A stretch of DNA of 64,000 nucleotides from Candidatus Omnitrophota bacterium (GCA_023227985.1 JALOCB010000005.1:5983-69982), one strand, 5' to 3'; numbered from the stretch's first letter, positions 1 to 64,000 are shown. The notes: generated by a model not told the origin, from the letters alone. Made by a program: numbers and translations.

Positions 1-1
1 C

Positions 2-2023
2 CGCAAGGTGGATGATGGAAGGGTTACCAAGAGGATCGAGTACCTTACCGCTGATATCGACGAGGGAAAGACGGTGGCGCAGGCCAACGTTCCTATAGAC
101 GCCAGCGGCAATTTTCTGGAAAAAGATATTTCCTGCCGGCATATGGATGATTTCCCGAAGCTCGGTGCGAAGCAGGTTGAATATATGGATGTTTCACCGA
201 GGCAGCTGGTCTCCGTGGCCGCTTCGTTGATACCCTTCCTTGAGCATGACGACGCGAACCGCGCTTTGATGGGTTCGAACATGCAGAGGCAGGCTGTTCC
301 TTTGATGATCACCGAATCCCCTGTTGTGGCTACCGGTATGGAAGCTAAAGTAGCCTATGACAGCGGCGCGGTCGTGGTCGCCACTGAATCCGGCAAGGTC
401 AATGCCGTGGACAGCGCGGCGATCACTGTAGGCAAAAAGACCTATCCTTTGCATAAATTCCTGCGCACCAACGCGGATACCTGCCTTAACCAGAGGCCGA
501 TCGTGAAACTGGGCGAACACATCGAAAAAGGCCAGGTCGTCGCCGACGGCGTGAGCACGCAGCAGGGGGAATTGGCGCTGGGAAAGAATATCCTGGTGGC
601 GTTTATGCCCTGGAGAGGTTATAACTTCGAGGACGCTATCCTGATCAGCGAGAGGCTGGTCAAGAAGGACACGTTCACATCGATACATATAAAGGAATTC
701 GAGATAGAGGCGATTGAGACCCGTTTGGGCAACGAAGAGATCACCCGCGATATACCCAATGTCAGCGAAGATTCGCTGTTGAACCTTGACGCCGACGGGA
801 TCGTACGCATAGGCGCCGAGGTCAACCCTGGCGATATTATGGTGGGCAAAGTCACGCCCAAGACCGAATCCGAGCTTTCCCCTGAAGAGCGGCTGCTAAG
901 GGCTATATTCGGCGAAAAGGCCTCGGATGTGCGCGATACCTCGTTAAGGGTGCCTCCGGGGGTAGAGGGTTTTATAGTGGACGTGCATATCTTCCAAAGG
1001 AAAGAGCGCGGCCGCAAGTCCAAAGAGGATAAGGCCAAGGAGCTCGCCAAGGTCAAAGAATTGAAGGCGTATTATAAGCAGGAGATTGAATTCGTCCAGA
1101 ACGATAGAACGACGCGCCTGGCGCATTTTCTGCATGTGGATAAATCGAAATTAGAGAAGGTAAATTTTGACGATAACGAAGAGGCAAAGATCCTGGCGGC
1201 GTCATTCGACGAGCAGATCCAGGAATTGCTGGTTGAAGAGCAGCAGGAGTTGGATAAGGTAAAGCGCGGCGACGAACTGCCTCCCGGCGTGTTGAAGCGG
1301 GTAGTGGTTTATATCGCCACCAAGCGCAAGCTTTCGGTAGGGGACAAGTTGTCCGGGCGCCACGGCAACAAAGGCGTGGTTTCCCGCATCATCCCCGAAG
1401 AGGATATGCCTTACCTTCCTGACGGAACGCCGGTGGAGATCGTGCTGAACCCCCTGGGCGTCCCTTCGCGTATGAACATCGGACAGATACTGGAGACGCA
1501 TCTCGGCTGGGCTGCCAGGGCATTGGGCCTTAATATCATGACCCCTGTCTTTGACGGCGCTACCCAGGATGAGATCAAAGAGATGCTCAAGAGCGCCAAG
1601 CTGCCTACCAGCGGCAAGATAAAATTATCCGACGGGCAAACCGGCGAGGCTTTCGACCAGGAGATAACCGTAGGCTACATCTATATGATGAAGCTTATCC
1701 ATTTGGCGGACGAAAAGATCCACGCCCGCTCCATCGGCCCGTATTCGCTGGTCACCCAGCAGCCGTTGGGCGGCAAGGCCCAGTTCGGCGGCCAGCGATT
1801 GGGTGAAATGGAAGTGTGGGCGCTTGAGGCCTACGGCGCTGCTTTTACTCTGCAGGAAATGCTTACCGTAAAGAGCGACGATGTCGCCGGAAGGACCCGG
1901 ATCTATGAGGCTATAGTCAAGGGCGAACAGCGGCTGACCCACGGGACCCCAGAATCATTTAACGTATTGGTCAAAGAACTTCAGGGATTGTGTTTAGATA
2001 TCCGGATGGAGAAGGGGAAATAA
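2..2023 (+). CDS. rpoB: DNA-directed RNA polymerase beta subunit, C-terminal ~670 aa (5' end upstream of window)
   Basis: Translation shows conserved beta-subunit C-terminal regions (…[14 protein letters not shown]…); stop TAA at 2021-2023 overlaps the rpoC ATG (TAATG). Confidence 0.95.
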
Positions 2024-5000
2024 TGATAGAAAATATATTATTCGATAATGTTTCCATAAAACTCGCCGCACCGCAGGTCATCAAGTCCTGGTCCAAGGGC
2101 GAGGTCAGAAGGGCAGAGACCATCAATTACCGGACATTGAAGCCGGAAAAAGACGGCTTGTTCTGTGAGCGCATATTCGGGCCGGTCCGCGACTGGGAAT
2201 GCAACTGCGGAAAATATAAAGGGATCAAATACAAGGGCATTACCTGCGACCGCTGCGGGGTGACCGTGGACCGTTCATCGGTGCGCCGCGAGAGGATGGG
2301 ACATATCGAGCTGGCTGCCCCGGTGACCCATATATGGTTCTTCAAGGTAGTCCCCAGCAAGATCGCCGCGCTGTTGGATATGTCCTTGCGCGACCTGGAA
2401 AAGGTGATCTATTACGAGGAATACATTGTCCTTGACCCCGGAGTCACAGCTTTAAAGAAGAACGAACTGCTGAATGAGGAAAAATATCAGGAGGCGATTA
2501 ATAAATACGGAAGCAAATTCAAGGCCAAGATCGGCGGCGAGGCGGTGCAGGAGATACTGAAGGACCTGGACCTGGACGCCTATTGCCGGAAGCTGCGCAA
2601 GGAACTGGAAAAATCAAAAGAGGTCCTGGGTAACCGCAAGACCTTAAAGACGCTCAAGATCGTGGAGGATTTCCGCAAATCCGGCAACAAGCCGGAATGG
2701 ATGGTTTTGGAAGTCCTGCCGGTCATACCTCCGGATCTGCGGCCGTTAGTCCCGCTTGACGGCGGAAGGTTCGCTACATCGGACCTTAACGATCTTTATC
2801 GCAGGGTGATCAACCGGAACAACCGTTTGAAGAAGCTTATTGAATTGAACGCCCCGGAGATCATCATCCGCAACGAGAAAAGGATGCTTCAGGAGGCGGT
2901 GGACGCGCTTTTTGACAACGGAAGGCACGGAAAGGCTGTTGTCGGAGCGAATAACCGGCCGTTAAAATCCCTGTCTGATATGCTTAAAGGCAAACAGGGC
3001 CGTTTCCGCCAGAACCTTCTGGGAAAGCGCGTGGATTATTCCGGACGTTCGGTCATTGTGGTCGGGCCCGAGCTTCGCTTACACGAATGCGGCCTGCCGA
3101 AACAAATGGCGCTGGAGCTGTTCGAGCCGTTCATTATCAAGAAATTAAAGGAAAAAGGGTTCGTGCACACGATCAAAGGCGCGCGCCGAATGGTCGGGCA
3201 CGGCAAGATCGAGGTGTGGGATATCCTGGATGAAGTCATTAAGGACCATCCGGTGCTTTTGAACCGCGCCCCGACTTTGCACCGTTTGAGCATCCAGGCG
3301 TTCCAGCCGGTGCTCATCGAAGGCAAAGCGATCAAGATCCATCCTTTGGTCTGTTCGGGTTTTAACGCGGACTTTGACGGCGACCAGATGGCTGTGCATG
3401 TCCCGCTTTCGCTTGAGGCCCAGATCGAGGCGCGGGTGCTGATGCTTTCCATAAATAATATTTTTTCGCCGGCGCACGGAAGGCCGGTGCTTACCTCTAC
3501 CCAGGACATAGTCCTCGGGTTGTCGTATTTAAGCAAGGAAAAACGCGGGGCCAAAGGCGAGAATAAGGTTTTTTCCAACGCCAACGAAGCGATAATCGCA
3601 TACGATGACAAGGAAGTCGACCTGCATGCCCGGATCAAGGTGCGGGTCAGCGACGTATGGGACCTGGATGAGAAACAGTATATCCCGGGCGTACAGTTGA
3701 TTGCTACCACTATGGGGCGGGTTATTTTTAACCAAGAGCTTCCCGAAGGCTTCGGTTTTGTCAACCGCGACCTGAACAAAGGCAACATCGGGATCATAGT
3801 CGGGGAATGCTTTAAGAGATTCGGGCATACCCGGACCATACAGCTGTTGGATGATTTTAAACGGTTGGGTTTCAGAATGGCTACACTGGGAGGCATTTCC
3901 ATAGGCATAGACGATCTGGTGATCCCGAAAGCCAAGCCCGAGGTGCTTAAAGACGCCCGGGACGAGGTCGCCAGGGTCGAAGATCAGTACCAGAAAGGCG
4001 CGATCACCGAAAAAGAGCGCTATAACAAAGTTATCGACGTGTGGACTCACGCGACCGACAAGGTCTCCGACCTGTTGTTCAAAGAGATGCCGCCGTTCAA
4101 TCCTATATTCCTGATGGCTGATTCCGGGGCCCGCGGCTCAAAACTGCAGGTAAGGCAGCTTTCCGGGATGCGCGGCCTTATGGCCAAGCCTTCGGGCGAG
4201 ATCATCGAGAACCCGATCACCGCGAACTTCAAGGAAGGCCTCACTGTGCTGGAATATTTTATCTCGGCTCACGGCGCCCGTAAGGGTCTTGCCGATACCG
4301 CTCTTAAGACCGCCGACGCGGGTTATCTTACCCGCCGTCTGGTCGATGTGGCGCAGGATATCATTGTCAGCGAAACAGACTGCGGCACGCTCAACGGCAT
4401 AACGGTTGAGGCGATCACCGAAGGTAACGAGGTCGTGGTAAGCCTGGGCGAAAGGATAATGGGCAGGGTGGCTCTGGATAATATCGTGGATATCATCACC
4501 GACCAGGTTATTGTCGAGCAGGGCGAGGAGATCACTGAGGAAAAGGCCGAAATGATCGAGAAGCTTGGGATCGAAAAGATCCGTATCCGTTCGGTTCTGA
4601 CCTGTGAATCCGACCGCGGGGTCTGTGTCAAGTGTTACGGCCGCAACCTGGGTTCGGGACGGTTGGTTGAAGCGGGCCAAGCAGTCGGCGTAATAGCCGC
4701 GCAGAGCATCGGCGAACCGGGCACGCAGCTTACCCTGAGGACGTTCCATATCGGCGGCACTGCGTCGCGTACTATCGAACAATCGTTCATTAAAGCCAAG
4801 AACGCGGGGCTTATCAAATATCACAATTTAAGGGTAGTTCCCAAGAAGAAGGAATTCGTTGTCCTGAACCGTAACGGTTCATTGAGCATTAACGATCAGG
4901 ATGGAAGGGAACTGGAAAGATATATTATTCCTCAGGGAGCGTTCATCGCGTTCAAGGATAACGAGCAGGTCGCCGAGAACGTATCATTCGTGCGCTGGGA

Positions 5001-6060
5001 CCCGTATACCGCTCCGGTCTTGACCGAAGTGGGAGGCATAGTTAAATACGAGGACCTCAAGGACGGGGTAACGGTGCTTCAGGAGCTCAACCCTGTAACT
5101 AAGTCCACCGAACAGGTGGTCGTGGAGCATAAACAGGAATTCCAGCCGCAGATCGTTATTCTTGACGGTAAAAAAGAGATCATGGGGATATACCCCATAC
5201 CGGTCGGCGCGCATATCCTGGTTAAAGACGGCCAGAGCCTGGAAGCCGGCGATCTGTTGGCCAAGATACCCCGGTTGTCGGTTAAGACCAGGGACATTAC
5301 CGGAGGCCTTCCCAGGGTCGCCGAGCTGTTCGAGACAAGGCGCCCCAAGGATCCGGCTACCATCAGCGAGATCGACGGGTTTGTGGAATTCGGGCAGACC
5401 AAGAAAGGCCAAAGGGTTATTATCGTCAAATCGCCTACAGGTATGGCCAAGGAATATGTCATACCGCACGGCAAACATCCCAACGTTTATAAAGGGGATA
5501 AAGTTATGGCCGGTCAGCAGTTGACCGACGGCCCTGTGGTGCTTCAGGATATCCTGCGTGTCTGCGGGGACAAGGTCCTTCAGGAATACCTGGTGAACGA
5601 GGTTCAGGAAGTTTACCGTTTGCAGGGCGTGCATATCAATGATAAGCATATCGAGGTGATCATCCGCCAGATGCTTAAGAAAGTAAAGATCGAGGATCCG
5701 GGCGATACCGAGTTCCTTCCGATGCAGCAGGTGGATAAGATAGCCTTCCAGAAGGAGAACGCCCGGGTCGCGAAAAAAGGCGGTAAACCCGCCCAGGCTA
5801 CCCCGTTATTGCTGGGCATCACTAAGGCGTCGCTGACCACAGACAGCTTTATGTCCGCTGCGAGTTTCCAGGAGACGACCCGCATCCTTACCGACGCGGC
5901 AGCCGCCGGAAAGCATGACGAGCTGTTCGGTTTGAAGGAGAACGTTATCGTCGGGCATTTGATCCCGGCGGGAACCGGTTATAAATCGCATCACGCGGTC
6001 GAGGTGTTCACTATGGCCGGCGGAAAAGAAGAACCCGCACAACCAAATAAAAAGGAATAA
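2023..6060 (+). CDS. rpoC: DNA-directed RNA polymerase beta' subunit
   Basis: 1345 aa; zinc-binding CNCGKYKG…CDRCGV; NADFDGDQM catalytic Asp triad; start chosen at ATG 2023 (MIENILFD…) preceded by GGAGAAGGGG RBS. Confidence 0.95.
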
Positions 6061-6064
6061 GGAT

Positions 6065-6448
6065 ATGCCAACAATCACGCAGCTTATACGTTTCGGCAGG
6101 AATCTAAAATCGAAAAGCAATAAATCTCCGGCATTGAAGGCCTGCCCGCAGAGACGCGGGGTATGCCTTCAGGTAAAGACTATGACCCCGAAAAAGCCCA
6201 ACTCGGCTTTGCGTAAGATCGCCAGGGTCAGGCTTACTACCGGCATAGAAGTCACTGCCTATATCCCGGGAGAAGGCCATAACCTCCAGGAGCATTCGAT
6301 CGTCCTGGTCAGAGGCGGCCGCGTCAAGGATCTGCCCGGGTGTAGATACCATATTGTAAGGGGCACGTTGGATTCGGCTGGCGTTAACACGCGCCATAAA
6401 TCGCGCTCCAAGTACGGCGCTAAAACGCCAAAAGAAGGCGCAAAATAA
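6065..6448 (+). CDS. rpsL: 30S ribosomal protein S12
   Basis: [12 protein letters not shown]…[10 protein letters not shown] typical S12. Confidence 0.95.
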
Positions 6449-6531
6449 TTAACCGATCCTGCCGGTTAAGCTGTTCGGCAGGCCCGTTGACAAAGCGCAA
6501 AGCGAGCCAGCGGTACAAATAGAACGAGAAA

Positions 6532-7002
6532 ATGAGAAGACGACACGTATTTAAGAAAGACCTGCAGGCTGATCCGAAATTCAATTCAAAGATCGTAGGC
6601 AAGTTCATCAATATGGTCATGGACGACGGGAAGAAGGCCCTCGCCGAACTGATCGTGTATTCGGCTTTTGAAAAGGTCAAGACCGCGTTGAATGAACCGG
6701 ACGCGTTGAAGATCTTCCATAAGGCGATCGACAATGTCCGGCCGCGCCTTGAGGTAAAACCGCGCAGGGTCGGCGGTGCCACCTATCAGGTGCCTATCGA
6801 GGTGAAGCAGGAGCGCGGATCGTCCATCGCTTTGCGCTGGATCAGGGACTATGCCAGGAATAGAAAAGGCAAGTCTATGGTCGATAAACTGGCGGATGAG
6901 ATAATGTCCGCTTACAAAGGCGAAGGCGCGGCAATAAAGAAGCGCGACGATACGCATAAAATGGCGGATTCAAACAAGGCCTACGCTCACTTCAGGTGGT
7001 AG
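6532..7002 (+). CDS. rpsG: 30S ribosomal protein S7
   Basis: 156 aa, conserved S7 sequence, str-operon position. Confidence 0.95.
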   Translation: MRRRHVFKKDLQADPKFNSKIVGKFINMVMDDGKKALAELIVYSAFEKVKTALNEPDALKIFHKAIDNVRPRLEVKPRRVGGATYQVPIEVKQERGSSIALRWIRDYARNRKGKSMVDKLADEIMSAYKGEGAAIKKRDDTHKMADSNKAYAHFRW

Positions 7003-7155
7003 ACCGGAGGGGCTACACTAAGTTTTCCAATAAACTTGGGTGTAGAGGGCAGGTGTAGACTTGCTCATGGGTGTAAGGGCAGATGTAAATAAAAGTATTC
7101 GCCACGGGAAAAGTTAAGAACACTAAAAAAGCAAAATAAGGGTTAAACTTAATAC

Positions 7156-9249
7156 ATGAGAAAAATCCATCTCGAGAAGATCAGAAACATCGGGGTCATC
7201 GCCCACATCGATGCCGGAAAAACCACGACATCGGAGCGCATCCTGTTTTATACCGGAAAGAATTATAAGATCGGCGAGGTGCATGACGGCGCCGCGACAA
7301 TGGATTGGATGGTCCAGGAGCAGGAAAGAGGAATTACGATCACTTCCGCCGCCACTACCTGCCATTGGAAGGATATTACCATTAACCTGATCGATACCCC
7401 CGGCCACGTGGATTTCACCGTGGAGGTGGAAAGGTCTCTTAAGGTTTTGGACGGCGCTGTGGTCGTTTTCTGTGCGGTAGGCGGGGTTCAACCGCAGTCT
7501 GAGACCGTGTGGCGCCAGGCGGACCGTTATAATGTCCCCCGGTTAGCTTTTGTGAACAAAATGGACCGGACTGCGGCGAATTTCGCCGAGGTCTTGAAAC
7601 AGATACGCGAGCGCCTGGGCGCCAACGCTGCCGCGGTGCAGCTTCCTTTAGGGGCAGAGGAGAATTTTCGCGGGGTCATCGACCTGATCGATAGTAAGAT
7701 GATGCTGTATACGGATGAGATGGGCAAAGAATTTGAAGTAACGGATATCCCCGCGGAGATGGCGGATGAGGTAAAACGTTATCATACTGATTTGCTTGAG
7801 CGGGTGGCCGAGGCTGACGACCTGATCATGGAAAAATACCTGGCGAATGAAGTCCCCGCGCCTGCTGATATCAAAGCGGCTATCCGCAGGGCCACGATCG
7901 CCAATAAATTCACCCCGGTTTTCTGCGGGTCGGCTTTTAAAAATAAGGGTGTTCAGTTCCTGCTTGACGGCGTGGTGGATTACCTGCCGTCGCCGCTCGA
8001 TGTCCCGTCGATTAAGGGGACAAACCCGGATACCGGCAGTTTTGAGGAGATTAAGGCTTCGGATAAAGCCCCGTTTTGCGCGCTTTGCTTTAAAGTGGCC
8101 ACAGACCCGTTCGTGGGCAAGATCTATTACATCCGGGTTTATTCCGGATCGATAACCAGCGGTAAATATATTTATAACGCCTCAAAACGGCTGCGCGAGC
8201 GTTTGACCAAACTGGTCCGGATGCATGCCAATCACCAGGAGATAATCGAGAGCGCCTTTACCGGCGACATTGTCGCCGCGGTTGGGCTTAAGGATACCAA
8301 GACCGGGGATACGCTTTGCGACGAGGGTATCCCGATACTGATCGAGGCGATGCGTTTTCCCGAGCCGGTTATACAGCAGGCTATAGAACCAAAAGCCAAG
8401 AATGAGCAGGAACGCCTGGGTATGGCATTGCACAAGATGCTCGATGAGGATCCTACGTTCCGCGTTACCTATAACAATGAGACCGGCCAGGTGATCATCT
8501 CCGGGATGGGCCAGTTGCATTTGGACGTCATCGTCGACCGTATTTTAAGGGAATTCAATGTGGCGGTGCAGGTGGGATTCCCGGAAGTCGCCTATCGCGA
8601 GACCATCCGCAAGAAGGTCAATGTGTCCGGTAAATTCATTCAGCAATCGGGCGGCCGCGGCCAATACGGCCATGTAGTTATCGAGGTGGAGCCGTTGGAA
8701 CCCCCGGAAAAAGGCGTTATTTTTGAGAATAAGATAAAAGGCGGGGCAATTCCGCAGGAATTCATCCCGGCGGTAAAACAAGGTGTTTTTGAGGCGGCAA
8801 AATCCGGCGTGCTGGCCAGGTATCCGGTCACGGATATAAAGGTTACCCTGGTCGACGGATCTTTTCACGACGTTGACTCGTCAGAAATGGCCTTTAAGAT
8901 GGCAGGGAGTATCGCCCTTTCCGACGCCCTCAGGAAGGCGCATTCGGTGCTTCTGGAGCCGATCATGGATATGGAGATCACCGTGCCGGAGGAATATATG
9001 GGCGCGGTAATCGGCGACCTGAGCTCTCGGCGCGCCAAGATCGGCTCGATCAATTCCCGGGCCAATGTCCGGGCGATCCGCACAGACATACCGCTGGCGG
9101 AGATATTCAATTACGCAACAGTTGTTCGTTCCATAACGCAGGGGCGCGGATCCTATACTATGGAGCCCTCATATTACGCGGAGGTGCCTTCACATATCGC
9201 GGAGAAGATTATCGCAGGTTTCGCATCAGCTGGGACAAAACGCACATAA
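7156..9249 (+). CDS. fusA: Elongation factor G
   Basis: 697 aa; [14 protein letters not shown]1 motif, [13 protein letters not shown]. Confidence 0.95.
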
Positions 9250-9270
9250 TAACTAACAGGAGGTGTAGTA

Positions 9271-10473
9271 ATGGCTAAGGAAAAATTTGTAAGGACAAAA
9301 CCGCACGTGAACATCGGGACCATAGGGCATATCGATCATGGCAAGACCACTTTGACCGCCGCTATCACCAGCGTTCAGGCCAAACTTGGCAAAGCGACTG
9401 TCCGCGATTACGCCGATATCGCCAAGGGCGGTACCGTAAGAGACGATTCCAAGATCGTTACCATATCGGTAGCGCACGTCGAATATGAAACAGATAACCG
9501 CCACTACGCGCACATCGACTGCCCGGGCCATGCCGACTATATAAAGAACATGATCACCGGCGCGGCGCAGATGGACGGGGCTATTCTGGTTGTTTCAGCG
9601 GCTGACGGCCCGATGCCTCAGACCAGAGAGCATATACTTCTGGCCCGTCAGGTAAACGTTCCTTCAATGGTGGTTTTTCTTAACAAATGCGATCTGGTCA
9701 CCGACGCCGAATTGCTCGACCTGGTCGAGATGGAAGTCAGGGATCTTTTGACCAAATACGGATATCCGGGAGACAAGACCCCGATAGTCCGCGGAAGCGC
9801 CTCCAAGGCCCTGTTGGCCCCGGACGCGGCCAGCCCGGACGCGAAATGCATAATCGATCTGATGAAGGCCTGCGACGAATTCATCCCGCTGCCGGTCAGA
9901 GACCTGGATAAGCCGTTACTTATGGCTGTCGAGGATGTATTTACCATCGAAGGCCGCGGCACCGTAGGCACCGGAAGAATCGAGCGCGGCAAGGTAAAGA
10001 TCAATGAAGAGATCGAGATCATCGGGCTGCGCCCGGAGGTCAAGAAATCGGTTGTTACCGGCATTGAAATGTTCCGCAAGATGCTTGATGAGGGACAGGC
10101 AGGGGATAACGTGGGCCTGTTGTTGCGAGGCGTGGACAAGGACGCGATCGAAAGAGGCATGGTAATCGCCGCCCCGAAATCCATCACCCCGCACACGAAA
10201 TTCAAGGCTCAGGTTTACATCCTGACCAAGGAAGAGGGCGGAAGGCACACGCCTTTCTTCAAGGGTTACAGGCCGCAGTTCTATTTCAGGACCACCGATG
10301 TTACCGGAGCGGTTCAGCTTCCTGAGGGAGCCGAGATGGTTATGCCCGGGGATAACGTCAGCCTGGCAGTGGAATTGATCACGCCTATAGCCATGGAAAA
10401 AGAGTCGCGTTTCGCTATTCGCGAAGGCGGCCATACGGTAGGCGCGGGTGTCGTCACCGAGATCATCGCATAA
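9271..10473 (+). CDS. tuf: Elongation factor Tu
   Basis: 400 aa; [22 protein letters not shown]; RBS AGGAGGTG upstream. Confidence 0.97.
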
Positions 10474-10491
10474 CCGCTTGAGAAAGAAAAA

Positions 10492-10791
10492 ATGCAAAAA
10501 ATCAGAATAAAACTAAGAGCATATGACCACCGGTTGTTAGACCAGGCCGCCGAAGAGATAGTCGAGTCGGCCAAACGCACGGGCGCAAAGATATCAGGGC
10601 CCCTGCCGCTTCCCACTAAACGGGAGATCTACACGGTGTTGCGTTCGCCGGTCATCGACAAGAAGTCACGCGAGCAGTTCGACCTGTCCACTCATAAACG
10701 GATGATCGAAATACTCGAGCCGACATCCAAAACGATAGACGGACTGCGCAAGCTGAATCTACCGGCCGGCGTAGATGTTGAGATAAAATAG
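10492..10791 (+). CDS. rpsJ: 30S ribosomal protein S10
   Basis: 99 aa, [15 protein letters not shown]… typical S10. Confidence 0.93.
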
Positions 10792-10879
10792 GACGTTGAT
10801 CCTGAAAGTTATTTTCCCTGGCTGGCGGCGTTAATGACCGCCGCCCGGGGATGACTCTCGGCTTAGACGAATAAATCAA

Positions 10880-11491
10880 ATGATAGCAATACTTGGTAAA
10901 AAAATCGGGATGACTCAGGTCTTCACTGAGGATGGAAGTGAAGTGATGGTGAGCGTGATCGAGGCCGGGCCGTGCCCGGTGCTCGGCATAAAGGATAAGA
11001 ACGTACAGTTGGCGTTTGACCTGGTCGATAAAGAATCCAGGGTGAAGAAGCCTGTCCTGGGCATCTTCAAGAAGCTTAATATTCCCGTCCGCAAGCTTAT
11101 CGGCGAGATCGCTAAAGAGCCGGGCGTCGAATACTCGGTCGGCGCGGAACTCAAGGTCGATATGTTCAAGGCCGGAGATTTTGTGGATGTCACCGGGATC
11201 TCCAAAGGCAAGGGCTTTCAGGGAGGGATGAAGCGCTGGCACTGGCGCGGAGGCCCGGGATCACACGGGCATACCACGCATCGCCGGGTGGGCTCAATCG
11301 GCGCGAGCACGACTCCGGGCCGTGTTTTTAAGGGGCATCATATGCCCGGGCATATGGGCAACGCGAGAGCCACTGTCCAGAGCCTGAAGGTCGTTAAGGT
11401 TGACGTCGAAAACAACCTGTTGGTCGTAAAGGGCGCGGTTCCCGGTTATGCCAACAACTATTTAATAATCAAGAAAGCGAAGAAAAAATAA
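10880..11491 (+). CDS. rplC: 50S ribosomal protein L3
   Basis: 203 aa, GKKIGMTQVF… L3 signature. Confidence 0.93.
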   Translation: MIAILGKKIGMTQVFTEDGSEVMVSVIEAGPCPVLGIKDKNVQLAFDLVDKESRVKKPVLGIFKKLNIPVRKLIGEIAKEPGVEYSVGAELKVDMFKAGDFVDVTGISKGKGFQGGMKRWHWRGGPGSHGHTTHRRVGSIGASTTPGRVFKGHHMPGHMGNARATVQSLKVVKVDVENNLLVVKGAVPGYANNYLIIKKAKKK

Positions 11492-11500
11492 AAACGAGAA

Positions 11501-12139
11501 ATGTTTACGATACCATTGAAGAGTAGCGACGGAAAAGAAATAGAAACAATAAAGCTTGACGAAAATGTTTTTAATGATAAAATATTAGCTTCCTCCATTT
11601 ACGTCGTGATCAATAGTTTCATGGCGAACCAGAGGAAGGGGCTGGCGGAAACAAAGACCAGAGGCGAGGTCTCCGGCGGCGGCAAGAAACCCTGGAAGCA
11701 AAAAGGGACAGGCCGGGCGCGCGTTGGTTCCAGCCGTAATCCTTTGTGGCGTCACGGCGGCGTGGTTTTTGGCCCGCACCCCCGGGATTTCGGTTACGAT
11801 GTCCCCAAGAAGTTGAAGGCCCAGGCGGTAAAATTCGCTCTTTCGCAGAAAGCCCAAAACAACGATCTTATCGTCCTGGATAAACTGGCGGTGGAAAAGC
11901 CTAAGACCAAGGACGCGATAAAGCTTCTGGCTAATCTTAAGATCGACGCGAAATGCAAGAGCTGCCTGATCCTTTTGAACACCTATGACGAGGAACTGGT
12001 CAGGGCGTTCAAGAACATCGGTTTCCTTAAGATCGACCTGGCTAAGAACGTCAACACTTACGAGCTTTTATCCGCCCATAAAGTGATCGTCACCCTGGAC
12101 GGGCTCAAATCAATAGAACAACGCTTGAAGAAAAACTAA
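11501..12139 (+). CDS. rplD: 50S ribosomal protein L4
   Basis: 212 aa, S10-operon position, L4-like sequence. Confidence 0.9.
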   Translation: MFTIPLKSSDGKEIETIKLDENVFNDKILASSIYVVINSFMANQRKGLAETKTRGEVSGGGKKPWKQKGTGRARVGSSRNPLWRHGGVVFGPHPRDFGYDVPKKLKAQAVKFALSQKAQNNDLIVLDKLAVEKPKTKDAIKLLANLKIDAKCKSCLILLNTYDEELVRAFKNIGFLKIDLAKNVNTYELLSAHKVIVTLDGLKSIEQRLKKN

Positions 12140-12151
12140 ACGGACAAAAAA

Positions 12152-12430
12152 ATGAAATCGCACTACGACATAATCAAGGCACTGATCAGAACCGAGAAAT
12201 CGACCGTATCCGAACCTCTGGGCAAATATCTGTTTCTGGTGGCTAAAACCAGCAATAAGACGGAGATCAAGAGGGCGGTGGAATTCATCTATAAGGTCAA
12301 GGTCAACACCGTGAACACGATGATATCCCGCGGCAAAATGCGCAGGGTAAGGTACCAGGTGGGCAAGTCGCCGGATTCAAAGAAGGCGATCGTAACTTTA
12401 AAAGAGGGGCAGAAGATCGAAGTAAGCTGA
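12152..12430 (+). CDS. rplW: 50S ribosomal protein L23
   Basis: 92 aa, operon position and sequence. Confidence 0.9.
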   Translation: MKSHYDIIKALIRTEKSTVSEPLGKYLFLVAKTSNKTEIKRAVEFIYKVKVNTVNTMISRGKMRRVRYQVGKSPDSKKAIVTLKEGQKIEVS

Positions 12431-12460
12431 TCTTAAACGCGACAACAGGAAAAGGATAAA

Positions 12461-13297
12461 ATGGGAATAATAAAATTCAAACCGACAACCCCGTCAAGAC
12501 GATGGATGGTCGGCCATGATTTCAAAGAGATCACCAAGGATACCCCGGAAAAGGCCCTGCTCCTGCCGCTTAAGAAATCCGGCGGGCGGAATTGCCACGG
12601 GCGGATAACCATCCGTCACCGCGGCGGCGGGCATAAAAGAATGTACCGTATCGTAGATTTTAAACGCGATCTTTACGGTATCACCGGCAAGGTCATCGCT
12701 ATAGAATACGACCCTAACCGCACCTGCCGCCTGGCTTTGATCGAGTACCCGGATAAAGTAAGACGGTATATGCTGGCCCCGGTCGGGCTTAATGTCGGGG
12801 ATAAGGTGGTTTCATCGAAAGAAAAAGACGTAGATATCAATCCGGGAAATTGTATGATCCTGCGCCATATCCCGCAAGGGACAATGATCCATAACCTGGA
12901 ACTGACCCGCGGCAAAGGCGGGCAGGTCGTCCGCTGCGCCGGCACATGCGCGCAGATCATGGCTAAAGAAGAGCCTTACGCGCACATTAAATTACCTTCC
13001 GGGGAAGTCCGGCTTATTAACCTGGATTGCCAGGCGACTATCGGCCAATTAGGCAATGTCGAGCACGATGCGGTCATACTGGGGAAGGCCGGCAAATCCC
13101 GCTGGCTGGGAAGAAAACCCCAGTCCAGAGGTTCGGCGATGAACCCGGTCGACCACGGCCACGGCGGCGGCGAAGGCAAGGCCGGCCAGGGCAATCCTCA
13201 TCCGGTGACGCCATGGGGTAAACCCACCAAAGGTTACAGGACCCGGAACAGGACAAAGTATTCAAACAAGTTTATCGTTAAGCGCCGCAGACCGTAG
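12461..13297 (+). CDS. rplB: 50S ribosomal protein L2
   Basis: 278 aa; …HRGGGHKR…, GG-rich C-terminus typical of L2. Confidence 0.95.
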
Positions 13298-13328
13298 ATA
13301 AACAAATAAGCATAAGAAAGAGGAAGAG

Positions 13329-13616
13329 ATGCCGCGTTCAGTAAAAAAAGGCCCGTACGTAGAAGAAAAATTATTGAAGAAAGTAGAGGATGCCCGCCGT
13401 TCCGGAACAAGGCTGGCGATAAAGACATGGTCGAGGAGATCTACCGTTGTCCCGGATTTCGTGGGCTTGACCTTTTCCGTATATGACGGGAAAAAGCATG
13501 TCCCGGTCTTTGTAAGCGAGAACATGGTCGGACATAAGCTCGGAGAATTCGCCCCCAGCCGGATATTCAGGAAGCACGGCGGCGTCAAGGCTAAGAAAGC
13601 CGCAGAGAAAACCTAA
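13329..13616 (+). CDS. rpsS: 30S ribosomal protein S19
   Basis: 95 aa, [11 protein letters not shown]… typical S19. Confidence 0.93.
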
Positions 13617-13628
13617 TAAGGACATAAA

Positions 13629-13964
13629 ATGATAGTTAAAGCAGAGAATAAGCACATAAGGATATCGCCGCCCAAGATGCGGCAGGTGATCGATCTGATC
13701 AGAGGCAAGGACGCCGTGGAAGCGGAGGCGATCCTGGTGAACGTGAATAAACGGCCTAAGGAGAGCTTGATAAAGATCCTCCGGTCGGCGATCGCCAATG
13801 CCAAGGTCAAGGGGTTTACTCCGGAGCAGCTCTATGTTTCCAAGGTCGTCTGCAATGTCGGCCCGGTATGGAAAAGATTCAAGGCTGCGGCTTTCGGCAG
13901 GGCCACGTCGATAAAAAAAAGAACCGCGCATATTAAAATAGAGTTGGATCTGAAAAATCGCTAA
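13629..13964 (+). CDS. rplV: 50S ribosomal protein L22
   Basis: 111 aa, operon position and sequence. Confidence 0.9.
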   Translation: MIVKAENKHIRISPPKMRQVIDLIRGKDAVEAEAILVNVNKRPKESLIKILRSAIANAKVKGFTPEQLYVSKVVCNVGPVWKRFKAAAFGRATSIKKRTAHIKIELDLKNR

Positions 13965-13972
13965 GAGGAGAT

Positions 13973-14668
13973 ATGGGACAAAAAGTACATCCGTTTGTGC
14001 AGAGAATTGGGTTGATCCGGACATGGCAGAGCCGGTGGTTCGCTAACCCGCGCGATTACGCGCGTTTTGTCGCCGAGGATCAGAAGATCCGCAAGCATAT
14101 TTTCAATAAGTTCAAGCAGGCGCTGGTAGCCCGGGTGATCATTGAGAGGCTTACGGAAAAGGTGAAGGTCCGGATCTGCTCCGCAAGGCCCGGTATAATC
14201 ATCGGCAGGCACGGCGCGGATATCGAAAAGCTCAGGGAAGACCTTTTTGCCATAGTCAAGAAAGAAACATCGATAGATATCGAAGAGATAAAGAATCCCG
14301 GCACGGACGCTCAGCTGGTGGCGCAGAATATCTCTTTTCAGATCGAAAAGCGCGTAGGTTTTCGCAGGACCGTAAAAAGGGCGATCGAGCAGGCAATGAT
14401 GCAGGGCGCCAAAGGGATCAAGATAACCGTAGCCGGAAGGCTTGACGGCGCGGAGATGTGCAGGACAGAGACTTACAAGCAGGGGAAGGTCCCGCTGCAG
14501 ACATTCAGGGCGGATATAATGTACGGACAGGTGGAGTGCCTTACGACCTACGGTTTGATCGGTATCAAGGTATGGGTTTATCACGGCGATATCCTGATAA
14601 AGAAGAATGTGGTCAGGGAAAAGCCGGCGGTTGAGCAGGCAGGGGAAGTTAAACAAAAAGCGTCTTAA
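13973..14668 (+). CDS. rpsC: 30S ribosomal protein S3
   Basis: 231 aa, MGQKVHP… KH domain typical of S3. Confidence 0.93.
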   Translation: MGQKVHPFVQRIGLIRTWQSRWFANPRDYARFVAEDQKIRKHIFNKFKQALVARVIIERLTEKVKVRICSARPGIIIGRHGADIEKLREDLFAIVKKETSIDIEEIKNPGTDAQLVAQNISFQIEKRVGFRRTVKRAIEQAMMQGAKGIKITVAGRLDGAEMCRTETYKQGKVPLQTFRADIMYGQVECLTTYGLIGIKVWVYHGDILIKKNVVREKPAVEQAGEVKQKAS

Positions 14669-14695
14669 TTTCAAGTCAGCAAAGCGAGATAAAAA

Positions 14696-15112
14696 ATGGC
14701 AATGATGCCCAAAAGAGTCAAATATCGTAAATTGATCAAAGGCCAGCGCAGGGGCGTGGCTACCCGGGGCTCGACCTTGGTGTTCGGCGAGTTCGGCCTT
14801 AAGTCTCTGGAGAACGCCTGGCTTAAGAACAACCAGATCGAAGCGGCCCGCGTGGTCCTGGCCCGCCAGCTGCATAAAGGCGGCAAGCTGTGGATACGCG
14901 TTTTTACGGATAAGGCTATCACCAAAAAACCGGCTGAAGTCCGCATGGGTAAAGGTAAAGGGGATATCGACCACTGGGTCTGCGTGATCAAGCGCGGAAA
15001 GATCATTTTCGAGCTTGGCGGCGTGCCGGAAGAGTATGCCCGTTTGTGTTTCAGGCTGGTGGCTTTCAAACTTCCGTTTAAAACAAAATTCGTAACCAGG
15101 GTAACCGGATAA
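14696..15112 (+). CDS. rplP: 50S ribosomal protein L16
   Basis: 138 aa, [10 protein letters not shown]… typical L16. Confidence 0.93.
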
Positions 15113-15116
15113 TACT

Positions 15117-15317
15117 ATGAAGACCAAGGAATTAAGGGAAATGTCTGTTGAAGAACTCCTGGCGAAAGAAAAATCGCTTAAGGAAGAGATGTTCAAACTC
15201 AATCTGGATCGTTACACCGGAAGAGTGGAAAAACCGCATAAGTTCTCCCTGGTTAAAAAGGAGATCGCGCGGATAAAGACCATTCTGTCCGAGAGGAAAG
15301 AGAAGAAAAATGGCTAA
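15117..15317 (+). CDS. rpmC: 50S ribosomal protein L29
   Basis: 66 aa, operon position between L16 and S17. Confidence 0.85.
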   Translation: MKTKELREMSVEELLAKEKSLKEEMFKLNLDRYTGRVEKPHKFSLVKKEIARIKTILSERKEKKNG

Positions 15318-15564
15318 ACAGCAAGAATTAATAGGCACGGTTGTAAGCGATAAGATGCAGAAGACCATCGTGGTCAGGACCATGCATAAGGCAAAGCATC
15401 CTATGTACAACCGCATCCTCAAAAGGTATAACAAGTTCAAGGTCCATGACGAAAAAGGCGCGGCCAAGACCGGCGACACGGTGCGAATAGTGGCGACTCG
15501 GCCCTTGTCCAAGGAAAAGAGCTTCCGCCTGGTCGGGGTCATCAAGAAGAAAGAGATAAGATGA
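15310..15564 (+). CDS. rpsQ: 30S ribosomal protein S17
   Basis: 84 aa, overlaps rpmC end, S17-like. Confidence 0.9.
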
Positions 15565-15929
15565 TACAATTACGCAGTATTCTGGATGTAGCTGACAATA
15601 CCGGGGCAAAACGCGTGGCGATGATCAGCGTCCTGGGCAAAAAGAATTGCTTCATAGCCGGGATCGGCGATATCGTCAATGTCAATGTCAAGGAATCCGC
15701 CCCTGAGGCCGCGGTAAAAAAAGGCGAGGTGGCCAAGGCGGTAGTGGTCAGGACAAGGCACGCGATCCGCAGGTCCGATGGCTCGGTTCTCAGATTCGAC
15801 CGTAACGCCGTTGTTTTTATCGATCCTCAGATGAATCCCCGCGGCACGCGCGTATTCGGCCCGGTGGCGAAGGAACTAAGGGAGAAGAACTTCACCAAGA
15901 TCATATCCCTGGCACCGGAGGTTATTTAA
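15561..15929 (+). CDS. rplN: 50S ribosomal protein L14
   Basis: 122 aa, [17 protein letters not shown]… typical L14. Confidence 0.95.
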
Positions 15930-16240
15930 TGTTCAAGATCAAGCGCAACGATACAGTTCAGGTAATCAAAGGCAAGGATAAAGGAAAAAAAGGCAAGGTT
16001 ATCCGCGTATTTTTTTCCCAAAAAAAAGCCCTCGTGGAAGGGATAAATCAAGCTAAAAAACATAAAAGGCAGACACGCCAGGACCAGCAGGGCGGGATAG
16101 TCAATATTGAAATGCCTATCGCGCTGTCAAATCTTATGGTCTTTTGTAAAAACTGCAGCCAGCCGACCCGTTTGGGATTTAAGAAATCCGACGATGGGAC
16201 CAAGGCCAGGGTATGCAGGAAGTGTCAAGGGGTAATGTAA
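15929..16240 (+). CDS. rplX: 50S ribosomal protein L24 (variant carrying a C-terminal CxxC…CxxC zinc-ribbon-like motif)
   Basis: 103 aa; KOW motif VIKGKDKGKKGKV; C-terminus FCKNCSQ…VCRKCQ. Confidence 0.85.
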   Translation: MFKIKRNDTVQVIKGKDKGKKGKVIRVFFSQKKALVEGINQAKKHKRQTRQDQQGGIVNIEMPIALSNLMVFCKNCSQPTRLGFKKSDDGTKARVCRKCQGVM

Positions 16241-16243
16241 GCG

Positions 16244-16795
16244 ATGATACCGAGATTATTGGAAAGATACCGCAGTGAGATCACCGTAAAAATGATGGAG
16301 AAATTCGGCCTGAAGAACCGCATGGCCGTGCCGCGCCTGGATAAGATCGTGGTGAATATGGGCGTGGGAGAGGCGCTGCAGGACGTGAAGATCCTGGATA
16401 AGGCAATGGAGGAACTGGGGATCATAACCGGGCAGAAGCCGTTGATGCGCCGGGCAAAGCTGGCGATCGCCAACTTTAAGATAAAAGAGAACAATCCTAT
16501 CGGCTGCAAGGTTACCCTGCGTCGGGCGAGGATGTACGAGTTCCTGGACAGGCTGATCAGCATAGCCCTGCCGCGTATCCGCGACTTCCGCGGCGTGCCT
16601 TTGTATTCCTTCGATCAGGCCGGCAATTACACGCTGGGGCTTACCGAACAGAATATATTCCCGGAGATCGACGCCGACAGGATCGGCCGGACCCAGGGTA
16701 TGGATATTGTATTCGTGATCAAGAACTCCAAAAGCTCGGAGCAGTCGAAAGAGCTTTTGAAATTATTCGGAATACCCTTCAAGGAGAAAGATTAA
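16244..16795 (+). CDS. rplE: 50S ribosomal protein L5
   Basis: 183 aa, operon position and sequence. Confidence 0.93.
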
Positions 16796-16797
16796 CA

Positions 16798-16983
16798 ATG
16801 GCAAAGACGTCCCAGTTGGTCAGGTGGAAGAGGCCCGCTAAATTTTCAACCCGGAAATATAACCGCTGCGCGATCTGCGGAAGGAGCGGCGGTTTTCTGA
16901 ACAGGTTCAAGCTCTGCCGTATGTGTTTCCGGGAGCTGGCCTGGCAGGGATTGATCCCCGGGATCAAGAAAGCAAGCTGGTAA
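16798..16983 (+). CDS. rpsN: 30S ribosomal protein S14, short zinc-binding (type Z) form
   Basis: 61 aa; CAICGRSGG…CRMCF four-Cys motif. Confidence 0.9.
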
Positions 16984-17015
16984 GGATATAAAACGAAACA
17001 TTAAAAGGAGCATAA

Positions 17016-17411
17016 ATGTCAAGAACTGATCTGATCGCCGATACATTTACGAGGATCCGGAACGCCGTAATGGCGCATAAGGTGAATCTGGACGCGCCCG
17101 CTTCCAAGATGACCCGGTCTATCCTGGACATCCTGAAGAAGGAGAATTATATCGACGATTACAAGCTTATCGAAGATAAGAAACAGGGCGTGTTCAGGAT
17201 ATACCTTAAATATGTCGGCGGCAAATCGGTGATCCGGGCCATAAAAAGGGTATCGCGCCCGGGATTGAGGATGTATAAGGAAAGCGCCAAGATCCCTTCG
17301 GTATTGCGCGGACGAGGCCTGGCCATAGTTTCCACCTCTAAAGGGGTGCTTACGGACAAAGACGCCAAGGCGCAGGGCGTAGGCGGGGAAATAATAGGTT
17401 ATATCTGGTAA
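17016..17411 (+). CDS. rpsH: 30S ribosomal protein S8
   Basis: 131 aa, typical S8. Confidence 0.93.
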   Translation: MSRTDLIADTFTRIRNAVMAHKVNLDAPASKMTRSILDILKKENYIDDYKLIEDKKQGVFRIYLKYVGGKSVIRAIKRVSRPGLRMYKESAKIPSVLRGRGLAIVSTSKGVLTDKDAKAQGVGGEIIGYIW

Positions 17412-17446
17412 GGTTTAACTAACAACATTTAAAAGTCAGGGAAAAT

Positions 17447-17992
17447 ATGTCACGTATAGGAAGAAAGATAATCAGCATACCAAGCGGTGTAAAGGTCGAG
17501 ACTAAGGACGGACGGATTTTCGTCGAAGGGGCCAAAGGCAAGCTTGACATTAAGCTGCCCGACAGGATCGAGCTGGAGATCGCCGATGCAAAGATATCGG
17601 TCAAGCGCCGCGGGAATATCGCTTCGGATAAGGCGCTGCAGGGGTTGATCCGCGCCCTGACTTTCAATATGATAAAAGGCGTTACCGAAGGCTATGTCAA
17701 GGAATTGGAGATCATCGGCGTGGGTTTCAAGGCCGTGGTCCAGGGGAATAAACTGGTGCTTAACGTGGGTTTTTCTCATCAGGTCAATTTTGAGATACCG
17801 GCGGGAATAAAGATCGAATGCCCGAAGAACACGCTGGTAGTGATCCGCGGGATAGATAAGGAAAAGGTCGGAGAGGTGGCTGCGGAGTTGCGCGCGATCT
17901 GTCCGCCGGAACCGTATAAGGGAAAAGGCATCAGATTTGTTGGGGAACGGGTGCGCAAGAAGGTCGGTAAGGCGCAGGCAACCGGTAAATAA
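17447..17992 (+). CDS. rplF: 50S ribosomal protein L6
   Basis: 181 aa, MSRIGRKIISIP… typical L6. Confidence 0.93.
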   Translation: MSRIGRKIISIPSGVKVETKDGRIFVEGAKGKLDIKLPDRIELEIADAKISVKRRGNIASDKALQGLIRALTFNMIKGVTEGYVKELEIIGVGFKAVVQGNKLVLNVGFSHQVNFEIPAGIKIECPKNTLVVIRGIDKEKVGEVAAELRAICPPEPYKGKGIRFVGERVRKKVGKAQATGK

Positions 17993-18059
17993 ACCCTCCA
18001 AGATCGCTGTCTTGTCGGACGGTGATCCGGGGCAGGGTGATAACGAAGGCATATATAAA

Positions 18060-18422
18060 ATGAAAAATAAAAAAGAGCTGCTCAGATTAAGAAGGCACCG
18101 TAATTTAAGGGTAAGGTTATCCGGGACAACGGAAAAGCCGCGGCTGGCGATACACCGCAGCCTGGCGAATATCTCCGCCCAGATAATCGACGACGTAAAG
18201 AACAAGACGGTTTTTTCTCTTTCGACGACCGACAAGGAAATAAAGGCAAAGTTCCCCTATGCCGGCAATATCAAGGCCGCGGAATTTTTCGGCGAGCTTT
18301 TTGCCAGGCAGGCGAAAGAAAAGGGTGTGACCAAGGTGGTTTTCGACCGGGCCGGGTATCTTTATCACGGGCGGGTCAAGGCATTTGCGGACAGCGCCAG
18401 AAAAGGCGGCCTGGAATTCTAA
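18060..18422 (+). CDS. rplR: 50S ribosomal protein L18
   Basis: Internal ATG at 18060 (MKNKKELLRLRRH…) gives the canonical ~120-aa L18. The longer track ORF from 17937 overlaps rplF and is probably not the real start. Confidence 0.88.
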   Translation: MKNKKELLRLRRHRNLRVRLSGTTEKPRLAIHRSLANISAQIIDDVKNKTVFSLSTTDKEIKAKFPYAGNIKAAEFFGELFARQAKEKGVTKVVFDRAGYLYHGRVKAFADSARKGGLEF

Positions 18423-18449
18423 GTTTTCAAAACGAGAGGTAATTAAAAA

Positions 18450-18899
18450 ATGCGTGAAATGAATATCGAGCAGCAGGAAGTGGAGAAGATCGTCGCCATC
18501 AACCGCATTACCAAGGTCACCAAGGGCGGCAAAAAGATGTCTTTCAGCGCTTTGGTGGTGGTCGGTGACAGAAAAGGCCGGGTAGGGATCGCGCTGGGCA
18601 AGGCCAACGAAGTCGCCGACGCCATCCGCAAAGGCCTGAACCAGGCAAAACGCGGCCAGATGAGAATGCCGGTCGAGAACGGCACTATACCCCACGAGGT
18701 CCTGGGAAAATTCGGCGGGGCGATGGTTATGCTTAAGCCTGCTTCCGAAGGCACCGGTATTATCGCCTGCGGCCCGGTACGGGCTATCTGCGAGGCTTGC
18801 GGCATAAGGGATATCCTGACTAAATCGTTAAAATCCAATAACCCAATAAACGTGATCAAGGCTACGATCGCCGGCCTTCAAGATTTAAAGGAAGCGTAA
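18450..18899 (+). CDS. rpsE: 30S ribosomal protein S5
   Basis: 149 aa, …[21 protein letters not shown]… typical S5. Confidence 0.93.
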
Positions 18900-18900
18900 A

Positions 18901-19389
18901 ATGAAGAAGAAAACCGCTAAAGTTTCAACTGAAGCAAAACAGGTATTCGGGCTGCATAATTTGCAGGTCCCCAAAGGGGCTCATAAAAAGCGCAAGTACC
19001 TCGGCCGCGGCTCAAGTTCGGGCCATGGCAAGACATCAACCCGCGGCAGCAAAGGCGAGACCTCGCGCTCCGGACGGGCTACGTATACCGGTTTTGAAGG
19101 GGGGCAAAGCCCTTTGATCCGCAGGATGCCCAAACGCGGTTTTACCAGCAAGTTTGCCAAGGTGTACCAGGTGGTAAATATCGACGGCCTGAACGGGCTT
19201 AAGGATAAGGTAGTGAACCCGGATGTATTGTTAAAGGCGGGTTTGATCAAAAGCAGGAATAAGATGGTCAAGATCCTGGGAGAGGGCGAGTTAAAGAATG
19301 CGGTGAGCGTTTCCGCACATGCCTTTTCTTTGTCCGCTCAGGAAAAGATAACCAAGGCCGGCGGAAAATTTGAGGTTTTGAATGCTTAG
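18901..19389 (+). CDS. rplO: 50S ribosomal protein L15 (about 17-aa N-terminal extension)
   Basis: LHNLQVPKGAHKKRKYLGRGSSSGHGKTSTRGSKG matches the L15 N-terminal region; follows rpsE directly with no L30 gene between them. Confidence 0.88.
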   Translation: MKKKTAKVSTEAKQVFGLHNLQVPKGAHKKRKYLGRGSSSGHGKTSTRGSKGETSRSGRATYTGFEGGQSPLIRRMPKRGFTSKFAKVYQVVNIDGLNGLKDKVVNPDVLLKAGLIKSRNKMVKILGEGELKNAVSVSAHAFSLSAQEKITKAGGKFEVLNA

Positions 19390-20731
19390 CGCTTTAGCTA
19401 ATTCGTTTAAAATCCCCGATCTAAAAAGGCGTTTGTTGATCACCGGAGCCCTGCTGGTTGTTTACCGGATGGGCTGTTTTATCCCCACGCCCGGCATAGA
19501 CGGCATCGAACTGGCCAGTTTCTTCGAGCGGATGGCCAAAACGCAGGGCGGCACGCTCTTTGGCATAATCAATATGTTTTCCGGCGGCGCTATGGAAAAG
19601 CTGACCATTTTCGCGCTGGGTATCATGCCTTATATATCCGCCTCGATCATTATGCAGCTTTTGACCGCGGTGATCCCTTTTCTGGAGAAACTTTCCAAAG
19701 AGGGCAGGCAGGGATACGAAAAGATCAATCAGTATACCCGTTACGGAACCGTAGCCCTGGCATTAGTGCAGTCGTTCTTTATCGCTATCTGGATCGAGAA
19801 CCTCGGAGCGCAGGAAGGCGTCCGGATCGTGCTGGACCCGGGCCTGGGCTTCAGGCTCTTGACCATGATGACCCTGACCACCGGCACCATATTTATCATG
19901 TGGCTGGGAGAGCAGATACAGGAAAGGGGCATAGGTAACGGCATATCCCTGGTGATCACTGCAGGCATAATCTCGCGCATACCTTCGGCTTTGCATCAGC
20001 TTTTCGTTTTGATCTCTCCGTTTGCGGCTTCACGCAGGCAGATACAGCCGGTTACGCTTCTGATCATGGCCGGGCTTCTGTGCCTGGTAATATATGCTGT
20101 TGTAATGATCACCCAGGGCTACCGCAAGATCCCTGTGCAGTATGCCCGCAGGATAGTGGGTAGAAAGATCTATGGCGGGCAATCGACTTATATCCCCCTT
20201 AAGGTGGATACCTCCGGGGTTATCGCGATCATTTTTGCGCAGTCAATAATACTCTTCCCGGCGACTATCGCCTCTTTTATACCTAACCCGGCATTGCAGA
20301 ATTGGGCGATGAATTTCGCCAGGGGGCACTGGACTTATGTGGCGGGAAACGCGCTTTTGATAATTTTCTTCTGCTATTTTTATAACGCCATAGTTTTTAA
20401 CCCCACCGATATAGCCGAGAATATGAAGAAATACGGCGGTTTTATCCCGGGGATACGCCCGGGCACGCCGACATCGGATTATCTTTTTTACGTGATGAAC
20501 AGGATCACTCTGGCCGGCGCGGTATTTATCGCGGCGATCGCCATATTCCCGGACCTGATCATGTACTGGCTGAAGATCCCGTACCTGGTCGCTTCGTTTT
20601 TCGGCGGCACGGGTATCCTGATCATAGTCGGGGTAATGCTGGACACTATAAAACAGATCGAGTCTCACCTGGTGATGCATCATTATGAAGGCTTCATCAA
20701 GAGCGGCCGGATCAAGGGGCGCAGGTCATGA
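19382..20731 (+). CDS. secY: Preprotein translocase subunit SecY
   Basis: 449 aa polytopic membrane protein at the canonical spc-operon position. Confidence 0.93.
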   Translation: MLSALANSFKIPDLKRRLLITGALLVVYRMGCFIPTPGIDGIELASFFERMAKTQGGTLFGIINMFSGGAMEKLTIFALGIMPYISASIIMQLLTAVIPFLEKLSKEGRQGYEKINQYTRYGTVALALVQSFFIAIWIENLGAQEGVRIVLDPGLGFRLLTMMTLTTGTIFIMWLGEQIQERGIGNGISLVITAGIISRIPSALHQLFVLISPFAASRRQIQPVTLLIMAGLLCLVIYAVVMITQGYRKIPVQYARRIVGRKIYGGQSTYIPLKVDTSGVIAIIFAQSIILFPATIASFIPNPALQNWAMNFARGHWTYVAGNALLIIFFCYFYNAIVFNPTDIAENMKKYGGFIPGIRPGTPTSDYLFYVMNRITLAGAVFIAAIAIFPDLIMYWLKIPYLVASFFGGTGILIIVGVMLDTIKQIESHLVMHHYEGFIKSGRIKGRRS

Positions 20732-21393
20732 GGATCGTGCTTTTAGGGCCTCCGGGGGCGGGAAAAGGTACTCAGGCAAAGCAGTTATCCAAGAAACTGG
20801 AGTTGCCGCATATTTCCACCGGCGACCTGTTGCGCCAGAATGTTTCCAAGGGGACTGGCCTGGGTAAACAGGCCAAGGATTTCATGAACAAAGGGCTGCT
20901 TGTTCCGGATGAGCTGGTTACCAGCATGCTCACCGAAAGATTCAAACAGCCTGATCTGGCAAAGGGCTTTATATTAGACGGATACCCCCGCAATCTGAAC
21001 CAGGCCAAAGTGCTCGATGAAATACTTAAATCGATTAATATGGACATCGACCTGGCGGTCGACCTGGATTCAAGCGAGCCGGTGATCATTCAGCGGCTTT
21101 CCGGAAGGCTGGTCTGCCGGAAATGTTCGGCGAATTATCACAGGACGAATATGCCTCCTAAAACCGAGGGCATTTGCGATATTTGCGGCGGCGAGCTTTA
21201 CCAGAGAGCCGACGATAAAGAGGAAACGATAAGGAAGCGCCTTGCGGTTTACCGTGAAGAGGTTTCGGCGCTGTTGGAATATTACCGCCGGAACAGGCTT
21301 TTGACCACCATTTCGGCGGATGAGGACGCTGGCATTGTACTGAACAAGATCATAGAATTGGCAAGAAGCTCAGATGATCCCCATAAAATCTGA
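20728..21393 (+). CDS. adk: Adenylate kinase (zinc-binding LID)
   Basis: GPPGAGKGTQA P-loop; CRKC…CDICGG LID Cys4. Confidence 0.93.
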   Translation: MRIVLLGPPGAGKGTQAKQLSKKLELPHISTGDLLRQNVSKGTGLGKQAKDFMNKGLLVPDELVTSMLTERFKQPDLAKGFILDGYPRNLNQAKVLDEILKSINMDIDLAVDLDSSEPVIIQRLSGRLVCRKCSANYHRTNMPPKTEGICDICGGELYQRADDKEETIRKRLAVYREEVSALLEYYRRNRLLTTISADEDAGIVLNKIIELARSSDDPHKI

Positions 21394-22120
21394 AAGCGAA
21401 CTGGAGTTGATGCGCCGGGCAGGCGAGATATTGGCCCAGGTGATGCATAAGGTCCAGCAGGCGGTGCGGCCGGGTATAACGACCGGTGAATTGGACCGGT
21501 TGGCCGAGGAACTGATCATTGAGAATAGAACACTGCCGGCTTTTAAAGGTTATAACGGTTATCCCGCGGCCCTGTGTATTTCGATAAACGAGCAGGTGGT
21601 CCATGGAATACCGGGTGAACGCCGGTTGGAAGACGGCGATATCGCGAGTTTAGACCTGGGTTTGAATTATCAAGGTTATTTCTCGGATTTAGCGGTTACG
21701 GTCGCCGTAGGCAAGAGCGACGCTAAAGCCAGAAAGCTGGTCGATACTACCAGGCAGTCGTTGAACGAAGGGATAAAGAAGGCTGTTTGCGGTAATCATT
21801 TATCCGATGTTTCCTGGGCGATACAGCGTCATGCCGAGAAAAACGGTTTTTCAGTGGTCCGGCAATTTGTCGGCCATGGCATAGGCCGCCGGCTTCATGA
21901 AGAGCCTGAGGTCGCTAATTTCGGCCAGGCGCACCGCGGACCGGTATTAAAATCCGGGATGGTCCTGGCGATCGAGCCGATGATCAACGCCGGGACATGG
22001 GAATGCGAGGTCCTGGCCGACGGTTGGACCGCGGTAACCAAAGACGGCGCGTTTTCCGCGCATTTCGAGCATACTGTGGCAGTGACCGAGGCCGGCCCGC
22101 AGATACTGACCAGGCTTTAA
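21374..22120 (+). CDS. map: Methionine aminopeptidase type I
   Basis: 248 aa; conserved metal-ligand context (…FVGHGIG…, …EPM…). Confidence 0.92.
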   Translation: MIPIKSESELELMRRAGEILAQVMHKVQQAVRPGITTGELDRLAEELIIENRTLPAFKGYNGYPAALCISINEQVVHGIPGERRLEDGDIASLDLGLNYQGYFSDLAVTVAVGKSDAKARKLVDTTRQSLNEGIKKAVCGNHLSDVSWAIQRHAEKNGFSVVRQFVGHGIGRRLHEEPEVANFGQAHRGPVLKSGMVLAIEPMINAGTWECEVLADGWTAVTKDGAFSAHFEHTVAVTEAGPQILTRL

Positions 22121-22141
22121 GAACAGTAAAACAAGGATCGT

Positions 22142-22360
22142 ATGCCAAAAGAAGATCTTATTGAAACCGAAGGTAAAGTCCTGGAAGCGTTGCCTAACGC
22201 GGTTTTTAAGGTTGAATTGGAGAACGGCCATGTAGTTATGGCGCATGTTTCCGGAAAAATGAGGATGAATTTCATCCGGATATTGCCCGGCGACAAGGTA
22301 AAACTGGAATTGTCTCCGTACGACCTGGCTAAGGGCAGGATAACTTTCAGGGTCAAATAA
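22142..22360 (+). CDS. infA: Translation initiation factor IF-1
   Basis: 72 aa; [13 protein letters not shown]… S1-like fold typical of IF-1. Confidence 0.93.
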
Positions 22361-22383
22361 CAAGATCATAGAAAGGGCGAGAC

Positions 22384-22497
22384 GTGAAAGTAAAAGCTTC
22401 GATACGTAAAATATGCGATAATTGCAAGGTTATCAGAAGGCGCGGAGTGGTGCGGGTCATCTGCACTAATCCCAAGCATAAACAAAGACAGGGATAG
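22384..22497 (+). CDS. rpmJ: 50S ribosomal protein L36 (zinc form)
   Basis: Not in the ORF track because it is under 60 aa. GTG start; [37 protein letters not shown] with C-x2-C-x12-C-x4-H. Confidence 0.8.
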
Positions 22498-22585
22498 GGA
22501 ATTTAATGTAGATTCTGAGTGCGTTAGAAACGGACCCAGAATTAAATGTTCGCTCTCGCGAGCTCACATTTCAGGAGGAGTAAAG

Positions 22586-22975
22586 GTGCCGAGAATCTTA
22601 GGTGTGGACTTACCAAAAGCAAAGAGAATAGATGTCGCGTTGTGCTATCTTTACGGCGTAGGGCATTTTTTATCCGCCCAGCTTCTTAAAGAAGCTGGGA
22701 TCGAGCCAAGCAAACGGGCCAAGGACCTGACCGAAGAAGAAGTCTCCCGGATCACTAATACCCTGCAGAAAAGCAGCTTTAAATTCGAAGGCGACTTGCG
22801 CCGTGATATAGCCCAGAACATAAAACGGCTTATGGATATCGGCTCTTACCGGGGGATGCGCCACAAGAAAGGCCTGCCGGCCAGAGGACAGAGGACCAGG
22901 ACCAATGCCCGGACCAGAAAAGGACCGCGCCGCGCGAATATGGCGATCAAGAAAGCGGAGCCGGGAAAGAAATAA
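22586..22975 (+). CDS. rpsM: 30S ribosomal protein S13
   Basis: GTG start; 129 aa; …RILGVDLP… and basic C-terminus. Confidence 0.9.
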
Positions 22976-23057
22976 GTGTTTTGACCCTTCGGTCGCTGAA
23001 GCGGCCTCAGGGTCAAATTTTCTCCGCCTAAGGCGGATCAAATTTGAGGAGATTTGA

Positions 23058-23441
23058 ATGGTTGAGAAAGCAAAAAAGAAGAAAGTCTTGAAAGGCATCA
23101 CTTCCGGGGTCGCGCATATACTGGCGAGTTTCAATAATACAATGATCACGATCACCGATAAACAGGGCAATACCATTTCGTGGTCGAGCCCTGGTATCGT
23201 AGGCTACAGCGGTTCCAAAAAGGCGACCCCTTTTGCCGCCCAAACCGCGGCAGGCGATGCCGCCAAAAAGGCCAAGGATATGGGCCTTAAAGATGTAGAA
23301 GTCCTGGTAAGAGGCCCGGGACCCGGCCGCGAATCGGCGATCAGGGCGCTTCAGGCAGGCGGGCTTACCGTTACTTCGATCAAAGATATCACACCAATCC
23401 CACACAACGGCTGTCGCGCCAAAAAGAAGAGAAGAGTATAA
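23058..23441 (+). CDS. rpsK: 30S ribosomal protein S11
   Basis: 127 aa, typical S11. Confidence 0.93.
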
Positions 23442-23476
23442 GCGACGTTTTTTAATTTAAACGGAGTAAACTAAAT

Positions 23477-24109
23477 ATGGCAAGGTATACAGAAGCGGTT
23501 TGCAGGTTGTGCAGAAGAGAGCAAAAGAAATTATTCCTTAAGGGGACCAAGTGCAACACTGACAAGTGCCCGATCACCAAGCGTAATTTCGCGCCCGGCC
23601 AGCATGGGCCGACCAAGACCCGTATAAAGATGTCCAACTACGGTCTGCAGCTGCGCGAAAAACAAAGGGTAAAGAGAATGTACGGCGTCCTGGAGAGGCA
23701 GTTCCGCCGCTATTTCGCGGAGGCTGCGAAATCCAAGGGCGTTACCGGCAAAGTCCTTCTGCAGCTTTTGGAGAGACGGCTGGATAACGTCATCTTCCGG
23801 ATGGGGCTGGGGGTTTCCCGGTCGCAGGCACGTCAGATCGTCAGGCATAACTTCGTGGAAGTCAATTCCAAGCGCGTGAATATCCCGTCTTATCAGATCG
23901 TGGTAGGCGAGACTATTTCGATCAAGGCTAAGGATAAGGCTAAGAATAAGCTGAAGGAGAATATGGAGCTTTCCAAAAGCCGCACTGTCCCTTCCTGGCT
24001 GCAGTTCGAGCCGGCGAATATGACCGCGCATGTGATCCGCCTTCCGGAAAAGGGCGATATCCTCATGCCGATCGAAGAACAGTTGATCGTCGAGTTGTAT
24101 TCCAAATAA
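23477..24109 (+). CDS. rpsD: 30S ribosomal protein S4
   Basis: 210 aa; N-terminal Cys cluster CRLCRRE…CNTDKC; S4 domain. Confidence 0.93.
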   Translation: MARYTEAVCRLCRREQKKLFLKGTKCNTDKCPITKRNFAPGQHGPTKTRIKMSNYGLQLREKQRVKRMYGVLERQFRRYFAEAAKSKGVTGKVLLQLLERRLDNVIFRMGLGVSRSQARQIVRHNFVEVNSKRVNIPSYQIVVGETISIKAKDKAKNKLKENMELSKSRTVPSWLQFEPANMTAHVIRLPEKGDILMPIEEQLIVELYSK

Positions 24110-24193
24110 CAGGTAATTTCCCGTTTCGGACGGGTTAACCAAACAAACGCAACGAGAAGCAACGGCGTTGCCGAAGTATTAAGGAGAGCGCAT

Positions 24194-25183
24194 ATGGGTG
24201 TTAAGTGGAGAGATTTTCAACTACCAAAAAAATTGGAATGCGAGGAGTCGAGCAGCACGGATACTTACGGGAAGTTTTTTGCCGCTCCTTTTGAAAAGGG
24301 TTACGCGATCACTCTGGGCAATTCATTAAGGCGCGTCCTGTTGTCTTCAATAGAAGGCAGCGCGGTCACTTCGATCAAGATCACCGGCGTTCAGCACGAG
24401 TTTTCGTCCGTTCCGGGGGTGGTCGAGGACGTTACCGAGATAATCCTTAACCTGAAAAACCTTATCCTGCGTTCGCACTCGAAGGTCCCCAAAACACTGG
24501 TGATCAAGAAGAACGGCAAAGGCCCGGTAAAGGCCAAGGATATCGCGACCGATGAAACGGTTGAGATAATCAATCCCGAACTGCATATCTGCACTCTGAC
24601 CAAAGACATCAAATTCCATATGGAATTGGAAGTGGCCAGGGGCCGCGGTTATGTGACCCAGGAAGCAAATAAGAAAGAAGACCAGGCTATCGGCGTTATT
24701 CCGATCGATTCGATATTTTCCCCGGTGAGAAAAGTTAATTTCTCGGTGGAGAATACCCGCGTCGGCCAGAAGACCGATTACGATAAGCTGAGCCTTGAGA
24801 TATGGACTAACGGCGGGATCAGCCCGAAAGACGCGCTTCTGTACGCGTCCAACATACTTCAGCGCCATCTGGATATCTTCGTTAATTTCGGCCAGCTGCC
24901 GGAGGAAGAAGATGACGAGCCGGAGATGACCCAGGAAGAAACAGCGCTGTATGAGAAGCTGAGGCTTCCGATCTCGGAGCTGGAGCTTTCCGTGCGCAGC
25001 TCGAATTGCCTGCGCGAGGCCAATATCAAGACCATCGCCGACCTGGTCCGCCGGGCCGAGGATGAGATGCTTGGCTTCAAGAATTTCGGCAAGAAGTCGT
25101 TGACCGAGATAAAGCAGCTTTTGGGCGGTATGGGATTAAGCCTGGGCACCCCGATCGATCTTAAAAAACTCAAGAAATCTTAA
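24194..25183 (+). CDS. rpoA: DNA-directed RNA polymerase alpha subunit
   Basis: 329 aa; N-terminal assembly domain and C-terminal domain (…LELSVRSSNCLR…). Confidence 0.93.
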   Translation: MGVKWRDFQLPKKLECEESSSTDTYGKFFAAPFEKGYAITLGNSLRRVLLSSIEGSAVTSIKITGVQHEFSSVPGVVEDVTEIILNLKNLILRSHSKVPKTLVIKKNGKGPVKAKDIATDETVEIINPELHICTLTKDIKFHMELEVARGRGYVTQEANKKEDQAIGVIPIDSIFSPVRKVNFSVENTRVGQKTDYDKLSLEIWTNGGISPKDALLYASNILQRHLDIFVNFGQLPEEEDDEPEMTQEETALYEKLRLPISELELSVRSSNCLREANIKTIADLVRRAEDEMLGFKNFGKKSLTEIKQLLGGMGLSLGTPIDLKKLKKS

Positions 25184-25196
25184 GAGGATATGAACG

Positions 25197-25769
25197 ATGA
25201 GACACAAAAAAGCAAAAGATAACCTTAACCGGATCACCAGTTGGCGCAAGGCCACCTTGATCAGCATGGTCAAAAGCCTCCTGAAATACCAGAGGATCAA
25301 GACCACTCTGGTCCGCGCAAAAATGGTCCGTTCCATTGCTGATAAGCTTATCACAATGGCCAAGAAGAACACCCTGGCGCAAAAACGCCAAGCCAATCAG
25401 ATCCTCTCAGACCATAAGCTGGTTTCGGTCCTTTTCGAGGATATCGGCCCGCGTTTCGCCAAGAGGCAGTCCGGCTTTACCCGCATATTGAAACTGGGTT
25501 TTCGCCGCGGGGATAACGCCGAACTGGTAGTCCTGGAATTCACCGAGATAAAAGAAAATAAAAAGAAAACGGCGAAAGCCGAAACCGCGGCAAAAACAGA
25601 GCATCCGTCCGCACCGCAAGAGCACGCGGAAAAAGACAGATCCGCTGAGCAGGACCGGCCCAAGGCAGAGCATAAGGCAGGCGAAAAGCCGGCGGCCGGG
25701 CCGAAACCCGCGAAGAAGTTTTTAGGCGGCATAAGGGATATTTTCAAGAAGGAAAGAGACTCGTTATAA
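25197..25769 (+). CDS. rplQ: 50S ribosomal protein L17 with ~70-aa K/E/A/P-rich C-terminal extension
   Basis: N-terminal ~120 aa typical L17 (MRHKKAKDNLNRITSWRKA…); low-complexity tail. Confidence 0.88.
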   Translation: MRHKKAKDNLNRITSWRKATLISMVKSLLKYQRIKTTLVRAKMVRSIADKLITMAKKNTLAQKRQANQILSDHKLVSVLFEDIGPRFAKRQSGFTRILKLGFRRGDNAELVVLEFTEIKENKKKTAKAETAAKTEHPSAPQEHAEKDRSAEQDRPKAEHKAGEKPAAGPKPAKKFLGGIRDIFKKERDSL

Positions 25770-25796
25770 AACATTGTTATGCCAATTACAGATCTA

Positions 25797-25852
25797 AAGA
25801 CGAAGACTTGCGGGGAAATAAGCTGATTTTCACGTAAGTCTTCGTTTTTTTT
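25797..25852 (+). terminator. Rho-independent terminator closing the ribosomal super-operon
   Basis: AAGACGAAGACTT…AAGTCTTCG stem followed by T8 (25845-25852). Confidence 0.75.
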
Positions 25853-25867
25853 AACTGACGATTAAAA

Positions 25868-27043
25868 ATGAAAATTAATACCAGGATAGCTGAAAGGCTG
25901 GCGAAGATAAACCCGTCTTCAACTCTGGCCATTACCGCCAAAGCGAATAAGCTCAAGGCCGACGGCAGGGATGTGGTCAGTTTTGCCGCCGGCGAGCCGG
26001 ATTTCGATACCCCGGAGCCGATCAAGGCCGCGGCGATCAATGCGATAAACTCCGGCTTCACCAAATATACCCCGACCACCGGCACCCAGGAATTAAAAGC
26101 GGCTATCGTGAACAAATTCAAAAAGGAAAACAATCTCACATACGCGCCGCATCAGATCGTTGTTTCCTGCGGCGCAAAGCACAGTATCTTCAATACGCTG
26201 TTCGTTTTAGTCGAAGCCGGGGACGAGGTGATCATCCCGTCTCCGTATTGGGTGAGCTACCCGGAGATGGTCAATCTCTGCCAGGCATCGCCTAAACTGA
26301 TAAAGACCAGCGCGGCGAACGGCTTTAAAATGACCCCCAGGGAGTTAAAGACGTATATCGGCCCCAAGACCAAGGCGCTTATCCTGAATTCGCCTTCAAA
26401 TCCAACGGGATGCGTGTATACTGAGAATGAATTGCGGGCGATCGCTGATATATGCGTGTGCAATAAAATGTTTGTGATCAGCGACGAGATATATGAAAAA
26501 ATGATCTATGATAATATCCAAACCGCGTCCATCGCGTCGTTCAATAAGGATATTTATGATTTGACCATCACGGTCAACGGGCTTTCCAAAAGCCACGCGA
26601 TGACCGGCTGGCGCATCGGGTATATCGGAGGCCCCGCGGATATAATCGCGGCGATCTCGAAATTTCAGGACCACTCGACCTCTAATCCGGTTTCCATCAG
26701 CCAAAAAGCGGCGGTGGCAGCGTTGGCGATGCCGGATGAGGCCACGCGGGCAATGACCGCGGAGTTCCAGAAGCGCAGGGATTATATCGTTCAGCGGATA
26801 TCGGCTATGACAAAAATATCCTGTGTGATCCCCAGAGGCGCGTTTTATATTTTCTGCGATATTTCAAAAACAGGGCTTGATTCTATGACGATAGCGACCC
26901 GCCTGCTCGATGAACAAATGGTGGCGGTTATCCCCGGTATTGCATTCGGCAACGATGATTGCATACGCCTGAGCTTTGCCACAGGGCTTAAACAGATAGA
27001 AAAAGGCATGGACAGGCTCGAACTTTGGCTTAATAAATTATAA
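25868..27043 (+). CDS. Aspartate/aromatic aminotransferase (PLP-dependent, class I)
   Basis: 391 aa; SKSHAMTGWRIGY lysine-PLP motif. Confidence 0.8.
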   Translation: MKINTRIAERLAKINPSSTLAITAKANKLKADGRDVVSFAAGEPDFDTPEPIKAAAINAINSGFTKYTPTTGTQELKAAIVNKFKKENNLTYAPHQIVVSCGAKHSIFNTLFVLVEAGDEVIIPSPYWVSYPEMVNLCQASPKLIKTSAANGFKMTPRELKTYIGPKTKALILNSPSNPTGCVYTENELRAIADICVCNKMFVISDEIYEKMIYDNIQTASIASFNKDIYDLTITVNGLSKSHAMTGWRIGYIGGPADIIAAISKFQDHSTSNPVSISQKAAVAALAMPDEATRAMTAEFQKRRDYIVQRISAMTKISCVIPRGAFYIFCDISKTGLDSMTIATRLLDEQMVAVIPGIAFGNDDCIRLSFATGLKQIEKGMDRLELWLNKL

Positions 27044-27069
27044 AATCGCGTTCGGAGAAAAAAGAACAT

Positions 27070-28323
27070 ATGGGTAAAACAATAGCGGAGAAGATCTTAA
27101 GCAAGCACGCTGGCCGGGATGTCAGCGCCGGCGATTTTGCCCTTTGCGGCATCGATTTCGCCTTTGGCCAGGACGGAACATCATCGATCATAATCGATCA
27201 GATCAAGGAACTCGGCGTAAGCAGCCTGAAGACAAAATTCCGAATGGTCATCGACCATAGCGCGCCGTCGCCGAGCGAAGGGGTTTCCCGGGTGCATAAA
27301 AAGATGCGCCAGTTTGCCGCAGACCATAAAGCCGGGCTTTTTGATGTCGGATGCGGGGTTTGCCATCAGGTGATCCCGGAATCCGGCTGCGTTTTGCCCG
27401 GATACCTGGTCCTTGGTGCGGATTCGCATACCTGCACCTATGGGGCGATCGGCGTATTCTCTACCGGCGTGGGTTCTACCGACCTGGCCGTGGCTCTGGC
27501 TACCGGAAAGAACTGGTTCAAGGTCCCGGCAACGATCAAGATCGTATTGAAAGGCAGGATCCCGAAAGGCATATTCGCCAAGGATATCATTTTATATGTG
27601 ATCTCAAGGACCACTGCCAGCGGCGCCACTTATAAAGCGGTGGAGTTCTGCGGGCCGGTCATCGACAAGATCGACATGGACGGCAGGTTCACTATGTGCA
27701 ATATGGTGGTGGAGATGGGCGCGAAGGCCGGTTTTATGCCCCAGGACAATAAGACCCGGGATTGGTTCAGGAAGAACGTCCCGTCGGCTAAGAAAATAAT
27801 TCCGGTCGCTGCTGACCCGGACGCGGTTTATGAGCGTGTCCTGGAGCTTGATATATCCGGGCTTAAGCCCCAGGTCTCGGTGCCGCATAACGTGGATACC
27901 GTGACTGAGGCGGATAAATTAAAGGGCATAAAGATAAACGAGGCGTTCCTGGGGACCTGCACCAACGGAAGGCTCGCCGACCTTAAGGTCGCCGCTAAAA
28001 TATTGAAGAATAAGAAGGTCGCTTCCGGGGTGCGTTTTATCATCGCCGCCGCGTCGCGCCCGATCTTCCTCGAGGCTCTTGACCTGGGATTGATCGATAT
28101 TTTTGTAAAGGCGGGGGCAGTGGTAGTGGCTCCTGGATGCGGGCCATGCGTCGGAACGCATAACGGCATACCCGCTGATGGCGAGATAGTCATCTCCACG
28201 GCTAACAGGAATTTCAAAGGCAGGATGGGCAATCCTAAAGCGTTTATTTATCTGGCGTCTCCGGCAACAGTCTGCGCTTCAGCGATCACCGGCCGGATAA
28301 CTGATCCCAGAAAATACCTATAA
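27070..28323 (+). CDS. leuC: 3-isopropylmalate dehydratase / homoaconitase large subunit, short archaeal type
   Basis: 417 aa; aconitase-family Fe-S ligands (GTCTNGR, PGCGPCVG). Confidence 0.75.
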   Translation: MGKTIAEKILSKHAGRDVSAGDFALCGIDFAFGQDGTSSIIIDQIKELGVSSLKTKFRMVIDHSAPSPSEGVSRVHKKMRQFAADHKAGLFDVGCGVCHQVIPESGCVLPGYLVLGADSHTCTYGAIGVFSTGVGSTDLAVALATGKNWFKVPATIKIVLKGRIPKGIFAKDIILYVISRTTASGATYKAVEFCGPVIDKIDMDGRFTMCNMVVEMGAKAGFMPQDNKTRDWFRKNVPSAKKIIPVAADPDAVYERVLELDISGLKPQVSVPHNVDTVTEADKLKGIKINEAFLGTCTNGRLADLKVAAKILKNKKVASGVRFIIAAASRPIFLEALDLGLIDIFVKAGAVVVAPGCGPCVGTHNGIPADGEIVISTANRNFKGRMGNPKAFIYLASPATVCASAITGRITDPRKYL

Positions 28324-28330
28324 AAGGGGG

Positions 28331-29383
28331 ATGGGGATGGATATGCATCAATTACTTGTATTGTGCATCGAAAGAAAGGCCTCTGACCTTCATTTTTCCG
28401 AGAATGAGCCTCCGCTCTTGCGCGTCGACGGAAAATTGATCCGCACCGATCTGCCCGCCTTGAACCAGGATGACCTTAAAAAATTGGTCTACGGAGTGCT
28501 CACTGATTCCCAGAAGGAGATCTTCGAAAAGAACCTGGAATTGGATTTTTCCCTGGCTTTGCAGGGGCTTGACCGGTTCCGGGTGAATATCCATATGCAA
28601 AAGGGCACGGTTGAGGCCGCTTTCCGCAGGGTGCCCCTGGTCATCCCCAGCGTCGAACAGTTAGGGCTTCCTCCGGTGGTCATTGACCTGGCCCGCAGGC
28701 CGAACGGCCTGGTCCTGGTAACCGGGCCGACCGGCGTGGGCAAAACCACGACCCTGGCGTCGATGGTCAACCTGATCAACCAGGAAAGGGAGTGCCTGAT
28801 CATATCCATCGAAGACCCGATAGAGTTCATCTACAGCAACAAAAAATCCATAATAAAACAGAGGGAATTATATTCGGATACGCATTCTTTTTCCGACGCT
28901 TTAAGGCATTGCCTCAGGCAGGACCCCGACGTCATCGTAGTCGGCGAAATGCGCGACCTGGAGACGATATCCACTACGCTTACCGCCGCGGAAACCGGGC
29001 ATCTTGTCCTGGCTACATTGCATACGCCGGACGCGCCGCAGACCGTGGAAAGGATCATCGACGTATTCCCGCCGCATCAACAGGCGCAGGTAAAGCTGCA
29101 GTTAGCGGATTGTTTGCAGGGAGTAGTGTCGCAGCTTTTGCTGCCGAATGCCTCGGGTTCAGGCAGAGTGTTGGCGACCGAAGTTATGATTGCCACCCCG
29201 GGTATCCGCAATCTTATCCGCGAACAGGAAGTTGAGCAGATACCCACTTTGATGCAAACCGGAAGCCAATACGGCATGCATACAATGGATAAATCTTTAA
29301 AGTCTTTATATTCAAAGGGGATTATCACTTTGGACGCGGCAATGACCAAGGTTAAAAATCCCGAAGAATTCCGCCAGCTGTAG
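28331..29383 (+). CDS. pilT: Type IV pilus retraction ATPase PilT
   Basis: 350 aa; Walker A GPTGVGKTT; GIRNLIRE motif. True start possibly ATG 28337. Confidence 0.8.
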   Translation: MGMDMHQLLVLCIERKASDLHFSENEPPLLRVDGKLIRTDLPALNQDDLKKLVYGVLTDSQKEIFEKNLELDFSLALQGLDRFRVNIHMQKGTVEAAFRRVPLVIPSVEQLGLPPVVIDLARRPNGLVLVTGPTGVGKTTTLASMVNLINQERECLIISIEDPIEFIYSNKKSIIKQRELYSDTHSFSDALRHCLRQDPDVIVVGEMRDLETISTTLTAAETGHLVLATLHTPDAPQTVERIIDVFPPHQQAQVKLQLADCLQGVVSQLLLPNASGSGRVLATEVMIATPGIRNLIREQEVEQIPTLMQTGSQYGMHTMDKSLKSLYSKGIITLDAAMTKVKNPEEFRQL

Positions 29384-29471
29384 ACGTTGTAGCTAACCCG
29401 CTGGCGTGTTTAGCTTTACAATTAAATGTTATATCACTCAATTTAGTCCGGTTTAGTAATTTATTTGTAAC

Positions 29472-30017
29472 TTGTTAAATGATAGACGGTTACGTACAAC
29501 GTCTACTGGGGGAAGAGTGGAAATAAAAGGGAACACGGTAAGGTTAGGGGATGATATTAATACGGATTTTATAATTTCCGGAAGGTATAAGTTCGCGATC
29601 ACTGATATTAAAGAATTATCCAAGCATATTATGGAAGATATTGACCCGGATTTTTCAAAAAAGATCGTTCCCGGGGATACGATCCTGGTCGCCGGCAAGA
29701 ACTTCGGTATGGGCTCGTCGCGCGAGCAGGCGCCGCTGGTAATAAAAGGCGCCGGGCTGGTGGCTGTGCTGGCGGAATCTTTCGCCCGGATATTCTTTCG
29801 CAACGCCTTTAATGTCGGCCTGCTTTTGATCGAGACCGATACCAGCAAGATCGAGGCGAACGACCGTCTGGAGATCGACTTGGATAAAGGCAAGGTGGTT
29901 AACCTTACCAAAGATCTGCAGTTGAATATCAAGCCTTTGCCCGGCTTTATGCAGGAATTCCTGAAAGAAGGCGGGGTAGTTAATTATATCAATAAACACG
30001 GCGAACTTAAGGTATAA
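29472..30017 (+). CDS. leuD: 3-isopropylmalate dehydratase / homoaconitase small subunit
   Basis: Aconitase swivel-domain fold. Likely real start is GTG 29517 (VEIKGN…) preceded by GGGGGAAG RBS. Confidence 0.75.
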
Positions 30018-30036
30018 GCAAAAACCGAGGCAGGCT

Positions 30037-31119
30037 ATGGCAAAATATACGGTGACATTGATTCCGGGCGACGGCATCGGCCCGGAGGTTTCCCAGGCGG
30101 CGCGCCGGTGCATTGACGCCACCGGGGTAAAGATAGACTGGGAAGTGATGCAGGCAGGCCAGATCGCTATGGAGCAGTGCGGGGAGCTTTTGCCGCAGAA
30201 AGTTTTGGATTCTGTAAAGAAAAACAAGGTGGCCTTAAAGGGCCCGATAATCACGCCCATTGGCACGGGGTTCCGTTCGGTTAACGTGGCTATCCGTCAG
30301 GCGCTGGATCTTTACACCTGCCTGCGGCCGGCCAAATCCTATCCCGGGGTAAAAAGCCGCTATCAGGACATCGACCTGGTTATTGTCCGTGAGAATACCG
30401 AAGACCTGTATGCCGGGATCGAGTTTGAGATCGGCAAGCCTGAGACGGAAAAGTTAATAAAAGAAATAATCCTGGCTTCTAAAAAAAATATCCGTCCGGA
30501 TTCCGGGATATCCATCAAGCCCATTTCCGAGACCGCGACCAGGAAAATCGTCCGTTTCGCTTTTGAATACGCGGCCAAGAATAACCGCAAGAAGGTCACC
30601 TGCGTGACAAAAGCGAATATAATGAAATTCACCGACGGCCTGTTCCTGCAGACCGCCAGGGCTGTAGCTAAGGATTACGAGGGCAAGATCGTTTTTGAGG
30701 AAGCTCTGGTCGACAATATGTGCATGCAACTGGTGCAGAAACCGCATAATTTCGACGTGCTGGTCCTGCCGAACCTCTACGGCGATATTCTTTCCGATCT
30801 GTGCGCCGGACTGATCGGCGGATTGGGGATCGCCCCCGGAGCGAATATCGGTGACGGTATAGCGGTATTCGAGGCTGTTCACGGATCAGCGCCCAAATAC
30901 GCCGGCCAGAATAAAGTCAATCCTACGGCAATGATCTTATCCGGGGTACTGATGCTGCGCTACCTCAATGAAGAGAAAGCCGCGGACCGGCTGGAATCTG
31001 CTTTAAAGGCTGTGCTGGCAGAAGGAAAAGACGTTACTTATGACCTTAAACCGCGGCGCGATGACCCGTCCGCAGTGGGGACGGGCGAGATGACGGACGC
31101 TATAATCAAAAAACTATGA
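30037..31119 (+). CDS. Isocitrate / 3-isopropylmalate dehydrogenase family (beta-decarboxylating dehydrogenase)
   Basis: 360 aa; [13 protein letters not shown]-terminal motif. Confidence 0.75.
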
Positions 31120-32039
31120 AAATATCTATTATCGGAGCGGGTAATGTAGGCGGGACTGCGGCTTTGCGCGTGGCCCAGGAAAATATCGGCGATGTGGTAT
31201 TGATCGACGTGGTCCCGGGAATGGCCAAAGGAAAAGGCTTCGACCTGGCTGACAGCCGCTGGCTGGCCGGGAAAAATTATCAGCTTACCGGCACGGATGA
31301 TATCAACGGGCTTAAAGGATCGGATATTGTGGTGATCACCGCCGGCCTGGCCCGCAAGCCGGGAATGACCAGGGAAGACCTGTTGAACAAGAACAGCCAG
31401 ATCCTTAAATCCGTCTGCGTCAAGGTCAAAGAATTGGCGGCGAACGCGGTGGTGATCATCGTGACCAATCCTCTGGATGTGATGACTTATTTCGCGGTAA
31501 AAACATTGGAATTTCTGCCGGGCAGGGTTTTCGGCATGGGTGTCACTTTGGACGCCAGCAGGTTCGCTAATTTGATCAGCGAGAAGTTATCGGTCGCGGC
31601 CACGGATATACAGCCGGTGGTTGTTGGTTGCCACGGCGAGGGGATGCTGCCATTGGCCCGTTTTACCAGGGTAAAGAATAAAGCGCTGACCGAGATCATC
31701 ACGGATAAAGCCGCGATCGCTGAATTACTCGATCGCACTGTTGACCGCGGCAAGGAGATAGTTTCACTGCTGGGCTCGGGAAGCGCGTATTACGCGCCGT
31801 CTGCCGCGATATGCCAGTTGGTCAAGGCAGTGGCAAAAGATGAAAAATTGACCTTAGGCGTATCCGCATATCTGAACGGGGAATACGGGCTTAAGGATAT
31901 AACCGTGGGCGTGCCTTGCCTTATCGGCCGCTTTGGCGTGGAAAAAGTCGTTGAGCTGGACCTTAACCCGGAAGAAAGATCCGCGTTCGTCAAATCCGCT
32001 GAATCTATTCGCCAGTTGACCAAGACCCTGGCTTTTTGA
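31116..32039 (+). CDS. mdh: Malate dehydrogenase (LDH-like family)
   Basis: 307 aa; [11 protein letters not shown] Rossmann motif. Confidence 0.8.
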
Positions 32040-32071
32040 ACAAAGCATAATCCAAATCCTGGAACGTTCCT

Positions 32072-33358
32072 ATGTATGACCTTACAGTGATCGGCGCGGG
32101 ATGGGCGGGATATAACGCCGCTATCGAGGCTCAAAAGCTGGGGGCTAAGGTCTGCCTTATCGAAATGGCCCTTATCGGCGGGACCTGCCTTAACCGGGGA
32201 TGCATACCGACCAAGGCTCTTCTGCAGTCGGCAAAGGTCCTGGATACCTGTAAAAAAGCGGCTAATTTCGGCGTAGATTCCCCGTCGCCTTCGGCTGATC
32301 TGGCCAGGATCCAGGCCAGGAAAAATAAAATAGTCGAGCAGCTGCGCCAAGGGATGCTTTCCCGGATCAACGGCATAGATTTCATCAATAAATCCTGCGT
32401 GATAATCGATGCGCAGACCATCCAGGCGCAGGACCAGGCCATAAAAACCACGGCGATGATCATAGCCACCGGTTCTTTCCCGGTCGAGCTGAAATCCTTC
32501 AAGTTCGACGGCAGCAAATTCCTTTCCAGCGACAATATCCTTAATCTTGAAGTCATCCCTAAATCGCTGTTGATCGTCGGCGGCGGGGTGATCGGCTGCG
32601 AATTCGCCAGTTTATTCTCCGGCCTGGGCACGCAGGTCCACATCGTTGAAATGATGGAACAGCTTCTGCCGGGCGAGGATAAAGAAATCAGCCGCAAGTT
32701 GGAGCTTTGTTTCAAAAAAAGATCGGTCAAGGTAAATACAGCGACAGACGCATCTGCGCTGGATATCGGCGCGTATGAAAAGGTGTTGGTCGCGGTCGGT
32801 CGCAGGCCTAATCTCGCCGGGTTGGATAAGCTCGGCCTGGAAGTTGAAAAAGGCGGCATCGCGGTAAATGAATTCCTGCAGACCAGCGTGCCCGGTGTTT
32901 ACGCGGCCGGAGACTGCACCGCAAAGATAATGCTGGCGCATTACGCGGCATACCAGGGAAAGACCGCGGCCTGGAATATCTGTAATCCGGATAAACTGCT
33001 GAAAGCGGATAATAAAGTCATCCCGGGGTGCATATTTACTAACCCGGAGATCGCCAGCTGCGGAATGAACGAAGAAGCCGCCAGGAAAAACAACATCGCG
33101 GTAACAGTGCATAAATTCGATTTCCTGGGTTCGGGAATGGCCAGGATACTTGATGAGACCGACGGTTTTATCAAGATCGTCGCCGAGGAAAAAAACGGAC
33201 GGATAATCGGCGGCTCGATCATCGGACCCAGGGCAACGGAGTTGATCAGCGTGATCTGCACAGCCGCGAGCTCGGGTTTAAGCGTCAGCCAGCTGAAAAG
33301 AACGATTATGGCCCATCCCAGCCTTTCCGAGGCGATAAACGAGGCCTTGGATAAATAA
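32072..33358 (+). CDS. lpd: Dihydrolipoyl dehydrogenase (class I pyridine nucleotide-disulfide oxidoreductase)
   Basis: 428 aa; GGTCLNRGCIPTK redox disulfide; C-terminal HAHPSLSE. Confidence 0.75.
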   Translation: MYDLTVIGAGWAGYNAAIEAQKLGAKVCLIEMALIGGTCLNRGCIPTKALLQSAKVLDTCKKAANFGVDSPSPSADLARIQARKNKIVEQLRQGMLSRINGIDFINKSCVIIDAQTIQAQDQAIKTTAMIIATGSFPVELKSFKFDGSKFLSSDNILNLEVIPKSLLIVGGGVIGCEFASLFSGLGTQVHIVEMMEQLLPGEDKEISRKLELCFKKRSVKVNTATDASALDIGAYEKVLVAVGRRPNLAGLDKLGLEVEKGGIAVNEFLQTSVPGVYAAGDCTAKIMLAHYAAYQGKTAAWNICNPDKLLKADNKVIPGCIFTNPEIASCGMNEEAARKNNIAVTVHKFDFLGSGMARILDETDGFIKIVAEEKNGRIIGGSIIGPRATELISVICTAASSGLSVSQLKRTIMAHPSLSEAINEALDK

Positions 33359-33371
33359 CCCGGTTTTAACG

Positions 33372-33992
33372 ATGCGCGAGGTTCATCAGCTTGGATTGAC
33401 GGATTATCAGTTTTCCCGGGACTTTCAGGCCGGGATCTTTGAAAAGGTTAAGAGCGGCTCTTTGAGATCTGCGCTTATTTTATGCCGGCATCGCCCGGTG
33501 ATCACTATGGGCAGGCAGGCAAAGCCTCAGAATATCAGATCCAGCCCGGCGGAGCTTGATATAAAAGGCATCCGCACGGTCTTTGTGGAACGCGGAGGGG
33601 ATGTGACCTACCACGGCCCGGGCCAGCTGGTCATTTATCCGGTCTGCGACCTGCGGTTCTTCGGCAAAGACCTGCATCATTACCTGCGTATGCTGGAAAG
33701 CCTGGTCATGGGGACATTGACCGAATCCGGCATAAACCCCTGCCGGAAACCGGGATTGACCGGGGTATGGGTGGATGAGGCGAAGATATCATCGATCGGC
33801 ATAGCGGTGCGTAATTGGATAAGCTATCATGGGATAGCCTTGAACGTGAAAAAGGATGACCTGGAGGGTTTTTCATTGATCAGGCCGTGCGGCATGGATA
33901 TACGGATGACCTCAATGGAAACTCTCCTCAACAGAGACGTCAGCTTTGAACAGGTCAGCTCGTCAATAATCAGGAGATTTCAGAAATGTTAA
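33372..33992 (+). CDS. lipB: Octanoyltransferase LipB
   Basis: 206 aa; RGGDVTYHGPGQLVIYP motif. Confidence 0.85.
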   Translation: MREVHQLGLTDYQFSRDFQAGIFEKVKSGSLRSALILCRHRPVITMGRQAKPQNIRSSPAELDIKGIRTVFVERGGDVTYHGPGQLVIYPVCDLRFFGKDLHHYLRMLESLVMGTLTESGINPCRKPGLTGVWVDEAKISSIGIAVRNWISYHGIALNVKKDDLEGFSLIRPCGMDIRMTSMETLLNRDVSFEQVSSSIIRRFQKC

Positions 33993-34222
33993 AGGCCATT
34001 TTGCCGGAGTTGGGACAGGGGATCGATAAGGCGACTGTATCATTCTGGTTTTTGAAAGAAGGCGACAAGGTCAAGGAAAAGGACGACTTAGTGGAACTGA
34101 CCACGGATAAAGCCGCGTTCAACCTTCCTTCGCCCGGAACAGGCACGATCACCGAGATATTCTTTCGCGAAGGCGAAACGGTGAATGTCGGCCAGGTCCT
34201 GGCGCATATCGACGAGAATTAA
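33986..34222 (+). CDS. Stand-alone lipoyl-attachment domain protein (78 aa)
   Basis: E2-type lipoyl motif [17 protein letters not shown]; overlaps the lipB stop. Confidence 0.6.
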
Positions 34223-34237
34223 CGGTAAAATTTTTTC

Positions 34238-34265
34238 TTGACAAAATTTCAAATGTGATTATAAT
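34238..34265 (+). promoter_or_regulatory. Sigma70-type promoter of groESL (TTGACA-16 nt-TATAAT)
   Basis: TTGACA at 34238-34243, TATAAT at 34260-34265. Confidence 0.7.
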
Positions 34266-34291
34266 TAGCACTCTGGGGCATAGAGTGCTAA
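34265..34291 (+). promoter_or_regulatory. CIRCE operator (HrcA binding site)
   Basis: TTAGCACTC-N9-GAGTGCTAA, a perfect match to the CIRCE consensus, immediately after the -10. Confidence 0.85.
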
Positions 34292-34323
34292 GATGTTTTA
34301 ATCCAAAAACAGGAGGTGGTGCA

Positions 34324-34614
34324 ATGAAGCTTCAACCGTTAGGTGACCGCGTAGTGGTCAAGCCTTTAGAGGCTGAGACTAAATCAAAAGGCGGAATACT
34401 TCTTCCGGATACAGCGAAAGAAAAACCGCAGCAGGGCGAGATCATTGCCGCGGGCAAAGGCAAGACTTTGGAAAACGGCAGCGTCGCGGCGTTGGAGGTA
34501 AAGGTCGGGGACAAGGTATTATACGGAAAATATTCCGGGAACGAATTCACCAGCAAGGAAGGTGAAGAGCTCTTGATCATGCGGGAAGAGGATATCCTGG
34601 CAATAATAAAATAA
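34324..34614 (+). CDS. groES: Co-chaperonin GroES
   Basis: ATG 34324 ([14 protein letters not shown]…) after AGGAGGTG. Confidence 0.93.
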
Positions 34615-34690
34615 CGGTTTGACCCCTTGTTGTTCTTTTGGTTGAAACAACTCGGGGTTAAATTCCTCCGCCTCCGGCGGAGTAATTTAA

Positions 34691-36352
<1,662 letters not shown>

Positions 36353-36395
36353 GCCCAAGCCGTTCTTAAACCTATGCGGCGGGAATAAAAACATT

Positions 36396-36433
36396 GGCCG
36401 GGCCAGTTTTGAACTGGCCCGGTCTTTGTTTTT
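36396..36433 (+). terminator. Rho-independent terminator after groEL
   Basis: GGCCGGGCCAG-ttttgaa-CTGGCCCGG then TCTTTGTTTTTT. Confidence 0.75.
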
Positions 36434-36522
36434 TGAAAAAATGAAAGCGCTTTCCTTGACAATCAACATTTCCTGTGTTATACTTGAAAAAACCTTTACT
36501 TATTGAATAGCAAGGGGTTAAA

Positions 36523-37092
36523 ATGCAGAACATCCTGAACGTACTCGGCCTTTTCAATTGGGTGGATATATTTGTTTTATTGGTTTTTATAAGGTTAGGC
36601 TGCATAAGCCTTAAAACCGGGTTATCCACGGAATTATTGAAATTTACCGGCACTTTTGCCGGGCTTTACCTGTCTTTGCACTATTATATTATTTTAGCCG
36701 GCCTTTTAAGCGGTAAAACCGCGGAAAAAAGCGGCCCTCCGGCTATATTCTGCCTTTCGTTCTTCATCCTGTTGGCGCTATCAGGTTATATAGTTTTCTT
36801 TTTCTTCCGTTTGTTCTTCAGTAAACTGGTTAAGGCTGAGGTGGTCCCTAATTTAAGCAAATGGGGCGCGTTCGTTATTTCTTTAGCCAGGGCGTCTTTG
36901 TTGTCCAGCATTGTTCTTTGCGCGTTCCTGGTCAGCGCTTCCCCGTATTTTACCAAGATCGTCCAAAGCTCTTATACAGGCGCCAGGGTCTCTAAAATCG
37001 CTCCCGCCACTTACACCTGGTTCTGGAACACGGTAATGTCCAAGTTTATGGTCAAGGAAAGCCTGAATAAATCTATTCCCGGCATAAAATAA
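36523..37092 (+). CDS. CvpA-family membrane protein (colicin V production protein-like)
   Basis: 189 aa with about 4 hydrophobic helices; family assignment from overall pattern only. Confidence 0.45.
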   Translation: MQNILNVLGLFNWVDIFVLLVFIRLGCISLKTGLSTELLKFTGTFAGLYLSLHYYIILAGLLSGKTAEKSGPPAIFCLSFFILLALSGYIVFFFFRLFFSKLVKAEVVPNLSKWGAFVISLARASLLSSIVLCAFLVSASPYFTKIVQSSYTGARVSKIAPATYTWFWNTVMSKFMVKESLNKSIPGIK

Positions 37093-37101
37093 ATAAGATC
37101 T

Positions 37102-37980
37102 ATGCAATTATCCAGAATTTACGATTTAGCCCTCAAATACGGCATTGAATGCGATCCCCGCCGGAATAAAGCAGCGATAAGCGCTTACGCGGATACGGCT
37201 ATCTTATACGGACCGCCGGAAAAGCAGGTGCATAAGATACTTGTGGGCATCGATATCGAGACCCCGGAACTTCTGCTGGCGGATAAGATCCGTCACCGTG
37301 ACGGATTGGACCTGGTGATCAGCCACCATCCCGAAGGCATAGCTTATGCCGGGCTGTACCAGGTAATGCAGCTGCAGGTGGACCTGCTGGAGCATATCGG
37401 TTTTGACCGTAAGTCCGCCGAACAGTTCCTGGAGGTCAGGCAGCGCGAGGTCGAACGCAGGATATCTCCGGCTAACCATATGCGCGCGGTGGACGCTGCG
37501 CGGCTGTTAAGCCTGCCGTTTATGTGCATCCACACCCCGGCGGACAATCAGGTCGCGGATTTTGCTTTGAAATTCCTGCAAAAAGCGAAACCCGGATGCG
37601 TCGGCGACATCCCCGAACTATTGCTGCAGATCCCGGAGTATAAAGAGGCGGCCCAACGGCTGGCCGGGCCCAAGCTGATCCTGGGCGATCCCAAACGGCC
37701 TTGCGGAAAGATATTCGTGGATATGACCGGAGGCACTGAAGGCTCAAAAGAAGTTTTTAGGAAGATGCACAAGGCCGGGGTCAGGACGCTGGTTTCAATG
37801 CATTTAAGCGAAGAGCACTTATCAAAGGTGAAGGACGCCAACCTCAATGTTGTCATCGCCGGGCATATCGCTTCGGATAACCTCGGGCTTAACCTGATGC
37901 TGGATAAGATCGAGCAGGAAGAAAAATTCAATTGCGTTTCCTGTTCCGGATTCCAGCGGATACGCAGGGCTAAGGAATAA
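37102..37980 (+). CDS. Nif3/YqfO-family dinuclear-metal protein (putative)
   Basis: 292 aa; VISHHPEG and AGHIASD motifs. Sits just upstream of dnaG-rpoD, as yqfO does near the Bacillus sigA operon. Confidence 0.5.
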   Translation: MQLSRIYDLALKYGIECDPRRNKAAISAYADTAILYGPPEKQVHKILVGIDIETPELLLADKIRHRDGLDLVISHHPEGIAYAGLYQVMQLQVDLLEHIGFDRKSAEQFLEVRQREVERRISPANHMRAVDAARLLSLPFMCIHTPADNQVADFALKFLQKAKPGCVGDIPELLLQIPEYKEAAQRLAGPKLILGDPKRPCGKIFVDMTGGTEGSKEVFRKMHKAGVRTLVSMHLSEEHLSKVKDANLNVVIAGHIASDNLGLNLMLDKIEQEEKFNCVSCSGFQRIRRAKE

Positions 37981-37983
37981 GCA

Positions 37984-39750
37984 ATGGCCGGACTTATAGA
38001 CGATAATATCATCAACGAGATACTCGGCAGGGTCAATATAGTCGAGGTTATCTCCGAATATATCCCGCTTAAAAAAAGCGGAAGGAATTTTAAGACTAAC
38101 TGCCCGTTCCACCATGAAAAGACCGCGTCGTTCATGGTCTCGGTGGACAAGCAGATCTATCACTGTTTCGGCTGCGGCGCCGGCGGCAATGTATTTAATT
38201 TCCTGATGCAATACGAGCGTTTGCAGTTTCCCGAGGCAGTGGAACTTCTGGCAAAAAAAACAGGGGTGACGCTGCCGGAAAGAAAACAGGGCCAGCGCAA
38301 TCCTTCCGGGGTTACTACAGAGGTTTATCGGGTCAATGAACTGGCCGCGGAATATTACAGCGCCAACCTTAACGCGGCTTCCGGGCATGCCGGCCGGGAA
38401 TACCTGGTTAAACGGGGGATCACCAAAGAAACCGCGGGATTATTCCGTTTAGGCCTGGCTTCGGATAAATGGGACGGGTTGTTGAATTACCTGCAGGTAA
38501 AATCGGTAAGCGTATCTTTGATGGAAAAGGCGGGATTGGTCCTGCCCCGGGATGACGGCGGGCATTACGACCGGTTCCGCAACCGGGTAATATTCACTAT
38601 ATCGGATGTTAAGTCGCAGGTGGTCGGCTTCGGGGCCAGGGTCCTGGATAACAGCCTGCCCAAATACATCAATTCGCCGGAAAGCCCGGTATATACCAAA
38701 GGCAAACATCTTTTTGGGTTTGACCTGGCAAAAGAAGCGGTCCGCGCCGAGGACTGCATTGTGGTTGTTGAGGGGAATCTGGACTGCATTGTCCCCTACC
38801 AGGCCGGATTGCATAACATCGCCGCCTCTTTAGGCACGGCATTGACCTCCGATCAGGTCAGGCTGATCAAACGTTACACCCATAACGCGGTGATTATGTA
38901 TGACGGGGATAAAGCCGGTGAAATGGCTACCCTGCGCAGTTTGGATATATTTGTGGAAGAGGGGATGAACGTGCGGGTGGCGGCATTGCCTGCGGGATTC
39001 GACCCGGACACATTCGTGCGCAAGCACGGGATCGACAGATTAAAAGAGATGATCGCCAAAGCCGATAATCTTTTCGATTATAAAATGCGGGTATTAAAGG
39101 CTAAGTTCGACATCCGTCAGATCGAAGGCAAAGCCGGAATATCGGCGGAGATGCTGCCGACGATCAATAAATTCGCCAATGCCATACTGAGATCGGAATA
39201 TTTGAAGAAGCTGTCTTTGGAGCTGAATGTTTCCGAGGACGCGCTGATGAAAGAAGCGGGAAAGGCTTCCGGCGCGAGCGGGCTGCGCGGCGCGGAACAA
39301 CGGCCGGCGGCCGGGATCTCGCTGCAGGCGGCTAATCCCACGGAAAAACTACTGGTAAAGTTCATGCTTGAAGAAACCAGGATAATCGCGCAGCTTAAAG
39401 AAAAAATAGAGCCCTGTGATTTTCAGGATACGCAGATATCCCGGATCGTATCGCTGATGTTCGACTTTGTCACGGCGGGCCGGGAGCTTAAACCGAACGC
39501 GTTGATCAACCATTTGGAGGACAATAACCTTTCCCAGCTTTTGCGCGAGACCAGCTTTTACCTTCCGGAGGTGGAATACCCGGACAAGGACAAGGTCATA
39601 GAGGAATGCGTGCAGCGGCTGAAGAAGAACAGCCTGATCAAGAAAAAACACCGGCTTCAGCAGGAGATTAAAAAAGCGGAAACAGAGCGAAACGAAAATG
39701 AACTCAACAACTTAAAGGAAGAATTCAACCGATTAATAAAAAAGGGGTAG
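37984..39750 (+). CDS. dnaG: DNA primase
   Basis: 588 aa; zinc finger CPFHHEKTASF…CFGCGAGG; TOPRIM region. Confidence 0.9.
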   Translation: MAGLIDDNIINEILGRVNIVEVISEYIPLKKSGRNFKTNCPFHHEKTASFMVSVDKQIYHCFGCGAGGNVFNFLMQYERLQFPEAVELLAKKTGVTLPERKQGQRNPSGVTTEVYRVNELAAEYYSANLNAASGHAGREYLVKRGITKETAGLFRLGLASDKWDGLLNYLQVKSVSVSLMEKAGLVLPRDDGGHYDRFRNRVIFTISDVKSQVVGFGARVLDNSLPKYINSPESPVYTKGKHLFGFDLAKEAVRAEDCIVVVEGNLDCIVPYQAGLHNIAASLGTALTSDQVRLIKRYTHNAVIMYDGDKAGEMATLRSLDIFVEEGMNVRVAALPAGFDPDTFVRKHGIDRLKEMIAKADNLFDYKMRVLKAKFDIRQIEGKAGISAEMLPTINKFANAILRSEYLKKLSLELNVSEDALMKEAGKASGASGLRGAEQRPAAGISLQAANPTEKLLVKFMLEETRIIAQLKEKIEPCDFQDTQISRIVSLMFDFVTAGRELKPNALINHLEDNNLSQLLRETSFYLPEVEYPDKDKVIEECVQRLKKNSLIKKKHRLQQEIKKAETERNENELNNLKEEFNRLIKKG

Positions 39751-39756
39751 ATCCGG

Positions 39757-41340
39757 ATGAAAAAGAAAAGCCTAAAGCTAAAGACAACCGCGGGGAAGGA
39801 ATTATCCAAGAGTTACACTAAGGAGGACGTCGAAAAAATAATCGCCCTGGGCAGGCAAAAAGGTTTTATAACTTACGACGAGGTTAACGACCTGCTTCCC
39901 GAAGGCGTATCTTCTTCTGCGGATATAGACCATTTGTTCGATATCCTGGGCAATGAGGATATTCCGGTAGTGGAGAACGATGATGATGCGGAGGCTGCGG
40001 CGGATAAGCCCGCTTCCCGGGTAAAAGAAGACGCCTCGGCGGAACACGAAATCGCGCGCGTCGAAGCGCAGGTATTCCCGCTGGACGATCCGGTAAAGAT
40101 GTACCTTAAGCAAATGGGCTCCATATCGCTTTTGACCCGCGATGAGGAAATCGCCCTGGCCAAGAAGATCGAAGAAGCGGAGTTGAATTTTTATAACTCG
40201 GTGTTAGCCACCCGGTTTGCCAAGAATGAGGTAATAAAAATGGCGCAGAGGGTCATATCCGGGGAGGTCAATCTCGAAGAAGTGCTTAAAGGCGAGTTGA
40301 CTACCAGCGTAAAAAGCGTGATGAACAGGTTTCAGCGTATAATCGTCCGGATCAAGGCCACGCGCAATGAAGAAAAAGCCATGCAATTGATCCGCCAGTT
40401 CAACTTCACCACTTCAGTGGTGGAAAAAGCGGTGCATAAACTGCATAAGCTGGTGAAAGAACTGGACCACCTTGACCGCTGCGGCAAACGCAACAGCGCC
40501 AAATGGCGCGAAGCCCTTAAAGTGATCGGGGAACCTTACGTAAAGATAAAGCTGCAGATCAGGTTGATCAAATCCTTCCATCTTAAGTTCAACCACGCCA
40601 AAGAACGGCTGGTAGCCGCCAACTTGAGATTAGTGGTCAGCATCGCCAAGAAATACAATAACCGCGGGCTGTCGTTCCTGGACCTTATCCAGGAAGGCAA
40701 TATCGGGTTAATGCGCGCGGTGGAGAAATTCGAATACAAAAGAGGCTATAAGTTCTCAACATACGCTACCTGGTGGATACGGCAGGCGATCACCCGGGCT
40801 ATCGCGGACCAGGCCCGGACCATCCGCATACCGGTGCATATGACCGAGACCATCAACAAGATAATCCGCTTTACACGGGTTTTTCTGCAGAAGAACGACC
40901 GTGAACCTACCCCGGATGAGATCGCCCAGAAGATGCGCCTGGCGCAGGACAAGGTCAAGGCGATATTGAAATTCGCCCAGAAGCCGATATCCCTGCAGAT
41001 GCCTATCGGCGATGAGGGGGACACGCATTTCGGCGATTTTATCCAGGATAAGAAAGTCGCTTCTCCTGCGAATACCGCGGTGCGCTCGATGCTTAAAGAA
41101 GAGATGAACTGCATCCTGAACACACTGAACGACAAGGAGAAAAAGATACTGATCCTGCGCTTCGGGATAAACGACGGATGCCCGCGCACCCTGGAAGAGG
41201 TCGGCAATATTTTCAAGGTGACCCGCGAACGGATCCGCCAGATCGAGGCCAAGGTGCTTAAAAAACTGCGCCATCCCACGCGTTCCCGCAGGCTGCGCAC
41301 TTTCCTGGATATGAGCCTGGCGCACGAGCGCGAATATTAA
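39757..41340 (+). CDS. rpoD: RNA polymerase primary sigma factor (sigma-70/RpoD)
   Basis: 527 aa; regions 2-4 conserved (…[27 protein letters not shown]…). Confidence 0.93.
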
Positions 41341-41369
41341 ACAACGGATCAAACTATAAAAAAAATAAG

Positions 41370-41421
41370 GCCGCCCGGCAAGAAAATGGAGTTATTCCAA
41401 CTTGCCGGGCGCCTTGTTTTG
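41370..41421 (+). terminator. Rho-independent terminator after rpoD
   Basis: GCCCGGCAAG…CTTGCCGGGC stem with ~18-nt loop, followed by TTGTTTT. Confidence 0.6.
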
Positions 41422-41436
41422 TAGTATCATAAGCCG

Positions 41437-41859
41437 ATGCGCGGATACATTTTTGTCCTGATCATCGCTTCGCTATTCATACCATCCATTGCGCGGGCCG
41501 CAGGAACATCCAAGGTCTGCGTCCGGGATTGTTGCATCCAGGCCCAAATCGCTTTTTCAAGCGAAGAGAGGGCGGCGGGTTTAATGTCCCGCGAAAGATT
41601 GGGCCTTGAGGAAGGGATGCTTTTCATATTCGACCGGCCGCTGCGCTATTCTTTCTGGATGAAGAACATGAAATTCCCCCTGGACCTGATCTGGATCAGC
41701 CGGGACAAAACAGTGGTGGATATTACCCGCAGCGCGCAGCCGTGCGTTGACAGCTGTGAAAGCCTGTACCCGGCAGAGCCGGCAAAATATGTCCTGGAGG
41801 TCAACGCCGGGTTCGCGGCAGCGCATAACATACAAATCGGAGATAGGATGGATTTTTAA
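41437..41859 (+). CDS. DUF192 (COG1430) secreted protein
   Basis: Signal peptide; …GLMSRERLGLEEGMLFIF…FWMKNMKFPLDLIWI… family pattern. Confidence 0.65.
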   Translation: MRGYIFVLIIASLFIPSIARAAGTSKVCVRDCCIQAQIAFSSEERAAGLMSRERLGLEEGMLFIFDRPLRYSFWMKNMKFPLDLIWISRDKTVVDITRSAQPCVDSCESLYPAEPAKYVLEVNAGFAAAHNIQIGDRMDF

Positions 41860-41860
41860 A

Positions 41861-43816
41861 ATGCATGAATTCGCCAAAGACCTGAATACCGCCCAGCTTG
41901 AGGTAGTGAAGGCTATAGACGGCCCGATCCTGGTAATTGCCGGCGCCGGATCCGGCAAGACCCGGGTGATCGAATACCGGGTGCTTTACCTGGTACGCAA
42001 TAACGTCAGGCCGCAATCCATACTCTTGCTCACCTTTACCAGGCGCGCGGCCAAGGAAATGCTCTCCAGGGCCGCCAGGCACGACAGCCGCTGTAATCAC
42101 GTAGATGGCGGGACATTCCATTCATTCGCCTACCAGATGCTCAAAAAACACTCAAAACTCATCGGATTCGATGATTTCTCCATACTTGACGAGGATGACG
42201 CCCAGGAGGCGGTAGGGGCATGCCTCAAAAAGCGGGGTTTTTTCAGCGAGGATAAGCGCGCCCCCAGGAAAGACACTATACGCAAGGTGATCAGCATGTC
42301 GATCAATAAATCCCTGTCGATAAGCGAAACCCTGGAGAAAGAATACCCGGATTTCGCGGATTATTCCGCCGAGGTGGAAGAGATCAAGAACGAGTACCTG
42401 CGCTACAAAATCGAGAAAGGCTATTTTGATTACGACGACCTTTTGATCTATTTACGCCTGCTTTTGCAGAAGAACGGATCTATCCGAAAAGAGCTCGCGG
42501 ATAAATACCGCTATATTATGGTCGATGAATATCAGGATACCAATAAACTTCAGGCGGATATCACCTTTCTTCTGGCCGGCGAGCATAAGAACGTAATGGT
42601 GGTCGGCGACGACGCCCAAAGCATTTACGGGTTTCGCGGGGCCTCGCACCAGAATATACTGGATTTCCCGAAACACTTTTCGGGATGCCGGGTGATCAAG
42701 CTGGAGGAGAATTACCGCAGCCATCAAACGATCCTGGATGTGGCTAACGCCATATTGAAGAATATGAAAAAGAAATTCTCCAAATCCCTGGTTTCGGCGG
42801 TTAAGGATGCCGGAAAAAAACCCGAGCTTCTTTTTTTCCGTAACGCTTATGAGGAAACCGAGTGGATCAGCAGGCAGATCCAGGAATTCCGCGATCAGGG
42901 CATCGATCTGGGCCGCCAGGCAGTGCTGTTCCGCTCCGCGTATATCTCGATCCCGCTGCAGATGGAGCTGAATAAGCGCAATATCCCTTTTCAGGTGTTC
43001 GGAGGCTTAAAGTTCAATGAGACCAGCCACGTTAAAGACCTGCTGGCGCATTTAAAGGCGGCTAATAATCCGAAAGATGAGTTAGCCTGGAACAGGCTAT
43101 TGATGCTGATCGACGGGATTGGTGAAAAAACAGCCTCAAGGATAATAACCAGATTAAAAGAAGAGCCGGGCATGGACGGGATGATGAACAATGTCCTTTC
43201 CGGCAAGCTGGATAAACCTGCCAAATATTCCCGGGGGCTGGCCAGGCTGGGCGGTCTGTTCTCGGCTATCGCCGGCGGCGAAGCCGATATTTATAAGCAG
43301 TTCGACGAGATCCTGGGATACTACCGGCCGATAATGAAAGAGAAATTCGATGACTGGCAGCAGAGACTGAACGACCTTGAGGCGTTGAAGCAGATCTGCC
43401 GCAGGTACGATTCCATTAAAGACTTCCTGGCGGATTTCGCCCTTGATCCTCCGGAAAAAAACCAGGCGCAGGAAAGCCGTTTGGCTAACGCAAGCGAGAA
43501 ACCGCTGACCCTGTCCACGATACACTCGGCCAAAGGCCTGGAATGGACCTGCGTTTTCCTGATCGGAATGGTTGACGGCGTGCTGCCGGTGAGTTTTTCG
43601 CTTAACGACGAAGACGGTATCGAGGAGGAGCAGCGGCTTTTTTATGTGGCGGTAACCAGGGCCAGAAAACACCTGATATTATCCCTGCATCACGAGTCAG
43701 CCGGATTCGGCACCAGCCAGTTTAATAAGGTCTCGCGCTTCCTGGAATGCCCTGAGCTGTTGTCCAAGCTTGAACAGAATGTATCCTTAGACCCTGAAGA
43801 TGACTACGATATCTAA
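41861..43816 (+). CDS. UvrD/PcrA/Rep-family SF1 DNA helicase
   Basis: 651 aa from ATG 41861 (MHEFAKDLN…); Walker A AGAGSGKT; DEYQDTN motif. Confidence 0.8.
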   Translation: MHEFAKDLNTAQLEVVKAIDGPILVIAGAGSGKTRVIEYRVLYLVRNNVRPQSILLLTFTRRAAKEMLSRAARHDSRCNHVDGGTFHSFAYQMLKKHSKLIGFDDFSILDEDDAQEAVGACLKKRGFFSEDKRAPRKDTIRKVISMSINKSLSISETLEKEYPDFADYSAEVEEIKNEYLRYKIEKGYFDYDDLLIYLRLLLQKNGSIRKELADKYRYIMVDEYQDTNKLQADITFLLAGEHKNVMVVGDDAQSIYGFRGASHQNILDFPKHFSGCRVIKLEENYRSHQTILDVANAILKNMKKKFSKSLVSAVKDAGKKPELLFFRNAYEETEWISRQIQEFRDQGIDLGRQAVLFRSAYISIPLQMELNKRNIPFQVFGGLKFNETSHVKDLLAHLKAANNPKDELAWNRLLMLIDGIGEKTASRIITRLKEEPGMDGMMNNVLSGKLDKPAKYSRGLARLGGLFSAIAGGEADIYKQFDEILGYYRPIMKEKFDDWQQRLNDLEALKQICRRYDSIKDFLADFALDPPEKNQAQESRLANASEKPLTLSTIHSAKGLEWTCVFLIGMVDGVLPVSFSLNDEDGIEEEQRLFYVAVTRARKHLILSLHHESAGFGTSQFNKVSRFLECPELLSKLEQNVSLDPEDDYDI

Positions 43817-46800
43817 AGCCCAGATATATGTTGTCGAGGCCTCAGCCGGCTCTGGCAAAACCTATGCCCTGGCAAAGCAATACCTGCGCCTTTTGATCGG
43901 CCCCGGGCTAAAACCCGGGGAGATCCCTTTGCGCTCCATCCTGGCGATCACCTTTACCAATAAAGCGGCCGTAGAAATGAAGGAACGGATCCTGGAATTC
44001 CTGAAGAAGATCGCTTTTAACCAATTCAGGGACCCCGGGGAGAAAAAAGAGATATTATCCTTCCTGGAGACCGGCGAAGAGGCGGCCAGGGAAAAGGCGT
44101 TCCTGGTGATGGACGAGATCATCCGGAACTATAATTTTTTCCAGGTCCAGACCATCGACAGTTTTATAAACGCGATCCTTTCCGGGTGCGCGTTCAAACT
44201 GAACCTTTCCGCCGGGTTCAAGATCAAGACCAATTATGACGAATATTTGAGTTTCTGCCTGGATAAATTGATCGACCGCGCAGCCGGCAATAATGAGGTA
44301 ATGGCGGTTTTTGAGGGGTACCTGCGCCAGTATTTATACCTGGAGAACAAAGCCGGATGGCTGCCGAAGAAAGATATCCTGGATACGCTGGCAAAGATGT
44401 TAAACGACAGCAATGTTTACGGGAAAGGATTTACCGGCTACAGCTTGAAGGATAAAAACAGCCTGTTCGTTGCCAGAAGAAACCTTATCGGGCTGATGAC
44501 TGAATTACGCGATAATGAACCTGACGGGACGAACCAGTCGGTATTTAAAGCTTTTCGGAACAAGCTGGACAAATACGGGGAGAGCCTGAATATCGAGGAG
44601 CTTTCCCGGTCGTTTATTGCGAAGGAATTCCCGATCCGTAAAAATTACCAGGCCCCGGAAAAGACCGCCCTGCTATGGGCGCGGATCCGCAAAGAGATCG
44701 GGGAGCTGTTCGAACTGGAAGCCCTGGCGCTTTTAAACTGCTATATAGATATTTTCAAGCTTTTCTACGGTGAATTATTATCCGCGGCGGGAAAGGATGA
44801 CGTGGTTTTCCTGGCGGAGCTTAACCGCAAGGCCAGGGTATTGTTCGATGAGCAGGGAATAACAGTGCCTGAGCTGTATTACCGCCTGGCCACCCGTTTT
44901 CGGCACTACCTGATCGACGAATTCCAGGACACCAGCGCATTACAGTGGAAAAACCTTTTTTTGATGGTGGAAGAGGCTTTATCAACCGGCGGAAGCCTGT
45001 TTTACGTAGGGGACAAAAAACAGGCTATATTCCGGTTCCGGGGCGGGGATACCCGGCTTTTTGACGGCCTGCAGAGCCAATTTCAGAATTTTCCGGTAAA
45101 ACGTTCGTATTTAAGCGATAATTACCGCAGCTGTTTTGCTATCGTCGATTTTAATAACCGGGTATTTTCCCTGGATAACCTCAAGCGTTTCCTGCAGGAA
45201 AAAGATGCGCAGGAAGAAACAAAAAAAAGCGGGTTAACTCTAACCGCTTCCGAAGCCGCGGATATCCTGGCGGTTTTTGACTGCTCCGCTCAAAAGTCCC
45301 AGGTTAAAAGCTCGGGATATGTCCGGATCGAGCGGGTGGATGCCCAGGCAGGCGAAGATACAGGCGATATTATACGGGTTAAGTGCGTTGAATTGATCCG
45401 TGAATTGTCCGCCAGGCTGAACGGATACCGCAATATCGCCATACTCTGCCGGACCAACCGCCAGATCGAGGAGATCACCTCCTGGCTGGGATTGGAGCAT
45501 ATCCCGGTTGAGTCCGAAAAAACCCTGAACATCCGCAGCCATGGCCTGATCAAGGAAATAATTTCATTCCTAAAGTTCCTGAACTCTCCCATCGACGATC
45601 TTTCCTTCGCCTCGTTTATTCTCGGCGACATATTCACGCGGGCCGGCGGTATCAGTAAAGAAGAAATAAGCGGTTTTATTTTTTCGGCGCATCGCGACCG
45701 GCAGAGCAAAGCCAGGGATGTTTATCTGTACCGGGAATTCCGCAGGCGTTACCCGGGGATATGGGATGAGTTTATTGAGGAATTCTTCAAAGGCGTAGGG
45801 TTTATCCCGATTTACGAACTGGTCATAACCATATTTTCCCGATTCAGGATAACGGAGAGGTTCCGGGACGCGCAGGGATTTATAATGCGCTTCCTGGAAA
45901 TGATAAAGAACCGGGTCAACGAGGAGAACGCGAGCATAGGATCATTCCTGGAATATTTCGAATCCGGGCATAACGAAGATATGTATTTAAACATCTCTTC
46001 GGCGGACGCGGTAAAGGTCATGAGCGTGCATAAAGCCAAAGGCCTGGGGTTTGACGCGGTGATAATACCGTTTTTGGAGATCAACCCGGAAATAAGCGCG
46101 GGACAGGATAAAAGGCCGTATGCCGTGTATCCGGAACAGGGAGAACTGCGGCTTTTAAAATTGAACAAAAACTACCTGCAATTTTCGGAATTCCTCGCCG
46201 GCGTTTACCGGGCCGAATACCGGCGCAGCCTGATCGATGAACTAAACAACGCCTATGTCGCGTTCACCCGGGCCAGATCTGAACTTTATTGCTTTATCCC
46301 CCCAAAAAGCGCGAATTCTTATAATCTGGCAAACCTGCTTATAACCGAAGAATTGCTGGAATCCGGCGAGAAAAACCGGATATCCCGCGAGGATGCCAAT
46401 ATATCCGTAAAAACCCTGGATATCCCGCCGTTGCGATACGCCAGTTGGATACCGGTCTTAAAGGACGAGTTCGTCCAGGTGTCCGAATTGGACAACCGCC
46501 AAAGGCTCCGGGAAGGGGAATACAGCCACGCCGTGCTTTCTTACATACCAAACCTGGTAGACAAGGATGTCAGCCTCCAAAAGGCCTTAAAGATGGCGAT
46601 TGGAAAGGCCGACCCGCTTTTTGAGGATATAACTGATCTTGTCGGCCTAAAGAAAAAAATCCGGCTTACCCTGGATTCGCCGGGGTTAGCGCAGTTTTTC
46701 CGCGAGGAAGGCGCCAAGGTCTATACGGAGAAAGAGTTTGTCAACGCTCAAGGCCAGACAAAGCGTATAGACCGGATGATCGTTACCGCCAACCAGGTAT

Positions 46801-46958
46801 TGCTGGCCGATTATAAATCATCAAAAGAAGAGAGGGGATCCGGGATCATCCAGATGCGCGAATATATCCGGATGGTCAAACAGCTTTATCCCGGGAAGAC
46901 GGTCAGGGGCTCGTTGATCTATCTTTCCGACGCTACGCATGAGGAAGTGGATGGATAA
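43800..46958 (+). CDS. AddA-like helicase-nuclease (UvrD-like helicase core plus C-terminal PD-(D/E)XK nuclease)
   Basis: 1052 aa; Walker A ASAGSGKT; DEFQDTS; C-terminal …RIDRMIV…LADYKS… nuclease motif; overlaps the upstream helicase by 17 nt. Confidence 0.75.
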   Translation: MTTISKAQIYVVEASAGSGKTYALAKQYLRLLIGPGLKPGEIPLRSILAITFTNKAAVEMKERILEFLKKIAFNQFRDPGEKKEILSFLETGEEAAREKAFLVMDEIIRNYNFFQVQTIDSFINAILSGCAFKLNLSAGFKIKTNYDEYLSFCLDKLIDRAAGNNEVMAVFEGYLRQYLYLENKAGWLPKKDILDTLAKMLNDSNVYGKGFTGYSLKDKNSLFVARRNLIGLMTELRDNEPDGTNQSVFKAFRNKLDKYGESLNIEELSRSFIAKEFPIRKNYQAPEKTALLWARIRKEIGELFELEALALLNCYIDIFKLFYGELLSAAGKDDVVFLAELNRKARVLFDEQGITVPELYYRLATRFRHYLIDEFQDTSALQWKNLFLMVEEALSTGGSLFYVGDKKQAIFRFRGGDTRLFDGLQSQFQNFPVKRSYLSDNYRSCFAIVDFNNRVFSLDNLKRFLQEKDAQEETKKSGLTLTASEAADILAVFDCSAQKSQVKSSGYVRIERVDAQAGEDTGDIIRVKCVELIRELSARLNGYRNIAILCRTNRQIEEITSWLGLEHIPVESEKTLNIRSHGLIKEIISFLKFLNSPIDDLSFASFILGDIFTRAGGISKEEISGFIFSAHRDRQSKARDVYLYREFRRRYPGIWDEFIEEFFKGVGFIPIYELVITIFSRFRITERFRDAQGFIMRFLEMIKNRVNEENASIGSFLEYFESGHNEDMYLNISSADAVKVMSVHKAKGLGFDAVIIPFLEINPEISAGQDKRPYAVYPEQGELRLLKLNKNYLQFSEFLAGVYRAEYRRSLIDELNNAYVAFTRARSELYCFIPPKSANSYNLANLLITEELLESGEKNRISREDANISVKTLDIPPLRYASWIPVLKDEFVQVSELDNRQRLREGEYSHAVLSYIPNLVDKDVSLQKALKMAIGKADPLFEDITDLVGLKKKIRLTLDSPGLAQFFREEGAKVYTEKEFVNAQGQTKRIDRMIVTANQVLLADYKSSKEERGSGIIQMREYIRMVKQLYPGKTVRGSLIYLSDATHEEVDG

Positions 46959-49782
46959 GGTCATTACGTACGGCTTCAAGGATAATTTCATCGCGAAAAT
47001 TAGCGATTTCCTCTGCCAAAACTACGCGGGGAAAGAACGCGATTTCAGCAGGATCGCTTTGGTTTTTGGCGGCAAACGCCCGGCCTTATTCATGAAGCGC
47101 GAGCTGGCCAACAGGATCAAGAAGGCGTATTTGCCTCCGGAATTCTATTCGATGGATGAGTTCGTACGCTCGATCGCGCTTGTCGAACCCGGATATCCGC
47201 CGATCAGCGTAATGGACGGCTGTTTCCTGCTTTATACGATCTGCCGCGAAATACTGCCGGAGATGCTCAAAGGCAGGGAGCGCTTCTCACAATTCTATCC
47301 GTGGTCCAGGGAATTACTGTTGTTCATCGAGCAGTTGGATGTTGAAGATATCCGTCCGGACGCACTGAACAATATCCAGAAAAGCGCGTCGATCGGTTAC
47401 GATGTCCCGGAAAACATCAATATCCTGCTTAAGAACATTATTTTATTGCGGGAGTCATTCCACAATGAATTAAAGAAACAGAAGCGGTATTCCCGGGGGC
47501 TTTTGTACCGTATGGCGGCGGAGATGTCCAGCCGAACGGCGAAAAACGGCTTTGAGCGGTTATTTTTCTGCAATCTTTTCTACCTGCATCGCACCGAAAA
47601 AACTATAATCCGTAACTATTACGACGCTGAAGCGGCAACGCTTTTCTTTCAGAAAGATGATAAACGCTGGCCGGTGCTGGATGAGTTAGAAAAAGAGCTG
47701 GGCATAAAGATCCCCCCGGAGAAACCGGCAAAAAGCGGATATATGCTGAATATATATTCCGGTTTCGATACGCATTCCCAGGTCTGCCTGGTGCGCGAGA
47801 TACTAAGAGACACGCCTGACCGTGACAAGACCGTTATACTGCTGCCTGACCCGGACAGCGTCATTCCCCTGCTTTCGGAGATAACCGGCATTGCCCAGGA
47901 TTATAATGTTTCCATAGGTTATCCTTTGAAACGCAGCGCCCTGTATTCGCTCTTGGAATTGATCTTCAAGGCCCAGGAAACAATGAAGAGCGGCAAGTAT
48001 TATACCCGCGATTATTTAAAGGCGATCAGCCATCCTTTGATCAAGAACCTGAAGCCGCAAACCGCCGACCCGGTTGTAACCCGCGTGCTTTGCCATAAGA
48101 TAGAGGAGTACCTGACCGGTATGCGCGAAAGCGAGGTGTCCGGAAGCCATTTTATCGGCCCTGATGAGGTCGAGGAGATGGGGGATATTTACAGCCAGGC
48201 GCAGGAAACCCTCTGCGGAATGGGGCTGGAAATAAACGCGAGCCGGCTAAAAAAGGACATCTGCCGGCTGCATCATTTGCTTTTTTATTCCTGGCAGGGG
48301 CTTGGCGACTTCCGGGGGTTCGCGGACTGCCTGGAAAGCCTGCTTAACGCGCTGATCAAAGACAGCCTGTTGCCTAATTACCCGGTAAATCTCCTGGTCA
48401 CCCGCCGGATGCTGGAGATCTGCCGTGAATTGGGCAAAGCGGATTTTTCCGCGGAGCAGTTCAGCGCCGGCGATATCTACCGCATTTTTATGGACGGCCT
48501 GGAAAAAGAAATGGTCGCGTTTTCCGGTTCCCCGCTGAAGGGCCTGCAGATCCTGGGGCTTTTTGAGACCAGGTCGCTGAATTTCGAGAACGTGATCGTT
48601 ATGGATATGAATGAAGGTGTCCTGCCCAAATTGAATATTTATGAGCCGTTGATACCCCGCGAGGTGATGCTGGCCCTGGGATTGAACCGGCTGGAGAAGG
48701 AAGACGAGATACAGCGTTATCAATTCATGCGGCTTTTGGGCGCGGCAAAGCAGGCGTACCTGGTGTATGCGGCCGGGACCGACAAGGAAAAAAGCAGGTT
48801 CATCCAGGAATTGATCTGGGAAAAACAGAAAGCTGCCGGGGCCTTGGGCGCGGACCCGGCCATCCACGCCAACTTCGGGATAAAGATCCGGCCGGAACAG
48901 CAGGAAATACCCAAAAATAAAGAGATGGTAGAATTCTTAGCTAACCGGACATTCTCCGCGAGCAGGGTGAATACCTATCTTAACTGCCCGCTGCGTTTTT
49001 ATTACCAGTATGTCCTGGGTTTGGAGGAAAAAGAAGACCTGCTTGATGATCCCGAAGCCAGGGATATCGGAACATTCATCCACAACCTGCTGGAAGACGC
49101 CTATAAGCCGTTCCGGGGAAAAAAACCTCCATCATTCGACCGGGATTTCCGGAGTTACTTCGGCCGGATCCTTGAAAAAAGCTTTGACCGGGAATTCAGC
49201 CGCAAAATGAAATCCGATTCTTTTATGCTTAAAGAGATCGTATCTATGCGAATGAACAACTTTCTGGATTATGAAAGCCTCAGGGATATACAGGAGATAC
49301 TATGCCTGGAGGAGGAAAAAACAGGGTCGATCAACCTGTCCTGCGGCGGATTCCGGTTCAAATACCGGATCGACCGCATCGACCGGCTGAGGGATGAAAG
49401 TTTATTGATACTGGATTATAAAACAGGCAGCACCGACCTGAAACCCGCAAGCACAGAAAAGATACAAAGTAAGGGCTTTAGCCGGGAGGCTCTGAAAAAT
49501 ACGGTGAAATCCTTTCAACTGCCGCTGTATTACTATTTTATCAAAGATTGTTATTCCGGCCGCGATATAAACGCAGCGTTCTACAACCTCAAAAGCCCCG
49601 CGATAACCGCTCTTTTCAAGGACGAAGAAAAACAGGACAAGGGCCTGGCCATGGAGGTATTCATAAAGGGGCTGGACGCGCTGATCGGCGAAATGCTGGA
49701 CCCCGCAGCAACATTCCGTCCAGACGACGAAAACCCGAATTACTGCGCGATTTGCCCATATTCCTGCCTCTGCCGGCGATAA
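46939..49782 (+). CDS. AddB-like PD-(D/E)XK nuclease subunit with C-terminal Fe-S Cys cluster (no Walker A)
   Basis: 947 aa; C-terminal NCPLRF…DRIDR…LDYKTG…YCAICPYSCLC (Cys-X…Cys-X2-Cys-X4-Cys arrangement typical of the AddB iron-staple nuclease). Confidence 0.7.
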   Translation: MRKWMDKVITYGFKDNFIAKISDFLCQNYAGKERDFSRIALVFGGKRPALFMKRELANRIKKAYLPPEFYSMDEFVRSIALVEPGYPPISVMDGCFLLYTICREILPEMLKGRERFSQFYPWSRELLLFIEQLDVEDIRPDALNNIQKSASIGYDVPENINILLKNIILLRESFHNELKKQKRYSRGLLYRMAAEMSSRTAKNGFERLFFCNLFYLHRTEKTIIRNYYDAEAATLFFQKDDKRWPVLDELEKELGIKIPPEKPAKSGYMLNIYSGFDTHSQVCLVREILRDTPDRDKTVILLPDPDSVIPLLSEITGIAQDYNVSIGYPLKRSALYSLLELIFKAQETMKSGKYYTRDYLKAISHPLIKNLKPQTADPVVTRVLCHKIEEYLTGMRESEVSGSHFIGPDEVEEMGDIYSQAQETLCGMGLEINASRLKKDICRLHHLLFYSWQGLGDFRGFADCLESLLNALIKDSLLPNYPVNLLVTRRMLEICRELGKADFSAEQFSAGDIYRIFMDGLEKEMVAFSGSPLKGLQILGLFETRSLNFENVIVMDMNEGVLPKLNIYEPLIPREVMLALGLNRLEKEDEIQRYQFMRLLGAAKQAYLVYAAGTDKEKSRFIQELIWEKQKAAGALGADPAIHANFGIKIRPEQQEIPKNKEMVEFLANRTFSASRVNTYLNCPLRFYYQYVLGLEEKEDLLDDPEARDIGTFIHNLLEDAYKPFRGKKPPSFDRDFRSYFGRILEKSFDREFSRKMKSDSFMLKEIVSMRMNNFLDYESLRDIQEILCLEEEKTGSINLSCGGFRFKYRIDRIDRLRDESLLILDYKTGSTDLKPASTEKIQSKGFSREALKNTVKSFQLPLYYYFIKDCYSGRDINAAFYNLKSPAITALFKDEEKQDKGLAMEVFIKGLDALIGEMLDPAATFRPDDENPNYCAICPYSCLCRR

Positions 49783-49793
49783 CCAAGTAATTA

Positions 49794-49821
49794 TTGATTA
49801 CGGGCTTCTTTATGATATAAT
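49794..49821 (+). promoter_or_regulatory. Candidate sigma70 promoter with extended -10 for the downstream accessory operon
   Basis: TTGATT (49794-49799), 16-nt spacer, TGaTATAAT (49813-49821); RBS GAGGGGGTG before ATG 49856. Confidence 0.45.
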
Positions 49822-49855
49822 CGCATAAGAAGCGTTTAAATCGAGGGGGTGAAAA

Positions 49856-50923
49856 ATGAGTGGCCGGATCAAATTTTTATCCGCTATTTTTGTTGTCGTG
49901 CTGGCCGTTTGTCCGAACGCGGCTTTCGCCGATACGCTCATCTTAACAGACGGGCAAAAGATAGAAGGAAAAATAATAAAAAAGGCCGACTCTTTCATCC
50001 GTATCGAGGAAAACGGCATACCGATCACATATTTTTCAGAAGAGATAAAAGAAATCATTGAATCCCCTCTGGCCCCCGCGGCCGCTGATATAAACCCGCC
50101 GGGCAATACGGCGGTAAACGCCAGTCCTTACCCTGATGCCAAAGCTGACGGCGATACAAGATCCATTCTCGCCGCCGAACCGCCCGCGAATCAAGCTGAT
50201 GCCCCGCGCATAGATTTGCGCGACCTTGATCGCGACAAACTAACCTCGACTATTAAGAATTTTTTCCTGCATCAGTATGATGCGGACCTAACGCAGTTTT
50301 TTACCAGCGTTACGGATGAATTCAGGGAAATTTTTTTGTTTAACCGGGCAAAACGCAATATCCGCCAAGCAAATGATATCCGGGAGGGTATGGAGGATTT
50401 TACGCTTGATGATATTGTCTTGAACGCCGATAACAATTCCATCACGGTCAGCGTTTCTTTTTTTCTGAGCGCTTCATATAAAACCGTCATATTAAAAAGG
50501 GAAGTTTCCGGATGGAAAATAAACAATATACAGCACGCCCAAGGCGAATCCTGGGTTGAAAATCCGGGAATTTCAAATATTCCCGATTACGATAAGATAA
50601 CCGAGGTTATTTGGAATTTTTTCCTGCATCAGAACGATGCGGATCTAACACAGTGTTTTACCAGCGTTACGGATGAATTCAGGAAGATCAGGCAGGCGCA
50701 TATGAAAAAGCGCCGGGTCGGAAACACTGAATCATTGTCCGTAAACAAAAAGAATTTCAGGATGTTTACCCTTGATCTGACCGGCAATACCGGCATGGCA
50801 AACGTTTCCTTCAATTCCGGACCATTGACCATGCGGGTTATAATGAAGCGGAAAGGGGATGACTGGAAAGTGAACGAGATAATAAACAGCACTGAAGGCG
50901 CCGCCCCAGCCAGGTCGTACTAA
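49856..50923 (+). CDS. Secreted protein with two tandem ~110-aa NTF2-like (DUF4878-like) repeat domains
   Basis: Signal peptide MSGRIKFLSAIFVVVLAVCPNAAFA. Two repeats share NFFLHQ[YN]DADLTQ[FC]FTSVTDEFR and a C-terminal …WK[IV]N[NE]I…. Confidence 0.55.
   Translation: MSGRIKFLSAIFVVVLAVCPNAAFADTLILTDGQKIEGKIIKKADSFIRIEENGIPITYFSEEIKEIIESPLAPAAADINPPGNTAVNASPYPDAKADGDTRSILAAEPPANQADAPRIDLRDLDRDKLTSTIKNFFLHQYDADLTQFFTSVTDEFREIFLFNRAKRNIRQANDIREGMEDFTLDDIVLNADNNSITVSVSFFLSASYKTVILKREVSGWKINNIQHAQGESWVENPGISNIPDYDKITEVIWNFFLHQNDADLTQCFTSVTDEFRKIRQAHMKKRRVGNTESLSVNKKNFRMFTLDLTGNTGMANVSFNSGPLTMRVIMKRKGDDWKVNEIINSTEGAAPARSY
50258..50683 (+). repeat. Direct repeat: two 69-nt copies (50258-50326 and 50615-50683), about 93% identical, inside the tandem-repeat gene
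   Basis: aattttttcctgcatcag…ttttaccagcgttacggatgaattcagg appears twice with 5 mismatches; flanking repeat sequence is much more diverged. Confidence 0.8.
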
Positions 50924-50943
50924 ATTATCAACTGTTTTTCATT

Positions 50944-52002
50944 GTGCCATATACACCCTCTAAAAAACCTCGAACGAATATCGGTATTCGCCATCGCATG
51001 TCGAAAAAAAACACGCGTATAAGCCTGATCGCCATTTTGTTTTTTATAGCCGCGGAATTGCTGTTGCGGTTATTTGGCTGGGGCCCCGCGCCGCACGTAT
51101 ACGAGGAGATCCTTGACCCCGAGATCCAATGGCTCCATACCGCAGGTTTTAAAGGGCGCGTATGGGAAACAGATATCGAAATAAGCCCTCAAAGGATAAG
51201 GGACCGGATCTATTCAATCAATAAACCCAAATATACATTCCGGGTCATCGCAGTCGGTGAATGCACTGTTTTCGGCCGGGCGGTCGCTCTGGAAGAATCT
51301 TTCGTAAAACGATTAGAAGTATTGCTCAATGAACGCAAACCGTTCAAAAACATTAATGACTACGAAGTTATCAATGCGGGCTGCGGCCAATATAACGACC
51401 TCCAAAAAGAAGCCTTTCTCGAGAAATACTGGATGCGCTATAACCCTGACTTGATAATCTTCGGCCATGATCTGGGCTCCAAGGTATGGCTGGAAACCAG
51501 GCTTAAGCTGAGATGGTTCAGCTTGATTCGCGATCGAACGCCTAAACAACTGTATTCCGCGCGTTTTCTGGTATCTTTAATAGAACGTTTTATTATCGCG
51601 CCGGTGGCGCTGAAAATGTCGCACTATGACGAAAAAAATACCGTGCTGACCCGCTATACGGGCGAAGGGCTGCGCCATATTAAAACCGACCAAGCGTTAA
51701 AAAGGCTGTCCTTGTTAAGCCGAAAAACGGATGTCCCCGCCATAATCGTTTTTGTGCCCTGGTTAGGCGATTTATCCGAGGGCAGTTACCCCCATAAATG
51801 GGTGCATGAACTTTACAAAAAAAAGTGCGCGAAAAGCAACCTGGATGTATTGGATCTTTATGACGTCTATTTCAAGAACAAGCAATGCGATTTGTTCTGG
51901 GTCAGCGACGCAAACCGCCGGCCGAACGCGTTAGCGCACAAGATCATAGCCGAAGAGGTTTATCAGGAAATCGTGAAACGGGCTTCTTTGCCTAAAAAAT
52001 AA
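50944..52002 (+). CDS. Membrane-anchored SGNH/GDSL-hydrolase-like protein (AlgJ/DltD-like topology), non-canonical catalytic motifs
   Basis: N-terminal TM helix ISLIAILFFIAAELLLRLFGW. Block-I-like VIAVGECTVFG has GEC instead of GDS. C-terminal SDANRRPNALAH resembles block V. Real start may be ATG 50998. Confidence 0.4.
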   Translation: MPYTPSKKPRTNIGIRHRMSKKNTRISLIAILFFIAAELLLRLFGWGPAPHVYEEILDPEIQWLHTAGFKGRVWETDIEISPQRIRDRIYSINKPKYTFRVIAVGECTVFGRAVALEESFVKRLEVLLNERKPFKNINDYEVINAGCGQYNDLQKEAFLEKYWMRYNPDLIIFGHDLGSKVWLETRLKLRWFSLIRDRTPKQLYSARFLVSLIERFIIAPVALKMSHYDEKNTVLTRYTGEGLRHIKTDQALKRLSLLSRKTDVPAIIVFVPWLGDLSEGSYPHKWVHELYKKKCAKSNLDVLDLYDVYFKNKQCDLFWVSDANRRPNALAHKIIAEEVYQEIVKRASLPKK

Positions 52003-52019
52003 AAGGAACAGATATCACA

Positions 52020-53198
52020 GTGGACAAAAACCTTTGTTTAAAAATATTATTTATCGCTATATCCGCGGGCGCTTGTATGATCTCTTGCGCGTTCAGGCTG
52101 GGCGCCGATGATAATGCCCTGCCTATCCGGTTGGGTTATTTTCATGGCGGCCGGACAGTTTTATTGCTGCGCGCGTATGAAAATGCTGAATTCGATAAAA
52201 ACGGAATCCCGGTTGAGTTTTATTCAAAGAGGTTATATGAAAAAAACTATAAATTGATCCCAAAATCGATCCGGGAATTCAATCAGGGAGGGGGGAACAA
52301 AGCCGGCGCGGTTACCGGCACGGAATTCATGGAAGAGGTCATGAACAAGCAATTTGACCTGGCGGTAGTCGGGGAAAGTTCTTTTATCCGTTCAGTGTGC
52401 GAAGGGCAGCCGGTGGTCGCCATTGCCGAGCTGGGGCATGATGTGCGCGGGCATTCCGGGCATGTTTTCGCGATGAAAAAAGGCTTTAAAGCGGCGAGGC
52501 CTTCGGACTACCTGGGAAAGGTTTTGATCTCCAGGCGGGCCGGCGCCGCGGACGCTATGTTCTTGCGGGAATTCCTTAAAAAAGAAGGGCTCGACACAGA
52601 AAAACAGATATTGCAACTGGACGCCTTGCCCTCCACCCGGGAAGAAAAAAGAAAGCTTCCGAAGAATAAAGTGATAATTGTCGATAACCTGTTTGAAGAC
52701 AAAATGCAGGAAGGCATTGCCCGCGGCGTTATAGACGGCGGGTATTTTCACCTGATGGCTTATTCCAAAATAACCGGTTCATTTAAGATGATCCGGCCCT
52801 TGCATTATTGGGCTGATCCCGAACTTTCCCACGCCCTTTTAGTCTGCCGCAAAGAATTTCTGGAAAACAATAAGGAGCGCTTAACCGCATTTCTTGAGGT
52901 TTATATCAAACGGATACAATACGAGCACGGCCTCAGTTACGAAGATAGGACTAAAAAACAACCCAAGGGGCTGCAGATGGCGGTCAATCTTGACGGGCTT
53001 AATTATCCGCAGTATGATATCGTCCCGATCGTAAACCCCGGGTTGTTATACAGGGTTATGGGATTGTTGAGGAAATATAACTATATCGCCGATAAAAACG
53101 TAAAGATCGAGGATTTTATAGACAATAGCCTGGTATATAAGGCATTAGAGAACCTGGGGATCGGCGAAAAAGATGACCATTGGCAGTCGGAATATTAA
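52020..53198 (+). CDS. Periplasmic solute-binding protein, NitT/TauT (SsuA/NMT1/PhnD-like) superfamily; orphan, no permease or ATPase adjacent
   Basis: GTG start; signal peptide; …LGYFHGGRTVLLLRA… and overall type-2 periplasmic binding protein pattern. Confidence 0.5.
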   Translation: MDKNLCLKILFIAISAGACMISCAFRLGADDNALPIRLGYFHGGRTVLLLRAYENAEFDKNGIPVEFYSKRLYEKNYKLIPKSIREFNQGGGNKAGAVTGTEFMEEVMNKQFDLAVVGESSFIRSVCEGQPVVAIAELGHDVRGHSGHVFAMKKGFKAARPSDYLGKVLISRRAGAADAMFLREFLKKEGLDTEKQILQLDALPSTREEKRKLPKNKVIIVDNLFEDKMQEGIARGVIDGGYFHLMAYSKITGSFKMIRPLHYWADPELSHALLVCRKEFLENNKERLTAFLEVYIKRIQYEHGLSYEDRTKKQPKGLQMAVNLDGLNYPQYDIVPIVNPGLLYRVMGLLRKYNYIADKNVKIEDFIDNSLVYKALENLGIGEKDDHWQSEY

Positions 53199-54207
53199 AA
53201 GAACGGCGGTCCTGCTGGCTGTCCTGTTGATAAGCGGCAAATTCGCGTTTGCCGGGGTTCAGGGACAAGGCCGCAACACCGGCGATTTTACCAATATCAT
53301 CCTGGTAGGCTGGGACGGAACTAACCGGGATATTTTAACGGACTTCCTGCGCGCGGGTAAGCTGCCGAACCTGAAAGAGATAATGCGCGCGGGAGCAATG
53401 GTCAATACCGAGATCACCACGGGACGGACCGAGACTAAGCCGGGATGGGCGGAGATATTGACCGGATATAGCAGCAAGACTGTCGGGGTCCTGGCTAACC
53501 GGATTAACTATAAACCTATACCGGCGGGCTATACTGTTTTCGAAAGGTTGGAGGACGCGTTTGGGGATCGGGGGATCATAACAATATTCCTGGCCGGAAA
53601 AAGGCAGAATTTAGGAGCGCGCGGCCGGCATCGCGTATGGGTCACCGGTCCCAGAAAAGGATGGGACCGCGAAGAAGTCTGGGCAAAAGGCGATTTTTTG
53701 CCGGCCGAGGAAATGATATTATCATTCGAAGGAGAGCCATATTATACGGCTAAACCCCGTCTGGATGTTTATCAGAATGGATTGGGAAACGGCGAGGCAG
53801 TAGTTAAAAACACCCTTAAATACATCAAGAAATACGCGAAATCGCGTTTCTTTATGTTTACGCATTTTGAGGAGCCCGATGAACAGGGGCACGTTTTCGG
53901 GGGATATTCCGCGGAATATGGCCAAGCCTTGATCAAAGACGACATCTGGCTGGGGAGGATCATTGCTGCATTAAAGAAACTGGGGATTTACGAAAAAACA
54001 TTGATCTACGTTGTCACTGACCACGGTTTCGATATAAAAGGGGCCAAGCACCGCTATGAACCGCACACGTTCCTGATAACCAACGATCCCAAAGTGAAGC
54101 GAAATACCGGAGACAGGAAAGACCTTGCCCCGACGGTCCTATCCAGGTTCGGCCTGGACATTGATAAGATTGCCCCTTCTTTGGAAGGGGCTGATCTGAC
54201 CAGGTAG
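53173..54207 (+). CDS. Type I phosphodiesterase / nucleotide pyrophosphatase (NPP) family enzyme, secreted
   Basis: Signal peptide; IILVGWDGT (metal Asp), TETKPGWAEILTGY (Thr nucleophile region, compare TKTFPNHYTIVTGLYP), VVTDHGF. Confidence 0.65.
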   Translation: MTIGSRNIKRTAVLLAVLLISGKFAFAGVQGQGRNTGDFTNIILVGWDGTNRDILTDFLRAGKLPNLKEIMRAGAMVNTEITTGRTETKPGWAEILTGYSSKTVGVLANRINYKPIPAGYTVFERLEDAFGDRGIITIFLAGKRQNLGARGRHRVWVTGPRKGWDREEVWAKGDFLPAEEMILSFEGEPYYTAKPRLDVYQNGLGNGEAVVKNTLKYIKKYAKSRFFMFTHFEEPDEQGHVFGGYSAEYGQALIKDDIWLGRIIAALKKLGIYEKTLIYVVTDHGFDIKGAKHRYEPHTFLITNDPKVKRNTGDRKDLAPTVLSRFGLDIDKIAPSLEGADLTR

Positions 54208-54245
54208 GGCCGGGCAGTATGGTTTCTTAAAAAAACGGGTTTAAT

Positions 54246-55772
54246 ATGCTCATAACCAGGATAATATCAATCTTATTTCTCGCTGTGACTCTCGGGCAAG
54301 CCTGTAGTCAGGCCCAGCCTGATCCGGTTGCCTATGATTACGAGGATTTCAATCTAATCCTTATCGCCATCAATAATATCGGCGTCGAGCATATGAGTCT
54401 TTACGGATACAGCCGCCAGACCACCCCTAAACTGGATGCCTGGGCCAAGAATGCCCTGGTATTCGATGACGCGTATACCCCGGCATCCTGGACCCTGCCG
54501 GTGATGACTACCTTTTTTACTTCATTATACCCGTATACCCACGGGATCGCCAACCGTTCTTTTGATAATGCGCTGTCGCCCGAAACAGTCGTTTTGCCTG
54601 ATTTACTGCGAAGCTATGGATATGATACCGCCGCTTTTACCGGCGGCCTGGACAATAACAAGGTTTTCAGCCATATGAAAGGGTTCAACCATATCGCGGA
54701 TAATCCGGCGTATACGGGCTTTAAAATAACATTTAAACAAGCCTCTGACTGGCTCCGCAGGAATTCCGGGAAAAAGTTCTTTCTATTTATACAAGGTTAT
54801 GACGCGCACGCGCCTTTCAAGCCTCCGAAAAAGTTCAAGGGAGTATTCAGCGATACTGCCGGCAAGAAGATCACGATAAACCCGGATTTAACCTATCGCG
54901 GGTTTGAGGACCACGGCGGCCAATACTGGGCGCATTATTTCATCCCGGAAGAAGGCGCATATAACGGCCTGCGAAAAAGATGGAAGATAACGCCGCCGGT
55001 AAAAATAACCCGTGATGATATAGACCATCTGCGGGACCTTTATGATGAAGAAGTGCTATCTGTCGATTCGCAAACGGCAAGCTTCCTTGATTCTCTTGGT
55101 AAGGGTCTACTTAAAAATACAATAATCGTCGTTTTTTCCGAGCACGGGGAGATGTTCGCCAAGCATGGGAGGTTTGGGCGCGCAGGGACATTGCGCGGCG
55201 TGCTTTATGACGATGTGGTCCATGTGCCTTTGATGATAAAACTTCCCGGGCAAAAAGGCCGGAGGATAACCGGATTTGTCAATATGGCCGATATGATGCC
55301 GACAATCCTGGATTTATTGGGTATCCCCGCTATAAAGAATATCCAGGGGCTGTCCCTGATCCCGCTGATGAAGGATCAGACCCAGATAAATGATCATATC
55401 TATGCAGGCGCGTCGTATAACCTCACGAAGATACGCGAAAAAAAATTATATATGAACCCCAACGTCAATGAATCCATACGCAACGCCGATTGGAAGCTTA
55501 TACATGAGATAATTTATGAGCAGGAAAACCCGAAAATCCCCAGGTCCGAATGGCTCAATATCAAATCGGAGACATACGAGCTATATCATCTCGCGAGCGA
55601 CCCTGACGAACTTACGAATGTGCTCGATAAACATCCTCAAATGGCAACGGCGCTTTGCCAGAAACTAAAAAAGTGGTCTGAGGATTGCAGGAGTTTCAGT
55701 AACCACGCCGCGGTAACCTCAAAAATACCGGATGGCATATTAGAGGATGCCCGTGAAAACGGCTATTGGTAA
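54246..55772 (+). CDS. Secreted alkaline-phosphatase-superfamily 'sulfatase-fold' protein, Thr-type, paralog 1
   Basis: 508 aa; LILIAINNIG, TPASWTLP (Thr at the formylglycine position, no C-x-P-x-R), GYDAHAPF, FSEHGEMF. Confidence 0.7.
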   Translation: MLITRIISILFLAVTLGQACSQAQPDPVAYDYEDFNLILIAINNIGVEHMSLYGYSRQTTPKLDAWAKNALVFDDAYTPASWTLPVMTTFFTSLYPYTHGIANRSFDNALSPETVVLPDLLRSYGYDTAAFTGGLDNNKVFSHMKGFNHIADNPAYTGFKITFKQASDWLRRNSGKKFFLFIQGYDAHAPFKPPKKFKGVFSDTAGKKITINPDLTYRGFEDHGGQYWAHYFIPEEGAYNGLRKRWKITPPVKITRDDIDHLRDLYDEEVLSVDSQTASFLDSLGKGLLKNTIIVVFSEHGEMFAKHGRFGRAGTLRGVLYDDVVHVPLMIKLPGQKGRRITGFVNMADMMPTILDLLGIPAIKNIQGLSLIPLMKDQTQINDHIYAGASYNLTKIREKKLYMNPNVNESIRNADWKLIHEIIYEQENPKIPRSEWLNIKSETYELYHLASDPDELTNVLDKHPQMATALCQKLKKWSEDCRSFSNHAAVTSKIPDGILEDARENGYW

Positions 55773-55797
55773 TAACCGCTGATAATTTTAATACCCT

Positions 55798-57339
55798 ATG
55801 TTTATACTACGCATATTTCTGGTTTTGGTTATTGCGATCTTGTCGGGCGAGCGCCGTGTTTACGCTCAGCAGGACCAGGATAACCTATCATATAAGGGCT
55901 TCAACGTAATTCTGATCGCCATCAACAATATCGGCGCGGAACATATGAGCCTCTACGGATACCGCCGTGACACCAACCCTAAATTCAAAGTATGGGCAAA
56001 GGACGCGTTGATATTTGAAAACGCGTATTCCCCGGCATCCTGGACCCTGCCGGTAATAACAACTGTTTTTACGGCATTGAACCCGTATACACATAAGGTT
56101 ATGGATAGATACTTCGAAAATACACTTTCCACCGATATTAAGACGCTGCCGCAGGTCCTGGCTTATAACGGCTATGCCACCGCCGCTTTTACCGGAGGCC
56201 TTGATGATAATCGCATCTTTGGACATATGCGCGGTTTTTCGCAGACCGACGCAAACCCGTCTTTTACGGGTTTTGCGGTGACTTTAAAACAGGCGCGCAA
56301 ATGGCTTGCCCGTAACTCAAAAAATAAGTTTTTTCTGTTCGTCCACGGTTATGACGCTCATCCGCCGTTCACCCCGCCCCGGAAATTCCGAGGCGTCTTC
56401 AGCGACACAAAAGGCAAGGATATAACCATAAAACCAGGCTTTACCTATCGCGGCTTCCGGAAATTCGACGGCCGGTATCAGGCCTATTGCATAACCAGGG
56501 AGGATCCGCTGCATCCCAATATGGAACACGCTCAGGTTGATCCCGGGGACATATTCCCCCGTATCGTATTGACCCAGGACGACGTGGATTATTTGACCGA
56601 CCTGCATGATGAGACCATTTTGTCAGTCGATTCGCAAGTAACCAAATTCCTGGGCTCACTTGATAAAAACCTGCTGAAGAAAACGATCATCGTTGTTTTT
56701 TCTGAACATGGCGAAATGTTCGCTAAACACGGCAGATTCGGGCGCGTAGGCACAATACGCGGAACGCTTTACGATGACGTGGTCCACATACCGTTATTGG
56801 TCAAAATCCCCGGGCTAAAAAACCGCAGGATAACCGGGCTGGTCCAACTCGCGGATATTATGCCCACAATACTGGATTTACTGGACATCCCGTTCCTGCG
56901 CCGGTTGCAGGGAAGGTCTCTGGTGCCGTTGATAAAGCACGACCTGGCCGTTAATGATTATGTTTATTCGGGCGCGGCATATAACTTCGCCGGAGGGCCG
57001 AAAAGGCCGTTCTCAAGCTATCCCAGTATCAATGAGTCGATCCGTAACCAGGATTGGAAGCTAATACACGAAATATTCTTTTCGGCGGATACCAAGGGAA
57101 AATTCAGCGATAATACGTCACTAAAGGTACAAGAAGAATCATTTGAGCTGTATGACCTTAACGCCGATCCAAACGAACTAAATAATGTGCGTAGCGCGTA
57201 TCCGGAAAAAACGAAAGAATTAACCGCCCTATTGGCCGAATGGTCCCAGGCATGCCGGGTTTCCGGCCAGTTCAATGCGTCTACCCAAAGGATCCCCGAC
57301 AAGATGATCAAAGACGCCAGAGAGCACGGTTATTGGTAG
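55798..57339 (+). CDS. Secreted alkaline-phosphatase-superfamily 'sulfatase-fold' protein, Thr-type, paralog 2
   Basis: 513 aa; about 65-70% identical to paralog 1 over the N-terminal core (VILIAINNIGAEHMSLYGY…SPASWTLP…FSEHGEMF). Confidence 0.7.
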   Translation: MFILRIFLVLVIAILSGERRVYAQQDQDNLSYKGFNVILIAINNIGAEHMSLYGYRRDTNPKFKVWAKDALIFENAYSPASWTLPVITTVFTALNPYTHKVMDRYFENTLSTDIKTLPQVLAYNGYATAAFTGGLDDNRIFGHMRGFSQTDANPSFTGFAVTLKQARKWLARNSKNKFFLFVHGYDAHPPFTPPRKFRGVFSDTKGKDITIKPGFTYRGFRKFDGRYQAYCITREDPLHPNMEHAQVDPGDIFPRIVLTQDDVDYLTDLHDETILSVDSQVTKFLGSLDKNLLKKTIIVVFSEHGEMFAKHGRFGRVGTIRGTLYDDVVHIPLLVKIPGLKNRRITGLVQLADIMPTILDLLDIPFLRRLQGRSLVPLIKHDLAVNDYVYSGAAYNFAGGPKRPFSSYPSINESIRNQDWKLIHEIFFSADTKGKFSDNTSLKVQEESFELYDLNADPNELNNVRSAYPEKTKELTALLAEWSQACRVSGQFNASTQRIPDKMIKDAREHGYW

Positions 57340-57421
57340 GATTTTTAAAATGACTTGTTTTTATCCTGGTTTTAGATTACAATTTATTTTTGCTCTGCAA
57401 AATATCATTTAAACAAAGACC

Positions 57422-58801
57422 ATGATGGATATACTTCAAAAAATAAAGGAAGAGTCAATAAAACCGCAAAAGACCGATCCCAATAAACCCCGCTTCGCCC
57501 TTATTGTACCGCCGTCTTGTTTTACCGTGCCCGAGGGATGGGAATTTGTTTTGAAGCAGCCCTTTGAAGGGGTTTCGTATATAGCTACCGTGCTGTTCAA
57601 TGCCGGTTTTCCGGTCCGGATCATTGACGCGCGTTTTCAGGATGATCCGGTAAAATTCGCGGTCGATTCGGTCAAAGACGCGGCAGTGGTCGGTATGGCT
57701 ACGTATGAGGATTCTTTCCCCTTTGTCCATGAAGCATGCGCGAAGATCAAACAAAAATACCCGGAGAAATTGATCGTTTTAGGCGGCGCTTTGGTGACTT
57801 CCACTCCGCAGGTACTTATAAAAAATACCGCCGCTGATATCGGCGTGCTCGGCGAAGGCGAAGAGACTACCCGGGAGCTCCTGGATGCCATCGCCGAAGG
57901 CAAACCGGAGGATTTTGAAAAGATCGCCGGATTATGCTATAAGGACAATTCCGGCGGCATTCATTTTACCGAAAAACGCCCGCAGATGGCCGACCTGGAA
58001 TCACTGCCGTTAATGAACCTCTCTTTATGGCCGGCGGTGCAGAAAGACAAAAAGGTCAAGGAGATATTCTTCTCCCATAGCCGCGGATGTTACAAGAATT
58101 GTTCATTCTGTTTCCGGACCACCCCGCAGCTCAGCCAAAAGTCGATCGGGAAATTCCAGGATGAGCTCAGGGAACTGAAAAAACAATATGATTTCGAATT
58201 CATTTATTTCGTGGACCTGACTTTCGCCATCCAGAAACAACGGACACTTGAGATATGCGAAGTTTTAAAAGAGTTCAAAGTCAGTTGGTCGTGCATGTCC
58301 AGGGTCCAGAATATAGACGAAGAAATGCTAAAGGCGATGAAAGCCGCCGGCTGTCAGATAATCCTCTACGGCTTCGAATCACTGGACCAAAATATCCTGG
58401 ATAACGCTCATAAAGGCATCACCCCTGCGCAGATACGCAGGATGGTAAAATTAACCCAGGACAACGGGATACAGGTAGGAGGACTGTTCATTGTGGGCCT
58501 GCCCCAGGAAACCAAAGAATCCCTGAGAAAAGTCGTTGATTTTATCGATGAGACCGGGAGCGCGTGCCGGGTGAAATATTTATCCGCTATCCCGGGCACT
58601 GAAATTTACCGTTGGGCGCTCGCAACCGGGATAATCAAAGATGAGGTAAGCCATTTGCGCTGGCTGGCAAATGAAAGATGCGATAAAGACGACGAATTTA
58701 TAAATTTCACGCGGCTGCCGGATGAAGTCATACGCGACACCTATATGGAAATAAATTCAAAATATATCAAAGGCCCGCGCTACACTAATGAATGGTTTTA
58801 A
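57422..58801 (+). CDS. B12-binding-domain radical SAM enzyme (class B), paralog 1
   Basis: 459 aa; N-terminal cobalamin-binding Rossmann-like domain; SRGCYKNCSFCF = CX3CX2C. Confidence 0.8.
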   Translation: MMDILQKIKEESIKPQKTDPNKPRFALIVPPSCFTVPEGWEFVLKQPFEGVSYIATVLFNAGFPVRIIDARFQDDPVKFAVDSVKDAAVVGMATYEDSFPFVHEACAKIKQKYPEKLIVLGGALVTSTPQVLIKNTAADIGVLGEGEETTRELLDAIAEGKPEDFEKIAGLCYKDNSGGIHFTEKRPQMADLESLPLMNLSLWPAVQKDKKVKEIFFSHSRGCYKNCSFCFRTTPQLSQKSIGKFQDELRELKKQYDFEFIYFVDLTFAIQKQRTLEICEVLKEFKVSWSCMSRVQNIDEEMLKAMKAAGCQIILYGFESLDQNILDNAHKGITPAQIRRMVKLTQDNGIQVGGLFIVGLPQETKESLRKVVDFIDETGSACRVKYLSAIPGTEIYRWALATGIIKDEVSHLRWLANERCDKDDEFINFTRLPDEVIRDTYMEINSKYIKGPRYTNEWF

Positions 58802-58828
58802 GGCCATCACCGGGAAGGAGTCTTTGCT

Positions 58829-60253
58829 TTGAAGAAAACCAGCCTTTCAGCCGTTGAAGAATCGATTAAAGGCGCATCGTCTTCGCCATTGACTGCCGAT
58901 CCTAAAAAACCGCGGTTCATAATCATTGTCCCGCCTTCGCCGCAAATACCCACACCGGGGCGGGAATTCCTGCTGCGCACGCCCATTGAAGGCGTTACCT
59001 TTATCGCCACTGTGGCCAAGAACGCCGGTTTCGGCGTTGAGATCGTGGATTACCGCACCACGCCGGTCCCGCCTGAAGAATTGATCGCGAAAAGCGGCGA
59101 TCACGCTATTTTTGCGCTAACCACCTTTATCGACGGTTATGTTTTTATGGAAGATTTTATCCGCAGGGTAAAAAAAATTGATCCCGGCAACATCGTCATA
59201 TTGGGAGGCCCGTTTGTTTCCTCTACCCCGGAATTACTGATGCGCGCTTTGCCGGCGGATTTCGCGGTACTGGGGGAAGGGGAATTGACGATCCTGGAGC
59301 TTCTGGCCGCTCTATCCGGCAAAACGCCGGAAAAAATACCGCTGATCGACGGGTTAGCCTATCGGGAAAATGGAAAGATCAAATTTACCAGGCCCCGGGC
59401 GCAGATAAATGACCTGGATATCCTGCCGGCGCTGGATTTTTCTCTCTGGCCGACTGTCGCCAAAGACAGGTTGATCGAAAAGATCGGGATATCGTCAAGC
59501 CGCGGGTGTTACGCGCGCTGTTCTTTCTGTTTTAAGGCCATACCCGAAGTCCGCCAAATGACCCCGGAGAAATTCGGACAGGATATGGCCGCGTATGTGC
59601 GCAAATATGGGATAAAATACGCCTATATCAACGACCTTACCTTTGTCATCGGCAGGACGCGGACAGTAAAATTATGCGAGGAACTTAGGAAAACCGGGGT
59701 GCGCTGGGCTTGTTCCACCAGGGTGGAGAATATCGACGACGACCTGTTGAGGCTGATGAAGGACTGCGGCTGCGATGAAATATGGTACGGGATAGAATCG
59801 GTCGACCAAAAAGTACTTAACGCCAATTTCAAGAATATAACCGTGGAAAAGATCGAGCGGGCTGTGGAGATGACCAATAAGGCCGGGATCAAGGTCATGG
59901 CTAACTTTATTGTAGGACTGCTGGGAGAAACCGAGGAGTCTCTCGACCAGATGGTAAGGTTTATCGAGACCCAGGATATCATCCCATGCAGCATTAAATA
60001 TCTGACCCCGTTCCCCGGGACCCCGGTTTATCAATACGCGCTTGAAAAGAAGCTTATCGTCGATGAAATAGAGTATTTCCGCGTTTTAGGCCAGCGTAAA
60101 GTCAATTGTGCCGAGGATACGATCGTTAATTGCACCAGCCTGGCCGAATCTAAGCTCAGAGAAGCATTTATGCGGATCCGACGCATCTCTTATGACCGTT
60201 ACGGACCTCTGGATTGGGATAATGGATCACAAACAACTAAAAAAACAGTTTAA
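58829..60253 (+). CDS. B12-binding-domain radical SAM enzyme (class B), paralog 2
   Basis: 474 aa; TTG start after GGGAAGGAG; SRGCYARCSFCF; about 45% identical to paralog 1. Confidence 0.8.
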   Translation: MKKTSLSAVEESIKGASSSPLTADPKKPRFIIIVPPSPQIPTPGREFLLRTPIEGVTFIATVAKNAGFGVEIVDYRTTPVPPEELIAKSGDHAIFALTTFIDGYVFMEDFIRRVKKIDPGNIVILGGPFVSSTPELLMRALPADFAVLGEGELTILELLAALSGKTPEKIPLIDGLAYRENGKIKFTRPRAQINDLDILPALDFSLWPTVAKDRLIEKIGISSSRGCYARCSFCFKAIPEVRQMTPEKFGQDMAAYVRKYGIKYAYINDLTFVIGRTRTVKLCEELRKTGVRWACSTRVENIDDDLLRLMKDCGCDEIWYGIESVDQKVLNANFKNITVEKIERAVEMTNKAGIKVMANFIVGLLGETEESLDQMVRFIETQDIIPCSIKYLTPFPGTPVYQYALEKKLIVDEIEYFRVLGQRKVNCAEDTIVNCTSLAESKLREAFMRIRRISYDRYGPLDWDNGSQTTKKTV

Positions 60254-60962
60254 GAACCGGGCGAGGACATTCGACAGATCCGCGAGATGGGTCAAAGACC
60301 CGGGGCTTTTGGATATCCACCGCAAACTTGCCAAGATACTTCCCGGCGAAACCGTTCTTGAGGCATGCTGCGGTACGGGGATCGTTGGTGCGGACCTATG
60401 CAAAAGCGGCAACACGGCCATCGGTCTGGATCTGAGCCTGGATATGCTGGGATTTGCCGGTAAACGCCTGGATCATTGCGTCAACGCACAAACCGAGCAT
60501 CTGCCTTTCGCCGATAATACGTTTGACGTCGCGGCCTGCCGCCAGGCAATGCATTTTCTGGATATGAAACGTTTTTTCTTTGAATTATTCCGGGTCGTAA
60601 AACCAGGCACAGGCAGGGTAATAATAAGCCAGATCGTCCCGTTCGGAGAAAAGGATAAGGCCTGGGTGCGCAGGATCCATCAAAAAAAACAGAATATGCT
60701 GCGCAATTTCGTCTGCGAGCAGGATATCCTGGACGGCTTGAAAAGGGCCGGGTTTAAAAAAATCGAGCGCCGCGAATATACCATTGAAGAGCCGATAAAC
60801 CCGTGGCTGACCGACACATTTTTCCCGCCTAAAAAGATCGAAGAATTAAAGGGAATGTTTATCAACGCGCCTGCGCAATACAAGGAATTACACCGCGTCC
60901 GCTGCGTAAGAGGCGCGATCTACGAAACGATGCGCTGGATAATAGCTTTAGGGAGGAAATAA
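60222..60962 (+). CDS. Class I SAM-dependent methyltransferase
   Basis: ATG 60222 (MDHKQLKK…), overlapping the radical-SAM gene end; motif I VLEACCGTGIVG, then GLDLS, FADNTFDVAA, LFRVVKPGTGRVI. Confidence 0.65.
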   Translation: MDHKQLKKQFKNRARTFDRSARWVKDPGLLDIHRKLAKILPGETVLEACCGTGIVGADLCKSGNTAIGLDLSLDMLGFAGKRLDHCVNAQTEHLPFADNTFDVAACRQAMHFLDMKRFFFELFRVVKPGTGRVIISQIVPFGEKDKAWVRRIHQKKQNMLRNFVCEQDILDGLKRAGFKKIERREYTIEEPINPWLTDTFFPPKKIEELKGMFINAPAQYKELHRVRCVRGAIYETMRWIIALGRK

Positions 60963-60965
60963 AAG

Positions 60966-62366
60966 ATGCCCCGCGCCGGTTCATTTCTGATCTTGCTGGG
61001 AATAATATGTTTTTCCGCTAACGCGCACGCCGGGGATACCGCCGCCGTAATAAAGAGCGGGCAGTTCAAGGGGTATAATGTTCTGCTCGTTTCTTTTGAC
61101 GCGCTGCAGGCCGGGCATGTCGGATGCCTTGGCTATAGCCGCAATACCACCCCGACCATAGATTCATTCGCCGGGGAAGGTTTTCTGTTCAAGAACGCCG
61201 TTTCCCAGGCTTCCTGGACCGTGCCGGCGACGATGAGCTACTTTACCTCGCTTTATCCGTCGCAACACCGTTGCGTAAACAAATATTCCGTATACACCGA
61301 TAATGAAAAAATATTGACCAGCCTGAAAGACCTCTCCCCGGAAACCGTAACCCTGGCCGAGGTGTTAAAAAACAACGGCTACGCGACCGGGGGATTTACC
61401 GGCGATGCCGGGGTAAGCGGGCATTTCGGCTTCGGCCAGGGATTTGATACTTATTTCGACGGTCCTAAATTCGGAGGAATGGATACCAGTATCCCTGAAG
61501 CCCTTAAATGGCTGAGATCCAACCACAATAGAAAATTCTTTATTTTTCTGCACGGCTACGATTGCCACGGCCAATATGACCCGCCCAACGGCTTTACCCG
61601 GCGCTACCTTGATTTTAATTATACCGGACCGTTAAAAGGCGGCAAAGAAGAGCAGGGAAGGCTGCGCGAAGACAGCCTGAATAAGAACGCCATAAGCCTG
61701 ACCGAGCAGGACGCCGGATTCTGGAGGTCGTTGTATGACGAAAAAATAAACGACGTCGATGAACGGTTCCGCCAGTTCATCGAAGCCCTGCGCAAAATGG
61801 GCGTTTTAGACAAAACCGTTATAATACTTGTTTCCGACCATGGCACGGAATTCTATGAGCATAAAAGGTTTGACCACGGGCATTCTCTTTACGATGAACT
61901 TATACGCGTGCCGCTTATCTTCCGGCTTCCGGGGATAAAAAAGAACGCCGTTATTCCCGACCAGGTGCGCGGCATCGATATAATGCCTACGGTTCTGGAC
62001 CTGATCGGGATTAAAATTACCGGAAAAGTAAAAAACCAGGCCAAAGGCGTGAGCCTGAGGCCGCTGATGAACGGAGAGAAGCTGAAGCTGGACGCCTACA
62101 GCGAAACGGATTACCGGTTTTATACCAGCAAGCGCTCGATCCGCACAGCCGACGGCTGGAAATTAATTTACACTATGGAAACCGGAAAAAAAGAACTTTA
62201 TAACCTGCAAACCGACCCCGCTGAAACGGTCAACCGTGTTGCTGACGAACAGAAAACCGCGTACGAGCTGGAACAAAAACTTTTTGCCTGGATGCGATCC
62301 ATGGGGCAGGGGGAGAATTACCACGAAGACCTGTTAAGAAGCGTGCTGCGGATCAAAGAATATTGA
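60966..62366 (+). CDS. Secreted alkaline-phosphatase-superfamily 'sulfatase-fold' protein, Thr-type, paralog 3
   Basis: 466 aa; VSFDAL, SQASWTVP, GYDCHGQY, VSDHGTEF. Confidence 0.7.
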   Translation: MPRAGSFLILLGIICFSANAHAGDTAAVIKSGQFKGYNVLLVSFDALQAGHVGCLGYSRNTTPTIDSFAGEGFLFKNAVSQASWTVPATMSYFTSLYPSQHRCVNKYSVYTDNEKILTSLKDLSPETVTLAEVLKNNGYATGGFTGDAGVSGHFGFGQGFDTYFDGPKFGGMDTSIPEALKWLRSNHNRKFFIFLHGYDCHGQYDPPNGFTRRYLDFNYTGPLKGGKEEQGRLREDSLNKNAISLTEQDAGFWRSLYDEKINDVDERFRQFIEALRKMGVLDKTVIILVSDHGTEFYEHKRFDHGHSLYDELIRVPLIFRLPGIKKNAVIPDQVRGIDIMPTVLDLIGIKITGKVKNQAKGVSLRPLMNGEKLKLDAYSETDYRFYTSKRSIRTADGWKLIYTMETGKKELYNLQTDPAETVNRVADEQKTAYELEQKLFAWMRSMGQGENYHEDLLRSVLRIKEY

Positions 62367-62374
62367 CGCCCTAA

Positions 62375-63748
62375 ATGCCTGATTGCAGGAAGATATTATC
62401 ACTTTTTTTGCTTTCATCCCTGATCCCCGTATTGCCGCTTTACGCGCAATCCCCGGTTGATCCCGCTTCCGGTTATAACCTGATATTCATCTGCCTGGAT
62501 ACCCTGCGCCCCGACCACCTGGGATGTTACGGCTACGGACGCAATACCAGCCCGCGTATCGACGCGATATCCGGCCAGGGGGTATTGTTCAAGAATGCCT
62601 TCGCCCAGTCTAACTTTACCCTGGCCAGCCACGCTTCTTTGTTCACCTCAAAATACGCTCATAGCCATAACGCCGACCGGATCGAGCGCCGGCTCGCGGA
62701 TGAAGAAATAACCATAGCGGAGGTACTTAAAGCCAACGGCTATAAAACCGCGGCTTTTATACACAATGCGCAGCAATTCGACCCGAAATTCGGGCTTAAC
62801 CAGGGTTTTGAGACATATGATTTCGCGGTAGAAGCCAACCGGCGTCCTTCGATAGAAAAAACGCTCCCTGCCTGCCTAAAATGGATAACCCGCCATAAAA
62901 ACGAGAGATTTTTCGTTTTTCTGCATGCCAATGATATACACGAACCATATCATTGCCCGGATGAGGATTATTTCGACGAAGGATATCACGGCCGGCTGGA
63001 TCAGGAGTATATGGCAACCTGGCCGCCGGGATTCCACACGCGCAATCTCAAACGGACCAAACAAGAGGCCCGGCATATAATCGCACACTATGACGCGGGG
63101 ATCAGATACACGGACTCCTACGTTGGTAAATTCTTCGATCATTTAAAGGGGGCCGGGTTGCTGAATAAAACAATACTGGTGTTCTTTTCCGACCACGGCG
63201 AAATACTGGGTGAAAGAAAAAAGTTTTTCGGGCATGGATTAAGCCTGCATGACGAAGAAGTGCGCGCGGCTTTGTTGTTTTGCCTGCCTCAGGCAAAACA
63301 ACAAACAGTCGAGGAACAGGCACAGTTGGTCGATATAATGCCTACTGTGCTGGAATTGCTGCGGATAGATACCAAAGGGCTCGGGCTTGAAGGGAAAAGC
63401 CTGGTTAAAACATTTTTGCCGGGCAGCGCCATCGACGAAGAAATAAATGAATATGTTTATGCGGGATGCCTGAGCGGCGAAAGCGAGGACAACGGCCTGA
63501 CCGATACCCAGGCGATGATCCGCAGCCGCTCATGGAAACTTATTACACATACATGGGGATTCCCGGCGGATCATAAAAATATCAAAAGCGTGCAGATGCA
63601 TAACGGCGCGATCATAACCGCTCCTTTCAGGAACAGGATCGAACTGTATGACCTTAGAAAAGACCCCCGGGAAATAAACAACCTGGCCGGCCGGGGATAC
63701 GCCGATATCGAAAACATGTTATTGTCAAAACTGCTGGAATTATTTTAA
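62375..63748 (+). CDS. Secreted alkaline-phosphatase-superfamily 'sulfatase-fold' protein, paralog 4
   Basis: 457 aa; ICLDTL, AQSNFTLAS, ANDIHEPY, FSDHGEILG. Confidence 0.7.
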   Translation: MPDCRKILSLFLLSSLIPVLPLYAQSPVDPASGYNLIFICLDTLRPDHLGCYGYGRNTSPRIDAISGQGVLFKNAFAQSNFTLASHASLFTSKYAHSHNADRIERRLADEEITIAEVLKANGYKTAAFIHNAQQFDPKFGLNQGFETYDFAVEANRRPSIEKTLPACLKWITRHKNERFFVFLHANDIHEPYHCPDEDYFDEGYHGRLDQEYMATWPPGFHTRNLKRTKQEARHIIAHYDAGIRYTDSYVGKFFDHLKGAGLLNKTILVFFSDHGEILGERKKFFGHGLSLHDEEVRAALLFCLPQAKQQTVEEQAQLVDIMPTVLELLRIDTKGLGLEGKSLVKTFLPGSAIDEEINEYVYAGCLSGESEDNGLTDTQAMIRSRSWKLITHTWGFPADHKNIKSVQMHNGAIITAPFRNRIELYDLRKDPREINNLAGRGYADIENMLLSKLLELF

Positions 63749-63750
63749 CA

Positions 63751-64000
63751 ATGAGAATAAAGCTTATATTCTTTTGTGCCCTTACTATCGCCGGACCGTT
63801 TATCGCCTCGCGGGCTTACCCTGCCGGCCCGAAATATAACATAGTTATTATCGTCGTCAACGCGCTAAGGACCGATTATATGGGCTGTTACGGGTCCCGG
63901 CAGGGGAATACCCCGAATATTGATTCCCTTGCCGCTGAAGGCGCGTTATTCGATAACGCAATAAGCCAGTCATATTGGACGCTGCCCAGCATGGTATCTT
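63751..64000 (+). CDS. Secreted alkaline-phosphatase-superfamily 'sulfatase-fold' protein, paralog 5 (N-terminal fragment; continues beyond window)
   Basis: ATG 63751: MRIKLIFFCALTIAGPFIASRA…NIVIIVVNALRTDYMGCYG…TPNIDSLAAEGALFDNAISQSYWTLPSMVS. Confidence 0.6.
   Translation, partial: MRIKLIFFCALTIAGPFIASRAYPAGPKYNIVIIVVNALRTDYMGCYGSRQGNTPNIDSLAAEGALFDNAISQSYWTLPSMVS

Follow-up and report, generated by a model that had tools for sequence, protein, structure and literature searches.

An Omnitrophota gene cluster of exported Thr-type sulfatase-fold proteins and B12-binding radical SAM enzymes that resembles part of the nucleocidin sulfamoyl gene set

Streptomyces needs the nuc gene set to build the rare sulfamate group of the nucleoside antibiotic nucleocidin, and sulfamylation is lost when any one of nucG, I, J, K, L, N, O, P and Q is knocked out (PMC10946740). 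The set can be divided into module 1, which holds a NucJ-type B12-binding radical SAM enzyme (rSAM), a NucP/NucL-type methyltransferase and a NucG/NucI-type sulfatase-fold protein with Thr replacing formylglycine, and module 2, which holds the sulfotransferases NucK and NucO and the amidinotransferase-fold NucN, often with CysD/CysN or APS kinase. Jointly the modules build R-O-SO2-NH2 from PAPS in Streptomyces, and they travel together in most genomes.

The locus described here lies in a 64-kb stretch of DNA (the window) from an uncultured Omnitrophota bacterium and has 12 tightly packed plus-strand genes between positions 49856 and 64000 (Table 1), where the first-pass annotation had counted 13. 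Intergenic spacing runs from -62 to +82 nt with two overlaps. All cluster genes are co-directional as had been stated, but the entire window is coded on the plus strand, so the shared strand carries no information. The extended -10 site, in a 73-nt gap 3' of an AddB-like gene, is the best plus-strand match in a consensus scan, but 27 promoter-like sites were found across the region versus 20.8 +/- 5 expected (no enrichment as a whole), so a single promoter for the cluster is a candidate only. In the close relative L005 (87% identity) the cluster stops after the gene that the window end cuts. Based on hydropathy, nine proteins have a hydrophobic N-terminus (the repeat protein, the SGNH-like protein, the binding protein, the NPP and the five sulfatase-fold proteins), whereas rSAM1, rSAM2 and the methyltransferase lack one and look cytoplasmic.

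Table 1. Features of the cluster, in window coordinates
Feature	Position	Strand	Basis
Candidate sigma-70-like promoter, extended -10 (TTGATT, 16 nt, TG-n-TATAAT)	49794..49821	+	Consensus match only
g01, 355-aa protein, hydrophobic N-terminus, internal repeat	49856..50923	+	Repeat visible in alignment
g02, 352-aa membrane-anchored degenerate SGNH/GDSL-like protein	50944..52002	+	Weak GDSL similarity, motif reading
g03, NMT1/NitT-TauT-family solute-binding protein, signal-like N-terminus	52020..53198	+	Pfam NMT1, 32.1 bits
g04, predicted exported NPP-type phosphodiesterase/pyrophosphatase	53173..54207	+	Pfam Phosphodiest, 80.6 bits
g05, exported Thr-type S1-sulfatase-fold protein (WTLPVM)	54246..55772	+	Pfam, motif, hydropathy
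g06, g05 paralog (WTLPVI, AINNIG)	55798..57339	+	Pfam, motif, hydropathy
g07 (rSAM1), predicted cytoplasmic cobalamin-binding radical SAM enzyme	57422..58801	+	Pfam B12-binding and Radical_SAM
g08 (rSAM2), rSAM1 paralog (41% identity)	58829..60253	+	Pfam B12-binding and Radical_SAM
g09, class I SAM methyltransferase	60192..60962	+	Pfam Methyltransf_11/25
g10, exported Thr-type S1-sulfatase-fold protein (SWTVPAT)	60966..62366	+	Pfam, motif, orthologs, AF2
g11, exported Thr-type sulfatase-fold protein (FTLASH)	62375..63748	+	Pfam, motif
g12, N-terminal part of a fifth Thr-type sulfatase-fold protein (WTLPSM), truncated at the window end	63751..64000	+	Pfam, motif

Sulfatase (PF00884) is matched by five cluster proteins at 127-156 bits (34 bits for the cut g12), which together with the Phosphodiest match of g04 gives the six alkaline-phosphatase-superfamily proteins first proposed. 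None of the five contains C/S-x-P-x-R, as had been claimed, and the nucleophile position is Thr in each (WTVPAT in g10). Of 93 sulfatase-fold ORFs linked to cassettes, Streptomyces ones included, 90 have Thr at this position, 3 have Ser and none has Cys. In g05 the first metal-binding Asp is replaced by Asn-Asn, and g06 is 50% and 48% identical to ORFs of L015 and L039, respectively. The best-conserved paralog is g10, with orthologs (55-72% identical) in Omnitrophota, Geobacterales, Desulfuromonadaceae and Nitrospiraceae, some of which carry Tat signals; all top 50 PDB neighbours of its AF2 model (pLDDT 87) are formylglycine (S1) sulfatases.

Pfam matches agree with the earlier call of two B12-binding radical SAM paralogs and a class I methyltransferase. 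Both rSAMs have CxxxCxxC (C223/C227/C230 of rSAM1 are invariant in the alignment), and the AF2 model of rSAM1 (pLDDT 88) has MgmA, TsrM, OxsB, AprD4, CysS and TokK as nearest folds. Because neither has a SPASM domain and their sulfatase-fold partners lack C/S-x-P-x-R, they are not anSMEs, in agreement with the first-pass annotation. Nor do they belong to a curated family: the best NCBIfam scores are far under cut-off (HpnJ 187 vs 578, BchE 153 vs 481, PhpK 125 vs 600). The methyltransferase g09, which starts at 60192 or 60222 (longest ORF from 60108), matches residues 395-641 of a GyrB-N::methyltransferase fusion in L006 at 33% identity (E 1.5e-37) and is closer to the NucP methyltransferase domain than to the stand-alone NucL type in 35 of 35 loci holding both.

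Among the accessory proteins, g01, earlier described as NTF2-like, shows an internal repeat but has no Pfam match, a sub-threshold NCBIfam match to the N-terminal domain of Leptospira LA_0442, and homologs seen only in the close relatives L005 and L092. The SGNH-like assignment of g02 is weakly supported by similarity to an L007 GDSL protein (26% identity, E 4e-8), but its catalytic motifs are degenerate (GEC in place of GDS, DxxH lost); GDSL-like genes also occur in L001, L007 and L013. The binding protein g03, named an ABC-type nitrate/sulfonate/bicarbonate binding protein in one source, is 58% identical to an ORF of L015 and 34% to one of L090; a sulfatase::NMT1 fusion occurs in L090. It is an orphan as described, there being no permease, ATPase or other transporter gene within the cluster, while full ABC transporters lie immediately upstream of rSAM1 in L002 and L088. 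The NPP assignment of g04 (50% identical to an L015 ORF) holds, with Thr and the metal-ligand motifs intact in the translation (TETKPG, EPDEQGH, TDHG).

Homologs of rSAM1 in 80 genomes of many phyla (37-49% identity) sit in one cassette, which combines a B12-rSAM with one or more methyltransferases, a Thr-type sulfatase-fold protein, a pair of sulfotransferase-like proteins, an amidinotransferase-fold protein, a pseudo-rubrerythrin and a fusion of GyrB-N to a methyltransferase, and in some cases includes CysD/CysN. At the 55 loci flanked by 8 kb or more on each side, a phylogenetically non-independent set with many Streptomyces, neighbours within 10 kb were methyltransferase (91%), sulfatase-fold (75%), GyrB-N::methyltransferase (67%), sulfotransferase (65%), NucO-like (64%), amidinotransferase-fold (60%) and rubrerythrin-like (58%) genes. 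The cassette matches nucG/I/J/K/L/N/O/P/Q (acmG-Q of the ascamycin set) in content, protein sizes and local order (rSAM then sulfotransferase, rubrerythrin then GyrB::methyltransferase), a likeness drawn from these features and published statements rather than direct Nuc/Acm sequence comparison (PMC10946740, PMC4257720); the S. griseus locus L058 matches these descriptions likewise. Recurrent partners in related loci are CysD/CysN sulfate adenylyltransferase, APS kinase, PAPS-type sulfotransferases and a TauE-family permease. CysD-CysN-NPP adjoins the cluster in L001, among the nearest relatives (62% identity), and in L093 a g10 ortholog (66%) lies inside a full cassette whose genes include sulfotransferases, APS kinase, CysD/CysN and TauE.

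The cluster is real and conserved across relatives as a functional unit, as the first-pass annotation proposed, and co-occurrence holds in both directions. Sulfatase-fold proteins and a methyltransferase adjoin the rSAM in 7 of 7 loci of the window-type clade, and a B12-rSAM lies within 7 kb of the g10 ortholog in 3 of 3 unselected orthologs. The core triad of the window is the counterpart of nucJ, nucP/L and nucG/I (PMC10946740, PMC4257720), with rSAM1 in the position of the single rSAM (NucJ/AcmJ). Unlike the nuc/acm sets, the window lacks module 2 and has just the rSAM, methyltransferase and Thr-type sulfatase components: homologs of NucK, NucO, NucN, NucQ and the GyrB-N domain were not found in it, and NucK/O/N/P/Q genes were within 10 kb in 0 of 7 window-type loci. 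A second rSAM stands in place of the NucP GyrB-like ATPase domain and NucQ; rSAM2 was found only in cassettes without NucP/NucQ (NucP/Q in 0/17 rSAM2 loci vs 57/73 others, Fisher p = 1e-9, the loci not being phylogenetically independent). The window also differs in having five Thr-type proteins, all with export signals (predicted), and in the addition of an NPP, likewise exported, and of a binding protein of the nitrate/sulfonate family. The claim that no described system has this gene combination therefore fails for the core triad but stands for the arrangement: an exported paralog array with NPP and binding protein, and without sulfotransferases or amidinotransferase-fold protein, was not found in the literature searched.

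Because the core matches the Streptomyces sulfamate gene set, the cluster appears to concern sulfur-ester rather than phosphonate chemistry. Our preferred reading, a tentative one that stops just short of probable, is that it is an exported, sulfotransferase-less Omnitrophota variant of sulfamoyl module 1 that salvages, detoxifies or re-uses sulfo- or sulfamoyl-compounds and does not synthesize phosphonates. We infer what class of substrate is used, whether the pathway runs towards salvage or synthesis, and the role of Thr as transfer nucleophile. In the exported enzymes, Thr would act as covalent nucleophile outside the cytoplasm on sulfur(VI) esters, perhaps sulfate, sulfamate or phosphosulfate-type and possibly nucleoside-linked; a Thr adduct cannot eliminate, unlike a formylglycine adduct, which favours group transfer or slow hydrolysis. 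The NPP would cut accompanying phosphodiester or pyrophosphate bonds and g03 would capture the anionic product. The cytoplasmic rSAMs and methyltransferase may carry out on a small-molecule intermediate the same cobalamin-dependent, methyl-transfer-linked step as NucJ/NucP, the roles of NucG/I/J/L/P/Q being defined by knockout phenotype. Counting against this reading, the characterised Thr-nucleophile enzymes of the superfamily known to us (NPP, LtaS, EptA, PafA) all transfer phosphoryl and none sulfuryl, so phosphoester substrates are chemically plausible, and the cluster has no transporter that would link exported and cytoplasmic enzymes. About a quarter of well-flanked loci also lack a sulfatase-fold gene within 10 kb, and module 2 could sit elsewhere in the genome, the contrary evidence being weak.

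The absence of a transporter would be explained if rSAM1, rSAM2 and the methyltransferase modified the Thr-type proteins in the cytoplasm before export, placing a cofactor or a post-translational modification on or close to their conserved S-W-T-x-P segment. Sulfatase-family proteins would then have a third maturation route in addition to FGE and anSME, akin to the way in which a B12-rSAM and a class I methyltransferase modify methyl-coenzyme M reductase, and the presence of genes for cytoplasmic enzymes among those for five exported paralogs would be accounted for. Linkage runs in both directions: a B12-rSAM is always found near g10 orthologs, even one of a different subfamily (those of L094 and L095, 43% identical to each other and about 30% to rSAM1/2), and the operon of L095 consists minimally of sulfatase-sulfatase-rSAM. 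A further pair of sulfatase and B12-rSAM is present in L088, SPASM-type rSAMs lie beside cytoplasmic Thr-type paralogs in L001 and L089, the Tat signals of some g10 orthologs imply export after folding, MgmA, which modifies proteins, ranks first among the fold neighbours of rSAM1 (by a negligible margin), and all nuc module-1 knockouts share one phenotype (PMC10946740). Nonetheless we consider maturation unlikely: 14 of 55 well-flanked loci (25%) have no nearby sulfatase-fold gene, including 8 of the 38 that bear sulfotransferase or amidinotransferase-fold genes, and the complete cassettes L012, L014 and L062 contain none. To our knowledge Thr-nucleophile enzymes of the superfamily need no maturation, no rSAM-sulfatase-fold fusion was seen in the loci examined, the complexity of module 1 (rSAM, two methyltransferases, GHKL ATPase, diiron-like protein) looks more like small-molecule or cofactor chemistry, and the ABC importers upstream of rSAM1 suggest an imported small substrate. 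The window may instead be half of a pathway making a nucleoside-sulfamate-type toxin or sulfate ester, with NucK, NucO, NucN and PAPS genes elsewhere. The complete cassette is very common in Omnitrophota (among the best 120 of 443 NucO-like matches none falls below 44% identity to the query, and most source-named ones are Omnitrophota/Omnitrophica), L093 shows a g10 ortholog within it, and PAPS genes are unlinked from the nuc cluster in S. calvus too (PMC10946740). We find this improbable, as module 2 is absent within 10 kb at all seven window-type loci, NucO is not on the 1.87 Mb, 294 kb and 118 kb contigs of the closest relatives among those best 120 matches, and exported enzymes with a binding protein suit uptake better than synthesis.

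Equally doubtful is an envelope role, raised as an alternative in the first-pass annotation, in which the B12-rSAMs and methyltransferase act on a membrane lipid or polyprenyl-linked head group and the exported enzymes, like LtaS, EptA or OpgB, pass a phospho- or sulfo-head group to acceptors in the envelope. Lipids are substrates of many B12-rSAMs, HpnJ and the ladderane-type family are among the best sub-threshold matches, and there are weak NCBIfam matches to the Thr-nucleophile relatives LtaS, EptA, CptA and YejM; glycosyltransferase and aminotransferase genes surround L094, GT2 and PMT_2 genes lie upstream in L089, and GDSL-like proteins recur. The exported proteins, however, have only an N-terminal signal or anchor and not the LtaS/EptA multi-pass membrane domain, g10 is nearest to soluble S1 sulfatases in sequence and fold, and the cytoplasmic Streptomyces counterparts serve a nucleoside product. 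The original interpretation, organophosphonate or phosphinate tailoring or scavenging with Fom3/PhpK-like C- or P-methylases, has sub-threshold matches to PhpK and the Sden_1168 P-methyltransferase model, phosphoryl-transfer catalysts (the Thr-type enzymes and NPP) and a weak Phosphonate-bd match of the binding-protein family in L002 in its favour. It now seems very unlikely, since a PEP-mutase-like motif is absent from 96 related sequences (1.78 Mb), phn, pepM and ppd are absent from the related gene contexts listed, the partner genes are those of sulfate activation and sulfotransferases, and sulfamoylation is the sole experimentally known role of the cassette (PMC10946740). Finally, a chance run of neighbours with no functional unit, for which the shared strand and candidate-only promoter might speak, was ruled out by the cross-phylum neighbourhood analysis and is left with almost no probability: gaps are at most 82 nt with two overlaps, the same families co-occur across phyla in differing orders and orientations, and Rosetta-stone fusions join rSAM with methyltransferase (P0088), SPASM-rSAM with methyltransferase (L089) and sulfatase with NMT1 (L090).

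The gene cluster at window 49856-64000, from a Candidatus Omnitrophota MAG, does not represent a wholly new category: its core is part of a gene set genetically tied to sulfamate formation, the Streptomyces sulfamoyl-assembly genes of nucleocidin (nuc) and ascamycin (acm). It is a distinct variant in which one half of that set (module 1) stands alone and a second B12-binding radical SAM paralog (rSAM2) takes the place of the NucP ATPase domain and NucQ, and it is further set apart by five predicted exported Thr-type sulfatase-fold paralogs, an NPP-family protein and a binding protein. The first-pass annotation knew of no described system with this combination; the core does match the nuc/acm genes, but the exported module-1 variant is distinct from them.

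The cluster consists of 12 plus-strand genes (g01-g12) with intergenic spacing of -62 to +82 nt in the ORF listing, so that the tight co-directional packing first described stands, with 12 genes in place of the 13 counted then. The whole 64-kb window is plus-stranded, with every credible gene on that strand, and g12, which is cut by the window end, is the last cluster gene in a close relative (L005, 87% identity). The extended -10 promoter proposed for the cluster is present at 49794-49821, but only as a consensus match, in a region without an excess of such matches. An Rfam scan of the entire window returned no riboswitch and no other RNA. Upstream (window 1-49782) lie rpoB/rpoC, S12-S7-EF-G-EF-Tu, the S10/spc ribosomal block and a UvrD/AddA/AddB-like helicase-nuclease trio (41747-49782), and the cluster begins 73 nt past this trio. 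Variable or mobile loci of Omnitrophota are reported often to contain ribosomal-protein operons (preprint 10.64898/2026.06.07.730766, 2026).

Genes of the cluster, with window coordinates
Gene	Coordinates	Strand	Assignment
g01	49856-50923	+	no Pfam match; internal repeat only
g02	50944-52002	+	no Pfam match; weak alignment to GDSL-family proteins
g03	52020-53198	+	NMT1-type solute-binding protein (Pfam NMT1, 32 bits)
g04	53173-54207	+	NPP family, PF01663, 80.6 bits (cut-off 23)
g05, g06	54246-57339	+	Thr-type sulfatase-fold proteins
g07 (rSAM1)	57422-58801	+	N-terminal B12-binding domain and radical SAM core
g08 (rSAM2)	58829-60253	+	N-terminal B12-binding domain and radical SAM core
g09	about 60192-60962	+	class I methyltransferase
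g10, g11, g12		+	Thr-type sulfatase-fold proteins

Database product names of the cluster proteins are generic only. Nine of the 12 proteins have a hydrophobic N-terminus, judged by hydropathy alone, and rSAM1, rSAM2 and the methyltransferase g09 do not. In g01, the 50 N-terminal residues past the signal resemble the N-terminal domain of Leptospira LA_0442/LA_0875 (NF047433, 26.6 bits; cut-off 43) and are followed by two repeats of ~110 aa, each with NFF-x-HQ-x-DADLTQ-x-FTSVTDEF. The weak alignment of g02 agrees with its earlier description as SGNH-like, but its catalytic residues are replaced, with Cys for the nucleophilic Ser (GEC for GDS) and the DxxH His gone; GDSL-like genes recur close to the nuc/acm-type cassette in the related loci L001, L007 and L013. 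As to a NitT/TauT-family importer, the window holds the binding protein g03 alone, with no permease or ATPase gene, and a complete ABC importer lies directly upstream of rSAM1 in L002 and L088. The catalytic Thr and D/H metal ligands of g04 are intact (TETKPG, EPDEQGH and TDHG, read directly from the translation); it was correctly named an NPP-family phosphodiesterase and is the sole true NPP among the alkaline-phosphatase-superfamily proteins of the cluster.

The other five superfamily members are sulfatase-family proteins (PF00884, 127-156 bits; 34 bits for the truncated g12). All five have, as first noted, lost the C/S-x-P-x-R motif, with Thr for Cys/Ser and His, Thr or Met for Arg. Among 93 cassette-linked sulfatase-fold ORFs, the formylglycine position is Thr in 90, Ser in three and Cys in none, and thus the Thr-type feature characterizes the system as a whole. 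The usual cassette motif is T-x-P-[SA]-H as opposed to C-x-P-S-R, also in the cytoplasmic Streptomyces proteins, which are only 25-29% identical to those of the window. The top 50 PDB fold neighbors of the AF2 model of g10 (pLDDT 87) are all S1 formylglycine sulfatases (TM 0.59-0.69), and a PDB sequence search with g10 returned S1 sulfatases only. The subfamily of g05 and g06 has Asn-Asn (AINNIG or ISLGNVG) at the first metal-binding Asp of the others (SFDAL/SLDTL), a variant kept across distant loci (window, L005, L015, L039, L089), which suggests either a putative change of the metal site or a partner subunit without catalytic function. Window g10 has a Sec-like signal, whereas its orthologs in Desulfuromonadaceae and Nitrospiraceae carry Tat motifs (GRREFIKK and SRRDFLRR; L082 18042-19535 and L083 9310-10707).

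Both rSAM1 and rSAM2 are class B (cobalamin) radical SAM enzymes, as originally assigned (PF02310, 58 bits; PF04055, 72-75 bits; CxxxCxxC with three invariant Cys). Neither has a SPASM or Fer4 domain in Pfam, which together with the loss of C/S-x-P-x-R upholds the view that they are not anaerobic sulfatase-maturating enzymes (anSMEs); SPASM radical SAM proteins are extra genes in the relatives L001 and L089 only. All curated families tried (HpnJ, BchE, PhpK, ApyD, the MCR glutamine methylase and others) scored far under their cut-offs. Hopanoid, bacteriochlorophyll and RiPP readings were rejected because no pathway neighbors and no precursor-like conserved small ORF were seen, the HpnJ and BchE equivalogs scoring 187 bits against 578 and 153 against 481 with no hopanoid or bacteriochlorophyll genes nearby. 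MgmA is the first fold neighbor and nearest solved fold of rSAM1, but TsrM, OxsB, AprD4, CysS and TokK score nearly equally, so this rank does not discriminate function. Modification of MCR (MgmA/QCMT, Mmp10, McmA) shares the pairing of a class B enzyme with a SAM methyltransferase, but the window has no MCR, TIGR04014 scores 103 bits against a cut-off of 360, and other class B folds are equally similar. Fold searches with the rSAM1 and g10 models gave no functional discrimination, and a PDB sequence search with rSAM1 found generic class B relatives only; the NucO-like protein, used as query against the same database, had no match. PADLOC anti-phage defense models gave generic weak matches only (both radical SAM proteins to candidate PDC-M51A, 52-54 bits; g09 to mad2, 46 bits).

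Homologs of rSAM1 were placed in their contigs, a one-genome-per-species scan added 80 further loci, and window proteins and recurrent neighbors were mapped onto all loci by tblastn; a metagenome scan with rSAM1 as the single query gave two near-identical loci (L091, L092) and no added diversity. A radical SAM protein at least 55% identical to rSAM1 occurs in seven loci (window, L005, L088, L089, L001, L090, L002), from Omnitrophota, Elusimicrobia or metagenome contigs. Every one of them carries a methyltransferase alongside Thr-type sulfatase-fold genes, and the majority also encode rSAM2, an NPP-family protein and/or a binding protein of the NMT1 type. In the reverse direction, a B12-binding radical SAM gene was present within 7 kb of three of three g10 orthologs that had been chosen solely for sitting on long contigs outside the already known loci. 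The check suggested in the first-pass annotation thus found radical SAM and sulfatase-fold genes linked both ways; the cluster is a functional unit, and chance adjacency is hardly credible.

Gene fusions join several of these families: a B12-binding radical SAM protein to a methyltransferase in Bacteriovorax (P0088, 797 aa; L006 6166-8559), a ferredoxin-SPASM-radical SAM protein to a methyltransferase (642 aa; L089 7669-9597), and a sulfatase-fold protein to an NMT1 binding domain (880 aa; L090 1613-4255). A third B12-binding radical SAM subfamily (L094 16585-18000 and L095 13110-14522; 43% mutual identity, ~30% to rSAM1/2) adjoins g10 orthologs (56% identity), and the L095 unit is sulfatase-sulfatase-radical SAM alone, directly downstream of CrcB fluoride channel and DUF190 genes.

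At 37-49% identity, rSAM1 homologs are found in many Streptomyces (including S. griseus), Micromonospora, Actinomadura, Sorangium and other Myxococcota, and further in Azospirillum, Gemmatimonadota, Elusimicrobiota, Omnitrophota, Geobacterales, Desulfuromonadaceae, Nitrospiraceae and Bdellovibrionota. In the 55 loci flanked on either side by 8 kb or more of sequence, the recurrent neighbors are a methyltransferase (91%), a sulfatase-fold protein (75%), a fusion of a GyrB N-terminal domain to a methyltransferase (67%), a PF00685 sulfotransferase (65%), a ~450-aa weak Sulfotransfer_3 protein (64%), a protein with the ADI/DDAH/amidinotransferase fold (60%), a ~140-aa rubrerythrin-like protein (58%), CysD (11%) and CysN (7%). 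Knockouts showed nucG, I, J, K, L, N, O, P and Q to be essential for nucleocidin sulfamylation; their products include two sulfatases (NucG, NucI), a radical SAM protein (NucJ), two sulfotransferases (NucK, NucO), a methyltransferase (NucL), an amidinotransferase of tentative role (NucN) and a pseudo-rubrerythrin (NucQ) (Wojnowska et al., PMC10946740). The content also matches ascamycin acmG-Q, where the best match of acmK is S. griseus SGR_905 (PMC4257720, Table 1). Protein sizes in the S. griseus locus (L058) agree with the published nuc/acm descriptions, as do the local orders radical SAM-then-sulfotransferase and rubrerythrin-then-GyrB::methyltransferase, and along its entire length rSAM1 shares 42-46% identity with the lone radical SAM protein of Streptomyces cassettes that show the published nuc/acm content and the order radical SAM-then-sulfotransferase. 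The cassette corresponds to the nuc/acm set in gene content, sizes, order and published descriptions. No reaction has been assigned to NucG, I, J, L, P or Q in the nucleocidin and ascamycin papers (PMC10946740, PMC4257720). Literature searches on the gene combination, on Thr-type sulfatases with B12-binding radical SAM enzymes and on newer sulfamate work found nothing beyond nucleocidin/ascamycin genetics, neither a later mechanistic resolution nor a report of the cassette outside actinomycetes.

The set comprises two modules. Module 1 consists of the radical SAM protein plus a methyltransferase, accompanied by NucP/Q or else by rSAM2 and, in most cases, by Thr-type sulfatase-fold proteins. 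The sulfotransferases and the amidinotransferase-fold protein make up module 2, to which genes of sulfate activation are added in some loci. The window clade and several Myxococcota and proteobacterial MAGs have module 1 but not module 2. With nuc/acm the window shares a B12-binding radical SAM protein in the NucJ/AcmJ position, a methyltransferase like the C-terminal part of NucP, and Thr-type sulfatase-family proteins; its relatives are likewise linked to sulfate-activation genes. It lacks a second methyltransferase and nucleoside-tailoring genes, and tblastn over its 64 kb found no homolog of NucK, NucO, NucN, NucQ, the GyrB-like ATPase domain or CysD, the only match to CysN being the EF-Tu gene; NucK/NucO and NucN are absent from all seven window-type loci. 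What it adds are rSAM2, an exported NPP and the binding protein, with five putatively exported sulfatase-family paralogs in place of two cytoplasmic ones. Of NucP, only the methyltransferase domain has a window counterpart (g09; 33% identity, E 1.5e-37), and g09 scores higher against that domain than against the stand-alone NucL-type enzyme in 35 of the 35 loci having both.

The counterpart of the single cassette radical SAM protein is rSAM1; rSAM2 is its paralog (41% identity), seen in the window, L001, L005, L007, L082-L084, L088, L089 and L093. It is never found with GyrB::methyltransferase or rubrerythrin-like genes (0 of 17 loci versus 57 of 73; Fisher p = 1e-9, for loci that are not phylogenetically independent), and this mutual exclusion suggests that rSAM2 functionally replaces the GyrB-N::methyltransferase and pseudo-rubrerythrin pair.

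Among the closest relatives that are informative, window-type genes are associated with sulfate activation. In L001 (rSAM1 62% identical), CysD-CysN-NPP lies directly upstream of the cluster. In L093, a g10 ortholog (66%) ends a full cassette (sulfotransferase, NucO-like, NucN-like, APS kinase, methyltransferase-radical SAM-radical SAM-methyltransferase), and an NPP-CysN-CysD-TauE block follows. The NPP-family protein of 600-680 aa that is co-operonic with CysD/CysN in these two unrelated contigs (L001 1094-5188; L093 13074-17147) has N-terminal membrane segments in L001 and is cytoplasmic in L093, where a TauE-family permease is next; it may act on APS/PAPS-type phosphosulfate nucleotides.

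The phosphonate or phosphoester chemistry first proposed for the cluster fared poorly. A PEP-mutase-like motif is absent from 96 related sequences (1.78 Mb), no context table of related loci contains phosphonate genes, and the PhpK family TIGR04479 scores 125 and 122 bits for the two radical SAM proteins against a cut-off of 600. Because of these absences, the low PhpK, HpnJ and BchE scores and the sulfur-linked partners, the organophosphonate reading is unsupported and very improbable. To our knowledge, all characterized Thr-nucleophile enzymes of the alkaline-phosphatase superfamily transfer phosphoryl groups, so phosphoester substrates of the exported enzymes are chemically plausible. NPP, LtaS, EptA/MCR-1 and PafA share the Thr nucleophile, the scaffold and the D...T...D-H metal-ligand pattern with the window proteins; unlike LtaS and EptA, however, the sulfatase-fold proteins among g05-g12 are nearest to soluble S1 sulfatases in both sequence and fold and lack a multi-pass membrane domain. 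Modification of an envelope head group by the cluster is improbable. Full sulfamate synthesis, with module 2 encoded elsewhere in the genome, is no less doubtful: the full cassette is common in Omnitrophota among the best 120 of 443 NucO-like matches, but none of these 120 maps to a long contig from the closest relatives, a weak negative.

Tentatively, and with a little less than even confidence, we propose that the exported Thr-type enzymes would have sulfur(VI) esters as their extracytoplasmic substrates. Unlike the formylglycine adduct, one formed on Thr is unable to eliminate, which favors transfer or slow hydrolysis. The NPP would cut accompanying phosphodiester or pyrophosphate bonds, the binding protein would take up the anionic product, and the cytoplasmic rSAM1/rSAM2/methyltransferase trio would carry out on a small molecule the same cobalamin-dependent step as NucJ/NucP, making the cluster a putative salvage, detoxification or re-use system. 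Sulfate-ester and sulfonate scavenging (AtsA, AtsK, AtsRBC, SsuABC, TauABC) likewise combines a NitT/TauT-family binding protein with sulfatase-family proteins, and L002 and L088 have the full importer, but the window lacks permease, ATPase, oxygenase and formylglycine sulfatase and has B12-binding radical SAM enzymes.

Alternatively, the B12-binding radical SAM enzymes and methyltransferase might make a new catalytic residue or cofactor in the Thr-type proteins before export. Such maturation best explains why cytoplasmic enzymes are interleaved with exported paralogs and no transporter, and it fits the pairing of g10 orthologs with a different radical SAM subfamily (as in the minimal L095 operon), an extra sulfatase-radical SAM pair in L088, the SPASM proteins beside cytoplasmic paralogs in L001 and L089, and the Tat signals on some g10 orthologs. 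As with anSMEs (AtsB, ChuR), a radical SAM gene adjoins exported S1-fold genes, and one radical SAM set may serve several paralogs; the window enzymes, by contrast, are class B, have no SPASM domain and always accompany a methyltransferase, and their sulfatase-fold neighbors have T-x-P-x-[H/T/M] rather than the anSME target C/S-x-P-x-R. However, a quarter of the well-flanked loci have no nearby sulfatase-fold gene, and known Thr-type enzymes do without maturation; the complexity of module 1 also counts against this reading, which we consider unlikely. If true, it would add a third maturation route for the sulfatase family to FGE and anSME, together with a new class of enzymes that transfer sulfuryl or sulfamoyl groups, and would explain why nucG/I/J/L/P/Q are needed together for sulfamate formation in Streptomyces and why exported paralog arrays of anaerobes always keep a B12-binding radical SAM partner.

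Biosynthesis of the nucleocidin and ascamycin sulfamate group (R-O-SO2-NH2) is an open problem, with nine genes named by knockout and without assigned reactions. Four points narrow its mechanism: the two separable modules, Thr in 90 of 93 proteins, the rSAM2 substitution, and natural minimal versions, of which the window, with module 1 joined to exported enzymes, is one. Metabolism of sulfamate or related sulfur(VI) esters may therefore be common among uncultured anaerobes, some predatory or episymbiotic lineages among them. Distribution, near-universal Thr, modularity, rSAM2 versus NucP/Q exclusivity and minimal operons bear on this problem of natural-product enzymology and are directly testable, and the small Omnitrophota proteins are simpler biochemical systems than the Streptomyces clusters. 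The cassette is spread far beyond actinomycetes, complete nuc/acm-like versions (L008-L087, L093) being present in Omnitrophota, Elusimicrobiota, Myxococcota including Sorangium, Bdellovibrionota/Bacteriovorax, Geobacterales, Desulfuromonadaceae, Nitrospiraceae, Gemmatimonadota and Azospirillum. A predatory or episymbiotic lifestyle is found in several of them. The cassette is also carried by Streptomyces not known as sulfamate producers, S. griseus and S. anulatus.

Follow-up and report, generated by a model that had tools for sequence, protein, structure and literature searches.

Five sulfatase-fold proteins with threonine at the nucleophile position and two types of active site in a gene cluster of a Candidatus Omnitrophota bacterium

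The window analyzed here is a 64,000-nucleotide stretch of the genome of an uncultured Candidatus Omnitrophota bacterium (GCA_023227985.1, JALOCB010000005.1:5983-69982). It contains five genes, designated W1 to W5, for proteins of the sulfatase fold. With moderate confidence, judging from sequence comparisons, we interpret W1-W5 as soluble periplasmic metallo-phospho(di)esterases with a Thr nucleophile, acting by the mechanism proposed below, rather than as sulfatases or pseudoenzymes. This is based on the homology, residue equivalences, conservation, co-occurrence and export signals demonstrated in the following sections.

Gene cluster

All genes described here are on the plus strand. The five genes had been described as tandem paralogs in a first-pass annotation. 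The number is right, but the arrangement is not strictly tandem: W1 (54246-55772) and W2 (55798-57339) are separated from W3 (60966-62366), W4 (62375-63748) and W5 (63751-64000) by two B12-binding radical SAM genes and a methyltransferase gene. W5 is cut by the window end after its first 83 aa. Because the window is 99.95% identical to GCA_028711865.1, the full W5 (453 aa) was taken from L002:17954-19315. The W1-W5 ORFs all match PF00884 (Sulfatase) with E-values of 1e-36 to 1e-45, and the SGSH_C domain is found in W1-W4 and in W5 homologs, so that the PF00884 fold is present with its C-terminal subdomain.

A sixth gene of the AP superfamily, W0 (53173-54207), is located directly upstream of W1. 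Upstream is also the gene for an NMT1/THI5-like periplasmic binding-protein homolog (52020-53198; PF09084, E 1.4e-7) with a signal-like N-terminus. It is preceded by the gene for a 352-aa protein (50944-52002) with one N-terminal membrane or signal segment and no match in Pfam, NCBIfam or PDB. Its ortholog in L001 keeps the position and is 74% identical, and weak homologs adjoin a W1-family gene in a Gottesmanbacteria MAG (L023). The gene at 49856-50923 encodes an exported 355-aa protein with an N-terminal hydrophobic segment, an internal duplication (a 104-nt repeat in the gene) and no Pfam match. Its position is also kept in L001. It is possibly the first gene of the operon, and its membership in the module is weak. 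A promoter-like site, a consensus match only, is seen upstream of it at 49794-49821. Promoter and terminator counts in the window are at chance level, and the window contains neither Rfam matches nor tRNAs.

The genes between W2 and W3 encode two B12-binding radical SAM proteins with PF02310 and PF04055, rSAM-A (57422-58801; cytoplasmic, with CxxxCxxC) and rSAM-B (58829-60253), and a 246-aa class I SAM-dependent methyltransferase (60222-60962; PF08241/PF13649), delimited by the gene call in the near-identical MAG. A longer methyltransferase ORF starting at 60108 would overlap rSAM-B. A mobile element or island can be ruled out: the cluster is flanked by addAB/uvrD/rpoD on one side and by PilZ/RNase H genes on the other, and the GC content of this core region is uniform.

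Threonine at the nucleophile position

The three diagnostic motifs are INNIG, SWTLPVM and SEHGE in W1; INNIG, SWTLPVI and SEHGE in W2; FDAL, SWTVPAT and SDHGT in W3; LDTL, NFTLASH and SDHGE in W4; and VNAL, YWTLPSM and ADHGE in W5. The first-pass annotation proposed that Thr occupies the nucleophile position with no Arg following, as in phosphotransferases of the LtaS/EptA/NPP type. This is borne out when the proteins are aligned, pairwise or by profile, with solved sulfatases and with E. coli EptA. The profile alignment places Thr, not another Ser or Cys, on the sulfatase Cys/Ser, and the Met of W1 is aligned with the Arg of C-x-P-x-R in solved sulfatases. The residues at +4 in W1-W5 are M, I, T, H and M. 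Thr is also seen at this position in 119/120 and 128/148 relatives, and in similar fractions elsewhere. Since Thr and the metal-site features are conserved across families, they are not due to chance; a chance or misaligned Thr is ruled out by three independent alignments together with family conservation.

The nucleophile signature C/S-x-P/A-x-R is thus absent from W1-W5, and by the published criterion (PMC5066984) they are not S1 sulfatases. The sulfate-binding residues of sulfatases, Lys-x-His behind G-Y-x-T and Lys(+13) counted from the D-N/H pair, are not retained either. In the profile alignment to BT4656, Gly falls on the Lys of Lys-x-His, in a loop where the alignment is locally ambiguous, and Arg312 of type B falls on Lys(+13); type A has His in place of this Lys. 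No FGE or SPASM-type anSME partner is found among nearby genes, where the only radical SAM genes are of the B12-binding class without SPASM match. It has been pointed out that the name sulfatase is inappropriate for the many members of PF00884 with Thr (PMC5066984). This was the only relevant point found in the literature, in which we found no characterization of the W1-W5 clade. Thr in PF00884 proteins had thus been described before, and a modest novelty lies in the type-B site and in the conserved gene module.

Type A sites in W3 and W4

W3 and W4 keep Asp at both metal sites, as the first reading had it. The site of W3 consists of Asp, Thr, Lys at +21, His, Asp-His and His at +13. W4 has Asp, Thr with His at the Arg position, His, Asp-His and His. 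When the W3 family profile is aligned to EptA, the first Asp (D1), Thr, Asp-His, Glu(+3) and His(+13) map to the residues equivalent to E246, T285, D465/H466, E468 and H478 of MCR-1, whose roles are documented (PMC5216409). By alignment, type A could thus reproduce five of the six EptA/MCR-1 catalytic positions. His188 lies outside the aligned part of EptA, and we infer from the local H-G-x-x-Y motif that it is the equivalent of MCR-1 His395, the sixth position. The transferase feature, a Thr nucleophile with Glu/Asp, Asp and His as Zn/Mn ligands, is present in W3 and W4, and W4 scores 42-49 bits against the NCBIfam EptA models.

The W3 clade is large, with 18,315 50%-identity clusters matching at E<=1e-30. 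Among the best 148 of them, D/E is seen in 133, T in 128, H in 143 and D-H in 127/136. Type A comprises W3, W4 and most of this clade of >18,000 50%-identity clusters.

Type B sites in W1, W2 and W5

The site of W1 is N43 N44, T83, R104, D136, H188, E299 H300 and R312, and W2 has the same signature. The full W5 has Asn, Thr, Arg at +21, Asp, His, Asp-His and Arg at +13. The NN of W1 is aligned with the Asp pair of sulfatases in both sequence and profile alignments, so the Asn positions are homologous to these ligands, and W1, W2 and W5 indeed lack the first metal-ligand Asp. Of the two Asn in W1/W2, the second is invariant (117/117), but the first is not conserved (T/S/N/G). The reported contrast between SEHGE in W1 and W2 and SDHG in W3 and W4 is likewise seen. 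Because the first carboxylate is absent, W1, W2 and W5 have the Zn/Mn ligand feature of the transferases only in part.

The neutral first ligand of type B is tightly coupled to Arg(+21), Asp136 and Arg(+13), the last at the position where EptA and type A have His. This is a four-position change and not a single Asp-to-Asn substitution. A non-acidic D1 is accompanied by Asp136 in 58/60 versus 4/55 and again in 38/41 versus 1/79. In the W1/2 family (98-120 sequences), N44, W82, T83, P85, H99, R104, D136, H188, H300, G301, E302 and R312 are invariant or near-invariant. The signature of the W5 clade, N/S/T-x-T...R...D...H...D/E-H...R, is near-invariant in 36 of the 40 closest W5 homologs. Two lineages apparently made this exchange, in which Asp136 and two Arg stand in for the first carboxylate and a His. 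A single origin of type B is unsupported by a crude NJ tree (0/100 bootstraps), a method too weak to settle the question.

Age, fold and export

The W paralogs are 27-34% identical to each other, except W1 and W2 (54%). A recent tandem duplication is ruled out by the 27-34% identity between classes and by the orthologs that each class has in other phyla. The earlier suggestion of sub-functionalized paralogs holds: each belongs to an old orthologous class of its own, and the classes are found together in MAGs of Elusimicrobiota and Gemmatimonadota and in other MAGs. The dN/dS values of 0.08-0.19 for all paralogs indicate purifying selection, and type B is no higher than type A.

The AF2 model of W1 (pLDDT 89.4) has FGly sulfatases and PMHs as its nearest solved folds (TM ~0.65), at a best PDB identity of 15-21%. 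The top 50 Foldseek matches in PDB are all S1 sulfatases or PMHs. In NCBIfam, no family reaches its cut-off for the W proteins, and EptA, LtaS and CptA score far below theirs. The EptA models give 20-49 bits against 98-144 bits for the arylsulfatase models, the PehA model 57-112 bits against a cut-off of 900, and the YejM/PbgA model weak matches to all W proteins (28-35 bits). Each W protein has just one hydrophobic segment, at the N-terminus, in contrast to the N-terminal domain of about five TM helices in EptA, MCR-1 and LtaS. W1-W5 are most likely soluble and Sec-exported.

Neighboring genes and recurrence of the module

W0 matches PF01663 (E 2e-22, 80.6 bits against a cut-off of 23) and is an exported NPP-like enzyme with a Thr nucleophile. 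When it is aligned to ENPP4 and the Xanthomonas (Xac) NPP, D (GWDG), T (TETKPG), D-x-x-G-H (EPDEQGH) and D-H (TDHG) fall on NPP ligands. Five of the six bimetallo ligands are thus present by alignment; the sixth, the C-terminal His, lies outside the aligned region. W0 homologs accompany W1-family genes in 15 loci, and NMT1-like genes are present in 19 W1-family loci. The NMT1-like protein is 35-39% identical to the N-terminal domain of proteins in which NMT1 is fused to the W1/2 class (P0065, P0066, P0072 and P0078). It has no phmmer match in PDB, and its AF2 model (5-sequence alignment, pLDDT 55) is too poor for a fold search.

In neither rSAM-A nor rSAM-B was a SPASM/twitch domain detected with Pfam and NCBIfam profiles. 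The best NCBIfam match of rSAM-A is HpnJ at 187 bits, so far below the cut-off of 578 that it is not a member; that of rSAM-B is BchE (153 bits, below cut-off). rSAM-A belongs to a distinct family of ~90 proteins, one of which (P0208) is fused to a methyltransferase. Its orthologs of >40% identity adjoin W genes in 6 further loci, and distant relatives of rSAM-B adjoin W1-family genes in L005, L014, L015, L023 and L041. The methyltransferase accompanies rSAM-A in L016-L021 and L009-L011. B12-rSAM and W-family genes are no more than 10 kb apart in 14 of ~49 loci, and several phyla are represented. Relatives of rSAM-A are also seen without a nearby W-family gene (L009-L011), and many W loci have no rSAM. 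In several phyla, the W classes are again accompanied by W0 and by NMT1-like genes. These W classes, the NPP-like W0, the NMT1-like protein, the B12-rSAMs and the methyltransferase constitute a conserved module.

On one contig, a TonB receptor is located beside the W/W0/NMT1-like set, which fits substrate uptake and degradation. Related loci contain sulfotransferases and binding proteins of the SsuA/TauA type; given this sulfur theme, sulfate or sulfonate esters are also possible substrates. As clues to the substrate, the gene context offers at most weak below-threshold matches to each of the phosphonate, arsenic, hopanoid-like cyclitol and sulfur themes.

Proposed function and alternatives

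W1-W5 keep the two-domain scaffold of sulfatases and PMHs and would transfer phosphoryl groups via a covalent phospho-threonine intermediate. Their substrates could be phosphodiesters, phosphonate monoesters or phosphomonoesters, with hydrolysis most likely over transfer. Type A would have an EptA/MCR-1-like center, in which a divalent metal is bound by the first-strand Asp, the Thr alkoxide and the Asp-His pair, and His188 and His(+13) may touch the phosphoryl group or a second metal. In type B, the first carboxylate and His(+13) have been lost and Asp136, Arg(+21) and Arg(+13) gained. Asp136 probably sits where arylsulfatase A has the loop with Lys123/His125. Probable metal ligands in type B are Asn, Thr and (Asp/Glu)-His, to which Asp136 may be added, and the two Arg may take over phosphoryl binding. 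W1-W5, W0 and the NMT1-like binder could then work as a conserved multi-enzyme set in the periplasm, with phospho-esters of one shared class as substrates. A simple scavenging model leaves unexplained the cytoplasmic B12-rSAM and methyltransferase genes inside the operon, which recur in other phyla.

It is unlikely, though conceivable, that the W proteins are instead periplasmic phospho-group transferases like LtaS, EptA or the soluble OpgB. Here, phospho-Thr-X would pass its substituent (e.g., phosphoglycerol, phosphoethanolamine or a phosphonate, possibly methylated by the rSAM/methyltransferase proteins) to an envelope glycan or lipid, and each of the five classes would add or trim a different one. 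The five aligned EptA/MCR-1 positions of type A, with His188 as a putative sixth, fit this, and the embedded rSAM/methyltransferase genes suit biosynthesis better than degradation. In related loci, glycosyltransferases, sugar-nucleotide genes, a YdjC-family deacetylase and a large polytopic membrane protein adjoin W1-family and rSAM genes, and one W homolog (P0103) is fused to a GT1 domain. However, EptA and LtaS reach lipid donors through a multi-pass membrane domain that is missing from all W proteins, the overall sequence and fold of the W proteins are nearer to hydrolytic sulfatases and PMHs than to LtaS or EptA, and the cluster in this window contains no glycosyltransferase or flippase.

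The idea that W1, W2 and W5 are pseudo-enzymes, also raised earlier, is improbable. They would be dead ligand-binding proteins that, like the periplasmic domain of YejM/PbgA, sense a phospho- or sulfo-ester or present it to the type-A paralogs. The loss of the first carboxylate could mean lost catalysis, because the equivalent mutants E246A of MCR-1 (PMC5216409) and D20N of the FGly enzyme EfAS are inactive, and W1/2-class domains are fused to the binding-protein-like NMT1 domain. On the other hand, Asn is able to serve as a metal ligand in sulfatases, e.g., Asn318 of PAS (PMC5066984). Thr, His188, (D/E)-His and Glu302 are near-invariant in >100 sequences from several phyla, along with the three extra charged residues Arg104, Asp136 and Arg312, and it is rare for a binding module to retain the nucleophile plus two metal ligands. 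Selection on type B is no more relaxed than on type A. The joint conservation of these residues indicates a remodeled site rather than a decayed one.

It is very doubtful that the W proteins are true sulfatases or a new type of esterase in which the adjacent B12-rSAMs modify Thr or another residue, in parallel to anSME: the two B12-rSAM genes and the methyltransferase gene between the paralogs, the 14 of ~49 loci and the sulfur-related genes noted above would fit, but rSAM-A relatives and W genes also occur apart, the rSAMs are of the B12 class without detected SPASM/twitch domain, the anSME recognition motif is absent, the sulfate-binding Lys-x-His and Lys are replaced, and oxidation of Thr, which has not been seen to date (PMC5066984), would yield a ketone in place of FGly. 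There is accordingly little chance that the B12-rSAM pair and the methyltransferase convert the nucleophile Thr of the exported W proteins to a ketone hydrate, or C-methylate this Thr or another active-site residue, as a Thr-type counterpart of anSME-made formylglycine. If true, this would be a new protein-derived cofactor, and would explain how type B manages without the canonical carboxylate ligand.

Implications

Database labels of W-type proteins are sulfatase, arylsulfatase A-like and choline-sulfatase. W1-W5 are most likely phosphate-ester enzymes mislabeled as sulfatases. Because the defining sulfatase signature is lacking, sulfur-cycling inferences from such labels in MAGs of Omnitrophota, Elusimicrobiota, CPR and Gemmatimonadota are probably wrong. 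The W proteins can be regarded as a natural experiment of the AP superfamily, with an EptA-like Thr center on a sulfatase/PMH scaffold in type A and, in type B, the exchange of a first carboxylate that is otherwise universally conserved. The series at +13, with Lys in sulfatases, His in pEtN transferases and type A, and Arg in type B, provides a handle on how charge is retuned for different esters. The conserved module points to an unrecognized periplasmic pathway in poorly known phyla.

Comparison with known systems

The Thr nucleophile is common to the W proteins and the PF00884 proteins EptA/MCR-1, LtaS and OpgB, and the constellation of W3/W4 is aligned at five positions. The chemistry expected to be shared with EptA/MCR-1 is the attack of a metal-activated Thr on a phosphodiester, leading to a covalent phospho-Thr. 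EptA/MCR-1 has a multi-pass membrane domain, whereas the W proteins have the sulfatase-type SGSH_C subdomain, and neither the first carboxylate nor His(+13) is present in W1, W2 and W5.

The best sequence and fold matches are FGly sulfatases (SulfAtlas S1; arylsulfatase A, BT4656) and PMHs (RlPMH, BcPMH; S1_0), which share with the W proteins the two-domain architecture, the general acid equivalent to His188 and periplasmic export; the D-H metal pair is as in PMH and EfAS. They differ in the nucleophile, Cys/Ser-derived FGly versus Thr, and the W proteins have lost Arg at +4 and Lys-x-His and have replaced Lys(+13) by His (type A) or Arg (type B). PMHs combine an FGly nucleophile with an Asp/Asp-His site and Lys337; W3 and W4 keep D...D-H, but have Thr, and Lys is replaced.

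In the PF00884 periplasmic domain of YejM/PbgA (LapC), the nucleophile position is likewise taken by Thr and the metal site is degenerate, and whether it is an enzyme or a pseudo-enzyme is debated. YejM/PbgA is membrane anchored, while the site residues of the W proteins are far more conserved and no LPS-regulation context is seen for them. NPPs (PF01663), to which W0 is aligned, are soluble secreted phosphodiesterases with a Thr nucleophile, and are the functional analogy proposed for W1-W5. Unlike NPPs, W1-W5 belong to PF00884, lack the second-metal motif D-x-x-x-H and probably bind one metal.

Gene Organization and Chromosomal Setting

All the genes discussed here are on the + strand in a row closing the window, with spacings of 2–82 nt or short overlaps. 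An exported 355-aa protein with no family match (49856–50923) is followed by a protein with a single N-terminal hydrophobic segment (50944–52002), an NMT1/THI5-like binding-protein homolog (52020–53198), and W0, an NPP-like PF01663 enzyme of 344 aa (53173–54207), whose first 26 nt overlap the NMT1-like gene. Next are two sulfatase-fold proteins, W1 (54246–55772) and W2 (55798–57339). Two paralogous B12-binding radical SAM proteins, rSAM-A (57422–58801) and rSAM-B (58829–60253), and a class I methyltransferase, MT (60222–60962), are embedded at 57422–60962 between sulfatase-fold genes. The remaining sulfatase-fold proteins are W3 (60966–62366), W4 (62375–63748), and W5 (63751 onwards), which runs past the window end. 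Contig JAQTRK010000002.1 (Candidatus Omnitrophica MAG, GCA_028711865.1) is 99.95% identical to the window over 15 kb; there the full W5 is 453 aa, and the gene row stops after it. The mechanical ORF of MT has a GTG start at 60108 and overlaps the rSAM-B end by 146 nt, while the annotated gene of the identical MAG begins at 60222, giving 246 aa and a 32-nt overlap.

The gene at 49856–50923 contains an internal 104-nt direct repeat (50228–50331 and 50585–50688, 83% identity), which encodes the duplicated module NFFLHQxDADLTQxFTSVTDEFR.... A promoter-like site, TTGATT-16-TATAAT, is present just 5' of this gene at 49794–49821.

A genomic island is ruled out. The region 5' of the cluster contains rpoB/C, fusA, tuf, the ribosomal-protein operon, groEL, dnaG, rpoD, uvrD, and addAB, the GC content is even across the window, and no tRNA or Rfam element was found in its 64 kb. 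These facts place the cluster in the core chromosome.

Thr at the Nucleophile Position

W1–W4 match PF00884 with E-values of 1e-36 to 1e-45, and also the sulfatase C-terminal subdomain SGSH_C. The first-pass annotation described five tandem sulfatase-fold paralogs with Thr at the position of the formylglycine (FGly) Cys. The paralogs are indeed five, but three unrelated genes split them 2 + 3; a sixth member of the AP superfamily, W0, adjoins them and was missed. Every motif that had been quoted for W1–W5 is present. In phmmer alignments with solved sulfatases, the Thr of W1 SWTLPV falls on the nucleophile and Met falls on the Arg of C-x-P-x-R, so that no Arg follows the Thr. The NN of W1 falls on DD of 3ED4, the metal-ligand Asp pair, and W3 aligns with 7STT in the same register (phmmer). 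Against BT4656 and three further sulfatases, the profile of 98 W1-family sequences gives the identical register. With a profile of the wider family, the nucleophile-position Thr falls on the catalytic Thr of E. coli EptA. Profile alignment, named in the first-pass annotation as the check that could refute it, thus left no other residue at the nucleophile position and kept the Asn positions homologous to the metal ligands. The first Asn varies in the W1/2 family (Ser in 37, Asn in 35, Thr in 25, and Gly in 16 of 120), while the second never changes (117/117). The first-pass observation is confirmed, and its central reading is correct.

Two Active-Site Types

To compare the sites, we aligned every W-class protein found in the retrieved loci or among the database hits. 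The nucleophile is essentially fixed as Thr, with Ser now and then. His188 (numbering of W1), the general acid of sulfatases, is fixed, and so is the His of (D/E)-H-G-E.

Type A, with an acidic first metal ligand, includes W3, W4, and about 90% of the best 148 of the 18,315 W3 representatives (50%-identity clusters, E ≤ 1e-30). Its first ligand is Asp, rarely Glu, and its Asp-His is followed by a His 13–14 residues past the Asp. In the profile alignment, these residues fall on the EptA equivalents of MCR-1 Glu246, Thr285, Asp465/His466, Glu468, and His478, to which the MCR-1 structure paper gives roles in the Zn1 site, as phospho-Thr acceptor, and in the second shell or Zn2 site (PMC5216409).

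Type B is composed of the W1/2 family and the W5 clade, and an acidic first ligand is never seen there. Arg at nucleophile +21, Asp136, and Arg at +13 are near-invariant. Arg(+21) aligns with an Asn of Agrobacterium PMH (phosphonate monoester hydrolase), presumably corresponding to the substrate-binding Asn78 of RlPMH. Based on spacing from the nucleophile, as the local alignment is ambiguous, Asp136 presumably lies in the loop bearing Lys123/His125 of arylsulfatase A. At +13, Lys is seen in sulfatases and PMH, His in EptA and type A, and Arg in type B. In the locus set, Asp136 accompanies a non-acidic first ligand in 58/60 proteins and an acidic one in 4/55; the corresponding counts in the W5 search set are 38/41 and 1/79. 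A non-acidic first ligand and Asp136 are strongly coupled in both sets.

In a crude NJ tree with the four signature columns left out, W1/2 is placed beside the W3 clade and W5 elsewhere, and type B forms a single split in 0/100 bootstraps. BLAST-score quartets agree with these placements. The topology suggests either two origins of type B or two reversions, though NJ is weak evidence at such divergence.

Fold and Export

The AF2 model of W1 is confident, with a mean pLDDT of 89.4 and pTM of 0.89. Among its top 50 Foldseek PDB matches there are only FGly sulfatases and phosphonate monoester hydrolases (TM 0.55–0.67, 15–21% identity), and neither LtaS nor EptA. The W proteins score 98–144 bits against arylsulfatase PRK13759 and 20–49 bits against the EptA/LtaS models, all far under the cut-offs. 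W0, the NMT1-like protein, and each of the W proteins carry one hydrophobic segment at the N terminus, with an Ala-x-Ala-like site after it, and no second membrane segment was found in them. No such segment is present in rSAM-A, rSAM-B, or MT. The single segment, together with the fold and sequence matches, indicates for W1–W5 the predicted scaffold of a soluble, periplasmic enzyme of the sulfatase or PMH kind.

Age, Constraint, and Distribution

The W genes are old and constrained. W1 and W2 are 54% identical, and every other pair among W1–W5 is 27–34% identical. Compared with L001, a locus of the same gene order with proteins 63–87% identical, dN/dS is 0.08–0.19 for every W gene, the NMT1-like gene, both rSAMs, and MT, although these values are rough as dS is near saturation. 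At E ≤ 1e-10, the database contains 1,448 relatives of W1, spread over Omnitrophota, Elusimicrobiota, CPR/Patescibacteria, Gemmatimonadota, and other groups. Many type-A relatives (P0285–P0324) have added domains, among them thrombospondin type-3 repeats (PF02412) and a dockerin (PF00404). Some W3-matching representatives contain two to five sulfatase-fold domains per chain (900–1,550 aa).

Conserved Neighborhoods

BLAST labelling of homologous loci with the window's proteins gave ~45–49 non-redundant loci with a W1-family gene. As raw locus counts without matched background, the NMT1-like gene is seen in 19 of them, a W0-like gene in 15, an rSAM-A ortholog (>40% identity) in 6, mostly with MT, and a more distant B12-rSAM in 7–8 more. 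The W3, W4, and W5 classes occur together in many, such as L016, L018, L020, and L047–L054. In 13 loci (L007:7891–9933, L040:11958–13964, and 11 others, from CPR, Elusimicrobiota, and other MAGs), a ~670-aa PF01663-type AP-superfamily protein with the motifs DGMRAD, SHTPTNW, and SSDHG adjoins W1-family genes; it is absent from the window.

Four Elusimicrobiota database proteins (P0065/66/72/78) are fusions of an N-terminal NMT1-like domain, 35–39% identical to that of the window, with a W1/2-class type-B domain. A TonB-dependent receptor is added in one contig. No permease or ATPase gene adjoins the NMT1-like gene of the window. The NMT1-like protein has no PDB sequence match, and its AF2 model from 5 sequences (pLDDT 55) is unusable.

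No curated family fits the B12-rSAM pair; the best scores, HpnJ (187 bits) and BchE (153 bits), are far under cut-off. rSAM-A belongs to a separate family of ~90 proteins, one of which (P0208, Bacteriovorax MAG) is fused to a methyltransferase. Without W genes, the family is found beside PAPS-type sulfotransferases, an ADI-family gene, and a GyrB-ATPase+MT fusion (L009, L010), or beside a NitT/TauT-type ABC importer (L011). The rSAM/MT pair thus behaves as a portable module, at times but not obligatorily tied to the W set.

At L005:2744–9767 (Elusimicrobiales MAG), a row of genes runs divergently from a W1-family gene; besides a B12-rSAM and two methyltransferases, it encodes a YdjC-family deacetylase and a 769-aa polytopic membrane protein without a Pfam match. 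The pairing of YdjC with an HpnJ-like rSAM may resemble the hopanoid head-group genes hpnK/hpnJ.

Function of the W Proteins

The best-supported reading of the sequences is that W1–W5 would be active, exported, metal-dependent phosphoryl-transfer enzymes with a Thr nucleophile. Their soluble, sulfatase/PMH-like build makes hydrolysis of phosphodiesters or phosphonate monoesters their most likely activity, and they would work beside NPP-like W0 and the NMT1-like binder. A serious rival is that they are transferases, which would account better for the embedded rSAM and methyltransferase genes.

The pseudo-enzyme option raised for type B in the first-pass annotation has some support: mutation of the equivalent first carboxylate kills both MCR-1 (E246A; PMC5216409) and the FGly enzyme EfAS (D20N; PMC12421950). 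However, the joint gain of Asp136 and two Arg, with Thr, His188, and (D/E)-His near-invariant, fits compensation better than decay. Maturation of the W proteins by the rSAMs is unlikely. A sulfatase reading fails at the defining C/S-x-P/A-x-R motif, and the sulfate-binding Lys/His residues are also missing.

According to the SulfAtlas authors, PF00884 holds many Thr proteins that should not be regarded as sulfatases, and oxidation of Thr would lead to a ketone (PMC5066984). Thr in place of FGly in a PF00884 protein is thus already known, and it spans a very large clade. Modest novelty lies in the coupled rewiring of the type-B site and in the conserved multi-phylum gene module. In the alignment, W0, also exported, has the Thr nucleophile and five of the six bimetallo ligands of NPPs, but Gly-Trp follows the nucleophile where NPPs have Asn-His. 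Type A shares its catalytic residues with the membrane-bound pEtN transferases, whereas its scaffold differs in being sulfatase/PMH-like.

Follow-up and report, generated by a model that had tools for sequence, protein, structure and literature searches.

Tandem class B radical SAM enzymes homologous to AcmJ in a locus of an Omnitrophota bacterium rich in sulfatase-like genes

Two intact genes, rSAM-A (57422..58801; 459 aa, ATG start) and rSAM-B (58829..60253; 474 aa, TTG start), lie in tandem on the + strand of the window, the 64-kb stretch of DNA from an uncultivated Omnitrophota bacterium that was analyzed here. rSAM-B has the same length as its called counterpart in L001, a locus syntenic with the window. 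The two products are 41% identical over 441 residues (E-value: 8e-123), and the span of 57422-60253 on the + strand that an earlier sequence-only reading had given for a pair of paralogous ORFs is exact. Each protein has a B12-binding domain (PF02310: 57.8 bits for rSAM-A and 57.5 bits for rSAM-B, cutoff 32.1) and a radical SAM core (PF04055: 71.9 and 74.8 bits, respectively, cutoff 29.5), with both cutoffs being Pfam gathering thresholds. Profile alignment therefore places the cobalamin-binding motif, on which the sequence-only reading had made its assignment depend, above cutoff in both proteins. A single CX3CX2C motif is found in each, CYKNCSFC at residue 223 of rSAM-A (C223/C227/C230) and CYARCSFC at residue 227 of rSAM-B (C227/C231/C234), and its three cysteines are invariant in an alignment of 15 homologues. 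The N-terminal strings KPRF.IIVPPS, IATV..NAGF and LGG, quoted earlier together with the cluster motif, also occur in both proteins, and several of these positions are invariant among 15 family members. Neither protein has a Pfam match to SPASM and, as few cysteines lie C-terminal to CX3CX2C, neither has an auxiliary-cluster motif.

The AlphaFold2 model of rSAM-A (pLDDT 86.6, pTM 0.88) shows five parallel beta-alpha units at residues 25-158. Its top Foldseek matches are TsrM, MgmA, OxsB, AprD4, CysS and TokK (TM 0.64-0.69, identity 17-20%), the second best of these being the protein-modifying class B enzyme MgmA. The description of the pair as paralogous class B radical SAM enzymes without SPASM is thus backed by sequence, profile and predicted fold. 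From sequence and model we infer that the N-terminal domain of both proteins binds cobalamin, although AprD4, which is close in structure, warns against taking cobalamin dependence for granted. The classical His-on motif DxHxxG is absent from rSAM-A and rSAM-B. This absence is expected of class B enzymes, and in these two sequences it is consistent with His-off cobalamin binding. No cobalamin riboswitch or other Rfam family was found within the 64-kb window.

The pair is embedded in a series of co-directional genes, all on the + strand, with operon-like packing around the pair (gaps of 82, 27, -32, 3, 8 and 2 nt). The negative value is the 32 nt overlap between the 3' end of rSAM-B and the 5' end of a class I SAM-dependent methyltransferase gene (60222..60962; 246 aa; Methyltransf_11/25/23), the start of which was set by synteny with locus L002. 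Two sulfatase-family genes lie directly upstream of the pair and three more follow the methyltransferase. These encode exported proteins with a Thr at the formylglycine (FGly) position: 54246..55772 (SWTLPV; PF00884, E-value: 8e-44; hydrophobic N-terminus; 25% identity to AcmI), 55798..57339 (SWTLPV; PF00884, E-value: 1.6e-36; similar to AcmI and AcmG), 60966..62366 (SWTVPA; PF00884, E-value: 7e-44; 28% identity to AcmI, E-value: 1e-26) and 62375..63748 (NFTLAS; PF00884, E-value: 2e-45; 28% identity to AcmI). The fifth gene is present as its 5' part only (63751..64000; YWTLPSM in the translation), as it leaves the window at the 3' end; it was identified by comparison with L001, where it was set against the third sulfatase gene downstream. 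The product of 60966..62366, which contains the peptide SWTVPATMSYFTSLYPSQHR, has true S1 sulfatases as its best PDB relatives, with its Thr aligned at the FGly position.

Further upstream are genes for an exported alkaline-phosphatase-superfamily protein of the Phosphodiest/NPP-like type (53173..54207; 344 aa; PF01663, E-value: 2e-22; 63% identity to its L001 counterpart), an NMT1/THI5-like periplasmic substrate-binding protein (52020..53198; PF09084, E-value: 1.4e-7; two copies in L001), a membrane-anchored, degenerate SGNH/GDSL-like protein with GECTVFG in block I (50944..52002; 26% identity to a GDSL-like neighbour in L007, E-value: 2e-10) and an exported protein with an internal repeat, seen as an internal self-match (49856..50923; 52% identity to its L001 counterpart). 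The last two have no Pfam match. Larger Phosphodiest proteins are recurrent in related loci, and L003, L007 and L091 likewise have GDSL/TPR proteins. The gene at 49856 is the first of the co-directional cluster and is preceded by a promoter-like site (49794-49821), which is a consensus match only; promoter and terminator scans of the window gave counts no higher than the shuffled expectation. The remaining genes of the window are housekeeping genes.

The closest known relative of the pair is AcmJ of the ascamycin cluster of Streptomyces sp. JCM 9888 (AJF34509.1, 557 aa; our reference P0151). The gene order at this reference locus, D-E-F-G-H-I-J-K-L-M-N-O-P-Q, agrees with Table 1 of the acm cluster description (PMC4257720). 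rSAM-A is 44% identical to AcmJ over 451 aa (E-value: 1e-143) and rSAM-B is 40% identical over approximately 455 aa (E-value: 8e-107), while identity to AcmH is only 22-25%. The homology to AcmJ is full-length and stronger than the match of either protein to any other class B family, for which NCBIfam scores reach at most 187 bits. Specifically, the equivalog profiles score 187 bits for HpnJ (cutoff 578), 153 for BchE (cutoff 481), 125 for PhpK (cutoff 600) and 102 for BzaD (cutoff 450), and assignment to any of these or to ApyD, the ladderane enzyme, the MCR Gln methylase, AprD4, HpnR or others was rejected as all scores fall far below the cutoffs. HpnJ, BchE, PhpK, TsrM, MgmA, OxsB, CysS, TokK and AprD4 have the fold and cluster motif in common with rSAM-A and rSAM-B, but the substrates of HpnJ, BchE, PhpK and the solved class B enzymes have no counterpart in the window locus. 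In JGI records, homologues of the pair are annotated as "anaerobic Mg-protoporphyrin IX monomethyl ester cyclase".

Like rSAM-A and rSAM-B, AcmJ and the NucJ proteins of the nucleocidin producers S. calvus and S. virens combine B12-binding and radical SAM domains and lack SPASM; AcmJ differs in a C-terminal extension of about 90 residues that is missing from the window proteins. Homologues of AcmL/AcmP-MT and of AcmG/AcmI adjoin the rSAM genes in the window as they do in the Streptomyces clusters. The window methyltransferase is 31% identical to the C-terminal methyltransferase domain of AcmP and 28% identical to AcmL. Its scores against the AcmL class and the AcmP-MT class lie too close for a clear assignment (146 and 157 bits, respectively), and it falls in a third class of cassette methyltransferases. 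Other features set the two systems apart. The window has a pair of rSAM genes, unlike the AcmJ/NucJ clusters, and lacks the AcmK/O sulfotransferases, the AcmN amidinotransferase, the AcmQ rubrerythrin, the GHKL domain and the nucleoside-tailoring genes. The sulfatase-like partners are exported in the window and cytoplasmic in Streptomyces, and the locus belongs to an uncultivated Omnitrophota bacterium, not to a streptomycete.

Sulfamylation is lost, and fluorination kept, when nucJ, G, I, K, L, N, O, P or Q is knocked out in the nucleocidin producer (PMC10946740). NucJ is therefore genetically required for assembly of the sulfamoyl group, a role known only from the knockout phenotype (PMC10946740); no description of the reaction of NucJ or AcmJ, or of the biochemistry of any family member, was found in the literature up to mid-2026. 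The sequence-only reading had held that the substrate cannot be deduced. This was too pessimistic, as membership in the AcmJ/NucJ family and the conserved neighbours point to sulfur-oxyanion chemistry, although the substrate itself is still inferred.

To describe these neighbours, 88 listed loci were compared, with 80 of about 560 genome matches taken into account. They come from Actinomycetota, Myxococcota, Pseudomonadota, Elusimicrobiota, Omnitrophota, Planctomycetota, Bdellovibrionota and others. The full cassette combines an rSAM and a class I methyltransferase with Thr-type sulfatase-like enzymes, two sulfotransferases, an amidinotransferase-like protein, a pseudo-rubrerythrin and a GHKL-methyltransferase. 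It is present in cultured bacteria such as S. griseus, Sorangium and Azospirillum sp. B506. Among the 88 listed loci, the rSAM is accompanied by MT in 57, Thr-type sulfatase-like genes in 52, Rbr in 49, GHKL-MT in 48, ST3 and ADI in 45 each and ST1 in 43. A natural fusion of an rSAM with a homologue of the window methyltransferase also exists (P0088). CysD/CysNC genes are located inside or next to the operon in L003, L009, L010, L017 and L085, which ties the cassette to sulfate activation. Of the 46 loci with full flanks, 30 have a Thr-type sulfatase-family gene close to the rSAM (median gap 161 bp), and about a third, among them L004 with its fused rSAM and methyltransferase, have no gene of the sulfatase family in the vicinity. 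In nearly all of the 83 cassette-linked sulfatase-family proteins, AcmG and AcmI types included, the FGly position is occupied by Thr within a conserved x-T-x-P-x-x...T-G frame. In L089-L091, NMT1-type binding proteins and a full ABC importer are located 3-10 nt upstream of rSAM-A, and because of this placement a small-molecule substrate is favoured.

A tblastn search of the 64-kb window with representatives of the further cassette genes recovered only MT; ST1, ST3, ADI, Rbr, GHKL, CysD/NC, the 650-aa phosphodiesterase and ABC components were not found, and apparent "CysN" matches were to EF-Tu and EF-G. Sulfotransferases, amidinotransferase, rubrerythrin and GHKL are likewise absent from L001 and L002 within 10 kb on either side. 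As the window and these two loci lack the same partners, the pathway may differ from sulfamate formation.

Homologous pairs, for which the sequence-only reading had proposed to search other genomes, were found in 18 of the 88 listed loci and their neighbours compared. In a distance-based neighbour-joining tree of 112 family members (midpoint-rooted, with no support values), rSAM-A clusters with first copies from the pair loci, in a clade whose sister is the large AcmJ clade of single-copy enzymes. rSAM-B falls in a distinct, deeper clade made up only of second copies from the 18 pair loci, and among the 88 listed loci this B-type clade occurs only beside an A-type copy. Because B forms its own clade and A is nearer to AcmJ (44%) than to B (41%), the split between A and B is, judged from these sequences, ancient and rSAM-B is not a recent duplicate. 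The earlier description as a duplicated pair is thus right in that the genes are paralogous, but not in the sense of a simple duplication.

The B-type copy and the rubrerythrin and GHKL genes exclude each other. Rbr is present in 0 of 18 B loci versus 49 of 70 others and GHKL-MT in 0 of 18 versus 48 of 70 (Fisher p ~3e-8, ignoring kinship between loci). The pair loci L007, L076, L078, L082 and L084 have K, O and N, but Q and the GHKL domain are missing from each of them. Most B-bearing loci are from anaerobic lineages, as judged by the lineage names in the records. That B is never found with the rubrerythrin/GHKL genes suggests, from gene content, an anaerobic replacement module, in which B would act as an oxygen-independent stand-in for these genes.

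Based on these results, we propose that rSAM-A and rSAM-B are non-redundant members of the AcmJ/NucJ family and that the pair and the overlapping methyltransferase act as the cytoplasmic "radical/methyl" module in a cassette conserved across phyla, an explanation to which, taken as a whole, we give about an even chance. Streptomyces depends on the full version of this cassette for installing the sulfamoyl group of nucleocidin and ascamycin. The CX3CX2C motif of each enzyme would bind a [4Fe-4S] cluster, and SAM would be cleaved reductively to a 5'-deoxyadenosyl radical. A cobalamin bound by the N-terminal Rossmann domain would serve as methyl carrier or redox partner in the modification of an unactivated position. 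The molecule acted on would be small and bear a sulfur oxyanion (sulfate-ester, N-sulfo or sulfamate type), and the methyltransferase would act on the same intermediate as the rSAMs; fusions of rSAM and MT occur naturally. Paralogue B and the stand-alone methyltransferase would replace, independently of oxygen, the NucQ and NucP step of aerobes. The five exported Thr-type enzymes, the NPP-like enzyme and the NMT1-type protein would deal with the ester or anion extracytoplasmically, whether to release it, take it up or transfer it. The window encodes neither a sulfotransferase nor an amidinotransferase step; the locus is a reduced form of the sulfamoyl cassette and probably works without oxygen. 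It counts against this explanation that the rSAMs are cytoplasmic and the sulfatase-like proteins exported, so that the two cannot act on one molecule within a single compartment.

The sequence-only reading had taken the pair to suggest two sequential methylation or rearrangement steps. The nearest precedent is BzaC-BzaD-BzaE of anaerobic benzimidazole lower-ligand synthesis, in which a class I methyltransferase is combined with two class B paralogues acting in sequence. The BzaD profile scores 92-102 bits on the window proteins against a cutoff of 450, the window has no bzaA/B or cobT and the context is entirely different. Sequential methylation is one option only, and the best partial profile matches are to HpnJ and BchE, which are non-methylating and score below cutoff.

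The formation of the S-N bond in sulfamate natural products is an unsolved problem of enzymology for which nine genes are required in the nucleocidin producer. The core of rSAM, methyltransferase and Thr-type sulfatase-like protein is far more widespread than these antibiotics, reaches uncultivated anaerobic phyla and can exist without sulfotransferase and amidinotransferase genes. Its two exclusive modules (rubrerythrin-like plus GHKL-MT, or a second rSAM) follow a pattern typical of oxygen-dependent and oxygen-independent solutions, and formylglycine chemistry is missing from nearly all of the associated "sulfatases". These observations point to sulfamate-like or related organosulfur metabolism as a potentially common trait of environmental bacteria.

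The alternative that survives best, although we regard it as unlikely, is that the rSAMs and the methyltransferase are maturases of the neighbouring Thr-type sulfatase-like proteins, acting in the cytoplasm before Sec export to create a new catalytic residue. The Thr or a residue close to it might, for instance, become a keto or methylated residue, by analogy with AtsB/anSME acting on Ser/Cys sulfatases. The window resembles an ats-type locus: its cytoplasmic rSAMs are accompanied by a binding protein and by five exported paralogues of the sulfatase family. At anSME loci, too, a cytoplasmic rSAM lies beside exported sulfatase-family proteins, and the gene order of the window is like that of sulfate-ester utilization loci. 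The frequent proximity of Thr-type genes to the rSAM (30 of 46 full-flank loci), the Thr conserved in nearly all of the 83 cassette-linked proteins and the common phenotype of the nucJ, nucG and nucI knockouts are all in keeping with maturation. Protein-modifying class B enzymes are known, as shown by MgmA among the structural matches, and a maturation function would account for how the window manages without sulfotransferase or amidinotransferase. However, anSME and AtsB are SPASM enzymes that carry two auxiliary clusters, lack a B12 domain and act on (C/S)xPxR, whereas rSAM-A and rSAM-B have neither SPASM nor an auxiliary cluster of this kind and the window sulfatase-like proteins have Thr without the conserved Arg of anSME substrates. 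NPP-type enzymes, in which the Thr acts unmodified, have the T-x-P-x-H signature as well. Further points against maturation are the third of full-flank loci, including the fusion locus L004, with no sulfatase-family gene nearby, the operonic link of rSAM-A with the ABC importer in L089-L091 and the lack of any report of such a modification. Its extension to the whole family, in which the AcmJ/NucJ rSAMs and methyltransferases would be new sulfatase-family maturases rather than small-molecule enzymes and would alter the active-site Thr region before export, we consider slightly less likely again. If true, this extension would mean a previously unseen catalytic residue, would explain the loss of sulfamoylation in the nucJ, nucG and nucI mutants and would account for an Omnitrophota locus made up only of rSAMs, a methyltransferase and five such exported proteins.

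We think it improbable that the locus serves phosphorus scavenging or phosphonate metabolism, with the rSAMs as PhpK-like P-methyltransferases or C-P enzymes and the Thr-type proteins as phosphodiesterases or phosphatases. PhpK is among the best partial profile matches (E-value: 2e-36), the sulfatase-like proteins have a Thr nucleophile like phosphoryl-transfer enzymes of the NPP, LtaS and EptA type and give weak Phosphodiest, EptA and LtaS matches, and related loci have Phosphodiest, Porin_O_P and binding proteins matching the Phosphonate-bd profile. The 125-bit PhpK score is far under the 600-bit cutoff, however, and the window contains no pepM or phn genes. Moreover, the sulfatase-like proteins have true sulfatases as their best relatives of solved structure, and at most loci the rSAM family belongs to PAPS-linked operons with sulfotransferases and CysD/CysNC; in Streptomyces it is tied to a sulfur group.

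Very improbable is a generic class B methyltransferase or cyclase of an unrelated pathway (HpnJ, BchE, BzaD/E or RiPP) with sulfatase genes as chance neighbours: HpnJ and BchE are indeed the top NCBIfam matches, the JGI cyclase annotation agrees and BzaC-BzaD-BzaE offers a precedent, but every equivalog score is 3-8 fold under its curated cutoff, no hopanoid, chlorophyll, cobamide or precursor-peptide genes are nearby, a RiPP precursor is rejected because intergenic gaps of 2-82 nt are too small for a peptide gene, and the neighbourhood is kept across phyla in the 88 listed loci and is therefore not due to chance.

Two radical SAM genes adjoin each other on the forward strand of the window: rSAM-A (57422-58801; a 459 aa ORF) and rSAM-B (58829-60253; a 474 aa ORF). 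Their products share 41% identity over 441 residues (E-value: 8e-123). Both match the Pfam B12-binding domain PF02310 (each approximately 57.5 bits, gathering score 32.1) and the Radical_SAM domain PF04055 (72-75 bits, gathering score 29.5), and each contains one CX3CX2C motif (C223/C227/C230 in A and C227/C231/C234 in B). No Pfam match to SPASM was found in either protein, and both lack a cysteine-rich tail and the His-on DxHxxG motif. An AlphaFold2 model of A, based on an input alignment of 15 homologues, was confident (pLDDT 86.6, pTM 0.88), and the solved structures nearest to it were exclusively class B enzymes (TsrM, MgmA, OxsB, AprD4, CysS and TokK; TM 0.64-0.69); a profile search of PDB sequences returned the same set. 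The Pfam matches, motifs and model comparisons bear out the sequence-only reading of a tandem pair of class B radical SAM paralogues that lack SPASM; the pair is genuine and tells more than that reading could. Both proteins would be expected to bind cobalamin and presumably act by a radical mechanism.

Close homologues (38-90% identity) occur in Omnitrophota, Elusimicrobia, Planctomycetota and Bacteriovorax. When one genome per species was used, 562 relatives were obtained, and the best 80 of these include many from Streptomyces, Micromonospora, Actinomadura, Sorangium, Myxococcota and Azospirillum. A homologue from Streptomyces sp. JCM 9888 (P0151) was identified by exact-sequence look-up as AJF34509.1, the ascamycin cluster protein AcmJ, and the gene order of its contig matches the acm cluster. 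AcmJ is 44% identical to A (451 aa, E-value: 1e-143) and 40% identical to B (458 aa, E-value: 8e-107); AcmH, the other class B enzyme of the acm cluster, shows just 22-25% identity to the two. On the favoured reading, A and B are both class B radical SAM enzymes of the AcmJ/NucJ type, each with a function of its own.

In Streptomyces, nucG, I, J, K, L, N, O, P and Q are needed for nucleocidin sulfamylation, not for fluorination (Wojnowska et al., PMC10946740). The annotations given there are sulfotransferase for NucK and NucO, amidinotransferase for NucN, methyltransferase for NucL, pseudo-rubrerythrin for NucQ and "gyrase with C-terminal methyltransferase domain" for NucP; NucJ is annotated as a radical SAM/Fe-S enzyme. 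The ascamycin genes acmG-acmQ are the same set, with acmJ encoding a 557-aa "putative Fe-S oxidoreductase" (PMC4257720). No biochemistry for the sulfamoyl-assembly proteins is reported in the reviews and later papers searched; the AcmJ/NucJ family is known genetically, not biochemically, and the locus offers concrete experiments on how the sulfamoyl group is built.

The same genes recur around the radical SAM homologues. When ORFs were called in 88 loci and clustered, a class I methyltransferase was present in 57/88, a sulfatase-family protein in 52/88, a small rubrerythrin-like protein in 49/88, a GHKL (GyrB-like) ATPase fused to a methyltransferase in 48/88, an approximately 450-aa Sulfotransfer_3-like protein and an ADI/amidinotransferase-like protein in 45/88 each, and a Sulfotransfer_1 protein in 43/88. 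This recurrent gene set is the nuc set needed for sulfamylation. Genes for PAPS synthesis (CysD, CysN-CysC) lie within or adjoin the operon in several loci. One close homologue, P0088, naturally combines a radical SAM enzyme and a class I methyltransferase in one fused protein. The methyltransferase part of this Bacteriovorax protein (L004, 6166-8559) is of the AcmL type (187 versus 122 bits); its gene is flanked by two sulfotransferase, ADI, rubrerythrin-like and GHKL-methyltransferase genes, with no sulfatase-family gene nearby in that locus.

In a midpoint-rooted neighbour-joining tree with 112 members of the family, A clusters with the first copies of other two-copy loci, in a group that is sister to a large single-copy AcmJ-type clade of approximately 555-aa proteins. 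B falls in a separate clade composed only of second copies, from 18 loci of Omnitrophota, Elusimicrobia, Planctomycetales, Thermodesulfobacteriota, Desulfuromonadaceae, Geobacterales, Nitrospiraceae and one Bacteroidetes MAG. This topology points to an old, non-redundant pair. None of the 18 loci with B contains a rubrerythrin-like or GHKL-methyltransferase gene, versus 49/70 and 48/70, respectively, of the others (Fisher p ~3e-8, ignoring kinship of loci). The simplest reading is that B and a stand-alone methyltransferase would replace the function of NucQ/NucP in mostly anaerobic lineages, a substitution paralleling other oxygen-dependent/radical SAM enzyme pairs. Streptomyces cassettes often hold an additional, very distant class B gene (acmH, L088 7009-8370; others at approximately 18.5-20.9 kb in L043, L048, L050, L059 and L061); a long-branch outgroup clade appears in the tree, and this additional gene has no close kinship with the B copies of anaerobes.

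Chromosomal housekeeping genes occupy the window's first 49.8 kb (rpoB/rpoC, ribosomal protein operons, secY, adk, map, rpoA, groEL, dnaG, rpoD and UvrD/AddAB-like helicase-nuclease genes), and positions 1-26000 hold the rpoBC, str, S10, spc and alpha ribosomal-protein supercluster in full. SecY from this supercluster matches at 100% identity a protein of a Candidatus Omnitrophota MAG at NCBI, in keeping with the window's taxonomic placement. The co-directional, tightly packed radical SAM cluster begins at approximately 49856 and extends past the window end. It opens with an exported repeat protein of unassigned family (49856-50923), in which WNFFLHQ.DADLTQ.FTSVTDEFR occurs twice as an internal duplication; its L001 counterparts are one 344-aa and one 225-aa gene. 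Next is a membrane-anchored, degenerate SGNH/GDSL-like protein (50944-52002) without a Pfam match, in which block I (GECTVFG) has Cys at the expected catalytic Ser and block V has Arg instead of His. Then come genes for an NMT1-type binding protein, an NPP-like protein and two sulfatase-family proteins, followed by A and B, a class I methyltransferase gene (60222-60962) that shares 32 nt with B, and three further sulfatase-family genes, of which the last is truncated by the window end. The methyltransferase is 31% identical to the AcmP methyltransferase domain and 28% to AcmL. Where a pair locus has two methyltransferases, one is clearly of the AcmL type and the other of a third class; the only methyltransferase of the window falls into this third class and is marginally closer to the AcmP domain. 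Homologues of the sulfotransferase, amidinotransferase, rubrerythrin and GHKL proteins are absent across the window's 64 kb and within 10 kb on either side in its close relatives L001 and L002. No Rfam family, including the cobalamin riboswitch, was detected in the window.

The five tandem sulfatase-family paralogues (54246-57339 and 60966-64000) have true S1 sulfatases as their nearest sequence relatives. Among known structures, too, the best relatives of the 60966 protein are genuine S1 sulfatases, with its Thr aligned to the formylglycine position. Thr replaces the formylglycine-forming Cys/Ser in nearly all of 83 cassette-linked proteins, including all window proteins and the AcmG and AcmI types, and the CxPxR Arg is not conserved among the 83 and is missing in the window's five. 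Judging from the alignment, the Thr-type proteins cannot use formylglycine chemistry because Thr stands at the Cys/Ser position. Other alkaline-phosphatase-superfamily members use a Thr alkoxide, and by analogy these proteins probably do likewise. The window proteins share 25-28% identity with AcmI and 22-27% with AcmG; each has an N-terminal hydrophobic, signal-like segment, whereas AcmG and AcmI begin right at the metal-binding motif. The main rival explanation is that the radical SAM enzymes may mature the Thr-type proteins themselves, as AtsB does AtsA. This fits the window's gene composition very well, but the SPASM machinery is missing and co-occurrence is not strict: a Thr-type gene occurs in 30 of the 46 loci whose flanks extend 8 kb or more each way (median gap to the radical SAM gene 161 bp). 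L003, a 62%-identity relative of the locus, has a radical SAM/SPASM gene (8063-9220) that is anSME-like and encodes ferredoxin-type motifs, between sulfatase-family genes and the methyltransferase-A-B-methyltransferase block and adjoining CysD/CysN-like genes.

The window resembles the importer-type context of L089, L090 and L091 (56-64% and 47% identity to A), where an ABC importer (permease, ATPase and an NMT1/SsuA-like binding protein that additionally matches the Phosphonate-bd profile) lies immediately upstream of rSAM-A; DUF2490 or Porin_O_P, 650-aa Phosphodiest, sulfatase-family and GDSL-TPR proteins are also present. A phosphorus-scavenging or phosphonate locus is a less likely reading. 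We favour a model in which A, B and the methyltransferase would make up a cytoplasmic radical/methyl module in an organosulfur pathway of the sulfate-ester, N-sulfo or sulfamate type. The window would carry an anaerobic variant, with B standing in for NucQ/NucP; the module's partners would be an uptake component and exported Thr-type sulfatase-like enzymes, not PAPS-dependent sulfotransferases. The feature is a paired, reduced and probably oxygen-independent version of the AcmJ/NucJ family. That A and B are generic HpnJ/BchE/BzaD-type enzymes is also less likely; their best partial NCBIfam class B matches are HpnJ, BchE and PhpK, none at the curated cutoff.

In L003, L007 and L091, too, GDSL or GDSL-TPR proteins are encoded beside the two radical SAM genes. 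Among close relatives, the methyltransferase is followed by a nitroreductase-family gene in L090 (13589-14293) and, in L089, which has A and no B, by a 460-aa protein without a Pfam match (12259-13641); these may be alternative partners of rSAM-A.
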